From a virus (lineage: Duplodnaviria > Caudoviricetes): a DNA stretch of 64,000 nt. Numbering within the stretch: the stretch's first letter is position 1; the number at the start of each line of letters is the position of its first letter. The DNA lies in the IMG/VR virus record IMGVR_UViG_2974512403_000001, positions 15,222-79,221 of that record, one strand, 5' to 3'. Below the pieces are notes generated by a model. That model worked only from the letters and a program-made list of their open reading frames with translations, was not told where the DNA came from and made no database searches. Below, one piece after another: positions 1 through 64,000 of this stretch. Both the position numbers and the translations under genes were made by a program.

Positions 1-252
1 TTTCCAGACATATCTGGGTTTGAATCGATAAGCGTCGTATCACCGCTAATGTAATGTAACATAGATGTTCCAAGATCCTTTTTTAATACGCAAAAATAGT
101 TTTGTCTCATTTTAAATTCCTCGCTTTTTAACATTAGCAAAAATATGGCAATCTTTGCATTCAACAACATCTACATTTCCAAACGTCTTTAACCAAGGTT
201 TGTTGTGTACTTTCTTCCATCGATGTTTCTTATGCCCAGTAAAAATATTCAT
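1..252 (-). CDS. hypothetical protein (partial, runs off window start)
   Basis: ATG at 252 after GGAGG RBS; MNIFTGHKKHRWKK..., no stop before position 1; not in the ORF track. Confidence 0.65.
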
Positions 253-273
253 ATGTTTTTCCTCCATGAATTA

Positions 274-302
274 ATAATACAGCTACTGATTCTTTATGTC
301 AA
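274..302 (-). promoter_or_regulatory. sigma70-type promoter
   Basis: TTGACA-17 nt-TATTAT upstream of RBS. Confidence 0.7.
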
Positions 303-305
303 TAT

Positions 306-326
306 AAAAAGGGCTTTTAGCCCTTT
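306..326 (-). terminator. intrinsic terminator after recJ-like gene
   Basis: AAAGGGC/GCCCTTT stem followed by T-run. Confidence 0.7.
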
Positions 327-2070
327 AAAAAATAAAATTGTCTGCTGTCTGCTTGATTTTAACTTCGTCACTCTTAACGCATTTGTCAATTATTAACTGA
401 GGAACGGGGCTTTTACCCCAATAGTTGAATCCTGATGAACAAACGAAGCTAATTGTCTTATCTGAAAATCCGCTCTTAATGTACTTTTTGAGTTCATCAG
501 TAACATTAAAATCATCAATTGTAATTCCAGACATCTTAATTGACATCCAATTATTAACTAGTTTTATATCTTTTTTAGGGACTTTTAACCCAATCACAGC
601 AATTTTTATTTCATCCCTTGCCCCTCTAAAAATATTTGCTGATCTGTAAATTTCTGAAATGTCATCAATAGTTGGGAGTTCATTTACAAATCCAGCATCG
701 ACATAATATTCATAGTCTGGTACAGATTTTGAATATTCTTCAATTTTATAAGCAACATCATTCCACTTATCATCATATAACGCGACACCAAATGCTTGCT
801 CATGTCCCGCAGCAAACTTAACACCGTCCAGCTTTTTGAGTAAAGACATTCCATTAATGTTTCCTGGGAAGCGTCCACTTCCTTGAAGGGTGTCGCCCTT
901 TTCTTTCAATACTAAAGTTGGTTTCTTGGTGTTTCCAAGCATTTTATTAGCAACAAGTCCAGCGATCCCCTTATCGTATTTCTCTGGTAAAATGGCAATA
1001 TTATACTGACATTCCCCATTTGACAGCATTTTGATTTCCTTTAAGGCTTTTTTGACTAGTCGATCTTGTCTACTTTTTACTTTTTGAAGCATGTCAGCGG
1101 CTCGATCATAGACACTCATTTCAATATTGACGCTGTGCATCTTACCATCTGATAGTTTCCGACGTTTTTTCACTATTTCAGTTTTTCCAATCCCAACAAG
1201 CGCGTTAAATGTTAGTTTGCGTTCTTCATGATCACCGATTCGTGCGACCGCATTAATTTTAGGAATCAGTGAGAATTGAATATGCTTGATTGTCATTTTT
1301 TCTGGATCATCTTTAAAAAATGATTTCAACATTTTGTTACTAACATTTTCCATACCATATGAAACAATTTTCATAATCGAGGCATCATTCAAATCACTCA
1401 TATCAGCAATTTGTCCAATGGCAGTTAAGTCCGGATAGGGAATTTTATCAGATCCAATCCACAATTTAGCAACTTGTGCTGCCATTCCAGACCCAGTAAG
1501 TTCTTTGTTTAGTTCACCATCTTGATACTGGTTGCTAATTACCATATAATTAGGATAATTTTCAGTGATAAATTCTTCGTTTTCAAGAATATGATGATCA
1601 ATTACCATAACCTTTGCGCCTTTTGATTGAACCTTGTTAATTGTGACTAGATCGTTACTTGAACTATCTGGGCAAATAATCCAATCGTATTTTTCACCAT
1701 CAAAAAGTTTCTCGTTAGCCTTGATCCCATGAAGCTTAGCATTTGGAAAAACTGGAATAACATCATTATTTTTATTCATCGATTTTAGAGCTTCATAAAT
1801 AATTGATGAAGACATATAACCGTCGACATCGACATCAACTAGAATGGCAACTCTTAAATCGTTGTGATCTCGATAATACTTTGAAAACTTAATCAATTCT
1901 TTTTCAAACGGAAGATGCCATTCCTCGTCACAATAATCTCCCCAGACATTATTTTTTCGATATTCGATAGCACCTTTGACAATATTACCAATATTGTCGT
2001 TCGTTAGTTCAATGTTAAATCCGTTAATCTGGCTGTTTATATTTTCTACATCACTTTGTGCAATTCTCAT
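325..2070 (-). CDS. recJ: RecJ-like DHH-family ssDNA exonuclease
   Basis: DVDVDG, PDSS, IDHH motifs and C-terminal GSGR...GGH-like (AAGH) DHHA1 motif. Confidence 0.85.
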   Translation of the reverse strand: MRIAQSDVENINSQINGFNIELTNDNIGNIVKGAIEYRKNNVWGDYCDEEWHLPFEKELIKFSKYYRDHNDLRVAILVDVDVDGYMSSSIIYEALKSMNKNNDVIPVFPNAKLHGIKANEKLFDGEKYDWIICPDSSSNDLVTINKVQSKGAKVMVIDHHILENEEFITENYPNYMVISNQYQDGELNKELTGSGMAAQVAKLWIGSDKIPYPDLTAIGQIADMSDLNDASIMKIVSYGMENVSNKMLKSFFKDDPEKMTIKHIQFSLIPKINAVARIGDHEERKLTFNALVGIGKTEIVKKRRKLSDGKMHSVNIEMSVYDRAADMLQKVKSRQDRLVKKALKEIKMLSNGECQYNIAILPEKYDKGIAGLVANKMLGNTKKPTLVLKEKGDTLQGSGRFPGNINGMSLLKKLDGVKFAAGHEQAFGVALYDDKWNDVAYKIEEYSKSVPDYEYYVDAGFVNELPTIDDISEIYRSANIFRGARDEIKIAVIGLKVPKKDIKLVNNWMSIKMSGITIDDFNVTDELKKYIKSGFSDKTISFVCSSGFNYWGKSPVPQLIIDKCVKSDEVKIKQTADNFIF

Positions 2071-2072
2071 TA

Positions 2073-3101
2073 TTATGACATAACCTTTCTTGATCTCATT
2101 AATTCGTAAAACGGTTCTGATCCTCTATCAGTGGGGCTGTCTTTGTAACCAAGTAACCCATCACAATCATCAAATAGAACTGATACATTAAACCTTAGTA
2201 GCATTCTCTTGAACATTTTGACAATCATTTCTGCTCTTGTTTTTCTCGACTGCTCATCATTGTAATCCTTATCTAGCCCAACAATTATTTCATTGATTCC
2301 AAGTTTTGATAATTCGTTTATTTGCCAACTTGAAATACTAGATCCAGATAAGGCAACTCCATTGCCATTTCCATTCATGATTGTATCTAATTGCATGACT
2401 GATTTTTCAGACTCAAAAATAATAACTTTTTCAGCTTTTAAAATATTCCTTTTATTTTGAAACAATCCGTACAGGTTTAGGCTGGTTGGGTATGATAACA
2501 CTTTTCCCTTATACCTAACGGGGCGATACTTGCCAAAATTATCTATCTCGTACTGGTCTAATGATCTTCCACGGACACCAATCAACCTTCCATTAATATC
2601 AAGTTGTGGAATTATTATTTTGTTTTCAGATATTGAATACCTTATTCCGAATTTTTTCTGTGTTTCAGCACTAATTCCTTCATCAATCCACCCACCGTAC
2701 GCATAGGGGTGATACCTTTCTAGTAGTTTAGCACTTATCTCAGAAACATCTTTGTATTCATTTTCGTTCTTTTTTAGTGCTACTGCTGGATTGTAAAGAT
2801 CATGTGAAAAGAACCCCTCAATTTTTCTACCACCGATAATCGTGTTTAGTTCACTCATGGCTTGTGGGTATTCGATTTCTCTATAACGCATTATAAAACC
2901 GACTAAGTTCATTGACCCACAATTTGAGTAGCAATACATTGAAACTGATAGGTTTTCATCAAAATACGCATATAGCTTATATCCGCCATCCCCATCGTGA
3001 TGGTGGCAATAAGACCTTATTTGATAATACTTCCCTCTATCTTGATAATCCAAATTATAATATTTAATTACCTTATCAAGATCGCTTTTCTTATAGTCCA
3101 T
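2073..3101 (-). CDS. DNA primase (Zn-binding + Toprim)
   Basis: CHHH...CYSNC Zn motif, FESEKS and GLDKD Toprim motifs; adjacent to helicase. Confidence 0.85.
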   Translation of the reverse strand: MDYKKSDLDKVIKYYNLDYQDRGKYYQIRSYCHHHDGDGGYKLYAYFDENLSVSMYCYSNCGSMNLVGFIMRYREIEYPQAMSELNTIIGGRKIEGFFSHDLYNPAVALKKNENEYKDVSEISAKLLERYHPYAYGGWIDEGISAETQKKFGIRYSISENKIIIPQLDINGRLIGVRGRSLDQYEIDNFGKYRPVRYKGKVLSYPTSLNLYGLFQNKRNILKAEKVIIFESEKSVMQLDTIMNGNGNGVALSGSSISSWQINELSKLGINEIIVGLDKDYNDEQSRKTRAEMIVKMFKRMLLRFNVSVLFDDCDGLLGYKDSPTDRGSEPFYELMRSRKVMS

Positions 3102-3108
3102 ATTTCAC

Positions 3109-4713
3109 CTAGAACACAAGCTGTTCTTTAACCCCGTAGTTTCCATCATTATCAATCTTAATGGTGGTTCTTGGAAGATCAATATAATTGTATTGATAAT
3201 CTGTGGCGAATAGTGAATATTCGTGAAGTGTCCCAAGATCAACCACCGACCAGATAACAATGTTTTTCTTTCCAAGTCTATTTTTATAGCAAAAATTTCC
3301 AATATTTGGTTTTAAATGATAAGGATTAACAGCATCATCACTAATCAATGGCTCTAAAGACTTTAAATCCCTAGGGGTAACGTCTGCTGAGATCATGCCA
3401 AAATCAATTTTGTCAGCAATACTCTTAGAATCACGGAGAGCTTGCGATGTTCTTGACATCTCATAATTGCTATCATCATATGTTGGCGTAATTTGAGTCG
3501 CAGACATAATATAGATGTCAAGTTCTTTCGCCTTGTTGCGTAATCTATCTGTAAAACTTAACAGAATACGATCATCACGGGTGTCTCTACCACCATAAAG
3601 TTCAGATCCAGATCTTAGTAGCTTAGGTGCTGCCCAAATGTAGTCAAAATCAACGTATTTAACGTCGTAATTGAAAACATACTCATCAATAGTCGACATG
3701 ACATCATCTATATCGAAGTCCTGAATCTCCTTGAAATGAAGTTTGGTCTCCTGTAAGACTTTTACACCGTGATTAATAATATTTTTTACGTCGTTTGTGT
3801 AATGTCCACGCTTAATAACTTCTGGATTAATTCTTGTAACTGCGCATATTAGAATTAATTGAATTTCTTTTTTTGAAAGTTCAGTAGAAATAAATAATGA
3901 TGGCTGGGGATTTTCGTTTGTAACCCATTTTCCAGTGTTTTTATTAAAAATTTGAGTAGCAGAAACATTCACCAAATCCATCAGGCCCAGTCGTGTTTTA
4001 CCACCACCAGCTTTCATAGATCTTAGAAATAGCTTTCCAAGTTGCATCCCAGAAGTGATCGTATTCATGAGACCATCATGAAACCCATAACCAAAATCAG
4101 GTGACTGATTAATGTTTTCAAGCATTTCTTCAATATCGTCACCAGCGTCAAATGATTCTGAATTTTGTTCCCAATCAGAAACTTCATTCTTAATGTCGCT
4201 GATTGTTTTTGAAAAATGATTGACAATATCTTGTTCAGTCATTGCATTCAATTGATCTTGTTGTTTGGAAAGTTTATCTGGTTCTTCCGTGTATACATCA
4301 TATACACTGCTAATATCAATGCCGGAAGACAATAATTTTCTTAAAACTGTCATTTTTTTAATATAATGATAGTTTAATTTAAACATGCCTTCATTTGCAG
4401 ATTCTTTTGCAGACTGGACATATTCAATTCCTTTATATCCAGTAAAGATAGAATAATATTTTTCAAATTGTTTTAAATACGTGTCAATGTCAATGGCGGT
4501 TATTTCTTCTAGCTTATCCGATTCGTTAACAATATTGTTGATAGCAAAAAAAATAATTCTATGAACGCTATTCGAAAAATCTTCTTTAGTCAGGCACACA
4601 CTATCTGATAGTAGCTTAGCTGGATTGTTCATTAATACCCCAATAACACCAAAAATTTGGCTTTGGGGTGTAAGAGCCTTTAACTCATTTTTATTCAAGT
4701 AGATCATCCTCAC
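3109..4713 (-). CDS. dnaB: DnaB-like replicative helicase
   Basis: Walker A AGGGKT, DFDYI, SATQ, DSKSIADKID motifs. Confidence 0.85.
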   Translation of the reverse strand: MRMIYLNKNELKALTPQSQIFGVIGVLMNNPAKLLSDSVCLTKEDFSNSVHRIIFFAINNIVNESDKLEEITAIDIDTYLKQFEKYYSIFTGYKGIEYVQSAKESANEGMFKLNYHYIKKMTVLRKLLSSGIDISSVYDVYTEEPDKLSKQQDQLNAMTEQDIVNHFSKTISDIKNEVSDWEQNSESFDAGDDIEEMLENINQSPDFGYGFHDGLMNTITSGMQLGKLFLRSMKAGGGKTRLGLMDLVNVSATQIFNKNTGKWVTNENPQPSLFISTELSKKEIQLILICAVTRINPEVIKRGHYTNDVKNIINHGVKVLQETKLHFKEIQDFDIDDVMSTIDEYVFNYDVKYVDFDYIWAAPKLLRSGSELYGGRDTRDDRILLSFTDRLRNKAKELDIYIMSATQITPTYDDSNYEMSRTSQALRDSKSIADKIDFGMISADVTPRDLKSLEPLISDDAVNPYHLKPNIGNFCYKNRLGKKNIVIWSVVDLGTLHEYSLFATDYQYNYIDLPRTTIKIDNDGNYGVKEQLVF

Positions 4714-5164
4714 TTATCTTAGTGATTTGTTTCCTCTCTCTTTTAGGAGGCTTGATAACTACAATAGACTTATTGTAGTTATAGGAATTATCGTTTGTCT
4801 CTCTCACATAATTATTATGATCAGCATAATAATATTTAATTAATCCAATTCCGTAGGTTGAATCAAATTTAACGTTTTTGTGCGTCTTGATCCAATCAAA
4901 CGTATGCAACATTCCCTCATAAGTCATTCCTAGCGAGATATATTTTTTAATCTGGGCATACACCATCGACGGTAAAACAACTTGTCCATATTCCTCTCGT
5001 AGGCCGTGAGTGAATGCTTTTTTACATTGGTCATTATGAATAATTATGTTTAAGCACTCTCGACAGTAATTTTTATTCTTATATTGAGTTAGTTCATCTT
5101 TTTCATGCTTTATACCTTGCTCATAGCAATTAGGCCCGTAACACTTTAATAGCATATTTAACAC
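4691..5164 (-). CDS. Zn-finger hypothetical protein, possible helicase accessory
   Basis: CYGPNC...CREC; directly upstream of helicase. Confidence 0.5.
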   Translation of the reverse strand: MLNMLLKCYGPNCYEQGIKHEKDELTQYKNKNYCRECLNIIIHNDQCKKAFTHGLREEYGQVVLPSMVYAQIKKYISLGMTYEGMLHTFDWIKTHKNVKFDSTYGIGLIKYYYADHNNYVRETNDNSYNYNKSIVVIKPPKRERKQITKISEDDLLE

Positions 5165-5220
5165 CTCTTAATCTATTATACTAAAAAAGGCGTAGCTTAT
5201 CAAGCCAACGCCGACCATTT

Positions 5221-5415
5221 TTACTTCAATTTGCTCGTAATCATGTTTAAAACCCAACCGATACAGAATACTGTGGTTCCGATTTTCCAGAGTAAAAGCC
5301 ATGACCACGGAGTTCCCCACAAACACATAACCAGCATCCCAATTAACCCATAAACAAACACTAAGGCAACATCAGCAAGTAACGATGCTAAAGTATTAAC
5401 AATAATATCCCTCAT
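5221..5415 (-). CDS. small two-TM membrane protein
   Basis: two hydrophobic segments, RBS GGAGG. Confidence 0.6.
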   Translation of the reverse strand: MRDIIVNTLASLLADVALVFVYGLIGMLVMCLWGTPWSWLLLWKIGTTVFCIGWVLNMITSKLK

Positions 5416-5418
5416 TTT

Positions 5419-6117
5419 CTAGTCCTCCCACGATCGCATTTCTACGATGTTTGCAAATTCTTGTTCGGTTAGGTAGCCAAGATCAACTAGTTTTGTTTCA
5501 ATCAAGTCTAGTACGGCACTACGATCTCCCATATCAGACTCGAAATCAAAGTCATCTCTGTTAATCCTAATAATTGGAGCTTCACTATATGAGTCTGCCC
5601 AATTTTTAAACCCCCAGTTAATTGACTTATAGTATTCAACTAGATTGGGGTCGGCTGTTTCCATGTCGCGTCCACGCCCGATAATATCTTCGATTTCCTT
5701 TTCTGGGCTAATATCCAAGAAAACATATAGATCTGGATAATGTCCTTTAGGAGTAGCACTAATAGAATCAAGCATGTGTCGCAATAGCTTTAAATAGAGA
5801 TTATATTCCTGATCTGTTGTTTCTCCTCTATCATGGATCACTTTATATACGATAGAGTCAGCTACTAGATTTGAATCCATAACAGCTTTTTCATCAACAA
5901 CAGCATCTCTTAGCTGCGAAAACCTCTCATCAAGCCAGGCAATTTGTAGCGGGAACCCAAATTTTTTACGTGTTTCTTTTCCACCTGAGTAGTAATCCTT
6001 TAAAATCGGAATGGCGTATGGGTCTTCCAGATACTCTTTTGCCCCAAGATCTTCACTCAAAATCTTTACTAAAGTGCTTTTGCCACTCCCAAAAGCCCCC
6101 ATAACATTAACCAGCAT
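5419..6117 (-). CDS. deoxynucleoside kinase (dNK family)
   Basis: GAFGSGKST P-loop, YLEDP, FPLQIAWLDERF, GRDME motifs. Confidence 0.85.
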   Translation of the reverse strand: MLVNVMGAFGSGKSTLVKILSEDLGAKEYLEDPYAIPILKDYYSGGKETRKKFGFPLQIAWLDERFSQLRDAVVDEKAVMDSNLVADSIVYKVIHDRGETTDQEYNLYLKLLRHMLDSISATPKGHYPDLYVFLDISPEKEIEDIIGRGRDMETADPNLVEYYKSINWGFKNWADSYSEAPIIRINRDDFDFESDMGDRSAVLDLIETKLVDLGYLTEQEFANIVEMRSWED

Positions 6118-6320
6118 TACTTTACCCCCTTTGTTTGTGAATATCTAAGCATTGCAATTTCAAAATCATCATATCGTTCGATAGGAATACTAATAGGCTC
6201 ATCAGTACCATCATCAACAATTACTGAAAATGTGTCTCCCCCACCACTATAGTAGAAATAAATTACATGAGATAACATAATTACAACTTTGGAGCCATCT
6301 TTGGTTTTATAACGAAACAT
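6117..6320 (-). CDS. hypothetical protein
   Basis: ORF with GGAGG RBS, coupled to next gene. Confidence 0.6.
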   Translation of the reverse strand: MFRYKTKDGSKVVIMLSHVIYFYYSGGGDTFSVIVDDGTDEPISIPIERYDDFEIAMLRYSQTKGVK

Positions 6321-6332
6321 ATATATCTCCTC

Positions 6333-6611
6333 CTAAATTAAATATGGAATAATTAAAATATAAGCATGAATGCCAGTGTAATAGGCCGTATCATTTACCC
6401 CACTTCGTAAATCAAAATCACTTGCATCCAGATGGCGTGCTCCATATACATGAGCCAAATTATTGTATCGCCTTGCAATATTAAGCTTGACAACCTCTAA
6501 ATTTTTGTCAACACATTGGTACTGTATTCCGTTAGATGAAATAGTTCCGATATATACCGTTTCGAGCTCAAATCCGTCAATTGGCTTGTAAGCATCGCTC
6601 CATTCACCCAT
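6333..6611 (-). CDS. hypothetical protein
   Basis: likely start ATG 6611 after GGAGG; upstream ORF extension is AT-repeat intergenic DNA. Confidence 0.6.
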   Translation of the reverse strand: MGEWSDAYKPIDGFELETVYIGTISSNGIQYQCVDKNLEVVKLNIARRYNNLAHVYGARHLDASDFDLRSGVNDTAYYTGIHAYILIIPYLI

Positions 6612-6753
6612 ATTATCAACCCTCCATCCGATATTCATATATCTGTATACATATACAATATATAGGTATATATATGAATAATAATACAATATATAACCAT
6701 TTTATTCATTTAAAGTGTCATAAAATTCGTATTTTATTAAATTTGTGTCATTC

Positions 6754-7155
6754 TTAATGATTGGGGGCATTCAATCCGTCAATTAATTTTTCAAGTTGTC
6801 TTGATAATTCTGCGGTATTGATTTCTACCAACATGGCTAGTTGCTTGTTAAAATTTTCTTGCTTTTTCTTTTGAGATTCTTTCAGCAAATCGTCAGTCGA
6901 CACAAAACGATCGCCGTTATCAACAATACCACCCCTTAAACTATTTTCCCAATTCCTCCAACGTTTTGAATATTCGATAATCTTTCCAATTTCGACGTTA
7001 ACATTATCTTTCTTACCAGCACGATCAGCATATTTAAAAATATTAAATTTGTATGCTCCTCGCATTTCGTCTTCTGTGAGAATTTTTTCCATATGGTCCA
7101 ACAAATCTTTCCCACCATGTTGATAGTGTTCTGGGATAATCTTTTCTTCTGCCAT
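6754..7155 (-). CDS. DUF3310-like phage protein
   Basis: PEHYQHGG...FNIFKYADRAGKK pattern. Confidence 0.7.
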   Translation of the reverse strand: MAEEKIIPEHYQHGGKDLLDHMEKILTEDEMRGAYKFNIFKYADRAGKKDNVNVEIGKIIEYSKRWRNWENSLRGGIVDNGDRFVSTDDLLKESQKKKQENFNKQLAMLVEINTAELSRQLEKLIDGLNAPNH

Positions 7156-7166
7156 TTCAGCTCCTC

Positions 7167-7451
7167 CTATTTAAATTCAATTACGGTGTCTGATAAACCA
7201 ATTTCATCACTGTCTTCTCCAAATACCAATGAAACTGGTTTCCCACTCCCATAGACAGCTGCAACACCACTAGCATTGTACTTTTCTTTCAGCTTGTTAG
7301 CAACAATATCCATAATGAATTCACTTCTGTTAATTGTTATTACATTCCGATTTTTATCATAATCGAACAAATCTAATAACTCTAGTAGCATATCTTGTTG
7401 AGAACTGATTTTATCATACTCGTCTTCGTTCATGATAATCTTTTTATCCAT
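7167..7451 (-). CDS. hypothetical protein
   Basis: likely start ATG 7451 after GAGG. Confidence 0.6.
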   Translation of the reverse strand: MDKKIIMNEDEYDKISSQQDMLLELLDLFDYDKNRNVITINRSEFIMDIVANKLKEKYNASGVAAVYGSGKPVSLVFGEDSDEIGLSDTVIEFK

Positions 7452-7734
7452 TTTTAATTGTCTCCTCTGCATATGATTGTAATTTATGATCAAAATAAGA
7501 CATAATCTCTTTGCCAATGTCTTTATTAGTTGCAATAATTGGCTCATCGTCAGTACTAAACCACATGATTAAGCAATTCGTGTCTCCAAATACAAACGGA
7601 TAACTAATCTTAGTGACACTTTTGCCATCCTGATCATAACGTTCAAGTTCTACATTTTGTTCATTGTAAGACCCATCAAAGAAATGATCTAAAAAGTCAT
7701 ACATATTTTCAACTGTTAATTTCTTTTTTCTCAT
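7444..7734 (-). CDS. hypothetical protein
   Basis: first ORF behind leftward promoter, GGAG RBS. Confidence 0.6.
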   Translation of the reverse strand: MRKKKLTVENMYDFLDHFFDGSYNEQNVELERYDQDGKSVTKISYPFVFGDTNCLIMWFSTDDEPIIATNKDIGKEIMSYFDHKLQSYAEETIKNG

Positions 7735-7771
7735 ATTATATTCTCCATCTTTATTTTATTAACTAAATACA

Positions 7772-7800
7772 ATTATAGCATTAAAACATTGAATTGTAAA
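7772..7800 (-). promoter_or_regulatory. leftward sigma70-type promoter of replication block
   Basis: TTTACA-17-TATAAT with TG extension. Confidence 0.75.
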
Positions 7801-7812
7801 CAAAACTTTATG

Positions 7813-7841
7813 TTGACTTAAAAATAATTCCGTGTTAATAT
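7813..7841 (+). promoter_or_regulatory. rightward promoter for large ncRNA
   Basis: TTGACT-17-TAATAT with TG extension, back-to-back with leftward promoter. Confidence 0.6.
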
Positions 7842-7849
7842 TGTATTTA

Positions 7850-8650
7850 CAAATAAATGAAAACTTAATAAGTATCATGGATCAAGCGGAAAACCTACCG
7901 CGAAACAAATGGGTATGTGCTGGCGCGGCTTTAGGGAAATTGAAGTAACGTCAGTCGAGTCAAGTAGCAAAAACTCCAAAAGCTACTAATCACTAAGATG
8001 AACGCTAAACCGACAAAATATCGGCAGGCGGAAGATGGAGTGGAAAGGGCCAAGGTTCGCGCGGCTTGTACTAAGTTAGACACTGGCAGATATGGTTTCT
8101 GTTATTTTCTATAAATAGGCACCGTGACTTAACTCAATCCGAAAGGCAGACTAACAGATATGTGAAAACTAAGCTTCTGGGACGGACGGCATAGAAGCAG
8201 AAAGTTAGTTGATTGGTTGAAATACCAATCAGAGACAATTTCTCTTGTATACGTGACGCGCTCAGTGTTGCGAAACTGATTACAAGTCTTTGCTCCTTAG
8301 TCAGTGTATCAGTCTGCACTTTTTCCATTGGCTAAGGCAAAGACTTGTTCCGCTCAACAACTCGTATTACAAAACTGGTAGCCGATACTTTCGTTACTTT
8401 AAATCCTAACTAAACAAAACAAATAACAACCAAACTTGATATTAATTGGATTTGGTTTTTGGCTTTTAGTTTTGGTGACACGTATGTGTGTCACGGTTGG
8501 TGCTAGACTAATAACGCTTATTAGCTACTAGCGCGACGTTGCCCGAAATAGGGTGAGAAACTGGCCCTTCGGCAAGAACACTACTTAGTTGATCCCAGCT
8601 AAGCCGAGCTGTTTTCTAAAGCGAGACCCCTAGCACTATGCTAATTAGAA
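7850..8650 (+). ncRNA. large structured ncRNA, GOLLD/ROOL-class candidate
   Basis: no credible ORF; closing helices 7917-7923/8630-8636 and 7928-7934/8616-8622; 11-bp long-range helix 7940-7950/8392-8402; perfect 12-bp stem 8282-8293/8337-8348; many further hairpins. Family identity not verified; boundaries approximate. Confidence 0.7.
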
Positions 8651-8697
8651 ACATATTTGGACTTATGTTAGTTAATTATGAGATTACAAAAAAGTTG

Positions 8698-8726
8698 TTG
8701 AAAAAAACTATATGTTGTGTTATAAT
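8698..8726 (+). promoter_or_regulatory. sigma70-type promoter of HNH gene
   Basis: TTGAAA-17-TATAAT with TG extension. Confidence 0.7.
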
Positions 8727-8762
8727 TAAATCATGTAAAATATTAATAAGGAGTAATTTGTA

Positions 8763-9401
8763 ATGAGTGGTATTGAATCTTGGAAACTACACCCAGAGTT
8801 TTGTTTTATCGAAGTGAGCACATTAGGTAACGTACGCACACTTGATAGAGTAGTGCCACGTGGAAAAGGGACACAATTCGTAAAAGGGCGAGTGTTGAAG
8901 CAACAATGTGAAAAAAACGGTTATCTACATGTGCATTTCGGCGAAAATGGAAAAAATTTTTTTAGGCTCGTCCATCGTCTTGTGGCTCAAACTTTTATTC
9001 CTAACCCTAACAACCTACCAGAGGTTAATCACAAGGATTGTAATCCAACAAACAATAACGTTTCAAACTTGGAATGGATTACACGTAAAGACAACAATCA
9101 ATATCGGAACAAATATGGAGTATCATATAAAGAAGCCGCGCGAAAGAAACCTGTATGTGCAATAAACTTAGATACCTTAGAAGTATGCCGTTTCCCCTCA
9201 CAAATGGAAGCGAGTCGCGTTTTGGGAGCTAACGTAGGACATATTAATAATGTTATATTAGAAAAACGAAACCACACGCACGGTTATTGGTTTACAAACG
9301 CCGATAACAAGGCCGTAGAAGCCACCAGAGTTAAATTTGGCAACAGCATGGCTCGTAAGGTTGAAGAATTGATGATTAATAAAGAATTACAATTAGTATA
9401 G
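8763..9401 (+). mobile_element. free-standing NUMOD4-HNH homing endonuclease with C-terminal NUMOD1-like domain
   Basis: EVSTLGNVR (NUMOD4), VHRLVAQTF...VNHKD.NPTNN.VSNLEW (HNH), FPSQMEASR. Confidence 0.9.
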
Positions 9402-9436
9402 AAACATTTGAAAAGGTGATATAATAGTAAAAATAG

Positions 9437-9835
9437 GTGATTATGTTGAATGTTTCTGAATATAAAAGAAAAATTGATCTTGAAGAAAAAGATGAAAATT
9501 TAAAAAAGTATGAAGAATTTATGAGGGGCGAAATAAAGCGTGGATATGACTATGTATTGCTATCATGTGATAAAGACATTGGTATTGGGCTAACATACGA
9601 AAGGTCATCACCACTGGCAAAAAGATTTGAGGATAAGATAAATGAAATTGGATATGTTGATTGCCATAAATTATTATCATTTCCAATTCTACCTTCTGAT
9701 GAATATTTAGTTAATAATTACTCATTGATAGATGGAATTTTATACGTTGAGAAAGACATAATCATAAAATATAAGAAACTATTTTTTGATCATGATATAA
9801 CTGTTCATACCAAATTGCTTAAAATAAATTATTAG
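9437..9835 (+). CDS. hypothetical protein
   Basis: ORF in operon context. Confidence 0.6.
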   Translation: MIMLNVSEYKRKIDLEEKDENLKKYEEFMRGEIKRGYDYVLLSCDKDIGIGLTYERSSPLAKRFEDKINEIGYVDCHKLLSFPILPSDEYLVNNYSLIDGILYVEKDIIIKYKKLFFDHDITVHTKLLKINY

Positions 9836-9845
9836 TGAGGGAAAT

Positions 9846-10025
9846 ATGGAGATTGGTGATAGTGTTTCAGTTCGTGGAACGACATTAATTGGCAAGATAG
9901 TTGATATATTTGATCCATTTTATGTATGTAATAGTGATAAAGAAATGTTTTCAGTTGCAATTGATAGAAAAGATAATAAAAATGAACTGATAATATTTGA
10001 ATTAACCAGTCTAAAGAAAGTGTAG
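9846..10025 (+). CDS. hypothetical protein (59 aa)
   Basis: GAGGG RBS, MEIGDSVSV...; below ORF-track cutoff. Confidence 0.55.
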   Translation: MEIGDSVSVRGTTLIGKIVDIFDPFYVCNSDKEMFSVAIDRKDNKNELIIFELTSLKKV

Positions 10026-10035
10026 AGACGAATAT

Positions 10036-10302
10036 TTGAAAGAAGTTAAGGATAATAAAATAGAAATTAACGGGAATATGGTTTCGTTAGATGATCTATG
10101 TCAAGTTATCACTGAGTCAGATTCTATTCATGGACTAATTACTCAGAGATTTAATTTCGTTGGATCAAAAGATACTTGTGTCAGAGAAATTAAACATACG
10201 GATATTGTTCCAGAAAAAGGTTCCCACTTTTCAATTGCTGTTGCTAAATGGTGGACAACGGAAAAGGGTGATTTGGTTAATGGGGCTTCAACACTACGGT
10301 AA
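10036..10302 (+). CDS. hypothetical protein
   Basis: ORF, TTG start. Confidence 0.45.
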   Translation: MKEVKDNKIEINGNMVSLDDLCQVITESDSIHGLITQRFNFVGSKDTCVREIKHTDIVPEKGSHFSIAVAKWWTTEKGDLVNGASTLR

Positions 10303-10717
10303 CAAAGTTGAATGTGATGGTTATACGTTTGATAGCACGAAAGAATATAACTTCTACAAAAAATTTATTAAAGATTGTGGATTTAAATTTAAAGTTCATG
10401 AAAAATATACGCTAATAGACAAAATTAAACTTGGTGACAAAATTTCGATCAGGAGTTTAACATACAAGCCTGATTTTATTATCTTCAACAAGGATAATAG
10501 CATCAAACATGTTTATGACGTTAAGAACGGATTTACACCCTATGCAATTGATAGGGGGGCTGGTATATCTTTTAAATTGTTTGCACAGAGCATAGGAACA
10601 CCAGTAGAAGTTGTAGTTGTTAGAACTCATGATTTTAAAACTAAAATATTAGGGACGACCAAAAAGTATGAAATTAAAATTAGAAAGAGTGTCGATTATG
10701 ATTGGAGCGAATGTTGA
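10280..10717 (+). CDS. DUF1064-like PD-(D/E)XK nuclease
   Basis: YGNKVECDGYTFDSTKE and YKPDF...DVK motifs; likely start ATG 10280. Confidence 0.75.
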   Translation: MGLQHYGNKVECDGYTFDSTKEYNFYKKFIKDCGFKFKVHEKYTLIDKIKLGDKISIRSLTYKPDFIIFNKDNSIKHVYDVKNGFTPYAIDRGAGISFKLFAQSIGTPVEVVVVRTHDFKTKILGTTKKYEIKIRKSVDYDWSEC

Positions 10718-11034
10718 TGTATCGTAAATTTGAGGGGGAATTAGACGGGGTAACACTTGATGGAATTAAAGAAATCTTTTTTGATAAATATTATAACATC
10801 GAGCATGGTGCAAAGCAAAGGGTAGAAGATGCAAAATCATTTATTAATAATGAATGCGGAAAATTCTTTGAATTGTATTTTGAGAATAATTTTATTTCTG
10901 TAACACCTTCTGAACAAGTAATGTCCGAAAATGATAGTGTAGCTCATTTTTTAGAAATATTAACTACATATGTTATTACTGGTGAAGACGATGACTTACC
11001 ATATAATAAAGATTTATTTTTTATTGGTAACTAG
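10702..11034 (+). CDS. hypothetical protein
   Basis: ORF in operon context. Confidence 0.6.
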   Translation: MERMLMYRKFEGELDGVTLDGIKEIFFDKYYNIEHGAKQRVEDAKSFINNECGKFFELYFENNFISVTPSEQVMSENDSVAHFLEILTTYVITGEDDDLPYNKDLFFIGN

Positions 11035-11095
11035 TTGACTTGGTTAGCGGATAATGTTACTATTAAATAGTTATAAGACAACATCTAGGAGGAAT

Positions 11096-12064
11096 ATGAT
11101 GGAAACTCAATTGAATGAGCTAAAAGGTAATGCAGTATCAATTGTTGGGACACTAGAATCTAAGGATCTCTCATTAGATAAAGATAAGCAAGGCAACGAT
11201 ATTGTCAAAGGGTTAGTTCGTGTGCAAGTTAAGAATGGCAATAAGGTAAATTCTTTTGTTCTCAATGTATACAATAAGAAATTTACTAACGCTGGTAAAG
11301 AAAACAAACTATATAACGGAATTGTAACAGTTATGAATGAATACAAGTCCATTGAAGAAACTGGTAGTGAAGAAACCGCTGACCGAGTTTCCGTAAATGC
11401 AGACTTGTCATACAACATTTATGCAAAAGATGGGGATATCATGGAAAACAACCGCCTACGTGCAAGTACATTCCATCGAGTAAACGGTAATCAAGGCGCA
11501 AAGGATCAGGCAATTGGTCAAATTACTGCGGTTATTGATAGCTATGTCGACGAAGAAGATTCTAATGGCGACCCAACTGGTAAGACGTTAGTTAACGCAT
11601 TTACTGTTGGTTACAATGGCCGCGTTGGCAAAATCATGAAGCTAAAGGTTGCTGGTGATCTTTCAGAACAAATGCAAAGCTTCTTCCCAACTGGATCTAC
11701 TGGTGTGCTGTCGTATGATTTATTCAATTATGTGATTGTTGAAGAACAAAGTGTTGACAATAACAGTAGCTCATTTGGTGAAATTCATGAAGTTGTACAA
11801 CGCAAGTCATATGTTAACGAACTTCTGATTTCTGGTGGAGAAATGCTTAAGAATGAAGAAGAAGCGTTAGATGAAGATCAAATTAACGCAGCTAAGGTTG
11901 CATTGCGCAAGCAAAAGACAGAAGCACTGTCAAATGACACCCAAAGCGTAACGCACAAGACTGGATTTGGTAGTGCTAAGCCGAAGAGTGAATCAAATTC
12001 ATCTGACCCATTCGCAAATGCTGGTGGTAGTATTGATATTACAGATGATGATTTGCCATTCTAA
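11096..12064 (+). CDS. phage single-stranded DNA-binding protein
   Basis: two OB-like repeats, acidic C-terminal DDDLPF; AGGAGG RBS. Confidence 0.75.
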   Translation: MMETQLNELKGNAVSIVGTLESKDLSLDKDKQGNDIVKGLVRVQVKNGNKVNSFVLNVYNKKFTNAGKENKLYNGIVTVMNEYKSIEETGSEETADRVSVNADLSYNIYAKDGDIMENNRLRASTFHRVNGNQGAKDQAIGQITAVIDSYVDEEDSNGDPTGKTLVNAFTVGYNGRVGKIMKLKVAGDLSEQMQSFFPTGSTGVLSYDLFNYVIVEEQSVDNNSSSFGEIHEVVQRKSYVNELLISGGEMLKNEEEALDEDQINAAKVALRKQKTEALSNDTQSVTHKTGFGSAKPKSESNSSDPFANAGGSIDITDDDLPF

Positions 12065-12096
12065 ATAATCACAATGACATTAATGGAGGAATATGA

Positions 12097-13158
12097 ATGA
12101 TTGATTTAACAAAAATTAAGGCTAACAAAGTTTCAACAGACCCATCAAGCTACAGTTTCTTGCTATATGGTAGTTCTAAGATCGGCAAGACTACTTTCGT
12201 AAATGGATTATTTCCAAATAATCGTTTACTTAACGTCATGACGGAAAAACGATATGGCGCCTTAGATGGTGCTATGGTTCAGTACATTTCTTCATGGGGC
12301 GAATTTAAGCAAGTTTTGGCACAATTAAAACGGCCAGAAGTGCAGAAGAACTTCGATGCTGTCTCAATCGATACTGTTGAAAACTTATATCGCTATGCAA
12401 CTAAATTTACTGCTGGACAATTTGGCGAATTTAGTGTCGGTGATGGTGATGTTGGTTATGGTCGTGATTATACTCGACTAGATGAAGTTTGGTTCCGGGG
12501 ATTAAAGGAACTAGAATCATTGCCTTATACGAATATTTTTGTATCTCATTCTACCAGCATTCAAGCCAAGATTCCATATATTGACTCTGATGAAGTTGAA
12601 AACATCCCAGATGCAACCACTAGTGAAGAAAAAGATGGCAGCAAGTTTATCGAGTTCACAAAGATCGTCCCAGACTTGAAACAAAAGGCGTTGGGACCCG
12701 TTTCAAAAATGGTTGATAATATCTTATTCGCAGAAAATAACTTGGTGAATGGCAAAGAAACACGCGTGTTACATCTACGTGGATCACTACAATACGATGC
12801 TGGGACAACATTTAAGAACGTTAAGCCTGTCATTGGGTTTAGTCCAGAAGAATACACAAAAGAAGTAAAGCGATCATTAGGTGAAAACTACTCTGAAACC
12901 ACTGATAAGAAAGTCTTACATGCAGATGTTAAGGATAATGAATACGATTTTAAAGAATTACTTGAAAAAACCAAAAAGGTCGCATTTTCGTTCAGTGAAA
13001 ACGATGACATGAAGTCGTTAACAACCATTGTTGAATCTGTAATTGGTAAAGGCCATAAGGTTAATGATTTAGATGAAAAACGGTCAGATGACTTGCTTGT
13101 TATTTTGTCAGAATTGAAATCAGAAGCCGATAAGAAGGGTTACTCATATGGGGAATAA
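12097..13158 (+). CDS. Sak4/AAA_24-like ATPase (ssDNA annealing)
   Basis: GSSKIGKTT Walker A, SIDTV Walker B, VSH; next to SSB. Confidence 0.8.
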   Translation: MIDLTKIKANKVSTDPSSYSFLLYGSSKIGKTTFVNGLFPNNRLLNVMTEKRYGALDGAMVQYISSWGEFKQVLAQLKRPEVQKNFDAVSIDTVENLYRYATKFTAGQFGEFSVGDGDVGYGRDYTRLDEVWFRGLKELESLPYTNIFVSHSTSIQAKIPYIDSDEVENIPDATTSEEKDGSKFIEFTKIVPDLKQKALGPVSKMVDNILFAENNLVNGKETRVLHLRGSLQYDAGTTFKNVKPVIGFSPEEYTKEVKRSLGENYSETTDKKVLHADVKDNEYDFKELLEKTKKVAFSFSENDDMKSLTTIVESVIGKGHKVNDLDEKRSDDLLVILSELKSEADKKGYSYGE

Positions 13159-13351
13159 CTATATTGGATCTACAAATCCGGCGTTTCTAAACGCTACTGA
13201 CGCATTATCCAAGGCACTCAGCAATGTTGAAACTAGCAAGTTTACCCAGGCAGAAGCATATATGATCTATTCAATGTCGTCAAAAGTCAGTCGTGCTGTT
13301 TTAGAATCTGTTCCGTATGACATGTTAGGAGATAGTGATAACAATGAGTAG
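13148..13351 (+). CDS. hypothetical protein
   Basis: overlapping-gene operon context. Confidence 0.55.
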   Translation: MGNNYIGSTNPAFLNATDALSKALSNVETSKFTQAEAYMIYSMSSKVSRAVLESVPYDMLGDSDNNE

Positions 13352-13541
13352 TAATTTGCTAGATTGGCAAGATGAAATTTTGGGTGTCGACAGTAGTATT
13401 GATTATTTGGCTAATGTATTGGAAGCAAGAGACATTAGTATGGCTGATGGCAGATGCACCCTAGTAGAAATTGATTCACTTATCAATAAGTTAAATGGGA
13501 TTAAGTGGATGTTAAAAAATGCTATGATCGGAGAAAATTGA
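13344..13541 (+). CDS. hypothetical protein
   Basis: likely ATG 13344 after AGGAG. Confidence 0.55.
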   Translation: MSSNLLDWQDEILGVDSSIDYLANVLEARDISMADGRCTLVEIDSLINKLNGIKWMLKNAMIGEN

Positions 13542-14764
13542 TGGCTATTTACAGCGACAAAAAAGATAAGAAACATGAAATTGATGATGTCGGTCTTGAA
13601 AAGGCCGTTAAATATAAGATCGAATTACAACGTGATAATGGACGTGCTAATTGGAATAAAGTGGCACGACTATTACGTGAAGATGGCTATGATGCAAAAC
13701 AATGTGAAGGATTTCGTCAGGCCGTAAAGAACAAGCAGCATAAAATGGGTCTTTTACCAACTCAAAAAGATCAGTGGTCAAATGAACTTGACCATAAGAA
13801 AGACGCAATTAACAAAGAAATCGATCAAATGCTTCTTGAAAAACGTGAGCTTCAATTAATTAGACGAGACTTCAATAAGAATCGTCGGGCATACGCAGAT
13901 CAGGAATTATTCAAGCGCGATATTGCTACTGCTTTAAAGAAGAGCATCCATATTGACATCGTAAGCCCACCTAAAACGACTTACGCATACGGGCAACATG
14001 CTTTGCTTGTTGTGCTTTCAGATCTTCACATCGGAGCAAGTGTCGACGTTGATGGATATGCGTACAATGAAGACATTGCAAAGCAAAAGCTTGAACAATA
14101 TCGTGATCGGGTTGTAGAATATGCAAAGATGGCTAAGCCTGGCGTAATCTATGTTGAAAATATTGGTGATAGCATTGAAGGTGCGTACATGCGTAGTAAC
14201 CAATCGTACGAAATCACCATGAAATTATCAGATCAGATTAAGACGGCTGTTAAATTAATTTCTGAGTTTGTTGTTGGACTGCAACAAGAATTGGGAATTG
14301 AAGTTTATTACACTGGTATCATGGGAAACCACGACCGTGCCAATGGAAACAAGTTTGATAACCTGCCGGATGATGGCTTTCAAACAGTCATCTCAATGGC
14401 TTTGTCAACGATCTCTGAACAGTACGATAAGTTACACGTACTAGAACCAGATAAGCAAACAGAAGATCATATTAGCGTGAACGGCACAAACGTCAAGTTT
14501 GTTCATGGGGACTTACAGAACTTGTCTAAATCAGAAACGTTAGCCACATCAAGCCAATTTGATGATATGCGGTATAGCGCTTTGGTTGGTGGACATTTCC
14601 ATAGTTTAGCTATTCGTGAAGAATCTGGACTAGTTATTCAGTCTGGGTCAGTAATTGGCCCGACAAGCTATTCTGAGCGTTTGCACTTTAAAGCATCACG
14701 ATCACAGGTGATTTTAGATGTTGATGAACATGGCGTTATTACGCCAATTCCAGTTATCTTATAA
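13541..14764 (+). CDS. calcineurin-like metallophosphoesterase with N-terminal helical/coiled-coil region
   Basis: SDLHIG, GDSIEG, GNHDR, HGD, GHFH motifs; likely start 13541. Confidence 0.85.
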   Translation: MAIYSDKKDKKHEIDDVGLEKAVKYKIELQRDNGRANWNKVARLLREDGYDAKQCEGFRQAVKNKQHKMGLLPTQKDQWSNELDHKKDAINKEIDQMLLEKRELQLIRRDFNKNRRAYADQELFKRDIATALKKSIHIDIVSPPKTTYAYGQHALLVVLSDLHIGASVDVDGYAYNEDIAKQKLEQYRDRVVEYAKMAKPGVIYVENIGDSIEGAYMRSNQSYEITMKLSDQIKTAVKLISEFVVGLQQELGIEVYYTGIMGNHDRANGNKFDNLPDDGFQTVISMALSTISEQYDKLHVLEPDKQTEDHISVNGTNVKFVHGDLQNLSKSETLATSSQFDDMRYSALVGGHFHSLAIREESGLVIQSGSVIGPTSYSERLHFKASRSQVILDVDEHGVITPIPVIL

Positions 14765-14782
14765 AAGAAAGAAGATTAAAAA

Positions 14783-15547
14783 TTGCAATCTAATGTACTT
14801 AACGAACAGTCTGTAACGAAAAACGAAAACTATTTTAAGTGGCTATTTAATCAAATCAAGGGGTGGCCACAACAAAATTACTACTTATTCTGGTTTGCCA
14901 TCGGTGCACAAGTAATGACGCTTGTTAGCAACCCTATCACATTAGTTTCATTTTTAACTTTCGTTGGTACGACTTTAGGCGTACTTTGCGTTTTGAGTAT
15001 TAATGCTGCTAAATCTGTCAATGGATGGTTAGGGCTTGTATCAGCGATGCTATTCATCTATGTAGGGTTTGAAGCCAAAAATTACCTCAGCATGGCCGAA
15101 CAGTTAGCATACATTGTTACTCTTGATCTGCCGGTGTTATTAGCAGTTAAGTCTTGGAACGGAAATACTGTTCATAACTTGCGGAAATTTGGCTCAAAAG
15201 AATGGATGATCGCAATTGTTGGAACATTGGTTGTTTATGCCTTGTCTGGTTATTTAATTGGTGCGTTAACAGACGATCCTCGTCCATGGATTGATGCAAT
15301 TGCTTTCTCAATTAGTTTAACTGCCGGAGTTATGTGCTTCATGCGCTATAACAATCAGTATTACTGGTGGTTAGCATCTGGGTTAGCACAAATGGTTTTG
15401 TGGTTTGTATCTTTCAAGCAAGGATCAGCAACGCTTGCAATGTTTGTTAACAGTTCAATTTACTTGATGAATGATGTCTTAGCGTTCACGGTATCGCCAT
15501 GGTTCTCACGAGGGCGTAAAAATGCTGGACTAGAACAGATTAAGTAA
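14783..15547 (+). CDS. pnuC: PnuC-family nucleoside/vitamin transporter
   Basis: multi-TM protein with DPRPWIDAI...YWWLASG pattern. Confidence 0.8.
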   Translation: MQSNVLNEQSVTKNENYFKWLFNQIKGWPQQNYYLFWFAIGAQVMTLVSNPITLVSFLTFVGTTLGVLCVLSINAAKSVNGWLGLVSAMLFIYVGFEAKNYLSMAEQLAYIVTLDLPVLLAVKSWNGNTVHNLRKFGSKEWMIAIVGTLVVYALSGYLIGALTDDPRPWIDAIAFSISLTAGVMCFMRYNNQYYWWLASGLAQMVLWFVSFKQGSATLAMFVNSSIYLMNDVLAFTVSPWFSRGRKNAGLEQIK

Positions 15548-15566
15548 TTCTATAGGAGGTACCATT

Positions 15567-15773
15567 ATGGAAGATGAATGTGTCCCAATTGAAGTATTAG
15601 AAGATGAAAGAAAAGAAGCTAAACAGGATGCTGTGTTAGACGTAATTGAGCGTATTCACTCATTGATTGGTAATGGAATTTCTTCTCATCAATTCAAAGT
15701 TATTGCAGATGATCTGACAAATTACTACGACATTCATGACCCCATTGATGGCTATGATTACAATGTTCAATGA
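15567..15773 (+). CDS. hypothetical protein
   Basis: AGGAGG RBS. Confidence 0.6.
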   Translation: MEDECVPIEVLEDERKEAKQDAVLDVIERIHSLIGNGISSHQFKVIADDLTNYYDIHDPIDGYDYNVQ

Positions 15774-15930
15774 TTTCATGGAAGAGTCTGAGCGTATTAA
15801 TTGGCTTGAACAAAAAGTTGAGGAATACAAAGATAAAATTGATGTTTTAAATGATAAGATTGAGGATTTACAATATCTCAATGAAGCCCTAGAACAAGAG
15901 AATAACTATCTTAGCAATAGGATGTTTTAG
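15763..15930 (+). CDS. coiled-coil hypothetical protein
   Basis: heptad pattern; start uncertain. Confidence 0.5.
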   Translation: MFNDFMEESERINWLEQKVEEYKDKIDVLNDKIEDLQYLNEALEQENNYLSNRMF

Positions 15931-15942
15931 AAAGGATTATTA

Positions 15943-16263
15943 ATGACGCAAAAAGTTTTAACAACCGTTTATAGGAAAGACAATTGTAGCCAATGCCGTA
16001 TGACTTTAAAGACGATGGATAAATACGATATTCATCCATTAATTGCTAATATTTCTGACTTGTCAGATGATGAAATTGAGGGATTAAAAGAAAAGGGTAT
16101 GGGACACGCGCCAATCGTAACGTTTAGCTATCTTAGAGAAGATAAGGGTGTGTCCGTATCAGAAACCGGCTTGTGGTCAGGATTCCAGGTGGATGAAATT
16201 AAGAAACTTTCTAAGTTGTATAAGGATGGTGCAAAATGGAAGAACAGAAGTTCAGAGAATTAG
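15943..16263 (+). CDS. nrdH: NrdH-like glutaredoxin
   Basis: CSQC redox motif, APIV, WSGFQ. Confidence 0.8.
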   Translation: MTQKVLTTVYRKDNCSQCRMTLKTMDKYDIHPLIANISDLSDDEIEGLKEKGMGHAPIVTFSYLREDKGVSVSETGLWSGFQVDEIKKLSKLYKDGAKWKNRSSEN

Positions 16264-16481
16264 CAATTGAACAGGTGAAAAAGTATTGCCAAAACGTAAC
16301 TGGTATTACGGTGTTTGAAACATATGTTGTCTGGATCGTCAAAGATTTACAGAACAACAAGGCATTACTATCCACAAACATTCCAGATGGAAGATATTAT
16401 GAAGTTACCCACGATGGAGATAAGCATGAACTGTATGTTGATGCTTACGCAAAAGAAAAGAATTTTTCAGTCAAAGTTTAA
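16236..16481 (+). CDS. DUF6275-like phage protein
   Basis: VVW..KDLQNNKALLST..DGRYYEVT.DGDK.ELYVDAY pattern. Confidence 0.6.
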   Translation: MEEQKFRELAIEQVKKYCQNVTGITVFETYVVWIVKDLQNNKALLSTNIPDGRYYEVTHDGDKHELYVDAYAKEKNFSVKV

Positions 16482-16487
16482 TATTAA

Positions 16488-16521
16488 TTGACAAAAGCAT
16501 ATCATTTATGATATGCTTTTT
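16488..16521 (+). promoter_or_regulatory. promoter overlapping a palindromic terminator-like hairpin
   Basis: TTGACA-18-TATGCT; AAAGCATATCAT-TT-ATGATATGCTTT perfect inverted repeat then T-run. Confidence 0.6.
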
Positions 16522-16548
16522 ATGTTGATAAATGAAAGAAGGTAAATA

Positions 16549-16944
16549 GTGATGGAAAAAACGAAAACTAAAGATTTGGAAGTTGGTCAAGATCTATATG
16601 ACTTTTATATAGATGATAATGGACATGTAAAAGCGTCTAAGGTATACGTTATTAAAAAGAACAAGACGAATTTTTACTTTTCATATGACAAGTATGGACG
16701 AACAAATAGTTATATGTGTTTAAAGACAACAGGAACACTGCCAAAGTTATGGCGACCCAGCTTTATTGAATTACACTATATCTCTGACGACGAAAATTTT
16801 GGAGAAGAATGGGAAAAACAAGTCAAAGAACGTTCACGGTACAAGGAAAAAATTGAACATAGTATTAATGAACTATTTTTTGGCAATTACAACATTGAAG
16901 ATTATAAGAATGTTTCCAAATCTTTAGATGATATTTTGAAATAA
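16549..16944 (+). CDS. hypothetical protein
   Basis: ORF with RBS. Confidence 0.6.
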   Translation: MMEKTKTKDLEVGQDLYDFYIDDNGHVKASKVYVIKKNKTNFYFSYDKYGRTNSYMCLKTTGTLPKLWRPSFIELHYISDDENFGEEWEKQVKERSRYKEKIEHSINELFFGNYNIEDYKNVSKSLDDILK

Positions 16945-16945
16945 T

Positions 16946-17278
16946 ATGGAGGAATTAAATATGAAAACATACAAGCAACGATTACACAAAGATTTTTACA
17001 AGAGAGTTGAATATGCAAGACAGATTGCGAAAAATAATGATGACTGTTTGCCACAAGAAAACAGGAGACTGTTTAGGTTGGCACACGGTACCATCAATAA
17101 TTATACATCTAACGCAGATTTTCCGACAAAGAATAATAGAAATGTATGTTTTGGAGCGCATGGTCTTCGTTACGGTGATGGCTATACGGAGTCCAAGATT
17201 ACTTCACTTTTAATTGGACTTAGTTCAGAAGAAATTGTTAACAAATTACAGAATGTAATCAACAATCTTGTTAACTAA
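16946..17278 (+). CDS. hypothetical protein
   Basis: ORF; likely start 16961 after GGAGG. Confidence 0.6.
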   Translation: MEELNMKTYKQRLHKDFYKRVEYARQIAKNNDDCLPQENRRLFRLAHGTINNYTSNADFPTKNNRNVCFGAHGLRYGDGYTESKITSLLIGLSSEEIVNKLQNVINNLVN

Positions 17279-17309
17279 AATATAGCTTTTATAAAGGAAG
17301 TGAACAGTT

Positions 17310-17795
17310 ATGACCCCTATTCTTGATGCTTGCTGTGGTGGAAAAATGTTTTGGTTTGACAAAGACAATCAAAACGTTACATTTATGGATCGTCGTGAGG
17401 AAGAAAACATCATTGGTAAATATCAAACAAAACAAGGAGAAAAAGACAGGGTGTTAAGGGTTGCACCAGATATAGTTGGCGATTTTAGAAATATGCCATT
17501 CAGCAATGAATCATTTTACATGGTCGTGTTTGATCCACCACATTTACGGTATGCCGGTAAATCATCATGGCTGGCCAAGAAGTATGGCACGTTAGACGAA
17601 ACTTGGCCATTTGATCTACGGAAGGGGTTTACCGAGTGCATGCGGGTATTAAAGCCGCATGGCACATTAATATTTAAATGGAATGAAGAACAAATTAAAT
17701 TGAGTGAGCTGTTAGATGCTATTGGACAACAACCGTTGTTTGGAGACAAGCGTGGCAAGACACACTGGTTGGTATTTATGAAAGGAATTTTATAA
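17310..17795 (+). CDS. small SAM-dependent methyltransferase (amino-MTase-like)
   Basis: ILDACCGG SAM motif, FDPPH catalytic-type motif, RVLKPHG. Confidence 0.8.
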   Translation: MTPILDACCGGKMFWFDKDNQNVTFMDRREEENIIGKYQTKQGEKDRVLRVAPDIVGDFRNMPFSNESFYMVVFDPPHLRYAGKSSWLAKKYGTLDETWPFDLRKGFTECMRVLKPHGTLIFKWNEEQIKLSELLDAIGQQPLFGDKRGKTHWLVFMKGIL

Positions 17796-19915
17796 TGAGA
17801 TTTTTAGATCTATTTGCTGGTGTTGGTGGGATTAGGCTTGGTATGGAACAAGCCGGACACAAGTGTGTTGGGTGGGTAGAATGGGACAAATTCGCTCGAA
17901 AAAGCTATATTGCAGTCCACAATCCTACAAACGAGTACACAGAGAAAGATATTAATGATATTAAAGTGAGCGATTTACCAGTTGCTGATTGTTGGTGTTT
18001 TGGCTTTCCTTGCAGCCCAGCCGGAACAAAAGTGAAAACAATTGATGGATATAAAAATATCGAAGATATTAAAAAAGGTGATCTAGTTTTAACTCATCAA
18101 GGCCGTTATCAGAAGGTTATTCGACCAATGTCTAAAATTGCTGTAGCAATAAATAAAATCAACGCAAAAGGAGTATTCGACTTACAGCTAACTGATAATC
18201 ATCCATTATACGTATATAACATTAACACTAAAGAGTTTGAATGGGTTAAAGCTTCCAAGTTAAATAAAGATATTCACTATCTAACTCTAAACATCAATAG
18301 ACAAGAAGATAGAATTAATCTATCAAATGATGATATTTGGTTATTGGGTAGATATGTTTCTGACGGATATAAAAGTAAAAACGCAAGTTCATATACACAA
18401 TTTGCGGTAAGAAACTCTAAAGAAAATGAATTTGTTGGCCATTTAGGCGAACATGATTATTCTATTTATCATTCTGATAGAACTGCTCCTGAATATGTAA
18501 TCAAAGACCAAATATTTAGTAATTTAGCTGGTGAATTTGGAGATGGAGCTAAAAATAAGCGCTTAGCAGAATGGATCGTTAATGCGCCTATTAATCAAAT
18601 TAAAACTTTTATTGACGGTTATCTTTCTGGTGATGGATATATTTCTAATGTTAGAACGATGTGGTCTACTGTTTCTGAAGAACTAGCATTAGGATTACAG
18701 TCTTTGTTTATTAAGGCGTTTCATAAGGTTCCAGCAATTTATGTCCGTCACGATAGGCGAAGTGTTACTTTTAATGATACGTATAATTCTCAGATTCATA
18801 AAAAAGATGTTGGAACATTTGTAGTTGGAAATTACATGTGTACAAAAATTAAAAATATCGAAAGAACAGAGCGGCCTGTCGAAGTTTTCAATATGGAAGT
18901 TGAAAACGACAACTCTTATACACTAGAGAATATTATTGTTCACAATTGCCAAGATATATCAGTCGCTGGTAAACAAGGAGGATTCACAAATGGAAAAAGG
19001 TCAAGTCTGTTCTTCAAAGTCACAGGACTTATTAGGGAACTCAAAGAAGAAGATAAACCCAGCTACCTATTCATTGAAAATGTTAAAAACCTACTTAGCA
19101 TCAACAAGGGGTGGGACTTCGCAAAGTTGCAAATTGAATTGGATGAAATCGGGTACGATGTCGAATGGGACGTTCTCGACTCAGCAGAAGTCGTGCCTCA
19201 GCACCGGGAACGCATCTTCATTATCGGACATCTTAGAGGACGAGGTACCAGAAAAGTATTTCCTATCTCAAGACAAGGTAGAAAAACTAGTAACGAAATA
19301 AAAGAAATTACTAAGGTCAATAAAAATCGCCACAGCTCAGAGGGAAATTCCGTATTAGATACAAATGGTTTGGGGCAAACTATTTCTGCAACTAGCTTTA
19401 AGCATGTGATGAAAATTGCTATTAACCAGGTTGGTAATATAAGCAACTCAAAATCATATAATGGCAATCCACAGGTTGGCCGTGTATATGGGACTGATGG
19501 AATTGCACCAACTCTAAGCACTATGCAAGGTGGTGGTCAAGAGCCAAAGATTGCTGTTGCTAAAAAACGATTTGGAAGACTTGGAATACAGGCAGTAGAA
19601 ACATTTAATTACAAACGGCCAAAATATGGAGATACGATTGATCCATATAATAAACGTATTCGTACTGATGGGAATACAAATACCATAACAACAAGACCAG
19701 AGGGACTTAAAACGGCAATACTTCCAGTTACACAGGATATGCGAATCAGAAAACTAATACCACTTGAATGCTGGCGACTGCAAGGTTTCCCAGATTGGGC
19801 GTTTGAACGTGCTAAGCAAGCCGGATTAAGTGACAGCCAACTGTATAAGCAGGCAGGCAACAGTGTGACGGTGCCTGTTATTAAAGCGATTGCTAAGAAT
19901 ATGGAGATGTATTAA
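17795..19915 (+). CDS. dcm: C5-cytosine DNA methyltransferase containing an intein
   Basis: DLFAGVGG (I), GFP-C (IV, split), IENV (VI), QHRERIF (VIII), RLQGFPD (IX), YKQAGNSV (X). Confidence 0.93.
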   Translation: MRFLDLFAGVGGIRLGMEQAGHKCVGWVEWDKFARKSYIAVHNPTNEYTEKDINDIKVSDLPVADCWCFGFPCSPAGTKVKTIDGYKNIEDIKKGDLVLTHQGRYQKVIRPMSKIAVAINKINAKGVFDLQLTDNHPLYVYNINTKEFEWVKASKLNKDIHYLTLNINRQEDRINLSNDDIWLLGRYVSDGYKSKNASSYTQFAVRNSKENEFVGHLGEHDYSIYHSDRTAPEYVIKDQIFSNLAGEFGDGAKNKRLAEWIVNAPINQIKTFIDGYLSGDGYISNVRTMWSTVSEELALGLQSLFIKAFHKVPAIYVRHDRRSVTFNDTYNSQIHKKDVGTFVVGNYMCTKIKNIERTERPVEVFNMEVENDNSYTLENIIVHNCQDISVAGKQGGFTNGKRSSLFFKVTGLIRELKEEDKPSYLFIENVKNLLSINKGWDFAKLQIELDEIGYDVEWDVLDSAEVVPQHRERIFIIGHLRGRGTRKVFPISRQGRKTSNEIKEITKVNKNRHSSEGNSVLDTNGLGQTISATSFKHVMKIAINQVGNISNSKSYNGNPQVGRVYGTDGIAPTLSTMQGGGQEPKIAVAKKRFGRLGIQAVETFNYKRPKYGDTIDPYNKRIRTDGNTNTITTRPEGLKTAILPVTQDMRIRKLIPLECWRLQGFPDWAFERAKQAGLSDSQLYKQAGNSVTVPVIKAIAKNMEMY
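18011..18946 (+). mobile_element. 312-aa intein with LAGLIDADG endonuclease
   Basis: starts CSPAGTKV, ends VHN before +1 Cys; LLGRYVSDG and FIDGYLSGDG blocks. Confidence 0.92.
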
Positions 19916-20104
19916 ATGCAAAAAGACAACCTAAGAACTAAATTAGAAGAAGTAATTGATAGATATGGGTTAACATATGAGAGTTACGATGAAGAAGGAG
20001 ATCTAGCGCCGTCAAATGTTGAATATGACTTGATTGATGATATTGTTGATCTGGTTTCAGATGAAGTTTCAGGATTTATTTTAGAACAGAACAAAATTAT
20101 TTAA
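19916..20104 (+). CDS. small acidic hypothetical protein
   Basis: ORF after MTase. Confidence 0.55.
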   Translation: MQKDNLRTKLEEVIDRYGLTYESYDEEGDLAPSNVEYDLIDDIVDLVSDEVSGFILEQNKII

Positions 20105-20112
20105 ATCAGGTA

Positions 20113-20141
20113 TTGACATAGCATACGTTATTTAGTATGCT
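20113..20141 (+). promoter_or_regulatory. sigma70-type promoter of mazF operon
   Basis: TTGACA-17-TATGCT; overlaps inverted repeat TAGCATAC/GTATGCTA. Confidence 0.75.
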
Positions 20142-20172
20142 ATATACATATTGAAGAAAGAGGTAAATAATT

Positions 20173-20538
20173 ATGTTAGTAAATGGAGAAAAAATTAGCC
20201 GAGGGAATATTTATATTGCAGATCTTGGTGAACGAACAAGTAAACATGATGCAACACAACGTGGCCGGCGCCCAGTAATCGTTGTGTCGAATGATAAAGC
20301 AAATGAATATTCACCGTCGGTTACGATCGTACCATTGACATCTTCAACTAGTAAGCATGAATTGCCAACACACTCATCTTTTTATCTTGAAAATCATGGT
20401 ACTGAGGTCATGAATACTGCTCTCTGTGAACAAATTCAAAATATCAATGTTTATCAACTTCTATACTGTGTTGGTAGCATTGACTACAGTGTAATGAACA
20501 GCATCGACCATAACTTGATGGTAGCGTTAGGATTATGA
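20173..20538 (+). CDS. mazF: MazF/PemK-family endoribonuclease, no adjacent antitoxin recognised
   Basis: RGNIYIADLG...QRGRRPVIVVSND...VPLTS...LPTH...CEQIQ; catalytic Arg and Thr retained; resembles B. subtilis NdoA. Confidence 0.9.
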   Translation: MLVNGEKISRGNIYIADLGERTSKHDATQRGRRPVIVVSNDKANEYSPSVTIVPLTSSTSKHELPTHSSFYLENHGTEVMNTALCEQIQNINVYQLLYCVGSIDYSVMNSIDHNLMVALGL

Positions 20539-20858
20539 AAGTCTGTATAATTATCAACAAGACTGACGATGGCATGTGTGTGAATTATGCGTCTATCTCA
20601 GAAGATGGACTTGAAAGTTATTACAGACATTGCTTTTATTATTTTGATGCTGAGAATGCTGTTAAATATATTACTGATCAAATTAATGAAAAACATGTTG
20701 ATATTATGTCAGACAGCAAAAAGTTAATTAAGGTATTTAAGAAGATCAAGAAGTCAAAATATAAAGAAAATGTTAATTTTATATGCTTTCCAGTTGACAA
20801 CGAGAAAATAAATAATGTATTTAATAGATTGCATATGATCTATAAGGAGAATAACTAA
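20535..20858 (+). CDS. hypothetical protein coupled to mazF
   Basis: ATGA overlap. Confidence 0.6.
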   Translation: MKVCIIINKTDDGMCVNYASISEDGLESYYRHCFYYFDAENAVKYITDQINEKHVDIMSDSKKLIKVFKKIKKSKYKENVNFICFPVDNEKINNVFNRLHMIYKENN

Positions 20859-20860
20859 AT

Positions 20861-21409
20861 ATGGGAAAACAGAGTAGTAAAAATATGGATTTTGTTAATT
20901 TTGAAAAGTCAGACCATTTTGCTCAACGGGCATTGCAGAGATTTTGCATTGAAAAGAATGTGCTGCCAAGATGGACTACAAACATATTATCAAATGGGAC
21001 AAAACAAAAATGTGTTAGTAATAGCAAAGGAACGATTTATAGTGTAGTATATCATGAAGTAAAAATAATTGTTTCTCCAAGTAATAGAACTATTGTTACA
21101 TGCTATCCTGTAAATAATATTCAATCTTTGTCTAAGCTGGCCGAAAAAGGCAAGGAAAATGAAGCTACTAAGATGGCAATTGATGCTATCAATCAGGGTA
21201 TTCAATCTGTTGTACGTAAAAAGAATAAAAGGATCAGAGAGATAATTAACGCAATTAAAGACATGGAAGATATTCATGTTAAAACTACCAGAGTTGATTA
21301 TTACGTGAAACAGGAAAAACAGATTGATGAGATGTATGATGTGTTAGACAAAGAGATGACAGAAAAACATACCATTTCGGATGTGTTACAAAATATTCAT
21401 ATTTATTAA
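20861..21409 (+). CDS. hypothetical protein with possible DUF4258/RelE-like N-terminal domain and coiled coil
   Basis: HFAQRALQR...IVTCY pattern; weak. Confidence 0.5.
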   Translation: MGKQSSKNMDFVNFEKSDHFAQRALQRFCIEKNVLPRWTTNILSNGTKQKCVSNSKGTIYSVVYHEVKIIVSPSNRTIVTCYPVNNIQSLSKLAEKGKENEATKMAIDAINQGIQSVVRKKNKRIREIINAIKDMEDIHVKTTRVDYYVKQEKQIDEMYDVLDKEMTEKHTISDVLQNIHIY

Positions 21410-21493
21410 CGCAATGTTAATATTATTGAAACAGTCTTGAAACATTAGTGTGTTATAATAGTAACTAAAATAAGAAAGAGGTTTTTAATTTAT

Positions 21494-22099
21494 ATGAAGA
21501 AAAGTATTATTTTAACAGGACTATCATTGGTAGCTGGGCTAATTATTGGTGGGGCATCTGTATCAGCTAATACGGTCACTGTGCAAGCTGGAGATACGGT
21601 TGCGGAAATTGCAAGTCAGAATGGTACCACAGTTCAACAAATTGTGAACCAAAACAATTTACAAAACCCAAATCTGATTTATGTTGGGGATAAGATTGTC
21701 ATCCCAGGTGGTAATAGCGCAGTCACCAGTAGCTCAGTTGCTAGTGAAACAGTTGCTAATGGAACTACGGCGACAAACCAACAACCACAACAAAGCACGA
21801 AATCAAGCGATCAAAATAACTATCAATCGGTAAGTGCTACAAGTGGCACGCTGTCGTCGTCAGAAAAGCAAGCTGTTGTCAATCAAATGGAACAGCGCAC
21901 TGGTGTGAGCGCATCTGAATGGTCACATATTATTTATCGTGAATCACGAGATCAGGTTCATGCGTCAAATCCTTCCAGTACAGCTACAGGATTATTTCAA
22001 ACTCTTCTGGGCGGTGAAGGTGACGTCCAATCTCAAATTGACAATGCAGTTAGCCTGTATCAAAAACAAGGTATGCAAGCCTGGGCATTAACTAACTAG
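21494..22099 (+). CDS. secreted LysM protein with C-terminal lysozyme-like (Apf/transglycosylase-like) domain
   Basis: signal peptide, LysM (VQAGDT...NPNLIYVG), Ser/Thr/Gln linker, WSHIIYRES...ATGLFQ. Confidence 0.85.
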   Translation: MKKSIILTGLSLVAGLIIGGASVSANTVTVQAGDTVAEIASQNGTTVQQIVNQNNLQNPNLIYVGDKIVIPGGNSAVTSSSVASETVANGTTATNQQPQQSTKSSDQNNYQSVSATSGTLSSSEKQAVVNQMEQRTGVSASEWSHIIYRESRDQVHASNPSSTATGLFQTLLGGEGDVQSQIDNAVSLYQKQGMQAWALTN

Positions 22100-22106
22100 A
22101 TCTACT

Positions 22107-22131
22107 AGACACGCTTTGCGTGTCTTTTTTT
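22107..22131 (+). terminator. intrinsic terminator
   Basis: AGACACGC-TTT-GCGTGTCT + T-run. Confidence 0.85.
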
Positions 22132-22132
22132 A

Positions 22133-22160
22133 TTGACAAAATACTAAACTGGCGTATACT
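22133..22160 (+). promoter_or_regulatory. sigma70-type promoter
   Basis: TTGACA-16-TATACT. Confidence 0.65.
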
Positions 22161-22186
22161 TAATTATTAAGAGGAGGATTTTTTAC

Positions 22187-22453
22187 ATGCAGATAGCGAT
22201 TAATATTTTGATTGGGATTGGCGTATTTGCAGCGTTATTATTTTTATCATTTCTAATTGGTGTGGCAGTCGAATGGGTATCAAAGACAAAATTTTGGGAT
22301 AGAATAAGTCATTCGCATAGCATTGTGAAGATGTTCGATGTAATATTAGTTATAATTCAAGCAGTGTTATTGATTATATTTGCTTTGATTATTATTTTAG
22401 CATTTGTTGTTACATTTTATTTTGCGGGAGTTGCAATAACTGGGAGGAATTAG
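22187..22453 (+). CDS. two-TM membrane protein
   Basis: hydrophobic segments; GAGGAGG RBS. Confidence 0.65.
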   Translation: MQIAINILIGIGVFAALLFLSFLIGVAVEWVSKTKFWDRISHSHSIVKMFDVILVIIQAVLLIIFALIIILAFVVTFYFAGVAITGRN

Positions 22454-22454
22454 C

Positions 22455-22721
22455 ATGATTATGAATAGAGAGCCAATCGGGACAAATTTAGGAAGATTGG
22501 CGGATAAATATATTTTTGAAAATCCACCCAAATACTGGGGTGAGATGTTGGCACAGATGAATAGTGCTGCAAAGATTGGACATAGACACACAACGACCTA
22601 TAATAAAGATATATTTGATTATGTTTATTGTAACACTGATCAGTATAAAACCATTTGTAAAATCGAGAATATTAAATTTGATCTTGATGAGGAGGGCGAA
22701 TGTGTCTGTTTTTGGTGGTAG
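22455..22721 (+). CDS. hypothetical protein
   Basis: GGAGG RBS. Confidence 0.6.
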   Translation: MIMNREPIGTNLGRLADKYIFENPPKYWGEMLAQMNSAAKIGHRHTTTYNKDIFDYVYCNTDQYKTICKIENIKFDLDEEGECVCFWW

Positions 22722-22722
22722 A

Positions 22723-23022
22723 ATGAAGAAAAATACAAATAAGTTGGGAGATTATCTCAGAGATGTAACTCATAAACATCTTTTGACTGAGCCACCATCT
22801 TGGGACCATTGGGAATATGTGATGAAACTTCACGCAGTTGATGGTTCTGATCACGTTCTTGTCAGTATAAATGACGACAATAAAAATGATCAGTTCATCA
22901 AAGATGTTATAGAAAACAATATGTGGTATACCACGTATTCAAGTTATCAGGATATTTACTTTTCTCGTGAAATGGATCGTAGGTTCGGAACTAATTATTT
23001 TAGTTTTCATTGGGGGTATTAA
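22723..23022 (+). CDS. hypothetical protein
   Basis: likely ATG 22723. Confidence 0.6.
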   Translation: MKKNTNKLGDYLRDVTHKHLLTEPPSWDHWEYVMKLHAVDGSDHVLVSINDDNKNDQFIKDVIENNMWYTTYSSYQDIYFSREMDRRFGTNYFSFHWGY

Positions 23023-23024
23023 AA

Positions 23025-23285
23025 ATGTTAGATGAGATAACCAGTGCAAACATGAGTAAGAAATCTGGGATTTCTAATTCGAGAAGAGACTTTAATTTAT
23101 TGACAGGTCGAAAATTTAAGAACGTTTTGAAGTGTATTGATCATGAAGCGGGATGCGGACGAGCAGGAACTATAATTCCAAACACATTTAGAGATGCTGA
23201 AATTCACACCGTATTCAGAGAACTTGAAAAAAGAGGATTCTATGTGAGATTGCTCCCAAATAGGATTGAAATTAGGTGGCAGTGA
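23025..23285 (+). CDS. hypothetical protein
   Basis: likely ATG 23025. Confidence 0.55.
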   Translation: MLDEITSANMSKKSGISNSRRDFNLLTGRKFKNVLKCIDHEAGCGRAGTIIPNTFRDAEIHTVFRELEKRGFYVRLLPNRIEIRWQ

Positions 23286-23461
23286 AAAAGTGACATCGTT
23301 ATAAGCCGTCTAAGAAGTTTTAAAAATATAAATGACTATTTATGCGTAGATGGCATTAAAGTTTCTTAGGTGGTTTGATATTAGCAAATGCGGTTATTGT
23401 GGACGTGCCACGAAGATTTTTTAATAATAAAATGTGTATTTTACACAACAGGAGGATATTG

Positions 23462-23743
23462 ATGAAGTATTTAGTTAAAGATGAATATTATGACTTAAAA
23501 GACGAAGATAAGGTTTTACACTCGGTTTATCGTTTAGTTGATAATGAAACACCATCGGGAGCAATTTTAGGCGATCTCGCTGAAATGATGCTTCCAGAAT
23601 ATCAACATGACAAATGGGAAAAGTTGTTTCAAGAAGACAAAGTCGGCTGTGGAACATCAGAGGTTTACGAGTTTGTCGATGGAAAAACAGTTGGTGAAAA
23701 TTTGATTAGTATTGTGATGAAAGAGGGCGCTTATATTGAGTAA
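23462..23743 (+). CDS. hypothetical protein
   Basis: ATG 23462 after AGGAGG. Confidence 0.6.
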   Translation: MKYLVKDEYYDLKDEDKVLHSVYRLVDNETPSGAILGDLAEMMLPEYQHDKWEKLFQEDKVGCGTSEVYEFVDGKTVGENLISIVMKEGAYIE

Positions 23744-23924
23744 AACATCAAAAGTAATCATTACGGTGTGGGTGACTGCTATGGCATTGGGCTTTGTTGC
23801 TCTTATCATAGGTGGACTTTTGTGGCGACCAATCTTATTGCCGGCAATTGCAGTTCTAATGGTCGGAATGGTATTAGAAATGTCTGCTATGGTATTCGTA
23901 CTTATAAAAGATCTATGGTTCTAA
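23736..23924 (+). CDS. two-TM membrane protein
   Basis: hydrophobic; TTG start. Confidence 0.6.
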   Translation: MSKTSKVIITVWVTAMALGFVALIIGGLLWRPILLPAIAVLMVGMVLEMSAMVFVLIKDLWF

Positions 23925-23931
23925 AAATGTG

Positions 23932-23960
23932 TTGACTTACAAAATGTAGTATGCTAACAT
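23932..23960 (+). promoter_or_regulatory. promoter of tRNA cluster
   Basis: TTGACT-17-TAACAT with TG extension. Confidence 0.6.
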
Positions 23961-24024
23961 ATATCTTGTAGGGAAATGAAAAGCACAAACTTCCAAGTTA
24001 CAGGAGCGCCAACTCCTGTATATT

Positions 24025-24098
24025 GCGTCCTTAGCTCAAATGGATAGAGCAGGAATCTTCTAAATTTCAGGTTGTCGGATCGTACCCGACAGGACGCA
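24025..24098 (+). tRNA. tRNA-Arg(TCT), atypical T-loop
   Basis: acceptor GCGTCCT/AGGACGC, anticodon loop CT-TCT-AA, T-arm GTCGG-ATCGTAC-CCGAC; no encoded CCA. Confidence 0.85.
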
Positions 24099-24100
24099 TA

Positions 24101-24183
24101 GCGGGATTAAGATAACGGTAGTCTATCGGGGTGCGCACAGTAAAACTGGCCCGAAAGCGCTGGTTCGACTCCAGAGTCCCGCA
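24101..24183 (+). ncRNA. tRNA-like RNA with 19-nt expanded anticodon loop
   Basis: acceptor GCGGGAT/GTCCCGC, D-arm, TCGGG/CCCGA stem, T-loop TTCGACT; no canonical anticodon loop. Confidence 0.75.
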
Positions 24184-24187
24184 TAAC

Positions 24188-24260
24188 GTGTCCTTAGTAT
24201 AATTGGATAAAACACATGGCTCCTACCCATGAGATGACAGTTCAATTCTGTCAGGACACA
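24188..24260 (+). tRNA. tRNA-Arg(CCT)
   Basis: acceptor GTGTCCT/AGGACAC, CATGG-CTCCTAC-CCATG, T-loop TTCAATT, GGATA D-loop. Confidence 0.88.
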
Positions 24261-24286
24261 TATTAAAATATATTGGAGGAATTTTA

Positions 24287-24517
24287 ATGGAAGATACCGA
24301 TGAAATGCTATATCAGGCCACCAAAGCAGCTAATGGTTTTGATTGGACGTTTGATCTGAGAGCAGCAATTGAATACTATACCGATGTTTATATGACATCC
24401 TATGATGAAGCAATCAAAAATGGCAAGACGGAAGAAGAATCATCACAAATTGCTCAAAACTTGCTAATCGTGATGATGGAATACGGTGATCAAATTAATG
24501 GTGATACCGATGAATGA
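24287..24517 (+). CDS. hypothetical protein
   Basis: GGAGG RBS. Confidence 0.6.
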   Translation: MEDTDEMLYQATKAANGFDWTFDLRAAIEYYTDVYMTSYDEAIKNGKTEEESSQIAQNLLIVMMEYGDQINGDTDE

Positions 24518-24737
24518 TAAAGTATGGGTTGTGATATACGTTAATGTTGATGGTAATTATCCAGGAGATCCAGTAATAACCGTATTTAAAAATAGAAGTG
24601 ATGCCATGCAAAAACTTTATTTTTATACGCGTGGCGAGGGTACAGAACAAGTTAATGGCCTAAACGGTGATTTAGAGTATACTTATCACGATAAGAATTT
24701 TGTCGTGAAATGTGCAAAAAGAATTGTGTTTATCTAA
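24510..24737 (+). CDS. hypothetical protein
   Basis: likely ATG 24510. Confidence 0.55.
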   Translation: MNDKVWVVIYVNVDGNYPGDPVITVFKNRSDAMQKLYFYTRGEGTEQVNGLNGDLEYTYHDKNFVVKCAKRIVFI

Positions 24738-24835
24738 ATCACACTTTTATTTGCAAATAATAAGTAAAAATCATATTTTATACGGATGTGGATAGAGAAA
24801 ACGGCTACTTGGAAAAAGTTGTAGGTGAATAACAA

Positions 24836-25234
24836 ATGTGGTTTAAAAACAAAAGAAAAGTTGAGGAGCTTGAATATCGCATCGCCAAAATCACTGATTT
24901 TAATAAAAAAATGATTAGAGTCGGGGCATTTAATGGCTGTATTGGCAAATATGTTCGCACAGTTGACAATACAAGCCGGTTTAGTGGTGGTGGTGAGATA
25001 GTATACATTGATCTTCCATCACGGATATATAGAATTGTTATGGTAAACGAACCAGGGTCTCTGGCTTTACAGGATTGTAACGGGAAAATACGTGATTTTT
25101 CTATTGATAAGATTTTAAGATTAGCTTCTGACGATGAGATTAGTGATTTTAAAAAACAAGAATTAAAAAAATCAAAACGTCAAATAAATAAAGGGCAAAT
25201 TAGAGGTGATACCATTGGACACAATGATCGATAA
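24836..25234 (+). CDS. hypothetical protein
   Basis: ORF with AGGTG RBS. Confidence 0.6.
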   Translation: MWFKNKRKVEELEYRIAKITDFNKKMIRVGAFNGCIGKYVRTVDNTSRFSGGGEIVYIDLPSRIYRIVMVNEPGSLALQDCNGKIRDFSIDKILRLASDDEISDFKKQELKKSKRQINKGQIRGDTIGHNDR

Positions 25235-25493
25235 GAAAAGCAGATTTGAATCAATCAGAGATTTTTTATTTCACGAGAAACAGGGGCCAGAAGTTTTTGT
25301 ATTAAGTGTTGTAAACAATAGCAACGTCACCAATACCGTATTCAAAAATTATAAACTTGCACACTATGAGTTTGCACACACACTAGGCAGCTATGGTGCC
25401 TCAATGTATATTGATACAGACTTGTCTAAAGAAGCAATTAGTAGTGATGGAACTAAAATTCAGCTACGAACAGAATCTCTAATTGGAGGGTAA
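25206..25493 (+). CDS. hypothetical protein
   Basis: operon context. Confidence 0.55.
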   Translation: MIPLDTMIDKKSRFESIRDFLFHEKQGPEVFVLSVVNNSNVTNTVFKNYKLAHYEFAHTLGSYGASMYIDTDLSKEAISSDGTKIQLRTESLIGG

Positions 25494-25495
25494 AT

Positions 25496-25783
25496 ATGAG
25501 TGTTGAAATTAAAATCTATAAAAATTGGACGATTAAAAATGATCCAAGAAGTAGTGCTGGACTAACATTGCAAAAGTATGGCGATAAGAACAAGAACAAA
25601 AAACAGTTCTATTTTCCGTCTATTGATTACGCACTTGCGTTTTGTGCAAGATATGTAATCAACAAAGACAAGGAAAAGGTAAAAACTTTAGATCAATATT
25701 TGGAAAAATATAGAGATCTATATGATCATATGCACTCCCAATTTATTAAGAAAGAGGTTGTATCAAAAGATGAAAAAAAATAA
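25496..25783 (+). CDS. hypothetical protein
   Basis: GGAGG RBS. Confidence 0.6.
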   Translation: MSVEIKIYKNWTIKNDPRSSAGLTLQKYGDKNKNKKQFYFPSIDYALAFCARYVINKDKEKVKTLDQYLEKYRDLYDHMHSQFIKKEVVSKDEKK

Positions 25784-26090
25784 CAAGTATTCGAGATACA
25801 ATTCTTTTTTGAATGGGGGGGTGTCTCGTAAGCGCTGGAACTTTGCTCATGGAAATTATAATATTCCTAGGGGTGAGACATTTGCCACGTTTTACAAGTC
25901 CGTAGAAAAGAGTGGGATTGTTGTTGATCTTGGAAGCGGATATAGCGTAGCAATCACAGACGACATTGTTGATGATTATTCCAGAAAAGATGTACTTGCT
26001 GTATATGCAGTTCTTCAAGCAACTGGATTTAACGATCAAGAAATTGGTAAGATTATTGATGATCACATGAAAAAGTTAGGGGCACAATAA
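25770..26090 (+). CDS. hypothetical protein
   Basis: likely ATG 25770 after GAGG. Confidence 0.6.
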   Translation: MKKNNKYSRYNSFLNGGVSRKRWNFAHGNYNIPRGETFATFYKSVEKSGIVVDLGSGYSVAITDDIVDDYSRKDVLAVYAVLQATGFNDQEIGKIIDDHMKKLGAQ

Positions 26091-26417
26091 ATGTTAAAAA
26101 ACAATGAATATCTTAACGAAAGAATTGCGGATATTTTACAAGAAATTCCGATTGACTTTTTCTTTCTTTCTCCTGGAGAAAAGATTATCCGTAGGGACAA
26201 CCATCAAATTATGTTGAGCGAAAGAACAAAAGATTTACTTTTGGAAAAAGAGCTAATTAAAGATGATAGTGAAACAAAAAGTAATACTTTAATCGTCAAA
26301 AATATTCCAGATGGATTTACTTATATGGGTAATATTTTTTCAGATGTTTATGCTGTAAACGATGATGAAATCGAACTCGGAAAAACTGGAGACATTGTAC
26401 TATTTTATGTAAAATAA
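26091..26417 (+). CDS. hypothetical protein
   Basis: operon context. Confidence 0.55.
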   Translation: MLKNNEYLNERIADILQEIPIDFFFLSPGEKIIRRDNHQIMLSERTKDLLLEKELIKDDSETKSNTLIVKNIPDGFTYMGNIFSDVYAVNDDEIELGKTGDIVLFYVK

Positions 26418-26524
26418 TTGTGAATTATTGTTTACTTTCGTTGACATATGTGTTATTATTAATTCAGAGCAAGAATAACAACTAACTAAGAGATATTTCT
26501 AAAAAGAAATGTCTCTTTTTTGTG

Positions 26525-26553
26525 TTGATAAAAACATAGTTTGATGCTATAAT
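26525..26553 (+). promoter_or_regulatory. promoter of dnaE
   Basis: TTGATA-17-TATAAT with TG extension. Confidence 0.75.
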
Positions 26554-26575
26554 TGTTGCATTGGGAGGAAAATCA

Positions 26576-29500
26576 ATGAATAAACAAGAATTAATTGAAT
26601 ATGGCTATGGCAACCTACACGGACATACTGACTTATCTAGTAACCTGAGACTGCTAGACAGCTCAATCACCGTAAAAGAGATGCTGGATTATAGTACAAA
26701 AATTGGAATGAAAGCAATTTCATTTACTGGACACGAAGCTTTGTCCGATCATATTAAAGCAGAGAGATATTTCCATAGCAATCCAGATAAGTTCAAAAAC
26801 ATCAAGCTTGTTTTGGGAAATGAAATTTATTTGGTTGACCGTGATGAGATGCAAGAAGCAGAAAACAATAATGAAAAGTTCAGATTTAGTCATTTTTTAT
26901 TAAACGCACTTGATAAAAAAGGACATGACTTTTTACAAAAACAATCTTCACTGGCATGGTCACATTATCATCGTTACCGTAGTATGGAACGTGTGCCGAG
27001 CTATTATGATGAAATTGAAAGTCTAATGAGTGATGGAGATTATAAAGGGCACGTGATTGCGTCAACCGCCTGTTTAGGATCTTTTACGTCACAAGAAATC
27101 TTGGCATATCAGCAAGATAATGACAAGTCGCACTTTGTAAACGTTAAAAATATGATTCTGTGGATGGTAAAAGTATTTGGAAAGGAGAATGTTTTTCTTG
27201 AACTTATGCCAAGCCACCATGAAGAACAGATTATTGTAAATAATTGGTTACAAAAAATTAGTGCTAAAATGAATATTCCATATATTATTACTACTGACGC
27301 TCATTATTTAAATGAAGCTCAACGTCCAGTCCATAGTGCGCTACTGCTTTCAAGAAACTCTGATCGCGACTTAACTGCATATGATACGGCTCACTTGTTT
27401 AGTGTAGAGGAACTGTTTGAGTTCTTTGATGATGATGTATTAACTAATGCCTTTAAAGCATTGCACGGAATTTTTGATAGGGTTGAGGACTATACACTAG
27501 AACATTCTCCAATTGTTCCAGAGGGTCGTATTCCAGAATTTGAAGATCCAAAATATAGCGATTTCTACCGGGGGAAAGAATTAAAAAACATTAAAACGAT
27601 GGTAGACAGCAAGTACAAAACCGATAGATATTTAACGAAATTGGCACTTGATGGATTAAAAAAATACAACTTAGTTGATAAGGAAGAATATCTTGAACGC
27701 TTAGATCTCGAAGTTGGAGAATTGGTTAAGATTACTCACAATATTGGGCAGCCTATGAGTTCTTACTTTATTGCTCAACATGACTTTGTTAATATTATGT
27801 GGTCTCAAAGTTTGGTTGGACCCGGACGTGGTAGCTCTTCGTGCTGGTTGCTAAACTACTTAATTGGATTAACACAAGTTGATGCTCTTAAGTACAAGTT
27901 GCCTCATTATCGTTTTCTATCAGCAGAACGTGTCACTGAAAACAAAGCATCAAACTATCCCGACATCGATACAGATTCAGAAGGAACTAAACGTAGTAAT
28001 ATTATCGAAAAAATTAGAGAAATCTATGGCAAAGATAAAGTCTTGAATTTTTCCACTTTTAGCACAATTAAAACACGTAGTGCTATTCAATATGCCGGAC
28101 GTGGACTTAATATTGATCGTCCAGAGATTGACTATATTGTAAGTTTACTGCCAGCAGATGGACACAATGAGTGGCCAATTACGGATGCGCTTCTTGGAAA
28201 TGATAAAGAAGACCGTAAGCCATCAAAAAAGCTAACAGAAGAGATTTCTAAATATCCAAAGTTGAAAGAGACAATTCTCGGACTATTTGGGCTTGTCGTT
28301 GGTAGAAGTGAACACGCTTCTGGTGTATTAATTGCTAATGATTCTTATACTGCTCACAATGCTTTAATGTATACTCCAAAGGGGATTGCTGTCACACAAT
28401 TTGAAGCGGACGATTCTGAATACGCCGGCATGATCAAGTTTGATTTTTTGTCTTTGTCTGCTTTAGATAAGATTCATTCAGCTATTGACATGTTGGTGAG
28501 AGATCATAAAATTGAAGAACAAGGGTCACTACGTCAAACATATATGAAATACTTTGGTCCAGAAGCACTCGACATGACGGATATAGATATGTATAAGATG
28601 TTGTTTAATGGAGATGTCATTGACGCTTTTGAATTTAGCTCATCCGTTGGCTATAAGACGCTACGCAAATTGAATGCTCGCGATTATTTAGCCTTGGTAT
28701 CTGCTAATGGTCTTATGAGACTAACTGGTGGTGACGATGATGAATTGGCGCTTGACAGATACATTCGTTATCAGAATAACCCTGATGACTGGGACAAGGA
28801 CATGGACAGTGCGGGTCTTAATGGCGATGAAAAACGATTGATGCACGAATTACTTGATGATTACAAGGGGGTTAATAACTCACAAGAGCGGTTAATGCAA
28901 ATGGTTCTTAAGATTGCTGGCTATTCATTGGAAGAAGCTAACAAGTTGCGTAAGTCGATTGCTAAAAAAGACAAAAAGAAACAAGAAGAACAGCATCAAT
29001 TTTTCATAAAAAAAGCAAAGTCATATGGATTACGCGATGAGTTTGCAAACTATGTGTGGGATAAACAAATCGCTATTCAATCGGGTTACGCATTTTCCGT
29101 ATCACATTCTTTACCATATACGCTTGTACTAATGGTTGAAATGAATATTTGTAAACGATTCGATCCCGTCTATTGGCAAACAGCAGTGCTATCAGTAAAC
29201 GCCAAAACATACGGCGATGAATTATCAAACCCAGATTACAATAAGCTCGCTACTGCAATTGGACAGCTTCCAAAAGGGCTGGTCACATATCCAGATATTA
29301 ATGACAGTGAGGTTGGATTTGTACCTCAAATTAATGGACAATCAAAACACATTCTGCTTGGACTTAATGCGATTTCTGGAATCGGAGAACAAGAAATAAA
29401 TGAAATCATTGAAAAACGTCCCTATACGTCACTTGATGATTTTATGAACAGAAGCTCAGACGTCTTCTCAACAAAAAAGATGGTCCTGTTAATCAAATCT

Positions 29501-30436
29501 GGTGCCTTAAATTGCTTTGATGAAAATAGACGAAAACTGATGATTAACTATATCTCGAAGATCGTTGAGCCAAAGAAGAAATTGACAACTGTTCAAATTA
29601 AAAAAATTGGTAACTACATTCCAAAGGAATTTGAGAATCAAAAGAATGCTTATCTAATGAAAGACTATGTCAAAAATGACAAAACATTATATGACAGTCC
29701 AATTGGACGATGGTTTTTAAATGTTATTAAACCGCTTATTTCTGATTACGAGAGTACACTTAGAAATAAGCCAGAAGGAGACTTTTGGAGCATTGAATAT
29801 GGTAAAATTATCATAGATTCAAAACGTTATAATAAGTGGTTTAATGAGTATTCTAAGCCACTTAAAGATTGGTTGAAAACGGATGAAGCTATTAATATTG
29901 AAAGAAAGGTTAGATGCTCTGAAATTTGGAAGAAAGAGTGCCAAGGGAACCCAGAACACTGGGCATTTGAAGCCTTAAACTTCTATCCAGAAAAACATGA
30001 ACTTGAAGTATCGAATTTATGGAGCCAACTGCCATACAAATCTTTTAATGATCTAAGTCCAGAACCAAAACTAGTCAAAACAGTTAAGTCAAAAAACGGA
30101 CGGGAGTTCAATATTTATCACACATATATTATCGCTGGTACAATTGTTGCAAAGAACAATGTAAAATCAACTGTTAGTTTACTAACTCCAGATGGACTTG
30201 CGATTGTATCTCTTGGCAGAAACACATATTCTAAGATCGGTAAAAAAGAAATGGTGGGAAAAGGCAAAAATAGAAAGTGCATTTCAGATAGTTGGTTAGA
30301 GCGGGGCGAGATGCTCGTGGTGACTGGCTATCGGCAACAGGATTCGTTCAGACTTAGAAAAGATAGTAATATGAGTACAACGGTGATGCTGGCCAAAGGA
30401 TTTGGAGATAATATCGTATTACAATTTGAAAAGTAA
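26576..30436 (+). CDS. dnaE: DNA polymerase III alpha subunit (DnaE-type)
   Basis: PHP domain (LHGHTD, FTGHE, TTDAHY), GPGRGSS, YPDIDTD, KFDFL, C-terminal OB fold; likely ATG 26576. Confidence 0.93.
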   Translation: MNKQELIEYGYGNLHGHTDLSSNLRLLDSSITVKEMLDYSTKIGMKAISFTGHEALSDHIKAERYFHSNPDKFKNIKLVLGNEIYLVDRDEMQEAENNNEKFRFSHFLLNALDKKGHDFLQKQSSLAWSHYHRYRSMERVPSYYDEIESLMSDGDYKGHVIASTACLGSFTSQEILAYQQDNDKSHFVNVKNMILWMVKVFGKENVFLELMPSHHEEQIIVNNWLQKISAKMNIPYIITTDAHYLNEAQRPVHSALLLSRNSDRDLTAYDTAHLFSVEELFEFFDDDVLTNAFKALHGIFDRVEDYTLEHSPIVPEGRIPEFEDPKYSDFYRGKELKNIKTMVDSKYKTDRYLTKLALDGLKKYNLVDKEEYLERLDLEVGELVKITHNIGQPMSSYFIAQHDFVNIMWSQSLVGPGRGSSSCWLLNYLIGLTQVDALKYKLPHYRFLSAERVTENKASNYPDIDTDSEGTKRSNIIEKIREIYGKDKVLNFSTFSTIKTRSAIQYAGRGLNIDRPEIDYIVSLLPADGHNEWPITDALLGNDKEDRKPSKKLTEEISKYPKLKETILGLFGLVVGRSEHASGVLIANDSYTAHNALMYTPKGIAVTQFEADDSEYAGMIKFDFLSLSALDKIHSAIDMLVRDHKIEEQGSLRQTYMKYFGPEALDMTDIDMYKMLFNGDVIDAFEFSSSVGYKTLRKLNARDYLALVSANGLMRLTGGDDDELALDRYIRYQNNPDDWDKDMDSAGLNGDEKRLMHELLDDYKGVNNSQERLMQMVLKIAGYSLEEANKLRKSIAKKDKKKQEEQHQFFIKKAKSYGLRDEFANYVWDKQIAIQSGYAFSVSHSLPYTLVLMVEMNICKRFDPVYWQTAVLSVNAKTYGDELSNPDYNKLATAIGQLPKGLVTYPDINDSEVGFVPQINGQSKHILLGLNAISGIGEQEINEIIEKRPYTSLDDFMNRSSDVFSTKKMVLLIKSGALNCFDENRRKLMINYISKIVEPKKKLTTVQIKKIGNYIPKEFENQKNAYLMKDYVKNDKTLYDSPIGRWFLNVIKPLISDYESTLRNKPEGDFWSIEYGKIIIDSKRYNKWFNEYSKPLKDWLKTDEAINIERKVRCSEIWKKECQGNPEHWAFEALNFYPEKHELEVSNLWSQLPYKSFNDLSPEPKLVKTVKSKNGREFNIYHTYIIAGTIVAKNNVKSTVSLLTPDGLAIVSLGRNTYSKIGKKEMVGKGKNRKCISDSWLERGEMLVVTGYRQQDSFRLRKDSNMSTTVMLAKGFGDNIVLQFEK

Positions 30437-30467
30437 AAAAAAGAGACACTCATTAGAGTGTCTCTTT
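30435..30467. terminator. bidirectional terminator between converging blocks
   Basis: AAAGAGACACTC-ATTA-GAGTGTCTCTTT flanked by A/T runs. Confidence 0.85.
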
Positions 30468-30471
30468 CGTA

Positions 30472-30747
30472 TTATCTAACGGCATAACCTAATGTTAGAC
30501 CATAAAAATCGTATTCGTCGATATTCATTTTCTTAACCATAGCGTTAAATTTTCGTTTATCAATCTTACCATCACCGTATTTTTCATGATAGATCATATC
30601 AAGGTAGTCACTTAAATCATGTTCATTTAAGAATACAGACATTCCTTTGGCGCGTGATCCAAACAGAACTGCACGAGTGATTCCAGCTTCTCCATCTTTT
30701 ACTTCAATTTTAGCCATAAAAATTCTCCTATTCGATGTCAATTCCAA
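30472..30747 (-). CDS. hypothetical protein
   Basis: likely start MAKIEV (30717) after GGAG. Confidence 0.6.
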   Translation of the reverse strand: MELTSNRRIFMAKIEVKDGEAGITRAVLFGSRAKGMSVFLNEHDLSDYLDMIYHEKYGDGKIDKRKFNAMVKKMNIDEYDFYGLTLGYAVR

Positions 30748-31702
30748 ATGCGTTACTTAACTTGTCATCATCATGATTCTTCAAATAACCCTCAGTAGTT
30801 TCTGAGCTGGAATGATGAGCAATTAACTTCAAAACTTCGATTGGCAATGCGTCTTTTCCAGATTCGATTAGAACGTGGTGGGTGCCCATAGAGTAATTTT
30901 CAAGCCCAGTCCTTCTGAAATCATGAGGATGGATAGTAATTTCTTCTCCAGTAATTTTGGATAAAATACGTCCAAACTGGTTGCACCATTCATAAAAAAC
31001 GGAATAGTTGATCCGATGTCTTTTATCACCATAATCTGAAACCCACAATGAATCAATATCATCTTCACCACGCTGTTTTAAATATAGGTCTGCAAGCTGT
31101 TGGGTACGTTTAAAATAAATTAACTGGAATCTTTTTGCACGTTTACCGATGACTGTGTTCGTTTGATTAGATTTAACAAAGTCTTTTTTGTTTACTTGAA
31201 GAATTTCATTTCTTCTACCACATGATTCGTAGGCCAAACTTACAAACAAAGCCTTCTCATATTTCTTATGTCGGACTAAATAATCTAATAACGTGTTAAT
31301 TTGTTTATCAGTTAAATAAGTGTGAGACTTAACTGGTTCTTTAATTAGACCTTTAATGGCGTGCATTTCGTTAATGTCATAGTCATAGTCTTCACTAATC
31401 ATTAAATACTCTAAGAAATTTCTTAAGCTACTTTGGAAACGATTAATCCTAGCGTGGCTAGTGCCATCGCGTTGCATCAACAGAAAGAAATTTCTAAAGT
31501 CCTTACGTTTCAATTGTAAGACGGTTTTCTTAGGAAACTTTTTATTTGAATAACACAAAAAACCTTTAATGTCAGCACTATATTGATAACGTGTCTTAAC
31601 AGCACGTCCATTGGCTTCAAGTTCTAGGAGATAATCATCTAAAGCTTCTTTATCTTCATCTTTAACTTTATTGTCCCAAACTTCTTGGTCAAATAGTTCC
31701 AT
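30728..31702 (-). CDS. tyrosine recombinase/integrase (XerC/D-like)
   Basis: catalytic R (CGRRNE), HPHDFRR, AHH, TEGY. Confidence 0.88.
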   Translation of the reverse strand: MELFDQEVWDNKVKDEDKEALDDYLLELEANGRAVKTRYQYSADIKGFLCYSNKKFPKKTVLQLKRKDFRNFFLLMQRDGTSHARINRFQSSLRNFLEYLMISEDYDYDINEMHAIKGLIKEPVKSHTYLTDKQINTLLDYLVRHKKYEKALFVSLAYESCGRRNEILQVNKKDFVKSNQTNTVIGKRAKRFQLIYFKRTQQLADLYLKQRGEDDIDSLWVSDYGDKRHRINYSVFYEWCNQFGRILSKITGEEITIHPHDFRRTGLENYSMGTHHVLIESGKDALPIEVLKLIAHHSSSETTEGYLKNHDDDKLSNAFGIDIE

Positions 31703-31758
31703 TGTCTCTCACCATTCCTTTTCATATACTATATGTATGCCCCTGATCGGGGCGATTG

Positions 31759-32181
31759 TTAAGCTTGACTAGCCTGTGATTCTTGTACAGCAGATTCACT
31801 CGTTACAGGAGCAACGGCAGATTCTACTTGAGATGATGCAATAGAAGCTTGTGATTCTGCAACGGATGCTTGTGATGCGGCCTGTGATACAGCTTGACTA
31901 GCTGCTTGTTTTGTGTTATTGACTTCGCTTTGAACTTCTGTCTCAGCGTCTTCTTGGATCGTTGGGGCTGATACAGTTTGAACATCGGTCACAACACCGA
32001 GCATACCAAGAATCGTTAATACCGTGTTAATAACAGCAACAATACTGGTCCAGTCTCCAGGGAATTTAATCCCAAAGGCAAACAATACTTGTTGGATCAA
32101 CACGATCAATAATGAGATAATCCCAGCAATTAACTTACCATTTAAGCTTCCATCAGCATTCTTAAAACTAATTTTTTTCAT
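31759..32181 (-). CDS. holin
   Basis: MKKISFKNADGSLNGKLIAGIISLL..., two TM segments, Ser/Ala/Gln tail; likely ATG 32181. Confidence 0.8.
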   Translation of the reverse strand: MKKISFKNADGSLNGKLIAGIISLLIVLIQQVLFAFGIKFPGDWTSIVAVINTVLTILGMLGVVTDVQTVSAPTIQEDAETEVQSEVNNTKQAASQAVSQAASQASVAESQASIASSQVESAVAPVTSESAVQESQASQA

Positions 32182-32464
32182 TTTTTTCAGCTTCCTTTTC
32201 ATATAGGTGTTTAAATTCCATATCGTGACCATCTAGTCGCCCTTCGGCCTTAATAATTCTATTTTCAAGACCATTAATCTGATCGGCGCTTTGTTGTCTG
32301 AACTTCATGCTCTCGTCAGTAAATTTGTCAATTCTGTTGCTCACTTGATTAAGTGGGTTCCTGACAGTTTTGTTTAAAATCCAATTAGCTAAAACGCAGA
32401 CACTTGTTATGATCGCCACAATTGACCCCCATTCGTCCCAACCTAAACCGAGAAAAATGTGCAT
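32168..32464 (-). CDS. single-TM coiled-coil lysis-module protein
   Basis: WDEWGSIVAII TM segment then coiled coil; between lysin and holin. Confidence 0.65.
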   Translation of the reverse strand: MHIFLGLGWDEWGSIVAIITSVCVLANWILNKTVRNPLNQVSNRIDKFTDESMKFRQQSADQINGLENRIIKAEGRLDGHDMEFKHLYEKEAEKNEKN

Positions 32465-32466
32465 GA

Positions 32467-33852
32467 TTACCGCACCACCAAACGTTGTCCAGGATAAATG
32501 GTCGACCAAGAATAAATACCATTTAAACTGGCTAATTTTGACACAGTTGTACCGTTATCATTGGCAATCTTCCACAAACTATCACCTGAAACGACCGTGT
32601 GATACGTGTGAGAGACACCAACAACTCGCTTACCGTAGCTTTCACCACCATTTACACCTAATGCAATGTAACCGTAGTAACCGTTAGATCGTAAGTATCT
32701 CGCCCAAACATAGTCAGACTTGATAATTACTTGGTTGTACTGAACGCTTTCACCACTAAAGTAAGTAGCTACCTTAGAGTACCCAGTTCCTGCCCCAGAA
32801 CGTACATTTAAAGTTGTGTTAGGGTAGAAAGTGCCATTTTGGTTGTAGGTTTGAGAGCTTGCTTTGTTATTTGAAGTTGAGTTTGAACTAGAACCTTGCT
32901 TTGTAACATGTTCTGCTAATGTCCAACCAACAGCAGTGCTACCACTCTTTAATAGTAACATCTGGTTTGACTTACCCTCAGTGACTTGTTTTACTTGGCC
33001 AACCGTATAAGTCTTATGAAGAACAGAGCTTGAAATTGGCGTCTTGGTGTCTCCAGCATCCCATTTTGCGACACTAGAATTAATCTTAACTTTATCACCA
33101 ACTTTATATCCACCGACATAATACTTGGTTACATCTTGCTTGTTGGCTGCGTTGTCGCCAATCCACCACTTAACAGGATGCTTTGAGGTGATAACCTTGT
33201 TGGTATCAACTGCTAAACTAAGGCTTGTTGAATAACCAGAGTCTGTGTGTTGCCATAAAGCCGGGTCTTTGAGATAATGATTGCTGTAGTTTGCTTCCCA
33301 GAATCCGTCGTAATTACTCATTGATCCGATGTAGTTATTGTAGAAATAACTGCCGGAATACAAGATAACTGGACGCTTGGTCAAACTTTGCATCTCACTA
33401 CCCCACGCTGAAACAGCACTTGAATAACTACCAGAAGTAGTTGTCATTTCTTCGGCATCGTTAGCAAAAAACTTAGCATGTGGAGCGCGACTATGCAGAT
33501 CCTTCGCTTCTTGTTTGGCATCCGCAGCGTTGATATAACGCGAATACGAATAAACGCCATATGGTGTCCCAGCCTTTTCAAGATTAGCAATAGTGTTTTT
33601 ATATTGCACATCTTGATAATTAGATCCGTACTGAACCCGCACAATAACAAATGACGTCTCAGATTTTAATGCAAGCGCCTTTTGATAGGTAACTGCGCCT
33701 TGCCATTCTGAAATATCAATAACCTTTTTAACAACCGCACCATCGCTAGTATTAGCAGCTTTAGCTGTTTGTGGTAAGGCCGTGGATCCAAACACTCCTA
33801 GTGCCAGAGCAGTCATGGAACCATATAGTGCACGTTTTACTTTATTTTTCAT
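32467..33852 (-). CDS. signal-peptide endolysin: GH25 muramidase + SH3b + LysM
   Basis: N-terminal signal peptide ending AKA, IDISEWQG/NDAEE/LWQHTD, TTLNVRSGAG, HTVVSGDSLW. Confidence 0.9.
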   Translation of the reverse strand: MKNKVKRALYGSMTALALGVFGSTALPQTAKAANTSDGAVVKKVIDISEWQGAVTYQKALALKSETSFVIVRVQYGSNYQDVQYKNTIANLEKAGTPYGVYSYSRYINAADAKQEAKDLHSRAPHAKFFANDAEEMTTTSGSYSSAVSAWGSEMQSLTKRPVILYSGSYFYNNYIGSMSNYDGFWEANYSNHYLKDPALWQHTDSGYSTSLSLAVDTNKVITSKHPVKWWIGDNAANKQDVTKYYVGGYKVGDKVKINSSVAKWDAGDTKTPISSSVLHKTYTVGQVKQVTEGKSNQMLLLKSGSTAVGWTLAEHVTKQGSSSNSTSNNKASSQTYNQNGTFYPNTTLNVRSGAGTGYSKVATYFSGESVQYNQVIIKSDYVWARYLRSNGYYGYIALGVNGGESYGKRVVGVSHTYHTVVSGDSLWKIANDNGTTVSKLASLNGIYSWSTIYPGQRLVVR

Positions 33853-33914
33853 TCTGTATGCACCTTTCTATAATATTTCGTGATTTATTTCGATTTAAAA
33901 TTCAAATTTTATTG

Positions 33915-35114
33915 TTACTTAGGGTTGATGACAATATCAGCAGAAACTTGCAACTGCATTGACGTTGTGATTGCTGTCGCGGTTCCGGCAGTATTATGCT
34001 TAATTACCGATACTGCACCACTCGGTTGCCAAAACAATGTATATAAATTAAAATTAGACCCCTGCTGAATAACACCAATCCTCTCTGTAATAGTACCAAT
34101 AGAAGAAGGTAAATTAAACAATACGGGAGTAGCTCCAGCTTCAAGGTCTGCACTTGGAGATACAAAACCACTAACATGCAAAATGTTTCCAGTTAATACG
34201 TATTTTAAGGCTCCTGTACTACTGGTTGTGCCTGCTCCGTAGAATGCTGGCTCAACATCTAAAGTGCCAGACGTTTGAGTAACAAGCTTCTTCCATGGGT
34301 GAGTAATAAATGCGCCGTTACCATCTGTTTCGATAGATGTTGTGTAAATATCACGAGACTGGTATGGATGAAGTTCAAGTTGATTATAAACCCACGTAGG
34401 GTTACCAGCAGAACCTGCTGGTCTATTTGCTGGTGAAGCAGTTTTAATATCAAGTGTGAATACCGTTGTCACAGGACAGTTCAATAATGAACCGGCGGCC
34501 GCGTTAGAGTTGACGCACAAATGCTCTGTATTGCCAGTATTGTTAACGTGGGTAAATAAATCAGTACCATTAGGAATAGAAGTGTACTTTATTTTATTGT
34601 CAATAAGTGTGTTTACTTGGTCGTTAGTCATGACGCCTTGCGGACCAATAGGCCCAGTATCACCCTTGTCACCCTTAGCAATCGTGCTGGCGGCTTTGTT
34701 CATCGCCTTAACAAAGTCATCATAACTAATTGATGTGATAACTGAACCAGATTGACTTTCAATGTTATTATTGATTGTAAATCCTGTTAAAGCACCACTA
34801 GGGTAGATAGCAACTCCGCTATCATAAGTCACCCATACTTCTAACAAGTAAGACCCTGCTGGAAGACCACTCATAAAGTCAGAATCAAATTTAATAACCA
34901 CTTGACCAGACAGGGGATCTGGAATATTATCAGAAGTGACTGTTTGTTCTTTCAGGTAGCCGGTGCTATTACCTATCTTAGCAATAATACTTGTTGCGTT
35001 AGTAAGGTCAACAGGGTTGCTATCTTCGCCCAATACCATTGTGAAACTGGTAGTCGTATCACCAATTTTTACGGTTTGAGCAGAAGTATCAGCATATTCT
35101 AATGTCTTTGCCAA
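33915..35114 (-). CDS. baseplate upper / receptor-binding protein with short collagen-like stretch
   Basis: VKIGDTTTSF N-terminus (BppU-like), GDKGDTGPIGPQG. Confidence 0.7.
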   Translation of the reverse strand: MAKTLEYADTSAQTVKIGDTTTSFTMVLGEDSNPVDLTNATSIIAKIGNSTGYLKEQTVTSDNIPDPLSGQVVIKFDSDFMSGLPAGSYLLEVWVTYDSGVAIYPSGALTGFTINNNIESQSGSVITSISYDDFVKAMNKAASTIAKGDKGDTGPIGPQGVMTNDQVNTLIDNKIKYTSIPNGTDLFTHVNNTGNTEHLCVNSNAAAGSLLNCPVTTVFTLDIKTASPANRPAGSAGNPTWVYNQLELHPYQSRDIYTTSIETDGNGAFITHPWKKLVTQTSGTLDVEPAFYGAGTTSSTGALKYVLTGNILHVSGFVSPSADLEAGATPVLFNLPSSIGTITERIGVIQQGSNFNLYTLFWQPSGAVSVIKHNTAGTATAITTSMQLQVSADIVINPK

Positions 35115-35130
35115 ACCAAATCATTCCTTT

Positions 35131-35553
35131 CTATCGCTTATCAAAGTCAACATCTAATGCAATACATAATGCGTCATAACACGTTGCTTCATCGCCAGAC
35201 ACATTAATATCTGCATTCAATAAGAAGTCTTGGCAGTCTTTTTTGTGATGTGAATAGGTAGCTTTTTCAATTTCGCCATTTTCCATCATTAATTCAAAAT
35301 ACGATTTTCTGAAAGCTACATCATTTTCAGGCGTAAAGTTGTATTGACCGTCTTTAACAATCAATTCACCTTTATCGTCTTTATCGGCGTATTCTTTAAT
35401 TAGGTCTTTTTGAAGACCAACGATTTCATCATTTTTATCAGACAACATTTTAATTAAACGAGTCCTAGCAATTGATTGATAGCCAGCAAGTGGCAATCTC
35501 TTTAGGAACTCAATTGATGGTGCAACAAATTGGTTTTGTAATTCAAATTTCAT
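35131..35553 (-). CDS. DUF1617-like protein
   Basis: SIARTRLIK...LIKEYADKDDKG pattern; typical position. Confidence 0.65.
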   Translation of the reverse strand: MKFELQNQFVAPSIEFLKRLPLAGYQSIARTRLIKMLSDKNDEIVGLQKDLIKEYADKDDKGELIVKDGQYNFTPENDVAFRKSYFELMMENGEIEKATYSHHKKDCQDFLLNADINVSGDEATCYDALCIALDVDFDKR

Positions 35554-35566
35554 AGCTTAATTCCTC

Positions 35567-35788
35567 CTATTTTTCTTCGCTAGTTGGTCTTAATGCTGTT
35601 AAACTGTCAATCAGCGTATTAAGAACTTTTAACTTAACATTATCGACACCACCTACAATAGCAGTGTTAAATTCGTCCATAGTAATACTTACTTGTGAAC
35701 TAATTGCCAATGTGTTAATCTGAACACTAATAGTCATAATGTTATTTGTGTAATCTGGTTTATAATTCATAATTAAGATGTTATTCAT
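35567..35788 (-). CDS. hypothetical tail-module protein
   Basis: GGAGG RBS. Confidence 0.6.
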   Translation of the reverse strand: MNNILIMNYKPDYTNNIMTISVQINTLAISSQVSITMDEFNTAIVGGVDNVKLKVLNTLIDSLTALRPTSEEK

Positions 35789-38700
35789 TTAATTTGTCCT
35801 CCAGTTTGTTTAACCTTGATTCTAGTTCCATATTATGGCCGTTCAAGGCAGAAATTTGTTTTTGTTGTTCTTGGATAGTTGCTAAAGCGGCATTTAACAG
35901 CACACTGTTATCAACACCGCTTAGTTTTCCATTTTCATCACGATTAATAAAAATGTCTGGTAACTGCCACTGCTTTGTTTCGTTAACGTCATCAACGATA
36001 CCAGACAACCTAATGTGACTGGTGTTATCATCTGTTTTATATTGATAGGTTGCTAAATCAATCGCATTAACTAATTGTGCCCAGTAAGCAGTATCTGCTT
36101 TCTTTACGTCTCGCTTAACACTAAGTAGTGATGAATTAACAAGGCTTGTGTAATGAACTGCACCAGCATAAATATCAACAGTTCCACCTCCGCCTTTAGC
36201 AAAGTGGATAGCGCCCTTATCAGCACTAGTAACTGTGTGACCAGTATTAATCTGGATATTTCCGACGTCTAGTTCGCGATTAAACTGAATAGGATTGTTT
36301 CCAGACGTGTCTGTACCAAAGTTCGCAATATCAGATCCTGAAAAATTGGTAACTCGCCACCAAGTAGAAGCTTGGTCTGCAATGATATTTCCATAACTGT
36401 TAAACGTAACACCTGTGCCATTCATTTGAAGACCGCTAAAATGAATAGATTGTGTGCTACCCCACAGGTGGATTCCGTTTAGTGGGCTAAGAACAACTTG
36501 ACCTGTTAGTTGATTACCAGAAACAGATTGCGAGAACGACGTGTCTTTACCATTCGTAAATCCAGAGTTTAGCGAGATTGCATCACCACTAAAGTTACCA
36601 TCATAAGCCTCGTATTGACTACCAGAAGCATTTATAGCACGGTACATAGTTCTTAAACCGCCACCACTCATCTCTGTCCTTAGAGCGTCCATCGAGTTAA
36701 ATAACGTCGTAGAAGCTTTGCCAGTAGGTTCGATGGTAAACGGATAAAAATTACTAGTATTATTAGCATTATTGATAAGGTCTCCACCGTGAAAAGTAGT
36801 TGCATTAATGGTTGAACCGCTAATGATACTACCTAAAACAGTACCGGCACTAACAACATTACCGGCGTCTGGTTGGTAGCCAGTTGAATGAGCAGTTTGT
36901 GTCAACATTGGTTGACTCCACGCGACGTGTCCCTTACCGTTATAAGCCCAAAATTGCAAAGCCACGTACTTGGCGTTGCTTGGGGCGACCACGTTATCAA
37001 TGGTGAAATAAATACTGCCACTATCCCCACCAGTTGCTGTGTAGTTAAACCCCTTAAAACCACTAATACGTGAATTACTATTCTTATCAGTGAAGAACGC
37101 TAGAGCACATTGGAACGACATTCCACTAGCAGAACCGTAGTCTCTGAAAGTTCCAGAAGCACTATACGGAATACCAGTCTGTGTCACAGGCTGATAATAG
37201 GTCGTCGCGTAATTATCCCAACCTGTCGTCGTGCTTGCCCAGGCTATAGCTGGCAAACCATCGTATAAAACGGTGTCGGAATAGTAACCTTCACCATTCA
37301 TATTCCAACCAGGAATATATGTCCCGTTGCCGCCAGACAACGATGAATTATAAACTAAGTTTGTTGAACCACGAATGATTAAACTTGTGGCGGTGACAAG
37401 ACCGTTCGAGTCTACTGTGAAAGTCCCGTTGTTAGTCGTAAAAGTATTGGCCGCGATGTCAGCCGCTGTCAATTTCTTGCCAACAAGGAGTGTGTCAATA
37501 TTCGCGCTTTTCATAATAACAGGGTCGACACTATCAAGGAAAACACTTTTTCCAGATAATGTTAATTGACCACTAGATGAAATCAAAGTGTTACCAGCTT
37601 GTAAGTTGATTTCGTCAATTAGGTCGTCTTTTGACACCTTAATTAACACGTCGTTAATTGTCTGTGAAATCATGGAGTCTTGACCACCATAAATATAGTT
37701 TGTCGCAGTGTCACCTGGTTCCATCTTTAGCTCAGTAAAGAATAAGCCAGAAGAAGCTCCATTGTTAGAACCGATATTATCAACTCTGATATAACCCTCA
37801 TTGTCATTAGCACCAGTCGTAAACGTAACTGTATACTGGTCTATATGTGACGGAGAAGTTACCAGATTCTTGAATAAACCATGGACTGTATCATAATCAC
37901 TGGTGGAACCATAAGAACGTGACAGGAAAAATACATTGGCCCCAATAACATTAGATGAAGCAAACGCTTTAAATTGGAACGTATACTTTGTGTTTGGTAA
38001 TACTGAAAAACGTAATGAGCCAGCGGCGCAAGTTGCGTTCTGCGCTGTATTGAGGTATAATAGCTTTCCAGTACCATTTTGGTAGAAAGTGTGAGTAGTT
38101 ACCAATAGTTTTTTATCAGTTGCTCCCCAGCCCGCTAATTGCCAACCTTCTAAAGAATCTGAAAAGTTGCTAGAGTAAGGTATTAAGTTAACGTTGTTGG
38201 CGTCTTTCTTAGAAACCTTGCTGGCAATCATACCATCTGTTTGCGTTTGATAAGATTCAAAATCGCTAGAAGAAACTTTTGAAGCAATATCTTTAGCCGT
38301 TTGAGTTTTGTCTGTTTGATAAGTTCCGTTATCAACCTTTGCCTCAATCAATTTGCTTGTTTGAGTTTGGTAAGTTTGAAAGTCGGCCTCTTTAACTGTC
38401 TCCGCAAACTGACTAGCAGTTTGTGTCTGGTACGTTGTGAATGTATCGTTAGAAACCTTCGTACCCAAACCATTCTCTAATTCTGCAATGGTTAAGGTTG
38501 AGCCACCTTTTAGTTTTGTGATTTCAGCAGTGGCGCTAGTGGCAGTGTCAAGAGCGCTATTAGCTTGCGATGAAGCTTCGGAAGCGCTCTTAGAAGCTTC
38601 TGAAACAGCACTTGCTTGTGAAGCAATCTGACTGTTGGTGTAATCAACAGCAGATTGTGCTTGACTGGCCGCCTGACTGGCTGTCGACGCTGCTTGACTA

Positions 38701-39116
38701 GTGGCACTAGCTGCACTTGTAAACTTACTGTCTGTATTATTCTTTAAGGCTGTTTGTATCTTTGCAAGTTCTGAATTATAGGCGTCTTGATAATTTTTAT
38801 AAGTCTTTCGATCTACATCACTGGCGTGATCTGGATCTGTCAACACATCAATCATGAACTTGTTTAAATTATTATATGCGGTGGTTAAAGAATCTGTATT
38901 GATTCCTTCATCCTTTGCATTTTGAACAAGTACATTGTATTGTGACGTCAATCCCGCAAATTGTACGACGTTATTTTGTTTTTCAATCACAGACATCAAG
39001 TTAGGATCATTTAAATCCGTAACTCCTTTTACAGCAGTGTTTGCTGTGTCTTGGGAGTCCTGTGCAAGTTTTGTCGGATTGGTAATATTAACTTCGACAA
39101 ATGAACTTCTTGACAT
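35781..39116 (-). CDS. tail fibre with carbohydrate-binding modules and C-terminal peptidase S74-like chaperone
   Basis: Ala/Ser coiled coil, two CBM-like starts (NLIPYSSNF, NLVYNSSL), SLLSVKRDVKK...YQYK C-terminal motif. Confidence 0.8.
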   Translation of the reverse strand: MSRSSFVEVNITNPTKLAQDSQDTANTAVKGVTDLNDPNLMSVIEKQNNVVQFAGLTSQYNVLVQNAKDEGINTDSLTTAYNNLNKFMIDVLTDPDHASDVDRKTYKNYQDAYNSELAKIQTALKNNTDSKFTSAASATSQAASTASQAASQAQSAVDYTNSQIASQASAVSEASKSASEASSQANSALDTATSATAEITKLKGGSTLTIAELENGLGTKVSNDTFTTYQTQTASQFAETVKEADFQTYQTQTSKLIEAKVDNGTYQTDKTQTAKDIASKVSSSDFESYQTQTDGMIASKVSKKDANNVNLIPYSSNFSDSLEGWQLAGWGATDKKLLVTTHTFYQNGTGKLLYLNTAQNATCAAGSLRFSVLPNTKYTFQFKAFASSNVIGANVFFLSRSYGSTSDYDTVHGLFKNLVTSPSHIDQYTVTFTTGANDNEGYIRVDNIGSNNGASSGLFFTELKMEPGDTATNYIYGGQDSMISQTINDVLIKVSKDDLIDEINLQAGNTLISSSGQLTLSGKSVFLDSVDPVIMKSANIDTLLVGKKLTAADIAANTFTTNNGTFTVDSNGLVTATSLIIRGSTNLVYNSSLSGGNGTYIPGWNMNGEGYYSDTVLYDGLPAIAWASTTTGWDNYATTYYQPVTQTGIPYSASGTFRDYGSASGMSFQCALAFFTDKNSNSRISGFKGFNYTATGGDSGSIYFTIDNVVAPSNAKYVALQFWAYNGKGHVAWSQPMLTQTAHSTGYQPDAGNVVSAGTVLGSIISGSTINATTFHGGDLINNANNTSNFYPFTIEPTGKASTTLFNSMDALRTEMSGGGLRTMYRAINASGSQYEAYDGNFSGDAISLNSGFTNGKDTSFSQSVSGNQLTGQVVLSPLNGIHLWGSTQSIHFSGLQMNGTGVTFNSYGNIIADQASTWWRVTNFSGSDIANFGTDTSGNNPIQFNRELDVGNIQINTGHTVTSADKGAIHFAKGGGGTVDIYAGAVHYTSLVNSSLLSVKRDVKKADTAYWAQLVNAIDLATYQYKTDDNTSHIRLSGIVDDVNETKQWQLPDIFINRDENGKLSGVDNSVLLNAALATIQEQQKQISALNGHNMELESRLNKLEDKLNE

Positions 39117-39127
39117 TTAATAGCCTC

Positions 39128-41521
39128 CTAACCATCATCAACATCATCACTATCGTCGCTTCCGTTATTATCATCGTTGACAATTGGCATTGCCGGACGA
39201 TAGACAATATCAGTTGAATATTGCATTTGTTTCTTCGGCGGATTACCGTCCGGTGGTGTGACATTAAATGAGTGTACAAGTGTTTTCTTTCCGTTTATAG
39301 TCGCAAATGATAGACTTTCTGGTTCAATGATTTGATTAGAAAGACCCAAACCAATTAATGTATCATAATATGGGTGCATGACTTCTCCGCGATGTAATAA
39401 ATTAACGCAATAGAAAGAGCATGTTTTCCCTAAATACTGGTTGCCAACGCTCCAATAAACATAAGGGAAATCAAGCGCCTGTCCTTGGAATATATCATCA
39501 TCACCGACAAAGTCATAATCGAGCATATTTATCGTATACATAACCGTTTTTACACCGGCTAGTAGATCAGATACGTTTAAAACAAAGAACATATAGCCAC
39601 CACTACTATATCCGGCAACATTGTGCTCTCTGTCAAATGCCACCCTTGGATAGCCCCCTGGAGTAATTAAGTGATCAGTGTCATTAATTCCCAATGTTTT
39701 GCCACCCTGATACTTAAACCTAACGATGTCCCAGTTACCTGAACTATTACGTTGATTACACATAATCCATGGTTGCCCTTCTTGATACATAACTCCAAAG
39801 GTAGTACCATGTCCTCCACCAGTTAAAACCATTTTATCTATAAGCTTGAAATCTTTATCACGGTGCATAAAATTGCAATCGTCCCCACTAGTAGCAGCAG
39901 ATTCGTACCACGTACCATCATCTAACTGCTCTAAGTGTTGGGCAATACGGTGAACATCACTATCATATGGATCAAACTCTCCGATTTTAACATAGTTGTT
40001 TTGATTGATTGACAATTCAGGATCTTCTGATATGTAGTCACCATCAATATAGGCTCGAATATTCCCCATAAGTGATGGAGTTACATTTATAATGTCTCCT
40101 GTTTGTTCCCAGTTAGGATCTATTGAGCCATCTGTATTCACGTGTCGCCAAGCAAACCCTTTACTATCAACGTAAGTACTAATGTTTTGCTTACCAACCC
40201 ATGCACTCAGAAGCAGTCTTTTTGATGTTTCACCTTGCGCAAAGTCTAACCCATCTGGATGAGATAATACAGGAGTGATTGCAGTTGCGTCACTTAGTGC
40301 TTTAGAAACTGCATCTTCTAGCGCTGATTGGTAATCTGTCAACCATGAAGGAGTGGCGACTGGAACTGTTACAAATTCACCAAAAGCAATAGTGCTTGAA
40401 TATGGAGATGCAAAGCTAATCGTACGTTGAATGACGCGTCCAGTTGCATCGAGAGCCGGAGTAATGTGATCATCTTTAAATCTAATTGTCGTTCCTAGAG
40501 GTGGCAAAAATCCGGGAGCAACATTCACCTCATAATATGTCCTGGGATGATTAAATAATTTTAACATCTGCTGTGCCCAAGCTTTCAGCCCAGTGTTGTC
40601 ACTGATCTGATTTGCAGTAATGACGCCTTCCAGATACTTTCCTTGGAGAGACCCCTCATAATTGTACAATTGATTAGCGTCATCATCGACAATATATGTC
40701 GCACCATTGTTGTGTGGTGCCATTGTTGACCCATTTTCACCATAAGCGTATAATTTAGTGATGGGTGCAGCGACTGTTGTTCGCTTAATATTCGTTATAT
40801 TTTGTCCAAAAATAGCTTCTTTGTATACAATATCAGAAGAAAGCTCGTCAGTGATTTCAACAATCTTATCTACTATTTTACCTTGCGTATTAATTGTAAC
40901 GTAAGCATCAATTTCAACGTCAAACAATTGTATTGCACTTTGGAGCAAGACGGTACCTTTTGTCTTACCATCAAACATATCTGTGCTAACTAAATTTACG
41001 TTTGATGTATTATAATCAACTTGCCAGCCGGAGTTCTGAAAAACTTTGCTAAATACTTGCTCAGCGTTCTGGCTTGTAACAGTTGACTTAATTGGAATAG
41101 TGAAGGCCAAATCTCGAAGCATTAAATTACATACATAAGCTACAGTGTTGACAGACGACGTGATTGTTGTTTCTTCTGATGTTGAGTAAATATACATAAC
41201 ATACCATCTATTCAAATAATCGTCATGATATGCTAGATAGTTTCCTGATACTACTTTGTCACTATCTGGTTGTCCTTGTGGGACTGTAACAGTTCCTTTA
41301 TGGTCGAATTTTTTAGATTGAGCATTCAGATTAACCGTCCCTTGGTAGTTATCCTCTGTCCCAACACTAACATCATCGTCATATTCTGTACTAGTAGCAT
41401 CTGAATCTGCTAGTTGCATTGAAATTGAATCACTAGTAAATTTAGTAGCTCCATCGACGGTTAGTAACCCGACATTATTAAAATGAGAATCTAAAATTAA
41501 ATATTGATTACCAAGTGACAT
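39128..41521 (-). CDS. Tal / prophage tail endopeptidase-like baseplate hub with C-terminal propeller-like domain
   Basis: position after Dit; ITKLYAYG motif; likely ATG 41521. Confidence 0.75.
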   Translation of the reverse strand: MSLGNQYLILDSHFNNVGLLTVDGATKFTSDSISMQLADSDATSTEYDDDVSVGTEDNYQGTVNLNAQSKKFDHKGTVTVPQGQPDSDKVVSGNYLAYHDDYLNRWYVMYIYSTSEETTITSSVNTVAYVCNLMLRDLAFTIPIKSTVTSQNAEQVFSKVFQNSGWQVDYNTSNVNLVSTDMFDGKTKGTVLLQSAIQLFDVEIDAYVTINTQGKIVDKIVEITDELSSDIVYKEAIFGQNITNIKRTTVAAPITKLYAYGENGSTMAPHNNGATYIVDDDANQLYNYEGSLQGKYLEGVITANQISDNTGLKAWAQQMLKLFNHPRTYYEVNVAPGFLPPLGTTIRFKDDHITPALDATGRVIQRTISFASPYSSTIAFGEFVTVPVATPSWLTDYQSALEDAVSKALSDATAITPVLSHPDGLDFAQGETSKRLLLSAWVGKQNISTYVDSKGFAWRHVNTDGSIDPNWEQTGDIINVTPSLMGNIRAYIDGDYISEDPELSINQNNYVKIGEFDPYDSDVHRIAQHLEQLDDGTWYESAATSGDDCNFMHRDKDFKLIDKMVLTGGGHGTTFGVMYQEGQPWIMCNQRNSSGNWDIVRFKYQGGKTLGINDTDHLITPGGYPRVAFDREHNVAGYSSGGYMFFVLNVSDLLAGVKTVMYTINMLDYDFVGDDDIFQGQALDFPYVYWSVGNQYLGKTCSFYCVNLLHRGEVMHPYYDTLIGLGLSNQIIEPESLSFATINGKKTLVHSFNVTPPDGNPPKKQMQYSTDIVYRPAMPIVNDDNNGSDDSDDVDDG

Positions 41522-41569
41522 CCGTTTGCCTCCTATTTCTTTATGTACGGGAGATATTTCTCCCAAATT

Positions 41570-43348
41570 CTATAACTTTCTTGGTAGGTATTTTAATACC
41601 ATCTTGGCATCGCTTAAATCACCAACCATACTAAGTGAATTTAATCCTGGCTTTAGCTTAGGATAACTTGTTGACCAAACTGGGTATGATACTTTCCCAC
41701 CGATTGTTGTCGTTTCTGATTCTGAGTCCATCATTATTTCAGAACCAGCACTAGCAATATAAGTTGGCGTTGATGAACTTGGAACGTCATTATGCTTCCA
41801 TAAAGCTATCTCCGTTAGGGATAGATATGGAGCCTTATATGCAATCTTTTGATCATCTTCTGTGATTGAATGCTTTAGAAACATTATCCCAAAACCGCCA
41901 AGTGCAGTTTGATACTTGTCTCCAGTGTTGATTGGCTGTTGCGAGTGCGCAATTAGATATTTATTTGCGTTTGTGTAAGGCTGTCCGTTGTCAGTATTAT
42001 ATTGAACAACGGACCAACTAAAAGTATTACCTACATGTGTCATGTCCATCTTGATCCAACCATCAGTTAAAGCACCTGTTTCTTGTCTGTTCCAAACGGT
42101 TATATAGGTATCAACCTTTTCGTTGATTGTTTTTTTGGTTACTTTGCCATTTTTTGCCTTTGTTTTAACGACTTTTTGTATTGTCTTAGTCCCAGATTTT
42201 ATTTTCACGGTGGTATCTCTTTTGTTTGTAAAAGCTCCACTTGGACCTGTTGTTGTCAATAGGTCACGGTGTTTGCCGTCATCTGGTGCAAAATTTGATC
42301 CAGGTTGGCAAATCTGCAACCGACATCTTGGACGAGCATTTGAACTATACCCGACAATACAGAAATTGCCGATGGTCTTACCACCAGAATCAGTCCATTG
42401 AAATTGAACGGCACCCATACCACGTTCATTGTGAGTACCACCGTAGCGTCCGTAGTGAATACCGGCACGTAAGCGCCATTCTGATAATGATTGGGTCAAT
42501 CCAGTATATCTTAACGCAGGACCATACCAACCAGATTGATGATCGCCAAACTGTTGGTTAGTACCATCAGCGTCACGCTTTACTGTCATCGCAGAAGTGT
42601 TGTCATTGATCATTGCTGTTCCCTGGAAGACGGTCGGATCGCCGCCGTTTGGACCAACTAGCCCACCAATAGCGCTGGTGTCATTTGACCACATTGCCAT
42701 TGTTTCGACGGGATCATCAAGCACCTTTTCCCATTCTTGAACAGCCCGATCTTGTTCTAATGGGTCTTCTGGACCGATTCCGTAATTGCCACCATTTAAT
42801 GTATACCCAACATATTTCAAGGCTCGTTTAGGAATTATTTGAATAACAGGTTCAGTTTGAGCCGTCCCATCAACCGTAATAGTATTCAAACCATTTTTCA
42901 AAGGAACCTCTACTTGCGGCAAAGTCGCCCGTGGATCTGACATAACAAATGTGATTGTCGATGTTGTGTCCCAAACACCTTCTTGAACAGCTTGGGGGTC
43001 GCTAATTGCAGTAATATGTCCCCAATAAGTTAGATCTGGTTGAAAACCAAACACTAACGGAATCTCTTGGTTATTATCAGCTTCGTCAGTTAATAATAAT
43101 CCGGCTAATGTCTGAGTGTAGTCTAAGTAAGACTTTGAATTCTGCGGCGCCATAATTGTAATTGGAATATTAATTGTCTTTGAAGTATAATCCATCCCGC
43201 CATAATAATTACCATATTTTGCGGGAATATCAGTCGCGAGTTCTGACATTGTCGGTGCGATTGGTGGGAGCACCATTCCCATAATGACGTGTAAGTCCGT
43301 GCGACTATTAAGGCCGCCTAAACTAAATTCATCTTCTTTTAATGCCAA
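41570..43348 (-). CDS. evolved distal tail protein (Dit) with insertion
   Basis: FSLGGLNS N-terminus, YPKLKPGLNSL C-terminus, 592 aa. Confidence 0.8.
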   Translation of the reverse strand: MALKEDEFSLGGLNSRTDLHVIMGMVLPPIAPTMSELATDIPAKYGNYYGGMDYTSKTINIPITIMAPQNSKSYLDYTQTLAGLLLTDEADNNQEIPLVFGFQPDLTYWGHITAISDPQAVQEGVWDTTSTITFVMSDPRATLPQVEVPLKNGLNTITVDGTAQTEPVIQIIPKRALKYVGYTLNGGNYGIGPEDPLEQDRAVQEWEKVLDDPVETMAMWSNDTSAIGGLVGPNGGDPTVFQGTAMINDNTSAMTVKRDADGTNQQFGDHQSGWYGPALRYTGLTQSLSEWRLRAGIHYGRYGGTHNERGMGAVQFQWTDSGGKTIGNFCIVGYSSNARPRCRLQICQPGSNFAPDDGKHRDLLTTTGPSGAFTNKRDTTVKIKSGTKTIQKVVKTKAKNGKVTKKTINEKVDTYITVWNRQETGALTDGWIKMDMTHVGNTFSWSVVQYNTDNGQPYTNANKYLIAHSQQPINTGDKYQTALGGFGIMFLKHSITEDDQKIAYKAPYLSLTEIALWKHNDVPSSSTPTYIASAGSEIMMDSESETTTIGGKVSYPVWSTSYPKLKPGLNSLSMVGDLSDAKMVLKYLPRKL

Positions 43349-43410
43349 CGGTTTTAACCTCCCACTCTCTATTATATGTACATGGGGGGAAATATTCCCC
43401 CATAAAATGG

Positions 43411-46400
43411 TTAATTTATCAGATGATTGTAAACATCTTTTGGCTTCTGTTGTCGTTTAACCGAATCGTAAATACTTTGATCAGTAATAACAGCAAGGTT
43501 TGGAGTGTTAGCTGATCCTAATAAAGCTTGCAGCAGTGCGTTCGTCTGTTGCTGTAATGTTACCAGTTGAGAGAGCGTACTATTATCAATATTATTAGAG
43601 TTATTAGACGAGTTTGCGATGCTACCACTTTCAAGATAGTTAATTGATTGCTTCAACTGTCTGATAGCAGCATCCTTATCGGTTAAAGAAACGACCATTT
43701 CTGGCTTGTTCTTTTCAGCGATGTTAATCGTCTGAGCTCTGTCAACTAATCCACCATGTTCCATACCCTTGATGTAACGATAGGCTGCGGATGCGTTAGC
43801 CAACCGTGTACCACCAGTCGAATCCATGGCGCCACCAGATTCCCATGTTGCAAAGAACTTTTGTGCGGCGGCAGTAGGACTTGTCATACGTAATACGGCC
43901 TTCAACATTCCGTTTGCGCCAGGTTCATTTAAGGCGTAGCCAATTTGACCGGCAGCAGAGTTCCATGCGTAACCGTGTCTTCTTAGCCAACTTCTTAAAC
44001 CAGTTTCACGAGTAAACGTCCATTGGCCTAGCCCAGTACCGTGATCACTACTATTGACAGCAGATGGATTTAAGTTAGATTCTTGAATCCAGTTACCCAA
44101 AATACCAGCAATACCACCGTTATTGGAAGCTGGATAGCCTTGTTTGAATGCTTTAGCTAACGCACGAGCGCGTGAAGCAACACTACCACTAAGCTTAACA
44201 TTACCAACAAGTTGTTCGTCTTGTCCAGCTTTCAGCATCTTCTTGAACCAGCTAGTTAATGTGTTTACCACAATATCGCCGGTCATACCAACGGCTTTAG
44301 CGGCTAGACCGCCACCTTTTGCCAAAGCATTCAATGGTGAAGCGATCATGGCCGATAAATATTTCCCAGGAGACTTGATCATCTTGCCTAGATTATCAAT
44401 CAGCTTAGATGCTTTAGTTTCAACACCAGAGAACCATTTGCCGACTCCATGTACAGCGCCACCAATAGCACTACCAATACCATCTAGCCATCCAGTAGCA
44501 CCAGCGAAAGCTGGAATGCTTTGTCCGCGTTCTAGGTATGGCTGTACCATTCTAGCATCTTCGCCCTTAGCAATTTCAGTGCCCTTTGGAAGATTTACAA
44601 TGATATTTCGCTTATTAGGAAACATTCCCATACGCCCGTCTGGTAGTTTGTAAGCTTCGCGCCAATATTTAGACTTAGCATCGTTTACCAGCGCTGGACC
44701 ACCAGCAGTACCTTTTGCATAGGTACTTAACTTAGCTGATCCATAGCTTGCAGTTCCAAGTCTAAAGCTCTTGCCGACACCGATTTTCTTTTCGACACCA
44801 TTAATAGCATCTGCAACGGCATTCCAACCTTTAACAACAGGATGAATGACACCATTATTGACGATTCCGGCCATTGAATTCCAGATACCATGCCAAGCGC
44901 CCCTTAAAGCGCTAGAGATTCGCCCTGGTAATTTCTTAAAGAAACTAGCCATGTTATCCCCAAAAGTTTTGATCTTCTTCCAGATGTTTGAAACCCATCC
45001 ACCAATGGTACTAGAAACTGCCTTCCATAATTTTGCTACGGGGGACAATATCTTTTGGAACCACTTTACAACATTGTTATAGATGTTATGAACCCAAGAA
45101 CCAATGGTGTTTGAGATGGACTTCCACCATCTTGACGCCGTCTTAGAGACAGATTGCCACGCCTTTGCAACTGGGCTTAATATTTTACCGATCCACTTAG
45201 TGACACCTGACCAAATGTTGTGAGCCCATTTTCCAACTGTCCCAGAAATAGACTTCCACCATTTCGCCGCTGTTTTGGAGATTGACTGCCATGCTTTGGC
45301 CAATGGAGACAGAAGCTTACCAATCCACTTGGTGGCTGTATTGTAAATATTCTTTACAAACCTCGTAACATTCTTTAGCGTACCACTCCACGCTTTTGAA
45401 ATGCTACTGCCAATCTTTCCCATTGTTTTTTGAATTGGTTTGACCATATTGTCAATAGTCTTACGGACATTCTTTGCCCATTTAGCAATGGTTTTACCAA
45501 CATTGACGAAAAATTTGCCCATATCTTTAGCAGCCGAACCAATTTTTTTAAACACTTTCGCAAGCCCAATTGCACCAAGCCTGATTATGATTGCACCCAA
45601 AGCTGCACCCAGCTTATAAATACCTTTAACTACCCCAGCAATATCCTTGCCAAGCGTTACAATTGATTTACCAACAGGACTTGTCTTAAACCATTTGCCG
45701 ATTTTTATAAATGGCGTCTGAATTGCTTTAACGGCTGGTGCAAAGAATCTTCCGATTCCCTTAACCCATTTCCAAATGGTTTTTTCAATACCAGATAACA
45801 TTTTACCAACTGATTTCCCGATACCAGTTTTTCCTAGTCCAGAAAACAGTTTCCCAAATGCAGAGCTAATTGACTTACCAAGACTACTTAAACTAGGCAT
45901 TTTAATACCTTTGAATAATCCGCTAAACCACTTACCGATTCCGCTAATTTTAGGAAGCTTAAAGTTTTTGAACATCTTTCCAATATTAGGAAGTTTAAAC
46001 CCTTTAAACATCTTACCAAAATTGATGTGTGGCATTTTTAGTTTTCCGATCCACTTACCAATACCACCAAACCAATTACCGATTGATTTTTTAATGGTTG
46101 ACATCTTAGGCATTTTAAAGTTCTTCATAGACTTCTGAATACTCTTACCTAATTTGCCACCCCAGTCTTGACCTTTTGATCCACCTAGCCAAGATCCTGC
46201 GAGTGATCCACCCATAGATCCTAGTTTGGCTCCAACAACAGTCCCTGCGGGTCCAAATAGTGTACCAATAGCACCACCGGCAACGCCACCAATACCTCCG
46301 CCGACAGCACCACCGGCAAGTGTTCCACCTAATTGTCCGGCTGTTTTACCAACCTTTGAACCAGCATTTTTCTTGTTGATTCCAATAAGGTTCATGGCAG

Positions 46401-49071
46401 CAAGTCCAGTTTGTAACCATGGAACACGTTTTAGCAAACCGCCACCGACTCTAGCTACTTTCCCGATTTTGGAACCAGTAGTGCCAATCCTACCAACCCG
46501 TCCACTGATTCTCTCGGCATCTTCTGTTGTGACCTCGCCTTTTGCCATTCGACGTAATACTGAACCCTTTGATCCAGCTTTTTTAGCGGCTCGATACTCA
46601 GAACGAGTTGTCGTAATTTCTTCTTCGGCGGCCTTTCCAGCTTTGCCAGCCTTACCGCCAGCTCCGCCACCAATTCCTCCAGCAACTTCGGATGCTTCTG
46701 CTCCGGCAGCTTCACCGGCAGATGCCCATGCGTCCGCAAGAAGTTTAACGGCCGCTGTCTGTTCGTCGATCTTGGCCACGGCAATTTTACTTGCACTTGA
46801 TGTATCAATTTTATTCGTACTGAATAGCTTAGACACAACTGATGCAATCGTACCAGAATTGCGGATAAAGGCCGCAACAGCACCAGAAACTAATCCAATG
46901 GCTGGCACAAGTAATGCGACAGAGGCAACGGCCTTTTTAGCGCTTGGATTAAGCTTGTCAAACTTATCCATGATAATCGTTAACGCCTTGGCACCTTTAG
47001 TGAGATATGGTAAGATCACCTTACCAAACTCAATCTCTAGTGCCTGCAAAGTCGTTTGGAAAATTTTAAGCTGATTCTGAGATGTCTTTAAGTTCTTTTG
47101 AGCCAAATTGCCGATATAGTCATTCTTAGCAGACTTTTCAACCTCACCGTTTAATTTACCCAGTGCTTTGTAGTTATCTGTTAAGATACCACCGGCCTGT
47201 TGCCCAGTAGTACCAAAAATGGCATGAAAAACATCAGTACGATCATGTCCAGAAAGATTCTTCATGTGACTATTCAAAATGCCAAAGACATCAGACATCG
47301 ACTTCATTTTACCATTTTTATCAACAAAGCTTTTTGTATTAAGCCCTAATTGTTTTAATGCGGCTGAACCATTCTTGGTTGGAGTAACCAATGAGTTCAA
47401 GGTTTTTCTTAAACCAGTCCCGGCTTTGTCAGATTCCAAACCGTTATTGCTAAGAATCCCCATGGCACTAGCGGTTTCAGATATGCTGAATCCGGCTTGA
47501 TGGGCCGTATTACCAACGTATTCCATCCCGACACCCAACGAATGAAAGTCGGTTGCGGTCATATCAGCAGCGTAGGCCATTTCGTTAACAACTTTTGACG
47601 TGTTCTTTATCATCCCAGAAGTTGAGTTGGCTCTTAGTCCAAATGACTCCAACGTCTGAGTAGATACTTGTGTAACATCGGTAAACTCGTCACCAGATGC
47701 TATAGCACCTTTAACAAGCGATCTCATAGCCCCAATCGCTTGACTGGAACTATAGCCACGCTTGATTAAGTCTTGATACCCATCAGCAACTTGTTTTTGT
47801 GTCAGCCCGTATTGCTTAGAATATGACTTTGTATTCTTTTCCATTAGCGCCATGTTGGCGTTAATTTCTTTAGTCCCTTCGGTGTTTGAACTGACAATTA
47901 AGTTTTTGGTTTTGTTAAAAGATGTTTGTAATTCAACAGCAAGCGACGTACCATGCTTAGCAACTGCGGCCATACCCATTGTTGCATACCCTGCTCCACG
48001 AGAAACTGATCCTAAAGCAGTAGCGACGCCAGAATACTTCTTCTGCATTCCACCAATCTTGTCACTAAACGAGTTGATGGTATTGCCAGATAACCCTACG
48101 TGCTTATTAAGTGACTTGATCTTAGCGTCGGTTTCGCCGATTTTAGCGCCAAGTTCATTTACTTTCTTAGCTTGTGCTGAGTAGGCAGCGGAAGTTTCGC
48201 CAGAACGAGATTTTACCAATGACAATTCTGACATTTCTGTCTTGTATTGGTTTAACAAACCCTTTTTAGATCCAACTAAAGACCTTAATTCTACCGACAT
48301 TGCGGTATAATTCTTGCCTTCTGACCTTAAACGGTTAGCTAATGATTCTGATATTTCACTGGTCGACTTCGAATACTGCTGCATTTGATGCAAACCAGTG
48401 GCATATTTTCTCTGAGCTTCTTGGGCCTTTAAATAAGACTCTCTGGCTTTTGAAACGATTGCTGATTGCTTGTTAATATCAACGCCAGAAGCACTGGAGC
48501 TTGATTTCAATAGCTTGTAAGCTTTTTCTTCACGTCCAAGTTCGTCTTTTAGATTACGAGTCTTGGCAGCGAGTAGCTCTTTGTGTTTGGCGTTGGCGTC
48601 AGTTTCTTTGCCCTCAGCGATAAGTGCCTTTTCACTAGCTTCTAACGAGTTGGTGTATGCTTGATGAGACTTCTTGGCACGATCAATGCCTGTTGAATAT
48701 CTAATTTCAGCAGATCTAGCAGAATCTAACTCACTTTTACGACGATTTAAAGCCGCATTACTCTTAGTGAGTTCGTTCGTCCAACGCATAACCGCCAACT
48801 TTTCTTTATCAGTTGTTGCGTTAGCGTTCTTCAAAGCATCTGCTAGTCTCTTGTTATAGTCAGTTTGTAATTCAATTTCTTTGTTCAGTCCAGTGATTTT
48901 AGCGTCTAGTGCGGCAGCACTATCGCCGGCGGCTTGCATCGCTGAGGAGCTTGAACGCCATTCTTGGCCTGTGGAGCGAATAGCCCCTTTTAATGTACGC
49001 AAACTCGATTGAGCCTTTGTATCATTGATATTAACGTTATATGTTAAACTACCATAGGCGGCTTGCTTCAT
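43411..49071 (-). CDS. tape measure protein with C-terminal tail-lysozyme domain
   Basis: 1886 aa, TP901-like core, Trp-spaced repeats, GILGNWIQES...GLGQWT. Confidence 0.93.
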   Translation of the reverse strand: MKQAAYGSLTYNVNINDTKAQSSLRTLKGAIRSTGQEWRSSSSAMQAAGDSAAALDAKITGLNKEIELQTDYNKRLADALKNANATTDKEKLAVMRWTNELTKSNAALNRRKSELDSARSAEIRYSTGIDRAKKSHQAYTNSLEASEKALIAEGKETDANAKHKELLAAKTRNLKDELGREEKAYKLLKSSSSASGVDINKQSAIVSKARESYLKAQEAQRKYATGLHQMQQYSKSTSEISESLANRLRSEGKNYTAMSVELRSLVGSKKGLLNQYKTEMSELSLVKSRSGETSAAYSAQAKKVNELGAKIGETDAKIKSLNKHVGLSGNTINSFSDKIGGMQKKYSGVATALGSVSRGAGYATMGMAAVAKHGTSLAVELQTSFNKTKNLIVSSNTEGTKEINANMALMEKNTKSYSKQYGLTQKQVADGYQDLIKRGYSSSQAIGAMRSLVKGAIASGDEFTDVTQVSTQTLESFGLRANSTSGMIKNTSKVVNEMAYAADMTATDFHSLGVGMEYVGNTAHQAGFSISETASAMGILSNNGLESDKAGTGLRKTLNSLVTPTKNGSAALKQLGLNTKSFVDKNGKMKSMSDVFGILNSHMKNLSGHDRTDVFHAIFGTTGQQAGGILTDNYKALGKLNGEVEKSAKNDYIGNLAQKNLKTSQNQLKIFQTTLQALEIEFGKVILPYLTKGAKALTIIMDKFDKLNPSAKKAVASVALLVPAIGLVSGAVAAFIRNSGTIASVVSKLFSTNKIDTSSASKIAVAKIDEQTAAVKLLADAWASAGEAAGAEASEVAGGIGGGAGGKAGKAGKAAEEEITTTRSEYRAAKKAGSKGSVLRRMAKGEVTTEDAERISGRVGRIGTTGSKIGKVARVGGGLLKRVPWLQTGLAAMNLIGINKKNAGSKVGKTAGQLGGTLAGGAVGGGIGGVAGGAIGTLFGPAGTVVGAKLGSMGGSLAGSWLGGSKGQDWGGKLGKSIQKSMKNFKMPKMSTIKKSIGNWFGGIGKWIGKLKMPHINFGKMFKGFKLPNIGKMFKNFKLPKISGIGKWFSGLFKGIKMPSLSSLGKSISSAFGKLFSGLGKTGIGKSVGKMLSGIEKTIWKWVKGIGRFFAPAVKAIQTPFIKIGKWFKTSPVGKSIVTLGKDIAGVVKGIYKLGAALGAIIIRLGAIGLAKVFKKIGSAAKDMGKFFVNVGKTIAKWAKNVRKTIDNMVKPIQKTMGKIGSSISKAWSGTLKNVTRFVKNIYNTATKWIGKLLSPLAKAWQSISKTAAKWWKSISGTVGKWAHNIWSGVTKWIGKILSPVAKAWQSVSKTASRWWKSISNTIGSWVHNIYNNVVKWFQKILSPVAKLWKAVSSTIGGWVSNIWKKIKTFGDNMASFFKKLPGRISSALRGAWHGIWNSMAGIVNNGVIHPVVKGWNAVADAINGVEKKIGVGKSFRLGTASYGSAKLSTYAKGTAGGPALVNDAKSKYWREAYKLPDGRMGMFPNKRNIIVNLPKGTEIAKGEDARMVQPYLERGQSIPAFAGATGWLDGIGSAIGGAVHGVGKWFSGVETKASKLIDNLGKMIKSPGKYLSAMIASPLNALAKGGGLAAKAVGMTGDIVVNTLTSWFKKMLKAGQDEQLVGNVKLSGSVASRARALAKAFKQGYPASNNGGIAGILGNWIQESNLNPSAVNSSDHGTGLGQWTFTRETGLRSWLRRHGYAWNSAAGQIGYALNEPGANGMLKAVLRMTSPTAAAQKFFATWESGGAMDSTGGTRLANASAAYRYIKGMEHGGLVDRAQTINIAEKNKPEMVVSLTDKDAAIRQLKQSINYLESGSIANSSNNSNNIDNSTLSQLVTLQQQTNALLQALLGSANTPNLAVITDQSIYDSVKRQQKPKDVYNHLIN

Positions 49072-49094
49072 TTAATAAATCCTCCTCACATACG

Positions 49095-49121
49095 AAAACA
49101 AGCCCACCAAAGTAGACTTGA
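49095..49121 (-). terminator. intrinsic terminator-like hairpin before TMP
   Basis: CAAGTCTAC-TTTG-GTGGGCTTG + TTTT. Confidence 0.6.
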
Positions 49122-49143
49122 CAAATAAACTAATCAAACGTTT

Positions 49144-49384
49144 CTAATGATCACGACTATCAAGCTCAGCTTTATGGTCTTCCATCCAATAACCCAAAGG
49201 TTCGATGGTGTCATCATCATCACCACTAACTTGACTACCATCTTCTTCAACTGTTAAAGTCTCGATAAGATCAAAATAGTTAGTTTCTTCTAGGTTATTA
49301 AAAGTATCATTATGTTGCTGGATAAGATCTCTTTCGAGACGATTGATGTTATCTAGCGTCTCCTGAAACGTCTGCGGTGTCGCT
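49144..49384 (-). CDS. frameshifted C-terminal part of tail assembly chaperone (+1 frame)
   Basis: overlaps TAC 3' end in +1 frame, no RBS, directly precedes TMP. Confidence 0.7.
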
Positions 49385-49738
49385 GGGCGTATCAGAATCG
49401 TCTTCACCATCCTCATCATCAATGTGCATGATTTTTTGAATGATTTGTCCAAATAATTCATCAGTTTCGTCTGGTTCAATGTCTTCCAGCTTATCTGCTT
49501 GTGGTTCTGTTAGCTTTAAAATGTCAGCGATAAATTCGATTGTTGCATCAGTTGCTTCTAACTTTCCGTTCAGGAATGCGTCATAAGCTTCTTCGTTAGA
49601 CATGTTCTCAGCATCAATCTTACTTAATTTTTCAAGCTTGATTTGAACCTTTAACGTTTTCTTCAAGTTTTTATTTGTTTCGTTAACTTCGATAGGCTTT
49701 TTAATTCCTAATACCTTAGCATCAATTTTGACAGTCAT
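49349..49738 (-). CDS. tail assembly chaperone
   Basis: between tail tube and TMP; ATG 49738 after GAGGAG. Confidence 0.8.
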   Translation of the reverse strand: MTVKIDAKVLGIKKPIEVNETNKNLKKTLKVQIKLEKLSKIDAENMSNEEAYDAFLNGKLEATDATIEFIADILKLTEPQADKLEDIEPDETDELFGQIIQKIMHIDDEDGEDDSDTPSDTADVSGDAR

Positions 49739-49846
49739 ATAAATCTCCTCGTCTTTCATATTAAATTATGTATACCACCAAAAGGTGGTAGTTGCTATTC
49801 AGCAACGATGGTTGCGCCATCATAACTTGGAGTTATCGACACCACT

Positions 49847-50458
49847 TTAGGCGCCGGCGTCACTGGGGGTGTACCCTGGGAAGATAAACTTCATCCAATC
49901 ATCAATCTTAAATGCAGTGTTAGCTTCATCGCCCTTAGCGTATGCAACCTTATCGGAAGAACGGTTAACAGCAGTAAACGTTAATGAATCAGCAGCTAAC
50001 TGTTCCGTATCGGTGTTAGTTTGCATGTTGTGTTCTTCAAGACCAAAAGTCCCCTTAACTAACGCTAAATGAAGAATGTTGTTTAGGCGCCCGTGGGTAA
50101 CAAATTCAAGTGCTGAATATGGCGCCCGCGTGTCAGAAGTAACGACTGAGAAGCCTTTAGAATTATCAACACCAGTAATAGCGTCGATGATATCTTCTGG
50201 AATGTCGTTTGCTCCAACGGTCGCAGTGATTGAACCAGTACCCTTACCAGATGTTTCAACCACCATATCAGACCCATAGATCTTAGTCATGGTTGGTGCT
50301 AAACCTGTGATATTACCGACCGTCATACCTTGCGCAGTTGATGCGTTTAGGTTGAAGACGCCGGTAGTACCAATAGCCTTATTCGTTAAATCAATTTTTT
50401 CGGTATCTTGTGTGAAAATAGCGACTTTGGCACTATCAATACCTTTGGTTTTTGCCAT
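49847..50458 (-). CDS. major tail (tube) protein, phi13-like
   Basis: MAKTKGIDSAKVA..., KIYGSD, YSALEF, position. Confidence 0.88.
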   Translation of the reverse strand: MAKTKGIDSAKVAIFTQDTEKIDLTNKAIGTTGVFNLNASTAQGMTVGNITGLAPTMTKIYGSDMVVETSGKGTGSITATVGANDIPEDIIDAITGVDNSKGFSVVTSDTRAPYSALEFVTHGRLNNILHLALVKGTFGLEEHNMQTNTDTEQLAADSLTFTAVNRSSDKVAYAKGDEANTAFKIDDWMKFIFPGYTPSDAGA

Positions 50459-50475
50459 TAGTAATTACCTCTTTC

Positions 50476-50853
50476 TTAATAAATTGTCTTTTTGAAATGG
50501 TAAGTGCTATATAATTGAGACGTGCTAGGGTCTCTATCAATACCGCCACCAATTGTTTGAAACCAACCATTCTTTCTTAACAAGTTCCTGATTGGTCTTT
50601 CGTATAACGCTGTTAAATCTCCATCCGCTTTAACTGGATAAAAGAATTGAACTTGAACTGTCCCGTCATCAGAAATAATATCGTCGCTTCCAAAACCACT
50701 AGGAATACGAGAAATATCATTTACTAAAATGACAATTTTATTCAGCTTTTGTGACTGAATGCTGTGTGGCAGTCCATATGAGAATACATACTTTGGATCA
50801 ATTCCGTCAACTCCAGAGTTGCGGATGATCTCTTTTACATCATTTGAAATCAT
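50476..50853 (-). CDS. tail terminator/completion protein (DUF806-like)
   Basis: VQVQFFY, position. Confidence 0.7.
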   Translation of the reverse strand: MISNDVKEIIRNSGVDGIDPKYVFSYGLPHSIQSQKLNKIVILVNDISRIPSGFGSDDIISDDGTVQVQFFYPVKADGDLTALYERPIRNLLRKNGWFQTIGGGIDRDPSTSQLYSTYHFKKTIY

Positions 50854-51308
50854 TATAGCAACCCCTTTGCATCAAGAATCGCTTTAGCAGTTTGTGTCTG
50901 AGCAGTAAAGATTTGATCATATGGCATCGTCTTTGTTGCGTTCTCAAACCAAAACTGTGCTGGTTGCCTATACGTTCCCCAGTCAGTCCAGACCGCGATT
51001 GGGTAAGCTTTTCTCTCAAACCCAACCTCTGTTGCACCATCAATGAACTGATTAGGCTTATGGGTAATATGATCACGCAAGTGCCCGATTGATTCTCCAT
51101 ATAACTGTTTATCCTTGACGTCTTCAAATTCGTCATATGGTGTGTTATCATATAAGTGTTTTTCAATAATAGGTACAGCAGATTCAACGATTGCGGAACG
51201 TTCTTTTCTTGAAAGTTTAAAATTATCAAGCTTTCTCAATAGCTCGTCTTCACCAGTAACCTCAATTGATCCGAGACCATTAGTTACCAATGTTTTATTA
51301 ACTGCCAA
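50853..51308 (-). CDS. HK97 gp10-like tail completion protein
   Basis: GHLRDHI...WGT..QPAQFW; likely TTG 51308. Confidence 0.75.
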   Translation of the reverse strand: MAVNKTLVTNGLGSIEVTGEDELLRKLDNFKLSRKERSAIVESAVPIIEKHLYDNTPYDEFEDVKDKQLYGESIGHLRDHITHKPNQFIDGATEVGFERKAYPIAVWTDWGTYRQPAQFWFENATKTMPYDQIFTAQTQTAKAILDAKGLL

Positions 51309-51720
51309 CGTCATCATCTCCATATCCGCCAGTAGATGCTTGATTACCACCGTTTTTAACAACTGACTTCAATGATAACAAATCATAAGTGACGATGGCA
51401 GTTGTGTCAGGAACTTTGTAAGTGATAATATAAAACTTACCTCGATACCTAGCCCGATAACTATCATAATCAAAATTAGGGCGGTGTTTAACAGCGATCA
51501 CCATCGTATCTTCCATATCCATACCATTAACACCAACAATGTTTCTGTCTGATACTCGATATGGAGCACAATGGAATGTGTATTTAATTTTAAAGTTGCT
51601 ATCATCTAACGTGTCGGCACCATTATCAATAATGTTACCGTTGGACAGCTCCGTGTATTCATCTGCTACGCCCAAATACACTTTTTCTTTGTATCGCCAC
51701 AGGTCAACCTTATTAGCCAT
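51298..51720 (-). CDS. head closure protein
   Basis: position and size; IAVKHRP. Confidence 0.7.
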   Translation of the reverse strand: MANKVDLWRYKEKVYLGVADEYTELSNGNIIDNGADTLDDSNFKIKYTFHCAPYRVSDRNIVGVNGMDMEDTMVIAVKHRPNFDYDSYRARYRGKFYIITYKVPDTTAIVTYDLLSLKSVVKNGGNQASTGGYGDDDVGS

Positions 51721-51732
51721 TTATGCACCTTC

Positions 51733-52026
51733 TTAAATTGAGAAATTGCGTCCATAGTTGATAACCGTGTCAAGTGACGCAACATTTTGAGTCCCACTTG
51801 TAACAGGAGATCCATCTCTACGTAAGTATGATGCAGTTGCGACCTCTAAGACGGCTGTGTCAATCATGCTTTGATAGTCTTCTTGCCTCTTGTTAAGAAA
51901 CTGGTTGTCTTTTCCTTGAACATATAAATCAACATAGTTCTTAGCGTTATCTAAATAAATCTTAACATCTTCATCGTCATCTGCATTAATATGATTTTTA
52001 AAATCATCGAGAGAAACTGACATCAT
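51733..52026 (-). CDS. head-tail connector (gp6-like)
   Basis: SLDDFKNHI.ADDDED..YLDNAK pattern. Confidence 0.8.
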   Translation of the reverse strand: MMSVSLDDFKNHINADDDEDVKIYLDNAKNYVDLYVQGKDNQFLNKRQEDYQSMIDTAVLEVATASYLRRDGSPVTSGTQNVASLDTVINYGRNFSI

Positions 52027-52060
52027 TGCACCTCCTATGTACCCGTTAAGGGTTTACCCC

Positions 52061-52510
52061 TTAAGCGGTTGGCGTTGCTTTAACTGCTGCCGACTTAGCT
52101 GATTCCCCAGCACCGTTCTTAACCGTTGCTTGGACAGTATATTCAGTACCAGCAGTTAATCCAGTAATTGACCCAGTTAATGAAGTCTTTAAATCTACCG
52201 TTCCATTATTGGTGCCGTCAGTCCAATAAGCAACTCGGTCGGTGATTGCACTGCCTGTATTTTCGCCATCAACTAAAGTAACATCAATTTTGCCAGAACC
52301 AGCGGTTAGCGTTGCGGTTGGTGCTGATGGTACTTTATCTAAAGTTGTAAAATCTGAAATTGTTGTCTTCTCAGATGCACCGGCATATGCAATTTGATAG
52401 CCAGAAACCTTTGTGTTCGGCTTTAACCCAGTAATTGTAACTGGAGATGGCTGATTGTCAATTTTCTTTGCGCCAGCATTGTCGTAAACATCAAAATTTG
52501 CCAAAAACAT
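52061..52510 (-). CDS. tandem fibronectin type III-like protein (virion decoration candidate)
   Basis: ITGLKPNTK and ITGLTAGTEYTVQ repeats; start may be TTG 52504. Confidence 0.75.
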   Translation of the reverse strand: MFLANFDVYDNAGAKKIDNQPSPVTITGLKPNTKVSGYQIAYAGASEKTTISDFTTLDKVPSAPTATLTAGSGKIDVTLVDGENTGSAITDRVAYWTDGTNNGTVDLKTSLTGSITGLTAGTEYTVQATVKNGAGESAKSAAVKATPTA

Positions 52511-52629
52511 AACCTCCTATCGTGAAACCATATGTATGCCCCCGCAATGGGGGTAATCGGATTTACTACTTGGCAACAACCGTTGCACCATCGGCAGTCG
52601 GTGTTACACTAGTCACCGTTGGTGCCGGA

Positions 52630-53910
52630 TTAATTACTCGCAGGCTTAGCTACAACGAATGCTGATGGATTAGTAACAGTACCGTCCATATATCCGTTAA
52701 GAACAACCAAGTGACCACCAGTCATAGCTTGCGTAGTATCTGAAACTACGTGAGTTAACTGTAAGCCTTGCTTGGTCATAATCGTATAACCAGCGTTAAA
52801 GTTACCAAGGATAATTTGACCATCCTTGTTACCGTTCAAGACGTCTGAAACGAACACTGGGATTCCTTGGAAGGAATAACCAGGGCGTACGCCAACTGCA
52901 CCGGCGATAGCCGTTTGCATTTGTGGCTTAAAGATCAAATGTTCGTTGTCGTCATCTTTCAATTTAGAAACAGCATTGAAGGCATCACGAGACATAACGA
53001 AGATCGCTTGATCTAAGTATGCAGGGTTAATTGACATAGTAAAATCAAGCATTTCGTCCAAGGTTGGAGTTGCACCAGCTAAAGTAACGACCTTAACATC
53101 ATCAGCACCAATAACTGGTTTAAACGTCTTGTTGGCGTCTTCGCCAGTCTTAGCACCGACTAATACCGCACGTTCAATAGCTTTACCTAATGAACGACCC
53201 AAACGGCCAATAGCATAATCGACAACGTCCGGTGCACTATCGTTAATCATCATTTCTGATAATTGCAATGCGGCACCGACACGCTTTTGAGTCAAGGTAA
53301 CGTACTTCAAAGTTGGGGTTTGTGCCTTAACAGCTTCGAGTTCACCAACGAAACCATCATCAGAAGTATCGTTTTCACGAACGACTTCCAAGTTACCATT
53401 CATAGAACCAACCTTGTTTGACAAAGCAAACACTGGTGAAGTTTCTTGTAACTTCTGGATAATTGTTTGTGAGACGCTCGTTGGAATTAAAACACCACCG
53501 TTTGATGAAGTACCATTAACAGCATTACCCCATGACAAACCATTGTCAGGAAGATCGCGAGATTCTTGTGGCAAGTCTTTTTGTTCTTTAACAGCTTCCA
53601 CATACTTCTTGGCTGCTTCACTCCCACGTAACTTACCACGGATCATATCAGCGGTGGCACGCTTTTCGAGGGCTTTAAATTGCTTCTTTTCCATTTCCAC
53701 ACTCCGTTCATTGTTTGCTGGAACTGCGTTACGACGTTCTTCGTCCAGTTCAGCAATATCATCGTTAATTTTTGAAATATCGTCTTTAATTGAACGCATT
53801 TCCTTAATTTGATCATCAGTGATCGTCTTATTATCAATGGCGTCTTTAAAACCGCCCAATTTTTCCTTTAAAGCAGTCCGCTTTTCTAAAAGACCTTTCT
53901 TAGTCTTCAT
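52630..53910 (-). CDS. HK97-type major capsid protein
   Basis: N-terminal delta-domain coiled coil, GGVLIP, ILGNF; ATG 53910 after GGAGG. Confidence 0.92.
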   Translation of the reverse strand: MKTKKGLLEKRTALKEKLGGFKDAIDNKTITDDQIKEMRSIKDDISKINDDIAELDEERRNAVPANNERSVEMEKKQFKALEKRATADMIRGKLRGSEAAKKYVEAVKEQKDLPQESRDLPDNGLSWGNAVNGTSSNGGVLIPTSVSQTIIQKLQETSPVFALSNKVGSMNGNLEVVRENDTSDDGFVGELEAVKAQTPTLKYVTLTQKRVGAALQLSEMMINDSAPDVVDYAIGRLGRSLGKAIERAVLVGAKTGEDANKTFKPVIGADDVKVVTLAGATPTLDEMLDFTMSINPAYLDQAIFVMSRDAFNAVSKLKDDDNEHLIFKPQMQTAIAGAVGVRPGYSFQGIPVFVSDVLNGNKDGQIILGNFNAGYTIMTKQGLQLTHVVSDTTQAMTGGHLVVLNGYMDGTVTNPSAFVVAKPASN

Positions 53911-54934
53911 CTGCCATGCCTCCAATTTCTTCATAGAGCTTAGATGCTTCAAGACTCCGTTTTTCTTGCTTCTTTTTTTCGTCGTCTTTCTTGCTTGGTT
54001 TCTTACCAGCCGGAACTTGAACTCCGTCTTTTGGCTTATCATCGTCCGTTTGAGTGTCTTCGGGTGCGTCACCAGAATCGTCTGGTTCTGGAACGTCCGA
54101 GTCATCGTCACGGGCGGATAATACTCCTTGAATACCAGTAAGAATGCTTTGCGTTAAAGTAGCTGCAAAGTCGTCAAGGTCGATAGTTTGTTTTGTGTCA
54201 GTAACTGCATCCTTACCATCTGGTTGATCATCACGCTTTGCTGGCTTTACCACAACTTCATTTGCTGGTAATTTACCGGCACGACGTTCGAGTTCTTCAC
54301 AAAGATCTCTTGTTTCTACACTGTCAAGCTTCAAGTCATTACCCTCCTTTTTAATATTCACAATTTCCGAAACGCTCTTAATGCCTCTTTTTTCAAGGTC
54401 TCTTAGCGTCTTCAATCCACGTGCTTCAATGCTAGAACTTAAATATGCTGGGAATCTAACAGCAGAAACTTCTTTTAGGAACAGTTCGTTGACTGTTCTA
54501 AGAGGAACGCCATCATCAAAGTCTCCGCCATCCATATCCCAACTGTCATCTAGGACGATAAACCCAAAACTCATACTAGTAATAACACCAGTCTTAATTA
54601 ATTCATAGGTGTCTCGCCCATCATTTGTATCTAGGATTTGAGCTTCCATATAAAGCCCTTGGTCGTCTACTCTTAAGACGAGCGATCCGTTTGCAGTAGT
54701 AGCCAGAAGCTTGTCCGAGTCATGCTCAGCGTAAAAGTCGATTATGTCTCCGTCTGAGATTGCAGACTCGAAAGCCGTTGGAGAGATTGTCTCTCGAAAT
54801 GGGCTACCATCAGCCGACATAACTTGACTATAAGACCCGGCTCGGTTAACATATCCAGAAACTTTGAGATTGTCATCGTCAAAAGATAAATCTCTAGTCT
54901 CAAAGCTGAGGGTTCTTAATTCTGTCTTTTTAAT
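53900..54934 (-). CDS. HK97-type prohead protease with acidic C-terminal extension; predicted ATT start
   Basis: VSGYV, FYAEHD, SMSFGF, EVSAVRFPAY; frame open to ATT 54934, 8 nt after AGGAGG. Confidence 0.88.
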   Translation of the reverse strand: MKKTELRTLSFETRDLSFDDDNLKVSGYVNRAGSYSQVMSADGSPFRETISPTAFESAISDGDIIDFYAEHDSDKLLATTANGSLVLRVDDQGLYMEAQILDTNDGRDTYELIKTGVITSMSFGFIVLDDSWDMDGGDFDDGVPLRTVNELFLKEVSAVRFPAYLSSSIEARGLKTLRDLEKRGIKSVSEIVNIKKEGNDLKLDSVETRDLCEELERRAGKLPANEVVVKPAKRDDQPDGKDAVTDTKQTIDLDDFAATLTQSILTGIQGVLSARDDDSDVPEPDDSGDAPEDTQTDDDKPKDGVQVPAGKKPSKKDDEKKKQEKRSLEASKLYEEIGGMADED

Positions 54935-56366
54935 CTTGATTGCCTCCTAACGCATTGTTATCAGCCTTATGTTGATGGCTGTCTTGCTGATTTTTTGTAT
55001 TTGGTGCTTTCTGGGCACCTTTTTCAGGCGATTTGCCAACTGTGGTACTATCAGAGTCAATCGGCGTGTTTGCACCAACATCGGCACCACCAGCAATCCC
55101 AAGGTTAGGAATCTTCATTTCACCAGTCTTAGGATAATACAGAACAGATCCAAGACTTAAATTAATGAAGTCGTCTCCAGCAATGTCTGCGAACCCAAAC
55201 TTGTTTCTGAACTCATCATAAGAAATCAAGCCTTTGTCATAAAGTGCGCCATAAGAAGCAACCTTTTCTTTAAAAGTATTCTGCATGATTGTATCAGTGT
55301 CGAACTTGAAGAAAATTCCGTCTTCTTTTTCGCTCTCTAGCAATAATTCCTTATTGATAGCAGCTTCAAAGCTTGACAGAATCGGTTTCAAACAATACTG
55401 GAAGAATTGGAGGTTATTTTGCTCATTAGAGTTATACTTATTCGCGCTCGCATTGATTAGTGTTTCTGGAATATTGAACATGCGCGCGATTTCGCCAAGC
55501 ATTGCTTTTTTGCTGGAATCTAGTTGCATATTATCTGGATTCGTGCTAATCTGTTTATATTCAAGCCCACCTTCTAAGAACAATGTCTTACCAGCGTTCT
55601 TACTACCCGTATAACTTTGGTTAAACTGCGATTTCAAACGATCTAACGTTTCTTGTGCCACAGTTCTTTGACTAGAAACAGCCCCAACTGGAACGGCGCC
55701 GTTGGCCATTAAGTTCTTTTCGTAGTCTCGTTGCGCCAGCGCTAGTTGTAACGTGGGTGCATAATCCGACATGATACCAGTAGAAGTAATACCGTCTGGG
55801 GTGTCTGAAATAATGTTCATTAGATCATCTTCGTCATAGTTATAACTCCCAGACTGGGAATTATACGTGTAGACACCATAATACTTATACCCACCATAGG
55901 TATAGACTTCAGTTGTCATGTCTTTAGACATTAAGGGGTAAATACCATTAATGTTATTTTTGCTTCTATCTATATACGAGAACGACCTACCATACAGAAG
56001 CAAGTCCTTAACAACTGAGCGCTTATAATTAAAAGCGGACATCGACTCATTAACTTGCGAATTAAGTAATGCTGTACGATAGTCATTCTTAACGGGTAAC
56101 GGGACACCTTCATCGCTATTCTTCATCATAAGAATATCAAGTGACGCAACAGTGTCAGCAACAAGTGCTACTGCGGCACCAAATGATGGAATTGCCATAA
56201 CAGAATCTTCTGTGATTGGCTCTGTGTCTCCGTTTAAAAGCATTGGCCCAGATCCAGTTTGGGATCTTACAAAAGTGCCACCTCGGCTGTCTTGTCCCGG
56301 CTGCTGTTGCGTAAATGGTAAGCTAAAAATATTCTTTAGCGACCATTTATTATTACTCTTAGCGAT
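54930..56366 (-). CDS. HK97-family portal protein; predicted ATC start
   Basis: LLLYGRS, NAGKTLFLEGGLEY, IARMFNIP; frame open to ATC 56366, 8 nt after AAGGGGTG. Confidence 0.9.
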   Translation of the reverse strand: MAKSNNKWSLKNIFSLPFTQQQPGQDSRGGTFVRSQTGSGPMLLNGDTEPITEDSVMAIPSFGAAVALVADTVASLDILMMKNSDEGVPLPVKNDYRTALLNSQVNESMSAFNYKRSVVKDLLLYGRSFSYIDRSKNNINGIYPLMSKDMTTEVYTYGGYKYYGVYTYNSQSGSYNYDEDDLMNIISDTPDGITSTGIMSDYAPTLQLALAQRDYEKNLMANGAVPVGAVSSQRTVAQETLDRLKSQFNQSYTGSKNAGKTLFLEGGLEYKQISTNPDNMQLDSSKKAMLGEIARMFNIPETLINASANKYNSNEQNNLQFFQYCLKPILSSFEAAINKELLLESEKEDGIFFKFDTDTIMQNTFKEKVASYGALYDKGLISYDEFRNKFGFADIAGDDFINLSLGSVLYYPKTGEMKIPNLGIAGGADVGANTPIDSDSTTVGKSPEKGAQKAPNTKNQQDSHQHKADNNALGGNQD

Positions 56367-56384
56367 TTTTAGTTCACCCCTTTG

Positions 56385-58094
56385 TTAGAGCAAGGTGATA
56401 TTGGCCTGTCCACCGATGATATTTGAGAATTCATCAATCTCCCATAGTGACATTGCGTCGACTACGGCTGCGACCATATCAATTTTGCCATTTGATTTTT
56501 TCTTATTTAAGAAATAAGATAGGTTACTGTCTGTAACCATTCTTGCGTTCATAAAGTTCTCTTTAAGCATATCATTCTTGTCATATGCAAAATTTCCATC
56601 TTCGATAGACTCACGAAGCAATTTCGTCCCTGGATATAACCCTTTTGCATTTTGTGGAACCTCAATGCCATCATATCCGGCAGCTAAAAATTTAGCCACC
56701 GTAGATCGTGCGTTCCACTTATCATACCCAAAGCCTTTAATATTGACCCCGTATTTTTCCTCTAACTTAAAGAAGAAGTCTTCAACAAAGCCATAATCAA
56801 TCGTTGTATCTCCAGACGAATAACCCCAACCTTCGTTTTCGCTGTGCTGGTAGTCCCATCCTTCGACCTTTGATTTCTCATTAATTCTCCCGGCTGGGAA
56901 GAACGACCATGCTTTTGCTACATATTTAGCATGACTTTCATCAAATGTAACCATCGCAAGGCCAAAATTATCACGAGATTCGGCGAAATCAAGGCCCACA
57001 AATACATCTTTACCATACCAATCATAACCTTGAACTAATTCTGAATTGTCAAGATCGTTCTCTGTGACAAACTGTTCAGCTTGTGCACCGTCAACGAAGA
57101 TATTCATGAATTTTGTCAAAAAGTTTTGACGTTTATCAGCATAAGTAATGGCATCTTCACGATCTTTAAAAAGCCTTTTCTTAACCGATGGAAATTCTTG
57201 TGAAAGAGGATTGACTTTTATCAGCTCTTTGTCACTAGTCGCCCATTTTTTGGGTTCATCTGGACGATATATCAGAGCAAAATAGGTCGGATCATATAAT
57301 TCTCCATCAACAATCTTGTCCTTGGCACGCTCTATCTCAGCAGTCATAGGATTATGTAATGAATCATACGCAGTTGAAATAATAATGCCGAGCGGGTTTG
57401 AAACAAGGTTTTGCCCAGATTGCATGGCTTGTATAGGATAACCATTTGGCAAAGCTCCAACTTCGTCAGCTAAAAATGCTACTGGTTCACGAGCATCAAG
57501 CCTATTGTTCGAGTTAGCTAGTGGCTTATAAGTATTCTTTGTTACTAAGCAAGTTATTTCCTTATTGGTAACTTTGAAGAACCTTGCTAGTTCTGGAGAA
57601 CCATCAATCAAAGAGTCAACCTGTGTCTTCAATTGAGACGACAATTCTAAGTCTGGAGCGACTGAATAGAACTTTGAATATCTAGGCTCTAAAATTAACA
57701 ATAAGATAAAAACTATAGAACTTATGAAAGTTTTTCCATTCTTGCGTGGGATAAGCATAGTAGCTGTGTTATATCTACGCAAACTATGGTCATCTTTATG
57801 TCTCCAGCAGAAAATATTTACAAAAAAGAACCACTGAAACCCAGCAAGGGCATCATAAGCACTTTCTCCTCGTCTAGGTCCAGTTGCCATAGTGATTAAT
57901 TTAAGTAACTTAGACACCTTATCAAGCGCCCTTATGTCAAAATAGTAGTCGCCTTTTCCGTTTAAACTATCATTAACTTCTCTAATGAAGCGATCGGTGA
58001 CAATTTTTACGTCATTGTTGACGATAATATCGCCATTTTTGATTCCAAGCGCATATTTGTAAGCTGGATGATTAAATATTTCTTTATCGTTCAA
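56385..58094 (-). CDS. terL: terminase large subunit
   Basis: IPRKNGKT Walker A, ADEVG Walker B, GLDFAES, GYDKWN, KIDMVAA; likely TTG 58094 after GAGGTG. Confidence 0.93.
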   Translation of the reverse strand: MNDKEIFNHPAYKYALGIKNGDIIVNNDVKIVTDRFIREVNDSLNGKGDYYFDIRALDKVSKLLKLITMATGPRRGESAYDALAGFQWFFFVNIFCWRHKDDHSLRRYNTATMLIPRKNGKTFISSIVFILLLILEPRYSKFYSVAPDLELSSQLKTQVDSLIDGSPELARFFKVTNKEITCLVTKNTYKPLANSNNRLDAREPVAFLADEVGALPNGYPIQAMQSGQNLVSNPLGIIISTAYDSLHNPMTAEIERAKDKIVDGELYDPTYFALIYRPDEPKKWATSDKELIKVNPLSQEFPSVKKRLFKDREDAITYADKRQNFLTKFMNIFVDGAQAEQFVTENDLDNSELVQGYDWYGKDVFVGLDFAESRDNFGLAMVTFDESHAKYVAKAWSFFPAGRINEKSKVEGWDYQHSENEGWGYSSGDTTIDYGFVEDFFFKLEEKYGVNIKGFGYDKWNARSTVAKFLAAGYDGIEVPQNAKGLYPGTKLLRESIEDGNFAYDKNDMLKENFMNARMVTDSNLSYFLNKKKSNGKIDMVAAVVDAMSLWEIDEFSNIIGGQANITLL

Positions 58095-58221
58095 AATAAT
58101 CACCTCAATATATGTAAAGCCCAACTGTGGCATGGGCCAGCCATTTTATTAACGTTGCTGGTTATAAAAGAACATGGAAAGAAAACACCCAGCCGTTTTA
58201 CTTTATTGGAATTAAGCTACA

Positions 58222-58294
58222 AGCTCCCAGCCGGACTCGAACCGACATTACTAGATTGGAAATCTAGCGTGTTAGCCAATTACACTAGGGGAGC
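58222..58294 (-). tRNA. tRNA-Gly(TCC)
   Basis: CTAGA-TTTCCAA-TCTAG anticodon arm, TTCGAGT T-loop, U73. Confidence 0.88.
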
Positions 58295-58310
58295 GTTTAA
58301 CGTTAGGAAA

Positions 58311-58443
58311 AGCGCGTAAACCCTTTAAGTTATGCTAAACATAATATCCTAATAAGGATTATGTCTCATAAGCCGTTATTGCCACTTACGTTGGTTAGAC
58401 TGGACGTTTGCACTTAGTCTATGGTGACCAACCATAACACGCT
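58311..58443 (-). ncRNA. unassigned four-way-junction RNA
   Basis: closing AGCGTG/CGCGCT and GTTATG/CATAAC helices enclosing three hairpins. Confidence 0.55.
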
Positions 58444-58448
58444 CAGTA

Positions 58449-58519
58449 TGCCTTGTCCCAGAGATGGACTGAGATTTCCTGTTTACAAGACAGGTGTTCT
58501 ACCGTTGAACTAACAAGGC
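58449..58519 (-). tRNA. tRNA-Thr(TGT), degenerate T-loop
   Basis: GCCTTGT/ACAAGGC acceptor, CCTGT-CTTGTAA-ACAGG; T-loop TCCATCT. Confidence 0.75.
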
Positions 58520-58609
58520 TTATATAGCATTGGAAGCAATATGTTACTTCAATCACAGCGCCATCCGTGACAATTCTATACGTTTCTATGGATATTTTTA
58601 GGATTCCAT

Positions 58610-58780
58610 CATCCACTAATAGGCATTTGTACACTCATAAGTCCCCACTTGGGCCACATTGTTAAGAGGTGTGTGGGGTGCGATTGTGTATAGGGTCGGA
58701 TAAGCAGACGTCACTTATCGGGACTAGCGGTCAGATACAAAGCCTCTGCCGGGCAATATGGCGACCCTCCAACCATATCA
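58610..58780 (-). ncRNA. unassigned GC-rich, possibly pseudoknotted RNA
   Basis: ATATGG/CCATAT hairpin whose loop AGGGTCG complements downstream CGACCCT; AGGCTTTGTAT/GTACAAATGCCT long-range helix. Confidence 0.5.
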
Positions 58781-58813
58781 AAAACTAAAATGTAAGTTTT
58801 ATTGGTAATACAA

Positions 58814-58962
58814 CCACCCAGGTGGGTATCGAACCCACGCACAACGAATGCCTTTGCTCAAGCACGCTGTTAGATCTACTATTTTGGTAAAGGCTGATTA
58901 AGACTATGCAGCGACATACCTTTAACCACTCGGAAGATCCGTGTGCTCTCCATAACTGGGTA
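58814..58962 (-). ncRNA. 149-nt tRNA-like RNA (acceptor + T-arm, branched domain replacing D/anticodon arms)
   Basis: TACCCAG/CTGGGTG acceptor, GTGGG-TTCGATA-CCCAC T-arm, internal helices GCACACG/CGTTGTGC, GATCT/AGATC, TGGTTAAAGGT/GCCTTTACCA. Confidence 0.65.
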
Positions 58963-59143
58963 AATATGTATGCCCGACACACTGGCGCCTGTAGCACCGT
59001 GTTATCAGGGCTTTATCTATCTCAACCGAGGCTAGACCAGATAGATTTGGTTTTTCTACTAGCAAAAGAATGCTTGCCTCCAAAGGCTACTCCATTATGG
59101 AACTTTTACTTTCGGGTGCGCGCTTCTCGGAACTTAAACTATG

Positions 59144-59653
59144 TTATTTGTTATAATTTAATTCGCCAGACAAGAAATCGTTAATGGTTGTTTGCATTTC
59201 TTGCATGAACCCTACCACACTAGCAATTGTGTAGTTTTCAGGAATAGGATCGCCAGCACCGACATATGACAGAAGAATTTGTACTTCCATTCTAAACCGA
59301 TTGAGAATACCTTTGATTGGTTCTAAGAAGTCATGCTCATAACTTAAGATGGAAAAATTTGGAGCTTCATGATTGATTTGTTGGTAAACAATATGAGATA
59401 AGCGATTGTTATATTCATCATCATCAAAATTAATGTCATCGCTAGAGTCATCGCTCTTGTTTGCGTAACTGGCAACCGCTCTCTGAGTCATCCAATCAAG
59501 ATAATAGTAAAGCTTCTTTAGCAAGTTACATGCACTGTTCGCTTGATCATCCGATCGAGCACTGACTTTAATCACATCTAGGTTCAAATCACGTTCTCTT
59601 TGCATCATATGTTCAAAGTTTTCAAGCTGATAAACATTTCTTGACTTTGTCAT
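59144..59653 (-). CDS. hypothetical protein
   Basis: 169-aa ORF, AGGT RBS. Confidence 0.65.
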   Translation of the reverse strand: MTKSRNVYQLENFEHMMQRERDLNLDVIKVSARSDDQANSACNLLKKLYYYLDWMTQRAVASYANKSDDSSDDINFDDDEYNNRLSHIVYQQINHEAPNFSILSYEHDFLEPIKGILNRFRMEVQILLSYVGAGDPIPENYTIASVVGFMQEMQTTINDFLSGELNYNK

Positions 59654-59789
59654 TTTGCATTACCTACCTTTTTATTTCTTAAAATGGGTACAACTCCCAA
59701 AATAAGCATATTACTATGTATCATAAGTGGGTTTTACTACCCCACGTGTATTATATCTAAAATATGTACTGCTGACGTTATGTCAGCTT

Positions 59790-60293
59790 TTAACTGTTGA
59801 TAATTTTCTCTAACTCACTATTGCCACTGCTTCGATCACCAATAGTCATGGCACTCAATTGAGCACGGCTAGATGGAGACAATCCATACTGAACAGCCAA
59901 TGTTCTAAAGCGATCTAAGAACTTAATATGCGTGTTAATGGCCGGATTTTCAACCATTTTGATACCAAATTTTGTTCTTTGCTCAACCATTAATTCGTCA
60001 TTCTTCATTGCTTTGTTGGACTGTTCCATCATAGCCAAACATTCAGCTAAAGCACCCACGCCCATTCTGTCTACATTTGATAGAATATCAACATCGGCTA
60101 AAAGATGGTAGATATAATGATAATACTTTTCAGCAGTTTCCCACCCTTTAATAAAGTCAGGTGCTACATTTACTTCATCATCTTCACCTTTGAGCCGTTC
60201 TTCATCCGCAATACGTGCTCTTAATTCTGATTGAGACTGATTGTGACCCTTGGTTAGAGCAGCGGGTTTTCTTGCATTTGGCAATTTATCCAC
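59790..60293 (-). CDS. terS: terminase small subunit (P27-like)
   Basis: ENPAI...YGLSPSSRAQL motif. Confidence 0.88.
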   Translation of the reverse strand: MDKLPNARKPAALTKGHNQSQSELRARIADEERLKGEDDEVNVAPDFIKGWETAEKYYHYIYHLLADVDILSNVDRMGVGALAECLAMMEQSNKAMKNDELMVEQRTKFGIKMVENPAINTHIKFLDRFRTLAVQYGLSPSSRAQLSAMTIGDRSSGNSELEKIINS

Positions 60294-60297
60294 CTCT

Positions 60298-60750
60298 CTA
60301 AAACGTTAAATCTTTGTCTAAATCTATTTTTACTTTTGTTAAATCCCAGTCGAAATCAATTCCGCCAAGTCCCATAGCAAGGTTACACTCTCGACATAAC
60401 GTAATACAATTTGATTCATCGTACATCAGTGTCGGGAACTTGACCCTTGGTTTAATATGGTGGACAGTTAGATCAGTGTAGACATGCTTATGGAGCTTAA
60501 TTAAGCACCTCTGACACTCGCCACCGTCTCTAAGAATAATTTGTTTCCTAAAAATTCGCCAGCGCTTAGACGTTAACTCTCTGTCTGTGTCACGCTGATT
60601 AATTCTATTCTCCTTGGCAGTTCTATTATTCTTTTTTCTTTTAATTGGGCAATCATGTGTTGAAATGTCAACAATCATGCCACAATAAGGGCATATTTTG
60701 GAGTCCTTACCCGATTTCGTATTCTTCAAGATCATCACCATTAACTTCAA
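60298..60750 (-). CDS. packaging-associated HNH endonuclease (HK97 gp74-like)
   Basis: RDGGECQRC...VHHIKP...TLCRECN; directly upstream of terS; start may be TTG 60729. Confidence 0.85.
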   Translation of the reverse strand: MKLMVMILKNTKSGKDSKICPYCGMIVDISTHDCPIKRKKNNRTAKENRINQRDTDRELTSKRWRIFRKQIILRDGGECQRCLIKLHKHVYTDLTVHHIKPRVKFPTLMYDESNCITLCRECNLAMGLGGIDFDWDLTKVKIDLDKDLTF

Positions 60751-60838
60751 TTAGAATACCGCAATAGGGACAAACAATATATGTGTCTTTCTTGCCTACT
60801 TCGACTGGAGTTGAACATGACGGACATTCTTGTGCCAT
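60707..60838 (-). CDS. 43-aa Zn-ribbon protein
   Basis: MAQECPSCSTPVEVGKKDTYIVCPYCGILIEVNGDDLEEYEIG; GGGGAG RBS; below ORF-track cutoff. Confidence 0.7.
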   Translation of the reverse strand: MAQECPSCSTPVEVGKKDTYIVCPYCGILIEVNGDDLEEYEIG

Positions 60839-60999
60839 GCATCTCACTCCCCTTTAATATGTATTACCAATGCAAAGACTGAAAGAAATCATTGGTATGC
60901 GCTTCCTTGGCAGATTTTTTGAACAATAATGTCCGTCTCTATAACTTTGACGAGTTATGTACGAGAAGATAAAATCTTCTCAGGAGGAATAATGAATGA

Positions 61000-61275
61000 T
61001 TACAGTGATTGAGCAACTGTTCTGCGAGTTTCTAATTTTAATCCAGGCCAAACCGAGTCTGCGAATTTCAATTCACCAGCGGTAGGCGTGTCTTTTACCG
61101 CATCTGATAAGTTGTTATACTGAGAATAACCTGTACCATAAGCGATACCTGCTCCGTAGTCCCAGTTTCTAACAACGGAACGAATAGCATCATATTTTGT
61201 GTCATCATCTAAATCGTAAGATGAAACAATTGTTTGAATTACTTTAATTTGTTGAGTTCTATCCTTTTCTTCCAT
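61000..61275 (-). CDS. hypothetical protein
   Basis: AAGGAG RBS. Confidence 0.6.
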   Translation of the reverse strand: MEEKDRTQQIKVIQTIVSSYDLDDDTKYDAIRSVVRNWDYGAGIAYGTGYSQYNNLSDAVKDTPTAGELKFADSVWPGLKLETRRTVAQSL

Positions 61276-61479
61276 AAATAGTATTCTCCTTTATATAAGT
61301 GCTAAAGCACTAACTGAGAGTAACTCGCTAACGCTCGAACTCTCAGTCTCCTGTCACACGATTAATTAAATGTTATCATGTGGTCGCCAAATGCGACATC
61401 GGGACACCCCTAACGGGACCTCATCACAGCAAGCTGTGCTGATTCCCTTCCCCCTAGCTCCCTACATATATGTCAAAAT

Positions 61480-61530
61480 ATGGTCGAAATATGTACTTTT
61501 TTTTACGTATTTTGTACATATTTCGACCAT
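61480..61530. repeat. perfect 17-bp inverted repeat in late/early divergence (candidate cos-associated or operator site)
   Basis: ATGGTCGAAATATGTAC (61480-61496) / GTACATATTTCGACCAT (61514-61530). Confidence 0.8.
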
Positions 61531-61627
61531 CAATAAAAAATTATTATATTACATTTATATTACAAAAGCAAACATTGATTTATAAGCATTATTTGTATTA
61601 ATCGTTTATTATGATAATTTTTTATCA

Positions 61628-61656
61628 TTGACAATATCGTGATAATGAATTATTAT
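61628..61656 (+). promoter_or_regulatory. rightward sigma70-type promoter
   Basis: TTGACA-17-TATTAT. Confidence 0.65.
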
Positions 61657-61683
61657 ATATACATAAAGAAAGAAGGAATAAAA

Positions 61684-62307
61684 TTGGGAAAAGAAACATC
61701 CAAAAGTGATTTTGACGAAAATCAAGTTGTAGAAGGATTTTTAAATGGAGGCATGTTGCAATATGATGCGGGTGTAATTGAACATCTTGGGACAAACGAA
61801 GAAATAATTAGATATGGAATGCTTGCACCCTCATCACCAGAGGCACAAAAGCTCTCGTATATCTTATATGGAATTATGAATGAAAAAGATCTTTCTCAAA
61901 GTGAGAGCGATTATCTTGATAGTATTGACAGCAGATTTATTGGACATATAAAGAAGTCCGATCTATCAAATAGAGAGATTGTCTGCTTATTCTTGAACAC
62001 TTACTGGGATTGGTCAAAACTTGAATGGACAAATGATAGAACGACATCTGTCGTTATTAAGGATTTGTTCAAGGATTATTCAAATTTCTGTGCAAAGAAC
62101 AGGTTCGGAATTCATAACAGAAGAATGAAATATGATAATTTTAAGCTATATTTGTCAAAATATGGAAATGTTAAAAGATACCGAAAAAACAGTGGTGGAA
62201 AAATCACAAATGTACTAGTAATATCAAATCTTCCAGCTTATAAAGAATCATTAACAGAAACTCCAGACTTTGATCTATCTAAGCACACAGAATTAAAACA
62301 AGCATAG
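61684..62307 (+). CDS. hypothetical protein, possible C-terminal winged-helix DNA-binding domain
   Basis: likely TTG 61684; KDLFKDYSNFC...FKLYLSKYG resembles primase C-terminal winged helix (weak). Confidence 0.55.
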   Translation: MGKETSKSDFDENQVVEGFLNGGMLQYDAGVIEHLGTNEEIIRYGMLAPSSPEAQKLSYILYGIMNEKDLSQSESDYLDSIDSRFIGHIKKSDLSNREIVCLFLNTYWDWSKLEWTNDRTTSVVIKDLFKDYSNFCAKNRFGIHNRRMKYDNFKLYLSKYGNVKRYRKNSGGKITNVLVISNLPAYKESLTETPDFDLSKHTELKQA

Positions 62308-62356
62308 ACAAAACGTCAATTAGTGTTATAATATAGAATATTAGGAGGTAATAAAT

Positions 62357-62527
62357 ATGTTTAATCAAGGGGCTTTTCATTTCTTTGTTATGGTAATCAT
62401 CTCACTTATCATTATGGCAATTATTGCTGTATTTATAATGGTTTGTGCAGTGTTACCGCATGTGTTAGCAATTGTATCTGTAACGCTTGGATCTATTTGT
62501 TACGCTTGTGGTAAACTATTTAAATAG
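62357..62527 (+). CDS. 56-aa hydrophobic membrane protein
   Basis: AGGAGG RBS; below ORF-track cutoff. Confidence 0.65.
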   Translation: MFNQGAFHFFVMVIISLIIMAIIAVFIMVCAVLPHVLAIVSVTLGSICYACGKLFK

Positions 62528-62538
62528 GAGGAAGCAAA

Positions 62539-62892
62539 ATGATTAATAGTGTGAGACTTTGGAGCGAATATTATAAAGAATATGTCGACTGGTACGATGG
62601 GGTTATGGTTGATCGTAAGGGTAAAATGTATTACAACGACGGAGTTGCTAGTGATGGAGACATCGGAATTGTTTATGAATGGTGTACAGGGATCAAAGAT
62701 ATTAATGATAAATATATCTTCACTGGCGATATTATCAAGACTAAAGCCGGACGTATTCAGATTGTTAAGCAGGGCATATTATCATCAGATGAAGACAACA
62801 TTATTAGCGGATTTTATGCAGAAGATACAAAAAGTGGTGATCCATATACGTTTAGCTCCCACGATGAAGTAATTGGTAATGTGCACAATTAA
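62539..62892 (+). CDS. YopX-family protein
   Basis: EWCTGIKDINDKYIFTGDII...EVIGNVH. Confidence 0.8.
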   Translation: MINSVRLWSEYYKEYVDWYDGVMVDRKGKMYYNDGVASDGDIGIVYEWCTGIKDINDKYIFTGDIIKTKAGRIQIVKQGILSSDEDNIISGFYAEDTKSGDPYTFSSHDEVIGNVHN

Positions 62893-62917
62893 TAAAAAAT
62901 ACTGGAGGTAAACGATA

Positions 62918-63346
62918 ATGATTAAGTTTAGAGGGGTTCCATTAGATGATTATAGTCATGATGCTAATGTCGACTTTGATGGAACATTTATTTATGGAAA
63001 TTATGAAAAAGTAGGTGACGATGTATTAATTTCTAGTGGAAAATTTGATTTAGAAGGAGTATTTGTTCCAGATTTATTTGCAAAAGTAGATCCTAAGACA
63101 GTGGGACAGTTTACTGGTCTGAAAGATATTAATGGCAAGGAAATTTATGAAGGCGACATTGTTCGTATATTAAGTATCAATGTGATAACTGATGTTAAGT
63201 ATATGAGAGATGGTTATACTCCAGAATTTGAAATAGACAGGCAGAAAGTGTTTGATGATGAAAATGTTTTAGGAGAAGCGGCGTTTGAAGGCGATATTGA
63301 AGTTATTGGTAACGTTCATGATAACGCAGAATTATTGGGGGAATAA
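62918..63346 (+). CDS. YopX-family protein
   Basis: MIKFRG...TVGQFTGLKDINGKEIYEGDIV...EVIGNVHDN. Confidence 0.88.
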   Translation: MIKFRGVPLDDYSHDANVDFDGTFIYGNYEKVGDDVLISSGKFDLEGVFVPDLFAKVDPKTVGQFTGLKDINGKEIYEGDIVRILSINVITDVKYMRDGYTPEFEIDRQKVFDDENVLGEAAFEGDIEVIGNVHDNAELLGE

Positions 63347-63348
63347 TA

Positions 63349-63597
63349 ATGAGCGAGAGCAAAAATCAAATTTGTAGTTTTTGTAATAAAAATAGTTCGA
63401 TTGTGTCCAAAGAGGACGATGAGATTTGGTATCTTGACCCGAATACTGCATATGGAAAATCCTTTAGAACTCATAATCACGAGAATGTCCAAGTGGATAT
63501 TAATGATTCAAAATATCCTGACGCACGACCGGGTGACAGCACTAGCGCTGGGTTTTGGTTTGATTATTGCCCAAAGTGTGGGCGGAAACTAATTTAG
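63349..63597 (+). CDS. small Zn-finger hypothetical protein
   Basis: CSFC...YCPKCGRKL. Confidence 0.7.
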   Translation: MSESKNQICSFCNKNSSIVSKEDDEIWYLDPNTAYGKSFRTHNHENVQVDINDSKYPDARPGDSTSAGFWFDYCPKCGRKLI

Positions 63598-63606
63598 GAG
63601 ATAATA

Positions 63607-63840
63607 ATGACAATTAATTTAAAAGTTGGAAACGTATTTCATATTGAAGATCCAGAAAACCACGTTAGAATCAATAATAAGGATTACATGGTTGTTAAAG
63701 ATGCGACAGGATGGACTAAAAGATTCTTTGTAGTAGACCTAGCTGGATCACGGGTCTTAGAAAGCTTTAAATCATTGAATGACATCAACAAGTTTCTAAA
63801 AGACGCTTGGGATAAATATGATGTTGTTGTAGTGAATTAA
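63607..63840 (+). CDS. hypothetical protein
   Basis: AGGAG RBS. Confidence 0.6.
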   Translation: MTINLKVGNVFHIEDPENHVRINNKDYMVVKDATGWTKRFFVVDLAGSRVLESFKSLNDINKFLKDAWDKYDVVVVN

Positions 63841-63846
63841 GATGTT

Positions 63847-63869
63847 GGCTGCTTAAATGCAGCTTTTTT
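63847..63869 (+). terminator. intrinsic terminator
   Basis: GGCTGC-TTAAAT-GCAGCT + T-run. Confidence 0.75.
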
Positions 63870-63879
63870 AATAAAATTG

Positions 63880-63908
63880 TTGACATCAAAAAATATATGC
63901 GTTAATAT
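63880..63908 (+). promoter_or_regulatory. sigma70-type promoter
   Basis: TTGACA-17-TAATAT. Confidence 0.65.
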
Positions 63909-64000
63909 TAAGTCAATCAAGGAAGGATCGTGTTGAGGATGGGTAAGTGTGCCCTGATGAGCCAAAAAATTGTGTTTCTCAAATCTCTGAACTAGGATTT

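What the first reader, a model, noticed from the sequence alone, without database searches (positions are those of the whole stretch)
325..63840. Strand-specific avoidance of TACATA in coding sequence
By manual scan (may miss some) I found only two sense-strand TACATA inside CDSs: 10965 and 40031-40036. At least 15 occur on the antisense strand of CDSs (e.g. 9921, 9925, 15059, 18494, 25652, 26406, 28588, 35163, 36643, 39537, 39786, 41128, 41132, 41193, 50785, 56919). TACAT followed by C, G or T is common on the sense strand (e.g. 11467, 12283, 14186). Strand asymmetry points to selection on RNA rather than a DNA restriction site. It also implies a 6-nt rather than 5-nt recognition sequence.
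Basis: seen in the sequence. Interest (0 to 1): 0.8.

Follow-up and report, generated by a model that had tools for sequence, protein, structure and literature searches.

The report
Phage mRNAs avoid MazF cut site
This Lactobacillus phage has removed the six-letter RNA word UACAUA, the known cut site of MazF-type ribonucleases, from nearly all its coding sequence, and keeps it mainly just after hairpins between late genes, where it probably marks deliberate mRNA cleavage.

Summary
The window is part of a 79-kb virulent Lactobacillus siphophage, 92% identical to phage Lenus. Synonymous-codon shuffles predict 14.9 sense sites, and dinucleotide-preserving shuffles predict 10.0. Neither null ever reached 3 or fewer.

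Only the exact hexamer is strongly depleted. One-base variants sit near expectation, apart from TACATC (about 0.4) and the palindrome TACGTA. This matches the published strict U^ACAUA specificity of Bacillota MazF/EndoA, and the phage encodes a MazF (20173-20538).

Twenty sense-strand sites survive in intergenic DNA. Thirteen of them lie 0-2 nt 3' of a hairpin, mostly between late genes. In other genera of the subfamily the stems differ but TACATA is invariant. These look like processing sites.

L. plantarum phages without mazF (LP65, phiJL-1) and Listeria phage A511 show the same or stronger depletion, while Lactococcus phage 949 does not. A host-side UACAUA RNase therefore probably drives the avoidance as well. 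That enzyme was not identified. No cleavage was observed directly.

The parts
20173..20538 (+). Phage mazF gene (121 aa, PemK/MazF endoribonuclease), the candidate UACAUA-specific enzyme
   Evidence: Pfam PF02452 at E 6e-18. Best PDB matches are Bacillus and S. aureus MazF/EndoA (7BXY, 4HKE, 4MDX, 4MZM; E about 1e-14 to 4e-15). The protein is 100% identical in Lenus and SA-C12 and 56-60% identical in P1, P2, Maenad, Satyr, 8014-B2 and Gut-P1.
10965..10970 (+). Sense-strand TACATA inside a CDS (10711-11034), frame 2
40031..40036 (-). Sense-strand TACATA inside the tail protein CDS (39128-41521), frame 0 (Tyr-Ile)
57353..57358 (-).
20113..20150 (+). 9-bp-stem hairpin or palindrome (20118-20143), then 1 nt, then TACATA (20145-20150), 22 nt before the mazF start. 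It overlaps a sigma-70-like promoter (TTGACA, 17 nt, TATGCT) whose start site would fall inside the motif.
   Evidence: The same stem is present in 8014-B2, and Maenad carries a similar stem with one paired change.
31732..31753 (-). Hairpin (31739-31753), 1 nt, TACATA, between the holin and recombinase genes
   Evidence: dG -9.9; orthologous site with a different stem in Maenad and 8014-B2
41542..41565 (-). Hairpin, 1 nt, TACATA, between the Dit and tail protein genes, 13 nt before the Shine-Dalgarno sequence
   Evidence: dG -8.2; orthologous sites with different stems
43375..43404 (-). Hairpin directly followed by TACATA, between the tape measure and Dit genes
   Evidence: dG -12.9; orthologous sites with different stems
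49767..49790 (-). Hairpin directly followed by TACATA, just after the major tail protein gene
   Evidence: dG -10.4; four unrelated stem sequences at this site across lineages, with TACATA invariant
52036..52068 (-). Hairpin, 1 nt, TACATA, directly followed by GGAGG and the start of the head-tail adaptor gene
   Evidence: dG -12.7; orthologous sites. The Shine-Dalgarno sequence abuts the motif, which argues against a -10 promoter role.
52531..52553 (-). Hairpin, 2 nt, TACATA, just after the major capsid gene
   Evidence: dG -9.0; orthologous sites with different stems
58111..58138 (-). Hairpin, 1 nt, TACATA, 17 nt before the large terminase start
   Evidence: dG -8.5
58965..59011 (-). 40-nt branched hairpin, 1 nt, TACATA, upstream of the tRNA/tRNA-like region. 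The Maenad orthologue abuts a tRNA gene.
   Evidence: dG -21.5; Maenad 73487; tRNAs
59715..59787 (-). Two elements after the small terminase gene: hairpin 59771-59787 + 2 nt + TACATA 59763-59768, and hairpin 59727-59745 + 6 nt + TACATA 59715-59720
60858..60982 (-). Two elements at the head of the late operon: hairpin 60962-60982 + TACATA 60956-60961, and a weaker large-loop hairpin + TACATA 60858-60863
61628..61665 (+). Near-consensus sigma-70-like promoter (TTGACA, 17 nt, TATTAT) with TACATA (61660-61665) at the predicted start site. This is a promoter-proximal copy without a hairpin.
61463..61531 (.). Inverted repeat in the divergent control region carrying TACATA on both strands (61463, 61490, 61515). 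It is not of the hairpin-processing class.

Best explanation
TACATA is missing from the sense strand of coding sequence because UACAUA in mRNA is the cleavage site (U^ACAUA) of a MazF/EndoA-type endoribonuclease that is active in the infected cell. Synonymous changes have purged the hexamer from about 71 kb of coding sequence. The phage encodes such an enzyme (window 20173-20538). A host enzyme of the same specificity probably selects too, because L. plantarum phages without mazF avoid the word equally.

The hexamer is kept where cleavage is useful. At about a dozen junctions between late genes it sits 0-2 nt after a GC-rich hairpin and a few to about 30 nt before the next ribosome-binding site. 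Cutting there would split the long late transcript. The upstream piece would end in a protective hairpin, and the downstream piece would keep its Shine-Dalgarno sequence.

Shown by computation: the depletion, its strand and hexamer specificity, the hairpin linkage, its conservation with changing stems, and the MazF gene. Inferred: that cleavage occurs at these sites, which enzyme performs it, and the stabilising effect.

Rough odds: an RNase-driven cause of the avoidance 0.85; a MazF-family enzyme 0.8; the hairpin sites being real processing sites 0.65; the phage's own MazF as the main enzyme for them 0.55.
For: (1) Depletion against codon-aware nulls: 3 observed against 14.9 and 10.0 expected, with antisense normal. 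Pooled over three genera of Tybeckvirinae it is 5 against 38.6, z -6.2. (2) Only the exact hexamer is hit. TACATC is second (0.41), matching published MazF specificity, including the weak UACAUC activity. (3) The depletion follows the transcribed strand in all blocks and all frames. (4) The phage MazF has Pfam PF02452. R33/T56 align with R25/T48 of B. subtilis MazF, and the LPTH and EQ motifs are conserved. It is present in every member of the subfamily examined. (5) On the intergenic sense strand there are 20 sites against 5.05 expected, making TACATA the top hexamer that is neither Shine-Dalgarno-like nor low-complexity. Thirteen of the 20 follow a hairpin within 0-2 nt, against a 7% background (P 6e-11) and 1 of 26 for antisense copies. 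(6) Early-region hairpins are followed by T-runs, as terminators are. In the late block, 9 of 12 non-tRNA hairpins are followed by exact TACATA within 4 nt, a tenth after a 6-nt gap, and none by one-off variants. (7) Orthologous junctions in Maenad, 8014-B2, P1, Satyr and two metagenomic relatives carry unrelated stems with invariant TACATA. Most of the 45 hairpin+TACATA elements found are of this kind, and they share no conserved flanks. (8) Controls. Listeria phage A511, whose host MazF cuts UACAUA: 3 against 37.1, rank 2 of 4096. L. plantarum phages without mazF: LP65 1 against 23.5 and phiJL-1 0 against 5.2. Lactococcus phage 949: 19 against 31.3, with antisense also low.
Against: No RNA ends were observed, so cleavage is inferred. 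The same depletion in mazF-less LP65 and phiJL-1 shows that the phage's own MazF is not needed to explain the avoidance. The host enzyme was not found. One preprint says the conserved MazF is absent from the genus Lactobacillus, and its status in Lactiplantibacillus was not established here. Only PemK/MazF-family annotations in L. pentosus and L. plantarum were found in papers. Three CDS sites persist and are conserved in Lenus. The element before mazF overlaps a sigma-70-like promoter, so there the 'hairpin' could be a DNA operator. The relatives are not statistically independent. The specificity of this MazF (about 40% identical to B. subtilis MazF) is untested.
Confidence: 0.75

Rival explanations
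1. Host enzyme only. The avoidance is an anti-defence adaptation to a host MazF-type toxin. The phage mazF has another role, such as superinfection exclusion, host shut-off, or a remnant toxin-antitoxin module. The hairpin-TACATA elements are cut by the host enzyme or serve some other function.
For: LP65 and phiJL-1 have no PF02452 gene yet show 1 against 23.5 and 0 against 5.2. A511, on a host with a characterised UACAUA MazF, shows 3 against 37.
Against: No host MazF of this type was identified. The hairpin-TACATA system occurs only in the subfamily that carries mazF. LP65 and A511 each have at most one such site and phiJL-1 has none. MazF is 100% conserved between Lenus, SA-C12 and this phage, whereas the tape-measure gene is only 89-92% identical at the DNA level.
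Confidence: 0.15
2. DNA-level signal. TACATA, with its upstream hairpin, is a late promoter, initiator or protein-binding element, and is avoided in genes to prevent spurious initiation.
For: At two sigma-70-like promoters (20113-20141 and 61628-61656) TACATA lies at the predicted start site. In Lactococcus phage 949, TACATA also follows TATAAT boxes. Some sites read CATAAT or TATAAT when shifted by 2-3 nt.
Against: A spurious sense-direction promoter inside a gene is nearly harmless, while the antisense copies that would be harmful are not depleted. The exact hexamer is invariant and lacks the degeneracy typical of -10 boxes. At the adaptor gene the Shine-Dalgarno sequence abuts the motif, so a transcript started downstream of it would lack its ribosome-binding site; this arrangement is conserved in three genera. 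Phages without these elements avoid the same hexamer. No phage RNA polymerase or sigma factor is annotated in the relatives.
Confidence: 0.06
3. Compositional artefact. Codon usage, codon-pair bias or UpA avoidance alone produces the low count.
For: Preserving dinucleotides lowers the expectation from 14.9 to 10.0. Lactococcus phage 949 shows a mild, nearly symmetric deficit of 0.61.
Against: The count is still 3 against 10.0, with 0 of 200 shuffles reaching it. Neighbours with the same UpA content (TATATA, TAAATA, AACATA, TACAAA) are at 0.78-1.0. All three frames are depleted. The intergenic sense strand shows the opposite trend.
Confidence: 0.02

Closest known systems
B. subtilis EndoA (MazF, ndoA) and its S. 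aureus and L. monocytogenes orthologues: U^ACAUA-specific mRNA interferases
   Same: Same protein family (PF02452), with about 40% identity. The hexamer inferred here from depletion is identical, including the secondary sensitivity of UACAUC.
   Different: Here the gene sits in a virulent phage, without a recognisable MazE upstream that is conserved across the subfamily. A translationally coupled downstream gene of unknown function is conserved instead. Activity and specificity are untested.
Restriction-site avoidance in phage genomes
   Same: A short recognition word is purged by selection. This phage also shows the classical form (ATGCAT, GATATC, TCTAGA, CTGCAG, CTGAAG/CTTCAG and others).
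   Different: Restriction avoidance is symmetric between strands and acts on DNA. TACATA avoidance is confined to the transcribed strand and acts on RNA.
ACA under-representation in ssRNA phages of E. coli, attributed to MazF (Biol Lett 2025, PMC12151602)
   Same: The recognition word of a toxin-antitoxin RNase is avoided by phages.
   Different: That effect is weak (relative frequency 0.83), involves a 3-nt word and concerns RNA genomes. Here a 6-nt word is depleted 5- to 25-fold in the mRNAs of DNA phages. My literature searches found no report of this for DNA phages.
RNase III processing sites between genes of phage T7 (from general knowledge)
   Same: Works alike. Intergenic cuts in polycistronic phage mRNA leave a hairpin at the 3' end of the upstream piece.
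   Different: T7 uses a host double-strand-specific enzyme that cuts within the hairpin. Here the inferred enzyme is single-strand- and sequence-specific, cuts just 3' of the hairpin, and may be phage-encoded.
Phage T4 RegB (GGAG-specific endoribonuclease with a toxin-like fold; from general knowledge)
   Same: A phage-encoded, sequence-specific endoribonuclease related to toxin-antitoxin toxins that acts on mRNAs during infection.
   Different: RegB inactivates early mRNAs by cutting Shine-Dalgarno sequences. Here the cuts would spare the ribosome-binding site, and the phage's genes are cleared of the motif.

Membership tests
MazF/PemK endoribonuclease (protein 20173-20538) | PemK_toxin (PF02452) domain over the whole protein | tested here: met
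   E 6.3e-18, 65 bits against a cut-off of 23.1, residues 10-117; PHROG 1936 'MazF-like growth inhibitor', E 1e-37
MazF/PemK endoribonuclease (protein 20173-20538) | Catalytic Arg and Thr (R25 and T48 in B. subtilis MazF; the roles are recalled from Simanshu et al. 2013, not re-read here) | tested here: met
   R33 and T56 align with them in the 4MDX alignment and are invariant in 11 phage homologues
MazF/PemK endoribonuclease (protein 20173-20538) | Cognate MazE-type antitoxin gene immediately upstream | tested here: not met
   The upstream 62-aa acidic ORF has no Pfam hit and occurs only in the Lenus lineage. Maenad and 8014-B2 have unrelated upstream genes.
MazF/PemK endoribonuclease (protein 20173-20538) | Cleavage of single-stranded RNA at U^ACAUA | not testable with these tools
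   Only indirect support: the exact hexamer is depleted in CDS and retained at hairpin-linked sites
Recognition-site avoidance driven by a sequence-specific nuclease | Depletion beyond codon-, amino-acid- and dinucleotide-preserving nulls | tested here: met
   0 of 1000 and 0 of 200 shuffles reach the observed count
Recognition-site avoidance driven by a sequence-specific nuclease | Specific to the full recognition word, not to its near neighbours | tested here: met
   One-mismatch scan
Recognition-site avoidance driven by a sequence-specific nuclease | Avoidance tracks exposure to the enzyme | tested here: inconclusive
   Strong in A511 (Listeria, with a known UACAUA MazF) and weak in Lactococcus phage 949. 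Also strong in mazF-less L. plantarum phages whose host enzyme I could not identify.
Intergenic mRNA processing site with a stabilising 3' hairpin | Conserved structure with covarying stems next to an invariant cleavage word at orthologous junctions | tested here: met
Intergenic mRNA processing site with a stabilising 3' hairpin | RNA 3' and 5' ends at the site in vivo | not testable with these tools
   Only assembled metatranscriptome contigs were available, and these cannot show ends

The most novel reading that the evidence does not exclude
A virulent phage subfamily (Tybeckvirinae) has domesticated a toxin-antitoxin ribonuclease as its own mRNA-processing and host shut-off enzyme. Its genes are cleared of UACAUA, so its MazF can destroy host messages while cutting the phage's late transcript only at hairpin-UACAUA 'punctuation marks' that define stable single-gene mRNAs. 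More generally, strand-specific UACAUA loss would be a genomic signature showing which phages face MazF activity.
Probability: 0.45. Interest if true: 0.85.

Novelty: new variant of a known kind. Interest (0 to 1): 0.72.

Why it matters
Toxin-antitoxin RNases are debated as phage defences. A 5- to 25-fold, strand-specific loss of one exact hexamer in several unrelated phages is strong genomic evidence that MazF-type cleavage is a real selective force on DNA phages of Gram-positive bacteria. It independently supports the recently reported strict 6-nt specificity. The paired finding is a phage that carries the enzyme and keeps the site only behind intergenic hairpins. This suggests a defence nuclease turned into a phage processing enzyme, which end-mapping RNA-seq and a mazF knockout can test. 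It also offers a practical rule: counting sense-strand UACAUA could predict whether a phage is sensitive to MazF-type hosts, and the hairpin-UACAUA module could serve as a processing tool in lactic acid bacteria.

Tried and rejected
(1) Host MazF. A genome-contig scan with the phage MazF alignment returned only Lachnospiraceae and similar loci, none from Lactobacillaceae. The word-indexed protein search found only phage-like relatives. A plasmid search listed no Lactobacillus record among the rows and organism counts shown at E<=1e-6. The ESM Atlas gave generic PemK clusters. The genome search does not draw relatives for a virus record. The host enzyme therefore remains unidentified, and this is not evidence that it is absent.

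(2) RNA evidence. Only metatranscriptome runs kept as assembled contigs hold relatives of the phage. When laid, contigs of three runs from two studies stop at 52556/52557, and contigs of two runs from one study stop at 49787-49793. Both places are just 5' of the hairpins after the capsid and major tail genes. One of the contigs runs on with unlike sequence, no DNA run could be laid for comparison, and contigs cannot show RNA ends. The result is inconclusive.

The antitoxin question remains open.

(4) The promoter reading of the late elements was considered and judged unlikely; see the rival explanations.

(5) Secondary-structure protection of the three remaining CDS sites. Folding shows one site paired and two largely unpaired, so there is no consistent protection.

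(6) One paper on mazF counter-selection in L. plantarum turned out to use E. coli mazF and is irrelevant here.

(7) My first automatic gene calls mis-set several starts and added spurious opposite-strand ORFs. They were curated against the Lenus annotation before any counting.


Full report
WHAT THE WINDOW IS. The window is bases 15222-79221 of a single 79,221-bp contig. Its tape-measure gene is 92% identical in DNA to Lactobacillus phage Lenus, 89% to SA-C12, and about 76% to ATCC 8014-B2, P1, P2 and Satyr. It is therefore a virulent siphophage of Lactiplantibacillus/Levilactobacillus, of the subfamily Tybeckvirinae (taxonomy lines). Genes lie in four strand blocks. In window coordinates these are minus 1-8328, plus 8763-30436, minus 30472-61275 (late and structural genes) and plus 61370-63840.

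CHECK OF THE OBSERVATION. An exact search finds 39 TACATA in the window, counting both strands, and 54 in the genome. I built a gene model of 132 CDS and 71,026 coding bases. Starts and spurious ORFs were corrected against the RefSeq annotation of Lenus. With this model the genome holds 3 sense-strand CDS sites (window 10965, 40031, 57353), 26 antisense CDS sites, 20 intergenic sense sites and 5 intergenic antisense sites. In the window alone the counts are 3, 18 and 18 intergenic. Several sites that look as if they lie inside long ORFs (41542, 58111, 61660) are in fact upstream of the true start codons.

IS IT MORE THAN CHANCE? Shuffling synonymous codons within each gene predicts 14.9 +/- 3.4 sense sites, and none of 1000 shuffles gave 3 or fewer. 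A shuffle that also keeps all dinucleotide counts predicts 10.0 +/- 2.6, with 0 of 200 at 3 or fewer. Antisense counts are as expected. Among all 4096 hexamers, TACATA ranks 23rd for sense depletion. The words above it are mostly palindromes and restriction-type sites that are equally depleted on the other strand (ATGCAT, GATATC, TCTAGA, CTGCAG, CTTCAG/CTGAAG, GGATAC), together with T-runs and Shine-Dalgarno-like words. Ranked by strand asymmetry it is second, behind only a Shine-Dalgarno-like word whose complement is too rare to judge. The deficit appears in all three frames (observed 1, 1, 1 against expected 1.7, 5.0, 8.4). It appears in genes on both DNA strands and in both late and non-late blocks. 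It therefore follows transcription rather than a DNA strand.

THE WORD IS SIX LETTERS LONG. In this genome TACATG (13 against 13.2) and TACATT (23 against 28.4) are not depleted, and TACATC is mildly so (7 against 15.0). I pooled this phage with Maenad and 8014-B2, which belong to different genera and whose MazF proteins are 56-60% identical to this one. For these two I kept only genes that agree with the annotated strand blocks. The exact hexamer is then at 5 against 38.6 (0.13, z -6.2). Sixteen of the 18 one-base variants lie between 0.68 and 1.26. The exceptions are TACATC (0.41) and TACGTA (0.36), the latter a palindrome and probably a restriction effect.

MATCH TO KNOWN BIOLOGY. In B. subtilis, EndoA/MazF cuts U/ACAUA transcriptome-wide (Nucleic Acids Res 2025, PMC11780869). 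A 2026 preprint reports that the B. subtilis and L. monocytogenes enzymes act only on UACAUA. It reports that the S. aureus enzyme has weak extra activity on UACAUC and UACUUA (10.64898/2026.08.06.743204). The depletion profile found here reproduces both the hexamer and the UACAUC shoulder. The phage itself encodes a MazF at 20173-20538 (PF02452, E 6e-18). Its nearest solved relatives are Bacillus and S. aureus MazF, and R33 and T56 align with the catalytic Arg and Thr. The protein is 100% identical in Lenus and SA-C12 and is present in all Tybeckvirinae examined.

WHERE THE WORD SURVIVES. Intergenic DNA makes up only 8.2 kb, yet it carries 20 sense-strand copies against 5.05 expected. That makes TACATA the most enriched intergenic hexamer after Shine-Dalgarno words and a CA repeat, ahead of TTGACA. 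Thirteen of the 20 lie 0-2 nt 3' of a hairpin of -6.7 to -21.5 kcal/mol. The background rate for intergenic positions is 7% (binomial P 6e-11), and only 1 of 26 antisense copies has such a hairpin. Twelve of these thirteen, plus a further site with a 6-nt gap (59715), lie between late genes, and one lies before mazF. The late-gene junctions are holin/recombinase, Dit/tail protein, tape measure/Dit, after the major tail protein, before the adaptor, after the capsid gene, before the large terminase, before a tRNA-like region, after the small terminase (two sites) and at the head of the late operon (two sites).

Hairpins in the early regions are instead followed by T-runs, as ordinary terminators are. 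In the late block 10 of 12 non-tRNA hairpins are followed by exact TACATA (nine within 4 nt, one after a 6-nt gap), and none by a one-off variant. Where the next gene follows closely, its Shine-Dalgarno sequence starts 0-29 nt after the motif.

CONSERVATION. Maenad, 8014-B2, P1, Satyr and two metagenomic relatives carry the element at the same junctions. Their stems are unrelated, and the hexamer is always TACATA. After the major tail gene, for example, the 5' arms read TACCACC, ATGCGCCTC, TACATGCCCC and CCCCCA. Across five lineages I found 45 hairpin+TACATA elements on either strand, each with a distinct hairpin sequence; a few lie outside the intergenic sense class. The gap is 1 nt in 28 of them, and nothing outside the hexamer is conserved apart from a preference for T or A at the next position. 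This is the pattern of a structured RNA element placed next to a sequence-specific recognition word.

THE CONTROLS CHANGE THE EMPHASIS. LP65 is a Herelleviridae myovirus of L. plantarum with no PF02452 gene anywhere in its record. It shows 1 sense site against 23.5 expected, rank 3-5 of 4096, with antisense normal. phiJL-1 is another mazF-less L. plantarum phage. It has no sense-strand TACATA at all (0 against 5.2, P 0.004), with 10 antisense copies. Listeria phage A511 also lacks mazF, but its host's MazF is known to cut UACAUA. It shows 3 against 37.1, rank 2 of 4096. Lactococcus phage 949 shows only 19 against 31.3, with the antisense count also low.

The CDS avoidance is therefore not a private feature of mazF-carrying phages. 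It looks like a general response to UACAUA-cutting activity in the host cell. I could not identify that activity in L. plantarum. The preprint says the conserved MazF is absent from the genus Lactobacillus, and Lactiplantibacillus is not mentioned in its main text. PemK/MazF-family toxins are annotated in L. pentosus KCA1, L. plantarum WCFS1 and plasmid p256, but their specificity is unknown. The hairpin-TACATA system, in contrast, is specific to the subfamily that carries mazF. LP65 and A511 each have at most one such site and phiJL-1 has none.

MECHANISM PROPOSED. Inferred: MazF-type cleavage at U^ACAUA threatens any mRNA that carries the word, so coding sequence has been cleared of it by synonymous change. 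Tybeckvirinae in addition carry their own MazF, expressed from the early/middle block. They keep the word directly behind hairpins at late-gene junctions. A cut there would leave the upstream message, notably the capsid and major tail messages, ending in hairpin + 0-2 nt + U, a protected 3' end. The downstream message would begin ACAUA... with its ribosome-binding site intact. Functionally this resembles RNase III processing of T7 mRNAs. Because the phage's own genes lack the word, the enzyme could also degrade host messages, but I could not test host sequence.

The copy before mazF lies in read-through RNA. It also overlaps a sigma-70-like promoter (TTGACA, 17 nt, TATGCT) whose start site would fall inside the motif. 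Transcripts from that promoter would therefore escape cleavage. A second promoter, at 61628-61656, has the same arrangement. The hairpin-less intergenic copies are mostly of this promoter-proximal kind or belong to an inverted repeat at 61463-61531.

RIVALS. A codon or dinucleotide artefact is excluded. A DNA-level promoter or operator role for the late elements is unlikely for four reasons. The antisense copies that would be harmful are not avoided. The hexamer shows none of the degeneracy of -10 boxes. At the adaptor gene the Shine-Dalgarno sequence abuts the motif in three genera. Unrelated phages without these elements avoid the same word. The serious open question is which enzyme acts, host or phage.

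LIMITS. No RNA ends were seen. Only assembled metatranscriptome contigs were available, and their stops near two hairpins are inconclusive. The first is confined to the Lenus lineage, and the second is conserved at 30% identity in Maenad. Gene models for the control phages come from my own simple caller. The related phages are not independent samples.

EARLIER NOTES OF THIS SCAN. The same first-stage reader had separately noted the orphan MazF and the recurrent stem-loop + TACATA elements. I reached both independently before reading those notes, and my tests agree with them.

NOVELTY. The enzyme family and its hexamer are known. Avoidance of a toxin RNase word has been reported weakly for ACA in E. 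coli RNA phages (PMC12151602). My literature searches found no report of strand-specific UACAUA avoidance in DNA phages, nor of hairpin-UACAUA elements combined with a phage-borne MazF. An earlier preprint found temperate Bacillus phages phi3T and SPbeta to be enriched in UACAU sites. I class this finding as a new variant of a known kind.

Noticed in passing
window 17795-19915 (+): The C5 cytosine DNA methyltransferase is 706 aa and contains Hint/intein-splicing and LAGLIDADG matches between its N-terminal part and residues 385-703. The Lenus orthologue is only 394 aa. This suggests an intein with a homing endonuclease inserted in this phage's methylase.
   Followed up: no
whole window (CDS): Strong two-strand avoidance of restriction-type words. 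ATGCAT, TCTAGA, CTGCAG, GCTAGC, ACCGGT, GGATAC and CTTCAG occur 0 times on the sense strand of CDS. CTGAAG, the reverse complement of CTTCAG, occurs twice. GATATC, GAATTC, TTCGAA, CAGCTG and ATCGAT are strongly reduced. CTGAAG/CTTCAG is also nearly absent from LP65, A511 and Lactococcus phage 949.
   Followed up: partly
window 58814-58970 (-): A canonical T-arm (58822-58838) that ARAGORN does not call as a tRNA lies downstream of the hairpin-TACATA at 58965. In Maenad the orthologous element directly abuts a tRNA gene. The motif may also mark 5' ends of tRNA or tRNA-like precursors.
   Followed up: partly
window 61463-61531: A 17-bp perfect inverted repeat (each arm containing TACATATTTCGACCAT or its complement) lies in the divergent region between the late block and the right-hand operon. 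It is possibly an operator or a bidirectional terminator.
   Followed up: no
window 19916-20104 (+): A very acidic 62-aa protein (pI 4.05, 17 Asp/Glu) is encoded just upstream of mazF and just downstream of the methylases. It could be a MazF inhibitor or a DNA mimic. It was found in Lenus but not in Maenad, 8014-B2 or LP65.
   Followed up: partly
window 59138-59713: One metatranscriptome contig joins 59138 directly to 59713, skipping 574 nt. Some relatives in nature therefore lack the 169-aa gene at 59144-59653. The right-hand breakpoint lies 2 nt from a TACATA site.
   Followed up: no
L045:57890-57940 (Listeria phage A511) and L041:25150-25215 (LP65): Each of these mazF-less phages has a single hairpin + 2-3 nt + TACATA + ribosome-binding-site arrangement. 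These may be isolated examples of the same processing logic using a host enzyme.
   Followed up: no
L043+L044 (Lactococcus phage 949), e.g. 41246 and 43411: TACATA often follows a TATAAT box by 1-3 nt, placing it at the transcription start. The same is seen at this phage's promoters at 20113-20141 and 61628-61656. Primary transcripts would then begin inside the motif, as MazF-cut RNAs do.
   Followed up: partly

Follow-up and report, generated by a model that had tools for sequence, protein, structure and literature searches.

The window analysed here is a stretch of 64,000 nucleotides from a phage that belongs to Lenusvirus and is about 96% identical to Lactobacillus phage Lenus. Among its replication and nucleotide-metabolism genes, behind a predicted strong promoter of the constitutive type, lies a gene for a MazF endoribonuclease. 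This gene, its neighbours and the late elements discussed below are listed in Table 1.

Table 1. Positions of mazF, the adjoining ORFs, two predicted promoters and the late stem-loop cassettes in the 64,000-nucleotide window
Feature	Position	Strand	Remarks
62-aa acidic ORF upstream of mazF	19916-20104	+	phrog_28654; not conserved as a partner
Predicted sigma-A-type promoter of mazF	20113-20141	+	TTGACA 20113-20118, 17-nt spacer, TATGCT 20136-20141
Inverted repeat ATAGCATAC N8 GTATGCTAT	20118-20143	+	9 bp; arms 20118-20126 and 20135-20143
TACATA at predicted transcription-start region of mazF	20145-20150	+	begins 4 nt after -10
mazF (PemK/EndoA-type endoribonuclease, 121 aa)	20173-20538	+	intact ORF; PF02452 match
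107-aa ORF, candidate partner/antitoxin	20535-20858	+	ATGA overlap with mazF (translational coupling)
Late cassette before tyrosine recombinase gene	31732-31753	-	stem-loop and TACATA
Late cassette after Dit gene	41542-41565	-	stem-loop and TACATA
Late cassette after tape-measure gene	43375-43404	-	stem-loop and TACATA
Late cassette after major tail protein gene	49767-49790	-	7-bp stem, gap 0; fold z -3.5
Late cassette abutting SD	52036-52068	-	TACATA, then GGAGGTG
Late cassette directly after major capsid gene	52531-52553	-	hairpin and TACATA
Late cassette before large terminase gene	58111-58138	-	6-bp stem, gap 1; same boundary in 6ec
Late cassette with long imperfect stem	58965-59011	-	head of tRNA/tRNA-like cluster
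Late cassette with imperfect stem	59715-59745	-	precedes gene 59144-59653
Late cassette after small terminase gene	59763-59787	-	6-bp stem, gap 2; also in Lenus
Late cassette, stem-loop and TACATA	60956-60982	-	9-bp stem, gap 0; same site in Lenus
Second promoter, same layout as that of mazF	61628-61665	+	TTGACA, 17 nt, TATTAT, ata, TACATA

The mazF gene and its neighbours

The intact MazF/PemK gene that the first-pass annotation had read here is borne out by two family matches of its uninterrupted product, one to PF02452 over its full length (E 6.3e-18; 65.4 bits, the cut-off being 23.1; 2-107 of the 109 profile positions covered) and one to phrog_1936, 'MazF-like growth inhibitor' (E 1e-37). 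The nearest solved structures, 7bxy, 4hke, 4mdx and 4mzm (E about 1e-15), are without exception EndoA/MazF/MoxT enzymes of Bacillota. Arg33, Pro34 and Thr56 of the phage protein align with Arg25, Pro26 and Thr48 of EndoA and are invariant in 14 aligned sequences, which comprise the phage clade and one Bacillus core MazF; according to the part of PMC8634880 that cites the 4MDX structure, Arg25 and Thr48 are catalytic and Pro26 is adjacent. The motifs K-x-LPTH and L-x-EQ are also invariant in the phage clade and in the Bacillus core MazF. Compared with phage SA-C12, mazF shows 27 synonymous and no non-synonymous differences, while its two flanking ORFs show 8 and 12 amino-acid differences. MazF is the best-conserved protein in its genomic neighbourhood and is under purifying selection.

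Its likeness to EndoA and to the MazF enzymes of Staphylococcus aureus and Bacillus anthracis thus lies in the Pfam family, the Arg/Pro/Thr residues, the LPTH and EQ motifs and the putative hexamer site considered below. It differs in that the phage gene has no upstream MazE, has its own promoter, resides in a virulent-type phage genome and is only about 36% identical to EndoA, with a 3-residue insertion in the beta1-beta2 loop. The positions that match Gly18 and Glu20 of EndoA in this RNA-contacting loop are not conserved, Ser/Thr being aligned with them. Given the low identity, the insertion and these two positions, the cleavage specificity could differ from that of EndoA. The core MazF of most species is more than 60% identical to that of B. 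subtilis (bioRxiv 10.64898/2026.08.06.743204). The phage protein falls outside the 'core' Bacillota MazF by its identity and by its locus, which is a phage one and not the alr-linked chromosomal one; judged from the alignment, it is a relative of the EndoA orthologues and no orthologue itself.

Among the ORFs neighbouring mazF, no match to MazE, RHH or AbrB was found with Pfam and PHROGs. The 62-aa acidic ORF upstream, considered as a MazE-like antitoxin, was rejected: it has no match to such a family, is missing in SA-C12, and its place is taken by unrelated genes in Maenad and 8014-B2. The description of this MazF as an orphan can be kept only provisionally, since a coupled ORF of 107 aa travels with mazF, even though no MazE-like neighbour was matched. 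In Lenus, SA-C12, Maenad and 8014-B2, the gene after mazF is a homologue of this ORF, and four metagenomic contigs (L028-L031) have an ORF comparable in size and placement 3' of mazF; ATCCB has mazF and lacks the ORF. Its product belongs to phrog_14545 (no known function), has no Pfam match and no known antitoxin or DNA-binding domain, and diverges much faster than MazF. The AF2 model (pLDDT 55) was too low in confidence for a fold search, and the ESM Atlas gave no usable match.

Could the two genes then form a reverse-order toxin-antitoxin or exclusion module, in which the 107-aa product neutralises MazF and the pair serves maintenance, superinfection exclusion or abortive infection? Promoter-overlapping palindromes are typical of autoregulated type II operons, and the repeat in the mazF promoter resembles canonical mazEF in this respect, as does the MazF toxin itself. 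The ATGA coupling, the 107-aa homologues after mazF in the four annotated clade-A phages, the similar ORFs on the four contigs and the tyrosine recombinase carried by the phage all agree with such a module. However, the arrangement differs from canonical type II mazEF in having no MazE-like gene, in having its only conserved neighbour downstream, of no known fold and fast-diverging, and in that mazF is fixed across a lytic-type phage clade rather than patchy. We consider the module distinctly improbable, given the lack of a known antitoxin or DNA-binding domain, the rapid divergence of the ORF and its absence from ATCCB, and it would leave the motif depletion and the cassettes described below unexplained. 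The module is compatible with processing of late mRNA by MazF.

The promoter, inverted repeat and TACATA beside mazF

The promoter, the hairpin and the TACATA that the first-pass annotation placed before mazF were all found as sequence features. The predicted promoter scores 10/12 in a consensus scan, and TTGACA, a 17-nt spacer and a TATNNT-type -10 occur upstream of mazF in 6/9 lineages compared. The inverted repeat TAGCATAC/GTATGCTA (20119-20126 and 20135-20142), contained in the 9-bp repeat of Table 1, occupies the promoter spacer and has the -10 hexamer as its 3' arm. The window contains no further copy of it, and its stem is AT-rich, unlike the late stems, with a modest stability as RNA (-13.1 kcal/mol, z -2.1). 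The repeat is identical in Lenus, differs in SA-C12 in the outermost pair alone (T to C at 20119), and has both arms unchanged in 8014-B2. Among the mazF lineages compared, repeats of different sequence also occupy this position, namely CATCACAC/GTATGATG, with two compensatory pairs and one mismatch, and ATGATAA/TTATCAT. The palindrome could be an operator, or an RNA stem on read-through transcripts.

By consensus spacing, from which the transcription start was predicted, the position of TACATA 4 nt past the -10 implies that a transcript from the mazF promoter should start inside TACATA and should lack the stem as well as an intact UACAUA. Within the plus-strand module of 22 kb, no other non-coding TACATA lies on the sense strand. 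The copy is present in Lenus, SA-C12 and 8014-B2, and not kept in 5/9 of the mazF lineages compared; elsewhere it is absent or replaced by TACACA, TACATT or TTACAATA. It is missing from the 77% and 73% identical mazF lineages, from P0010's lineage and from Maenad, several of which retain the promoter or palindrome, and in ATCCB a TACATA lies about 80 nt upstream of mazF behind a different hairpin. The order -10, ata, TACATA is common to the mazF promoter and to a second promoter at 61628, which has no same-strand gene upstream. The Lenus copy of the latter is near-identical with a shorter gap between -10 and TACATA, and its counterpart in 8014-B2 has the same layout and no spacer repeat. Maenad has TTACAAA instead of TACATA at both promoters, yet keeps TACATA in its late cassettes.

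The first-pass annotation went further and read the stem and TACATA as a site of the same architecture as the late elements, through which mazF may autoregulate. In geometry the site does agree with those elements, with a stem of 9 bp, a gap of 1 nt, TACATA and, some 10 nt further on, an SD with the core GAGG at 20160-20163. There is no terminator between the upstream genes (methylase operon) and mazF, so that read-through RNA would include stem and motif, and a genuine, autoregulatory cleavage cassette on the read-through or own mRNA could be envisaged. The 65 nt upstream of mazF are 88% identical to those of 8014-B2 against 69% for the CDS, ATCCB has its own hairpin and TACATA upstream, and the temperate phage NatCom_42228 has a hairpin and TACATA just downstream of mazF. 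Nevertheless, the stem coincides with the promoter spacer and -10, TACATA falls at the expected transcript start, and the hexamer is lost in the lineages named above while promoter or palindrome persists in several. The same layout recurs at promoter 61628, where there is no upstream gene on that strand to be read through, the Maenad sequences uncouple the promoter copies from the late ones, and the resemblance to 8014-B2 may stem from a promoter cassette that was exchanged, and not from selection. Neither the shared architecture nor autoregulation through this site is upheld by these observations, and we regard a functional cassette here as improbable. Most likely, the palindrome is an operator-type or promoter-embedded repeat and no autoregulatory cleavage cassette, and TACATA is most likely the start region of the predicted mazF promoter.

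Late cassettes and sense-strand depletion of the motif

In the late region, 11 stem-loops are followed by TACATA within 0-2 nt (6 nt at 59720) and then by an SD. A strict hairpin precedes 8/14 late sense TACATA copies against a background of 3% (P 1.8e-9), and TACATA is the most frequent hexamer after hairpins. At the equivalent boundaries between late genes, Maenad and 8014-B2 have seven cassettes each, and Lenus keeps eight. Stem sequences vary between genera, while the TACATA hexamer is invariant. For example, the hairpin and TACATA after the major capsid gene recur in Lenus, Maenad, 8014-B2, ATCCB, Ldl1, VPE25 and 6ec with a stem sequence that differs in each, and in Maenad and 8014-B2 the small terminase gene is followed by comparable cassettes with different stems. 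In addition, 6ec has a cassette at the same boundary after the major tail protein gene, and upstream of the recombinase gene VPE25 has a hairpin and TACATA and Javan405 a bare TACATA. The late hairpin-TACATA elements proposed in the first-pass annotation are therefore statistically real, by the placement test, and conserved across genera.

TACATA as a generally enriched word was ruled out, with 39 copies found in the window against 50.7 expected; its signal resides in placement and strand. Compared with codon-shuffled sequences, sense-strand coding TACAT is depleted (34 observed, 59.1 expected, z -3.5), and so is TACATA (4 observed, 13.4 expected, z -2.7), while the reverse complements, used as control, show no depletion. 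In the early arm, no sense coding TACATA occurs against 3.2 expected. The depletion claimed for the phage is thus confirmed on the sense strand, where 34 TACAT and 3-4 TACATA are still present in coding sequence. The same sense-strand depletion is seen in Lenus, Maenad, 8014-B2 and ATCCB. Depletion of this kind, expected in the carrier of a UACAUA-specific MazF wherever a cut would do harm, bears on the specificity of the enzyme indirectly.

Could the cassettes instead be signals at the DNA level, with TACATA as a late promoter or initiator, hairpins that end the preceding unit and a coincidental match to a MazF motif? Two sigma-A-type promoters also have TACATA where transcription is predicted to begin, and we know of no late promoter for this phage group. 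The late hairpins have no U-tracts, a point counted for this reading, and are consequently not classical terminators. However, GC-rich stems sit where a -10 would be needed for a start within TACATA. If TACATA were itself the -10, the head-tail adaptor gene transcripts would start in or after the conserved GGAGGTG SD; the TACATA-GGAGGTG junction is shared by three genera (it occurs also in Maenad and 8014-B2), which argues against TACATA as a -10 element. Moreover, the depletion concerns the sense strand only and includes early genes, and the annotation of Lenus includes neither a phage RNA polymerase nor a sigma factor. A DNA-level signal is therefore very improbable in our assessment.

MazF specificity, distribution among relatives and a possible role in late mRNA processing

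EndoA/MazF of B. subtilis cuts only U/ACAU followed by A, in an ndoA-dependent manner (PMC11780869), and the strict in-vivo motif U/ACAUA is given also in bioRxiv 10.64898/2026.08.06.743204. According to the latter, only UACAUA was cut among the reporter sites tested for Listeria MazF, UACAUA was cut best by S. aureus MazF, and Lactobacillus is without a UACAUA-type MazF. The hexamer in the phage, which the first-pass annotation had related to EndoA-type sites, is exactly the strict in-vivo motif of B. subtilis (PMC11780869). In an older survey, an L. plantarum MazF-like protein was grouped with the E. coli type (PMC3519753), and L. plantarum WCFS1 reportedly carries a MazEF pair.

Relatives without mazF that keep the same elements and depletion had been named in the first-pass annotation as evidence against a phage-borne enzyme, and such relatives do exist. 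Staphylococcus phage 6ec has no PF02452 gene, yet its late region contains 10 non-coding sense TACATA copies and its coding TACAT shows the strongest depletion (14 against 29.0 expected, z -3.8); Enterococcus phage VPE25 and Leuconostoc phage phiLM33_01, also without mazF, retain a few cassettes. A phage-borne MazF is therefore not required in general. Host MazF probably serves the cassettes in these relatives, and another common factor is also possible given that cassettes occur without phage mazF. In the present phage its own enzyme may act, since the hosts of those relatives reportedly carry UACAUA-type MazF and Lactobacillus reportedly does not. Ldl1 has only a divergent PemK without LPTH and EQ motifs, shows no depletion and has at most one cassette; its host genus is reportedly without MazF, while Staphylococcus, the host genus of 6ec, carries the enzyme. 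Depletion and cassettes thus go together with a MazF of the UACAU(A) type that host or phage is likely to have, 6ec being positive and Ldl1 negative, with co-occurrence counts that are not independent because the compared phages are related. A general rule that a phage with mazF also has cassettes was ruled out by the temperate phages NatCom_42228 and Javan405, which have mazF homologues and no depletion; three TACATA copies lie immediately 5' of SDs in NatCom_42228.

PF02452 was found in 374/401 genomes in a class-wide scan that started from Bacillus, which is uninformative on the phage host. Relatives of the late region are contained in 24 RNA runs, as assembled contigs, and no ends of molecules were obtained from four metatranscriptomes. 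Where contigs break off at 52556, by the capsid cassette, divergence of the sequence accounts for this at least in part, as the loose end of one of them indicates.

MazF may also act solely as a host-directed weapon, which degrades host or competitor RNA, with motif avoidance as self-protection and the cassettes served by another or a host factor. The persistence of cassettes in the three relatives without a PF02452 gene is consistent with this, as are the PHROGs category of the family ('host takeover') and the setting of mazF among replication and nucleotide-metabolism genes behind a strong constitutive-type promoter. Yet an enzyme that cuts UACAUA could not spare eleven exposed single-stranded copies in the phage's own late transcript. 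We know of no other factor with specificity for the UACAUA hexamer, which also counts against this reading, and, as 6ec and Ldl1 illustrate, depletion and cassettes occur where a MazF that cuts UACAU(A) is likely to be present. A weapon alone is therefore unlikely.

The explanation that we put forward, with a confidence that falls somewhat short of even, is that an active phage MazF is needed by the phage and cuts both host messages and the late cassettes at U^ACAUA; we infer its specificity, the cleavage, the fate of the products and the acting enzyme as follows. MazF would be expressed within the replication-gene module from a sigma-A-type promoter of its own. Like the characterised enzymes closest to it, it would most likely cut single-stranded RNA at U^ACAUA or, at a minimum, at the core UACAU. 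Host messages with the motif would be cut, and the motif would have been purged from the sense strand of phage coding sequences in all temporal classes. The 31-kb late transcript would be cut at about eleven cassettes, each made of a stem-loop, 0-2 nt (6 nt in one), UACAUA, 0-20 nt and an SD. With a cut after the U, the upstream message would end 1-3 nt beyond the stem and be protected from 3' exonucleases, and the downstream message would start with 5'-OH-ACAUA and have its SD intact. The cassettes would predate the phage mazF gene: relatives in hosts with a reported UACAUA-type MazF appear to use the host enzyme, and Tybeckvirinae, which infect lactobacilli, have a gene of their own. Counting against the explanation are the sense copies of the motif left in coding sequence, the divergence from EndoA, the cassettes of phages that have no mazF, the MazEF pair reported for WCFS1 and the two temperate phages with mazF homologues and no depletion. 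It is possible, if on balance doubtful, that 75-95-kb Bacillota siphophages in general run their late operons through MazF cassettes, with host MazF in Staphylococcus and Enterococcus or with a captured, antitoxin-less mazF in lactobacilli. The domesticated transcript-processing system first proposed for this locus is thus supported in part: the genuine MazF, the cassettes and the depletion stand, whereas the cassettes of relatives that have no mazF weaken it, and autoregulation through its own site finds no support.

T4 RegB, whose fold is unrelated to that of MazF, inactivates early mRNAs by a cut at GGAG within the SD. The likeness is one of functional analogy only, both being phage sequence-specific endoribonucleases that act, or in our case would act, at intergenic or translation-initiation regions of phage messages; the MazF cut, in contrast, would lie upstream of an intact SD, beside a protective stem, in late mRNAs. 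In T7, intergenic stem-loops of a long phage transcript serve as RNase III sites, by which stable mature messages are delimited. The cassettes resemble them as stem-loops between genes, and the enzyme would again come from the host in 6ec and VPE25, but RNase III cuts long duplexes without a motif, whereas the cassettes have short variable stems and an invariant single-stranded hexamer. During infection in Bacillota, UACAU(A)-cutting host MazF also acts on transcripts of the phages SPbeta and phi3T. In that system, MazF of the host restricts phages whose transcripts are enriched in sites and which encode the inhibitors AimX and YosL, whereas the present phage encodes the nuclease, is depleted of sites and keeps them only in cassettes. 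A limited literature search returned no paper describing a phage MazF that processes phage mRNA, and no description of TACATA with a bacteriophage stem-loop.

MazF is usually regarded as a toxin of bacteria or as a defence against phages. If the proposed explanation is true, a toxin-antitoxin nuclease would have been domesticated as an enzyme of viral mRNA processing and host shut-off, and a phage that depends on MazF cutting for its late messages would reverse the picture of toxin and defence. The strict six-base specificity of Gram-positive MazF would then have a physiological, non-toxic role, and the fixation of mazF in a whole subfamily of Lactobacillus phages would be explained. A portable RNA-processing cassette, composed of any stem and UACAUA, would join T4 RegB and the RNase III sites of T7 among the small number of known systems by which phage mRNA is processed. 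Phages of this kind spoil or steer plant, beer and silage fermentations, for which an essential nuclease and its sites would be useful to know.

mazF and its neighbours

The virus record totals 79,221 bp, of which the window is bases 15222-79221. Over a 3-kb stretch around mazF, identity is 95.7% to Lactobacillus phage Lenus and 92.4% to SA-C12, both members of Lenusvirus (Tybeckvirinae). The gene carries the annotation 'ndoA / mRNA interferase / MazF-like growth inhibitor' in both, so the gene call itself is not new, and the PF02452 match (see the table of features) bears out the first-pass annotation of an intact MazF gene. The closest solved structures are those of B. anthracis MoxT, B. subtilis EndoA and S. 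aureus MazF (E about 1e-15, about 36% identity). When the phage clade is aligned with a Bacillus core MazF, Arg33, Pro34 and Thr56, which align with EndoA Arg25, Pro26 and Thr48, are kept, and the K-x-LPTH and L-x-EQ motifs are likewise retained. However, the beta1-beta2 loop, which contains Gly18 and Glu20 in EndoA, has equivalents of neither in the phage protein and carries a 3-residue insertion. All 27 nucleotide differences in mazF between the window and SA-C12 are synonymous, and the two ORFs after mazF show 8 and 12 amino-acid changes. The phage needs the MazF protein unaltered, and mazF is a real, selected MazF that is probably active.

The hexamer UACAUA had been proposed as the site that this MazF recognises, and it matches the published EndoA/MazF motif exactly. 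EndoA cuts only U/ACAU with A next, in an ndoA-dependent manner (Rend-seq; PMC11780869); among the reporter sites tested with Listeria MazF, UACAUA alone was cleaved, and it was the one cleaved best by S. aureus MazF, the enzyme being present in 80% of Bacillota species (2026 preprint, bioRxiv 10.64898/2026.08.06.743204). Therefore, the hexamer is an established motif.

The description of MazF as an orphan stands in part. Family and domain searches found no MazE-like domain in either neighbour, but the ATGA-coupled 107-aa ORF, which evolves fast and yielded no recognisable fold, is conserved alongside clade-A mazF. The acidic upstream ORF is not conserved, which rules it out as a conserved partner. 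Orthologues of the C5 cytosine methyltransferase without the insert have 395 aa (Lenus) and 375 aa (SA-C12).

Features of the window around mazF and the second promoter
Feature	Position	Strand	Remarks
C5 cytosine methyltransferase gene	17795-19915	+	ORF of 706 aa; intein with LAGLIDADG domain after catalytic Pro-Cys motif
mazF promoter	TTGACA 20113-20118; TATGCT 20136-20141	+	17-nt spacer
Inverted repeat TAGCATAC/GTATGCTA	promoter spacer and -10	+	extends to 9 bp
TACATA at mazF	20145-20150	+	then SD, ATG at 20173
mazF	ATG at 20173	+	PF02452, E 6e-18
Partial match to mazF promoter palindrome	23933-23956	+	sole other in window; 3 mismatches; TAGTATGCTA in common; upstream of tRNA-Arg pair
Inverted repeat, 17 bp	61463-61520		ATGGTCGAAATATGTAC and complement, loop about 20 nt
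Second sigma-A-type promoter	61628-61665	+	TTGACA, 17-nt spacer with AT-rich repeat, TATTAT, ata, TACATA, similar SD

Late cassettes and coding depletion

Eleven intergenic stem-loops on the minus strand have TACATA 0-2 nt downstream (6 nt at 59720), with an SD after it. Of the 14 sense TACATA in the late region, 8 come after a strict hairpin (background 3%; P 1.8e-9), and TACATA is the most frequent hexamer 3' of hairpins. Lenus, Maenad and 8014-B2 have 7-8 cassettes each, those of Maenad and 8014-B2 lying at matching gene boundaries with an identical hexamer and different stem sequences. The capsid gene is followed by a hairpin and TACATA in the window and in seven relatives (Lenus, Maenad, 8014-B2, ATCCB, Ldl1, VPE25 and 6ec). 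At one boundary TACATA immediately adjoins a conserved GGAGGTG in three genera, with which a -10-like role for the hexamer would be hard to reconcile.

In a comparison that preserves amino-acid sequence and codon usage, TACAT occurs 34 times on the sense strand of coding sequence against 59.1 expected (z -3.5) and TACATA 4 times against 13.4 (z -2.7), while the same test on coding sequence gave no depletion for their reverse complements. In the early arm outside the window, TACATA is observed 0 times against 3.2 expected. The signature of cassettes and depletion is real.

A junction of 59138 with 59713 in one metatranscriptome contig marks a variant without the gene at 59144-59653, and this deletion begins one base past the TACATA of the 59720 cassette. 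The 61463-61520 repeat lies where the late genes and the right-arm early genes diverge; both its arms contain TACATA, with a third copy just upstream.

The site at the mazF promoter

All letters of the promoter, repeat, TACATA and SD at mazF were confirmed. However, the autoregulatory site proposed there more probably belongs to the promoter, as judged from its layout and lineage losses. The 5' arm of the repeat begins one base past the -35 and the 3' arm is the -10; TACATA starts four bases past the -10, which by consensus spacing would be the normal start position of a sigma-A transcript. Among nine mazF lineages, six have TTGACA, a 17-nt spacer and a -10 upstream of mazF, and the repeat with its 3' arm as the -10 recurs with different sequence (two compensatory pairs in one, wholly different in another). 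Promoter-adjacent TACATA is retained only in Lenusvirus (window, Lenus, SA-C12) and 8014-B2. The position reads TACACA at 77% protein identity, TACATT at 73% and TTACAATA in another lineage, and is missing in Maenad; ATCCB has TACATA about 80 nt upstream of mazF, behind a terminator-like hairpin.

The promoter at 61628, with no same-strand gene upstream, shares the '-10, ata, TACATA' layout. The copy in Lenus is near-identical but has one or two bases fewer ahead of TACATA; 8014-B2 lacks the repeat and otherwise shares the layout. In Maenad both promoters read TTACAAA, while its late cassettes still have TACATA. This pattern, together with the losses at mazF, suggests that promoter-proximal TACATA is part of the context of the start region and is uncoupled from the late class. 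The 65 nt upstream of mazF are 88% identical to 8014-B2 (CDS 69%), which may reflect promoter-cassette exchange. Since no terminator precedes the mazF promoter, a role of the stem and TACATA on read-through transcripts is possible. In the metagenomic contig L030, a NUMOD-type homing endonuclease gene (882-1517) overlaps the mazF start and takes the place of the promoter region.

Relatives with and without mazF

Phage-borne mazF, late-region counts of non-coding sense TACATA, and coding TACAT (observed/expected)
Phage	Phage mazF	Non-coding TACATA	Coding TACAT
Window	yes	10	17/28.4
Lenus	yes	11	15/26.8
Maenad	yes	11	17/27.5
8014-B2	yes	12	14/26.5
ATCCB	yes	10	11/23.2
6ec (Staphylococcus)	none	10	14/29.0
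VPE25 (Enterococcus)	none	3	20/28.1
phiLM33_01 (Leuconostoc)	none	6	16/19.4
Ldl1	divergent PemK only	1	16/19.5

The elements and depletion had been expected to go with mazF, but a relative without the gene, 6ec, keeps both, a result that formally counts against that reading. As in the window, its cassettes lie after the capsid gene, after the major tail gene and before the large terminase gene. Cassettes in mazF-less relatives indicate that they are older and wider in distribution than the phage-borne gene. Lacking any PemK gene, 6ec has cassettes of hairpin, 1-3 nt, TACATAT and SD at late-gene boundaries (6779, 8330, 10320, 16842, 19505), and its coding depletion of TACAT is the strongest (14 vs 29 expected).

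The distribution among relatives still fits a MazF interpretation. A strong signature goes with phages whose infected cell should contain a UACAU(A)-type MazF, supplied by the host (6ec) or by the phage (lactobacillus Tybeckvirinae), and Ldl1, where neither is expected to supply one, has no such signature. Since the phages compared are relatives of each other and the MazF status of the hosts comes from the literature, we offer such complementarity between host and phage MazF as a hypothesis. TACAT depletion was not found in two temperate phages with mazF homologues (NatCom_42228, Javan405). In NatCom_42228, an unrelated Clostridium phage of 53% GC, three of five sense TACATA (38507, 30876, 25469) are directly followed by an SD or start codon ('TACATAgaaaGGAG'); two come after hairpins and one is just downstream of its mazF.

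Limited literature searches found no earlier description of such a system. The best explanation of the cassettes and depletion is a MazF that cuts UACAU(A) and acts during infection, and it is plausible that in the window's phage the cutting is done by the phage's own enzyme.

Follow-up and report, generated by a model that had tools for sequence, protein, structure and literature searches.

Hairpin-coupled UACAUA sites punctuate the late transcript of a Lactobacillus phage and are candidate targets of a phage-encoded MazF

The late transcript of the phage studied here carries at 12 boundaries a hairpin that is followed closely by the hexamer UACAUA, and these modules are likely to be programmed processing sites of a MazF-type endoribonuclease. 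Four independent lines of sequence evidence support the original prediction that the hexamers are single-stranded RNA cleavage sites, with a 3' hairpin kept by the RNA upstream and an intact RBS by the RNA downstream: UACAUA is identical to the hexamer cut by the MazF/EndoA enzymes of Bacillota, the phage and all its relatives encode a MazF of this group, the hexamer is purged from genes on the sense strand only, and orthologous sites are kept despite turnover of the adjoining stems. No published description of a hairpin-UACAUA architecture was found in the literature.

The stretch analyzed (the window) comprises 64,000 nucleotides of a virulent phage that infects Lactobacillus plantarum. TATGTA was found on the plus strand at all 12 positions predicted, which are the first coordinates of the late modules in Table 1. 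On the transcribed minus strand each TACATA follows a stem-loop of unrelated sequence after 0-6 nt, and a U-run after the motif is absent throughout, both as predicted. The gap between hairpin and motif is 0-2 nt at 11 of the sites and 6 nt at 59715, and the folding energies of the hairpins range from -6.7 to -21.5 kcal/mol. The motif lies 9-30 nt 5' of a start codon or immediately before tRNA genes; the usual layout is a stop codon, 19-30 nt including the hairpin, the motif and another 9-29 nt before the next start. Two additional plus-strand copies of TATGTA (40031 and 57353), located inside the Tal and TerL genes, are outside this set. In the tRNA-like RNA after 58965 an acceptor stem and a T-arm can be discerned, and neither ARAGORN nor Rfam made a call for it. 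The capsid and tail-tube genes are located at 3' ends that the hairpins would protect.

Table 1. Modules and associated features in the window. Energies (dG) are in kcal/mol, gaps in nt; the last column gives orthologous sites in phages B2, Satyr and P1.
Feature	Position	Strand	Context	dG	Gap	Orthologues
Hairpin 31739-31753 + UACAUA 31737-31732	31732..31753	-	holin stop / recombinase start; 21 nt past holin stop, 29 nt ahead of recombinase start	-9.9	1	B2 34719, Satyr 46469, P1 30114
Hairpin 41549-41564 + UACAUA	41542..41564	-	Dit / Tal boundary; ATG 20 nt on	-8.2	1	B2 24640, Satyr 57383, P1 20037
Hairpin 43381-43404 + UACAUA	43375..43404	-	tape measure / Dit boundary	-12.9	0	B2 22805, Satyr 59228, P1 18194
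Hairpin 49773-49790 + UACAUA	49767..49790	-	major tail protein / tail assembly chaperone	-10.4	0	B2 16416, Satyr 65613, P1 11803
Hairpin 52043-52068 + UACAUA	52036..52068	-	runs into GGAGG RBS of head-tail connector gene; ATG 9 nt on	-12.7	1	TACATAGGAGGTG kept in B2 14134, Satyr 67902, P1 9517; stem different in each
Hairpin 52539-52553 + UACAUA	52531..52553	-	major capsid gene / FN3-domain gene	-9.0	2	B2 13627, Satyr 68425, P1 9010
Hairpin 58118-58138 + UACAUA	58111..58138	-	4 nt 5' of terL RBS GAGGTG	-8.5	1	B2 7883, Satyr 74258, P1 3172
Long hairpin 58972-59011 + UACAUA	58965..59011	-	2-3 nt 5' of tRNA-like RNA and tRNA cluster	-21.5	1	B2 6162, Satyr 75567, both directly 5' of real tRNA genes
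Hairpin 59727-59745 + UACAUA	59715..59745	-	second of tandem module pair after terS	-7.0	6	B2 5409, Satyr 75745, P1 2225 (2 nt 5' of tRNA-Pro)
Hairpin 59771-59787 + UACAUA	59763..59787	-	immediately past terS stop	-8.0	2	B2 5355, Satyr 75796, P1 2171
Hairpin 60865-60897 + UACAUA	60858..60897	-	5' of small Zn-ribbon ORF and HNH gene	-6.7	1	B2 4237
Hairpin 60963-60981 + UACAUA	60956..60981	-	past first late ORF (61000-61275)	-7.5	1	B2 4109, Satyr 77022, P1 937
13th module: hairpin 20118-20143 + UACAUA 20145-20150	20118..20150	+	mazF ATG 22 nt on	-10.9	1	
Orphan MazF/PemK endoribonuclease gene (121 aa), candidate enzyme	20173..20538	+	Pfam PF02452			
107-aa gene, PHROG 14545	20535..20858	+	4-nt overlap with mazF stop			
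Bidirectional intrinsic terminator, canonical (13-bp stem and U-run)	30439..30468	.	closes late transcription unit; contrast to U-less hairpins			

Two known classes of RNA element were ruled out. Intrinsic terminators do not match, as the tail consists of UACAUA and mixed A/U with no U-run. A terminator scan that detects the true terminator flagged none of the 12 modules on the transcribed strand, and the stems 49773-49790 and 59771-59787 were flagged on the opposite strand only. RNase III sites have stems of about 20 bp or more and are cut within them; here the stems contain 5-14 pairs (median hairpin length 21 nt) and the conserved element is outside the stem.

To compare relatives we used phages ATCC 8014-B2 (B2), Satyr and P1, which represent three other genera and share about 75% DNA identity in the late region. 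As anticipated by the original prediction, hairpin and TACATA are conserved: B2 has them at 12 of 12 orthologous boundaries, Satyr and P1 at 10-11 of the 12 in the late region, although the stems differ between the genomes. Over 61 sites from five genomes the conserved feature is the hexamer alone, and the gap to the hairpin is 0-2 nt in 56 of them. When 363 hairpins on both strands of the window were scanned without bias towards any motif, TACATA was the top hexamer within 7 nt 3' of a hairpin (11 times); it was also on top in B2, Satyr and P1, whereas T-runs came first in the same scan of MazF-less phages. The position after hairpins and the conservation at orthologous boundaries show that the element is not due to chance. 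The hexamer is not enriched in the window overall (39 compared to about 51 expected); the signal is the placement of the hexamer and not its abundance. Five MazF-carrying phages have 10, 12, 9, 9 and 7 intercistronic sites that are hairpin-coupled and co-oriented; phiJL-1, Sha1 and LP65, which lack MazF, have 0, 2 and 1. Thus, the modules are linked to the presence of a phage MazF gene.

Inside genes the hexamer is avoided. The sense strand of the genes in the window contains TACATA five times, compared to 13.9 ± 3.2 expected from synonymous shuffles, and the reverse complement 21 times compared to 17.7 expected. When the ORFs of 100 codons or more in the five MazF-carrying genomes are taken together, 5 sense-strand copies contrast with 53.0 expected (z -7.6, about tenfold rarer), and the reverse complement shows no depletion (75 versus 82). 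The purge is present in all three frames, and since the purged strand switches with the direction of transcription, the signal is read in RNA. Variants of the motif are depleted in a graded manner, with observed/expected ratios of 0.54 for UACUUA, 0.53 for UACAUC, 0.98 for UACAUG and 1.04 for UACAAA. For the residual sense-strand sites in genes, predominant base-pairing is predicted (unpaired 0.32 versus 0.59, p = 0.002), and several of them are in doubtful ORFs.

The dominance of this purge, together with the fact that a cut does least harm between genes, could mean that the intercistronic sites are useless leftovers, tolerated where a hairpin and a nearby RBS buffer the cut. We regard this as highly improbable, since a hexamer under no selection would be expected to change when the DNA diverges by about 25%, and instead it stayed invariant to the extent given above, while the stems and spacers beside it did change. 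The tight coupling to hairpins has the character of a design feature, and MazF-less phages that are similarly purged retain almost no such sites.

In another reading TACATA belongs to late promoters, as an initiator or a -10-like element on which the host RNA polymerase acts with an unrecognised phage factor, and the hairpins are leaky terminators of the gene upstream. The hexamer is AT-rich, sits 9-30 nt ahead of start codons and is similar in form to the late promoter of phage T4, which consists of a -10 element only (TATAAATA). However, at the head-tail connector gene the motif runs directly into the RBS, as originally reported: there TACATAGGAGGTG is separated from the ATG by 5 nt, and the motif adjoins GGAGG in four genomes, so that transcripts starting 6-8 nt downstream would be without the RBS. 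The distance of 4 nt between motif and GAGGTG at 58111 was confirmed as well. The earlier argument against a promoter holds. TACATAGGAGGTG is conserved in four genomes, and neither a sigma factor nor a phage RNA polymerase was detected (sigma r2, sigma r4 and a T7-type RNA polymerase were searched for, and none was found). Moreover, TACATA ends in A where a -10 element has its critical T, neither a -35 nor a TG is conserved, and positions -8 to -1 are variable stem sequence. A promoter would not be expected to cause a sense-only purge with MazF-like off-target grading, and sites 2-8 nt 5' of tRNA genes do not fit it. Taken together, late promoters are a very unlikely explanation.

Conventional sigma-70/sigma-A promoters (-35/-10 with 16-18 nt spacing) were rejected also, with a promoter scan leaving the 12 sites unmarked. 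The exception is a 13th module upstream of mazF, which overlaps a sigma-A-like promoter (TTGACA, 17 nt, TATGCT) whose predicted start falls within the hexamer. This copy is a point in favor of the promoter reading, and the overlap makes the role of the module ambiguous. Its stem sequence is identical 5' of mazF in B2 (47060) and is present in a related form in Satyr and P1.

The encoded MazF matches PF02452 over 107 of 109 profile positions (E 6e-18) and is assigned to PHROG 1936, 'MazF-like growth inhibitor'. Its closest solved relatives are from B. cereus, B. anthracis, B. subtilis (EndoA) and S. aureus (MazF), with PDB sequence matches 4MDX, 4HKE, 7BXY and 4MZM (E about 1e-15). UACAUA enzymes score 57-59 bits against the phage protein and MazFs of other specificity at most 30 bits; identity to EndoA is 35-39%. 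The catalytic residues of B. subtilis MazF are Arg25 and Thr48 (PMC7354611), and the phage protein has Arg33-Pro34 and Thr56 at the aligned positions of Arg25-Pro26 and Thr48 in that enzyme. Arg-Pro, Thr, LPTH and EQ are invariant across six phage MazFs. The beta1-beta2 loop differs from that of the B. subtilis enzyme (Gly18 there) and carries a 3-residue insertion.

The mazF gene was found in every Tybeckvirinae phage, and MazF is a core gene in all module-bearing phages, with 56-100% identity (39% in ATCCB). Cellular relatives reach about 40% identity at most, and none of the best 80 loci is from Lactobacillaceae. No MazE antitoxin gene is recognisable directly 5' of mazF: the ORF there encodes 62 aa, is acidic, belongs to no Pfam family and is not conserved among relatives, and in ATCCB the DNA polymerase gene takes this place. 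The protein is thus an orphan toxin and not part of a canonical toxin-antitoxin pair. The overlapping 107-aa gene matched no Pfam family and is syntenic in P1 and Satyr (29-31% identity); its product is a possible candidate for a partner or regulator of MazF.

In vivo, U/ACAUA is the sole site cut by B. subtilis EndoA/MazF, and the product has a 5'-OH end (PMC11780869), and this site is common to the Listeria and S. aureus MazFs (bioRxiv 10.64898/2026.08.06.743204). The graded depletion of UACUUA and UACAUC in the phage genes mirrors weak off-targets reported for the S. aureus enzyme (same preprint). The module motif, the sense-strand purge and this off-target profile indirectly suggest U^ACAUA specificity for the phage MazF.

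Phages in which no MazF was found are purged as well. LP65 contains one sense-strand TACATA compared to 21.3 expected, making its purge equally strong, and phiJL-1 contains none compared to 4.9. Together, these lytic L. plantarum phages show a sense-specific purge in all three frames (1 versus 31.4; reverse complement 52 versus 45.8). Conversely, a PemK-carrying Psychrobacillus phage shows no purge (26 versus 17.0 expected), so the pattern does not follow from carriage of a MazF gene. The purge in LP65 and phiJL-1 is thus independent of a phage MazF, a host UACAUA nuclease probably exists too, and such a nuclease could also cut the modules. It is conceivable that the modules are cut by this enzyme only, for example by the MazF of L. 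plantarum (strain WCFS1 encodes an endogenous MazEF), activated once infection has stopped transcription in the host; in that case the MazF of the phage would do other work, for instance shutting off the host, excluding superinfecting phages or interfering with the host's toxin-antitoxin pair. We consider this unlikely: hairpin-coupled sites are nearly absent without a phage MazF (0, 2 and 1 versus 7-12), MazF is core in all module-bearing phages and has no close cellular relative, and reliance on a variable host toxin would confine the phage to certain strains. In addition, EndoA-type MazF is reported in a preprint to be absent from the genus Lactobacillus (bioRxiv 10.64898/2026.08.06.743204).

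In the proposed MazF-type processing, the programmed sites would divide the late polycistronic RNA of about 31 kb and its tRNA cluster into defined pieces. A single-strand-specific RNase of the MazF type would cut U^ACAUA, most likely the phage's own orphan MazF expressed from the middle-gene block, possibly with a contribution from a host UACAUA nuclease. The upstream fragment would end in a stable hairpin with a tail of just 1-3 nt and a 2',3'-cyclic phosphate, an end that 3' exonucleases would attack poorly. On the downstream side the RNA would begin with 5'-OH-ACAUA, and its Shine-Dalgarno sequence would be preserved at 4-20 nt from this end. Since the hexamer is purged from the phage ORFs, the same nuclease could attack host mRNAs and spare phage coding sequence. 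A hairpin 0-1 nt from the site might hinder an enzyme that requires single-stranded RNA.

The phage MazF resembles EndoA (MazF-Bs, ndoA) and the MazFs of S. aureus and L. monocytogenes in family, putative target hexamer and equivalents of Arg25/Thr48, and would likewise act on single-stranded RNA and yield 5'-OH products. These chromosomal toxins are restrained by MazE and act on scattered host mRNA sites, whereas the phage mazF is an orphan, belongs to the core genes of a virulent phage and would have its targets between genes, as hairpin-coupled punctuation. The early and late mRNAs of phage T7 are reportedly processed by RNase III (Dunn and Studier); this double-strand-specific host enzyme cuts inside a long stem. 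There, too, intercistronic cuts split a long transcript, leaving a stabilising hairpin at the upstream 3' end and the downstream RBS. In the Lactobacillus phage, however, the short stems (5-14 bp) vary freely in sequence, the proposed cut is in the single-stranded hexamer beside the stem, and the enzyme is probably phage-encoded. The T4 endoribonuclease RegB inactivates early mRNAs by cutting GGAG in their Shine-Dalgarno sequences. It, too, is sequence-specific and phage-encoded, and its targets are mRNAs of the phage itself, close to where translation begins, but here the Shine-Dalgarno sequence would be spared and late mRNAs targeted, and the folds are unrelated.

MazF-based single protein production with ACA-less mRNAs (Suzuki, Inouye) is cited in PMC8634880. 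It was reportedly engineered in E. coli with an ACA-specific MazF. Site-free coding sequences would outlast MazF destruction of other cell mRNAs in both cases; in the phage this would be a natural strategy with deliberate intercistronic sites in addition. The arbitrium phages phi3T and SPbeta modulate the MazEF of their host via small proteins, the toxin not being phage-encoded (PMC10769878; Guler et al. 2024). Their life cycle is likewise tied to a UACAUA-specific MazF, but they are temperate Bacillus phages, and hairpin-UACAUA punctuation has not been described for them.

We see as evenly balanced the wider proposal that the whole subfamily Tybeckvirinae, virulent Lactobacillus phages, converted the toxin of a toxin-antitoxin pair into a dedicated RNA-processing enzyme, with the orphan MazF setting free stable mRNA modules and tRNAs by cuts at the hairpin-UACAUA marks and degrading host mRNAs while the phage ORFs are site-free. 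If true, this would give a clear physiological role to a phage toxin gene annotated merely as 'growth inhibitor' and make MazF a programmed processing nuclease with evolved target sites, a rare toxin-antitoxin RNase whose substrate set is readable directly from the genome. It would be a phage-encoded counterpart of T7 RNase III processing combined with a natural 'single-protein-production' shut-off. For the design of operons in lactic acid bacteria, the modules could provide compact parts for insulation and processing. From the purge in MazF-less L. plantarum phages one would predict that a UACAUA-specific RNase exerts an unrecognised pressure in this host of industrial importance, and the modules suggest a route by which Gram-positive phages may set segment-specific stabilities along a 31-kb late transcript.

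The window covers 64 kb of a virus record of 79,221 bp, and it shows 95% identity to Lenus and SA-C12, virulent Lactobacillus plantarum siphophages (Tybeckvirinae, Lenusvirus). Twelve modules consisting of a stem-loop followed by TACATA had been described at late-gene boundaries on the minus strand (sites are named here by the plus-strand position of TATGTA), and all twelve positions were correct when checked against the window sequence. At each site the hexamer is preceded by a stem-loop of unrelated sequence, with a gap between stem and motif of 0-2 nt at 11 sites and 6 nt at one, and a U-run follows at none. The hairpins have folding energies of -6.7 to -21.5 kcal/mol and lie in a common geometry: the stop codon is followed by 19-30 nt containing the hairpin, then by the hexamer, by 9-29 nt and by the next start. 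The remaining intergenic regions of the late unit contain no hairpin or a hairpin with a U-run (at the operon end and at a single place upstream of the tape-measure gene).

Downstream of site 58965 a tRNA-like RNA and then two tRNA genes are encoded. In the tRNA-like RNA, ~100 nt separate an acceptor stem of 7 bp from a canonical T-arm, and neither ARAGORN nor Rfam gave a call for it. Close by, a hairpin of the window is followed by TACACA, while the same hairpin is followed by TACATA in the related phages Satyr (74452) and P1 (2977), where it precedes a conserved non-coding stretch; TACACA is either a variant that differs by a single letter or the trace of a site that was lost.

Coordinates of features in the window
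Feature	Position	Strand	Remarks
Replication and nucleotide-metabolism genes	~8 to 30.4 kb	plus
C5 cytosine methyltransferase gene	17795-19915	plus	split by an intein with LAGLIDADG homing-endonuclease domain; Pfam DNA_methylase (1e-64), also Hint, Intein_splicing, LAGLIDADG_3
mazF-upstream hairpin	20114-20150	plus	also a sigma-A-like promoter (TTGACA, 17 nt, TATGCT)
13th module		plus	22 nt ahead of the mazF start
PemK/MazF	20173-20538		121 aa; Pfam E 6e-18
Canonical bidirectional terminator	30439-30468		ends the structural/lysis gene block
Structural and lysis genes	~61.3 kb down to 30439-30468	minus
Hairpin followed by TACACA	~58690-58700	minus
rli62-like Rfam match, overlapping	58706-58812		weak (E 0.006, below gathering)
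tRNA-like RNA	58814-58962	minus	~149 nt; begins 2-3 nt past site 58965
Tandem modules	59715-59787	minus	48 nt apart, after terS; kept in B2, Satyr and P1

Across the window TACATA shows no overall enrichment; its placement, however, is extreme. When all hairpins on both strands were scanned, as the original prediction had suggested, TACATA was the top hexamer within 7 nt after the stems in the window (11 occurrences), in phage ATCC 8014-B2 (B2; 10), in Satyr (12) and in P1 (8). In the same scan T-runs ranked first after hairpins in phiJL-1 and Sha1, two L. plantarum phages without MazF. The late regions of B2 (Douglaswolinvirus) and of Satyr and P1 (Maenadvirus) share ~75% DNA identity with the window, and the conservation at orthologous boundaries on which the prediction depended was found: hairpin and TACATA are present at 12/12 boundaries in B2 and at 10-11/12 in Satyr and P1. 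All three phages have an extra hairpin with TACATA before mazF or before the small ORF preceding it, and hairpins with TACATA also lie 2-8 nt ahead of their tRNA genes. At the connector gene (site 52036) the stems vary (CCCCATTTTGGGG, GCCCCGTTTTGGGGC and CCCCGTTTTTCGGGG are examples; the stem in the window has 26 nt), whereas TACATAGGAGGTG is invariant. Across five genomes, 61 hairpin sites in non-coding DNA were pooled; the gap was 0-2 nt in 56 of them, and conservation was limited to the hexamer positions. The element is real and conserved. That the sites are neutral, buffered leftovers is very improbable, since all or most of them were kept in the three relatives while their flanks turned over.

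The hexamer was also examined within genes. For the expected counts, five genomes with MazF (278 kb) were used, and in each ORF that was 100 codons or longer the synonymous codons were shuffled.

Observed and expected hexamer counts in genes of five MazF-carrying genomes
Hexamer	Observed	Expected	Ratio
TACATA, sense	5	53.0	0.09 (z -7.6)
TACATA, reverse complement	75	82	0.91
TACTTA, sense	47	86.9	0.54
TACATC, sense	32	60.6	0.53
TACATT, sense	82	121.8	0.67
TACATG, sense	47	47.8	0.98
TACAAA, sense	215	206.7	1.04

Per reading frame, 1, 2 and 2 sense copies of TACATA were observed versus 4.2, 19.7 and 29.3 expected; depletion in all three frames rules out codon-pair bias as the cause. The depleted strand follows the direction of transcription and flips between gene blocks, which excludes type III restriction evasion and other DNA-strand effects. 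The TACATA signal is read at the RNA level. Prediction places the few remaining sense sites of genes mostly in paired regions (unpaired 0.32 vs 0.59, p = 0.002), and several of them sit in doubtful small ORFs. Hexamers more strongly depleted than TACATA are chiefly palindromes or are depleted jointly with their reverse complement, as is typical of restriction avoidance, an explanation that does not fit an asymmetric hexamer with an untouched complement. The most depleted hexamers in the window genes are ATGCAT, CTGAAG, TGCAGG, GATATC, CTTCAG, CTGCAG, GGATAC and CAGCTG (0-2 copies versus 12-19 expected); again the majority are palindromes or share their depletion with the reverse complement, as is usual where restriction sites are avoided, and in relatives it is GATC-containing words that are avoided instead.

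Confinement of the depletion to the sense strand also bears on whether TACATA could be a late promoter, which we consider very unlikely. The conserved motif adjoins GGAGG, in agreement with the argument made earlier against a promoter consisting of a -10 element only. Furthermore, a -35 or TG element is missing, the upstream region is taken up by the stem, tRNAs directly follow some sites, and searches for a sigma factor or a phage polymerase gave none.

The hexamer corresponds to the site of a known RNase. EndoA/MazF from B. subtilis has the strict in vivo site UACAUA and cuts after the first U, leaving a 5'-OH (PMC11780869). The site is common to the MazF enzymes of Listeria and S. aureus, and the weak off-targets of the latter, UACUUA and UACAUC (bioRxiv 10.64898/2026.08.06.743204), correspond to the two variants whose counts in the phage genes are about half of expectation. 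The best solved relatives of the phage MazF are the Bacillus and S. aureus enzymes (57-59 bits), followed by mycobacterial MazF9 (30 bits). Its Arg33-Pro34 and Thr56 align with the catalytic Arg25-Pro26 and Thr48 (PMC7354611, PMC8634880), and Arg-Pro, Thr, LPTH and EQ are invariant across six phage MazFs; the beta1-beta2 loop differs. The gene is present in every Tybeckvirinae phage, with 56-100% identity except in the L. brevis phage ATCCB (39%), and the nearest cellular relatives in a search of genome contigs are from Clostridia, with ~40% identity or less. No recognisable MazE is encoded near mazF; an acidic ORF upstream is not conserved. A 107-aa product is encoded at 20535-20858 by a gene that overlaps the mazF stop and shows synteny in relatives. 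The predicted start of the sigma-A-like promoter upstream of mazF falls within UACAUA, so that primary transcripts and cleaved read-through transcripts would share nearly the same 5' end.

Depletion of TACATA extends to phages without the enzyme. In the L. plantarum myovirus LP65 (NC_006565, 131.5 kb), in which neither tblastn nor a profile search found MazF, 1 sense copy is present versus 21.3 expected (z -6.1) and 37 reverse complements versus 31.3, a depletion as strong as that in the MazF-carrying phages. In phiJL-1 there are 0 versus 4.9 expected, and per frame the two phages together have 1, 0 and 0 versus 9.1, 8.1 and 14.2. Lytic L. plantarum phages in general thus avoid UACAUA in their messages, which points to a putative UACAUA-specific RNase on the host side. 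L. plantarum WCFS1 has an endogenous MazEF. EndoA-type MazF was reported to be absent from the genus Lactobacillus (bioRxiv 10.64898/2026.08.06.743204); a class-level genome sample gave an EndoA-like match in 275/301 genomes, and a plasmid search gave no Lactobacillus match. Hairpin-coupled intercistronic sites number 10, 12, 9, 9 and 7 in the five MazF-carrying phages, versus 0 in phiJL-1, 2 in Sha1 and 1 in LP65. Depletion is therefore general, and the punctuation accompanies the phage MazF gene. This link makes it unlikely that a host enzyme alone cuts the sites, a possibility favoured by LP65.

Neither depletion nor modules can be predicted from a MazF gene by itself, as two other phages show. 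Psychrobacillus phage Perkons, which carries PemK, has no depletion and no hairpin modules, and the temperate, unrelated Clostridium phage NatCom_42228, which carries MazF, has two modules only and no depletion. In Perkons (1-50000) sense TACATA is enriched (26 vs 17.0 expected in ORFs; overall 70 sense vs 33 antisense), and several copies have no hairpin and lie right at the ribosome-binding sites of early genes, e.g. TACATAGGAGG; here the hexamer is put to another use. The NatCom_42228 hairpins (record positions 38502 and 30871, minus strand; dG -26 and -13) are followed by 1 nt and then by TACATAGAAAGGAGC and the start codon. Phage ATCCB has at least 16 intergenic boxes in which TATGTACAAA on the gene strand is followed after ~15 nt by a TATAAT-like element. 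The boxes resemble a recurring promoter of early or middle genes, with TGTACA as its -35 element, and they contain the MazF hexamer in reverse complement, ahead of where the transcript would begin.

Contigs of four metatranscriptome runs were compared with 41300-61299; the sequences are 90-97% relatives and come from RNA runs alone. No contig spans a site among the 32 pieces listed (72 further pieces). Contigs of two studies end at 52556/52557, immediately 5' of the site 52531 hairpin (FN3 gene), a single contig stops at 49793 (site 49767, tail assembly chaperone), and another ends near 58109 (site 58111, terL). These ends are at most a weak hint of cutting.

Taken together, the modules, originally proposed to be single-stranded RNA cleavage sites, are best explained from the sequence data as programmed MazF-type processing sites, the enzyme being that of the phage or of the host. 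Full-text literature searches turned up no account of phage transcripts being processed by a phage-encoded MazF, and none of hairpin-UACAUA punctuation. A MazF-type enzyme would cleave U^ACAUA and leave the upstream RNA with a terminal hairpin, a cyclic phosphate and a tail of 1-3 nt. A tail this short would give 3' exonucleases of the PNPase or RNase R type no hold, in line with what is established for these enzymes. The downstream RNA would start with ACAUA and have its ribosome-binding site 4-20 nt from the new end, where bound ribosomes could protect it from 5' decay, an effect established for Bacillus 5' stabilisers. Double cutting at the tandem modules would free a hairpin RNA of ~48 nt. 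Cutting at the sites would give fragments of ~5.6 kb (terL to capsid), 0.5 kb (FN3), 2.3 kb (connector to tail tube), 6.4 kb (chaperone and tape measure) and 1.8 kb (Dit). The genes for the most abundant products, those of the capsid and of the tail tube, each stand last in a predicted segment, and the depleted reading frames would let the phage also turn MazF on host mRNAs.
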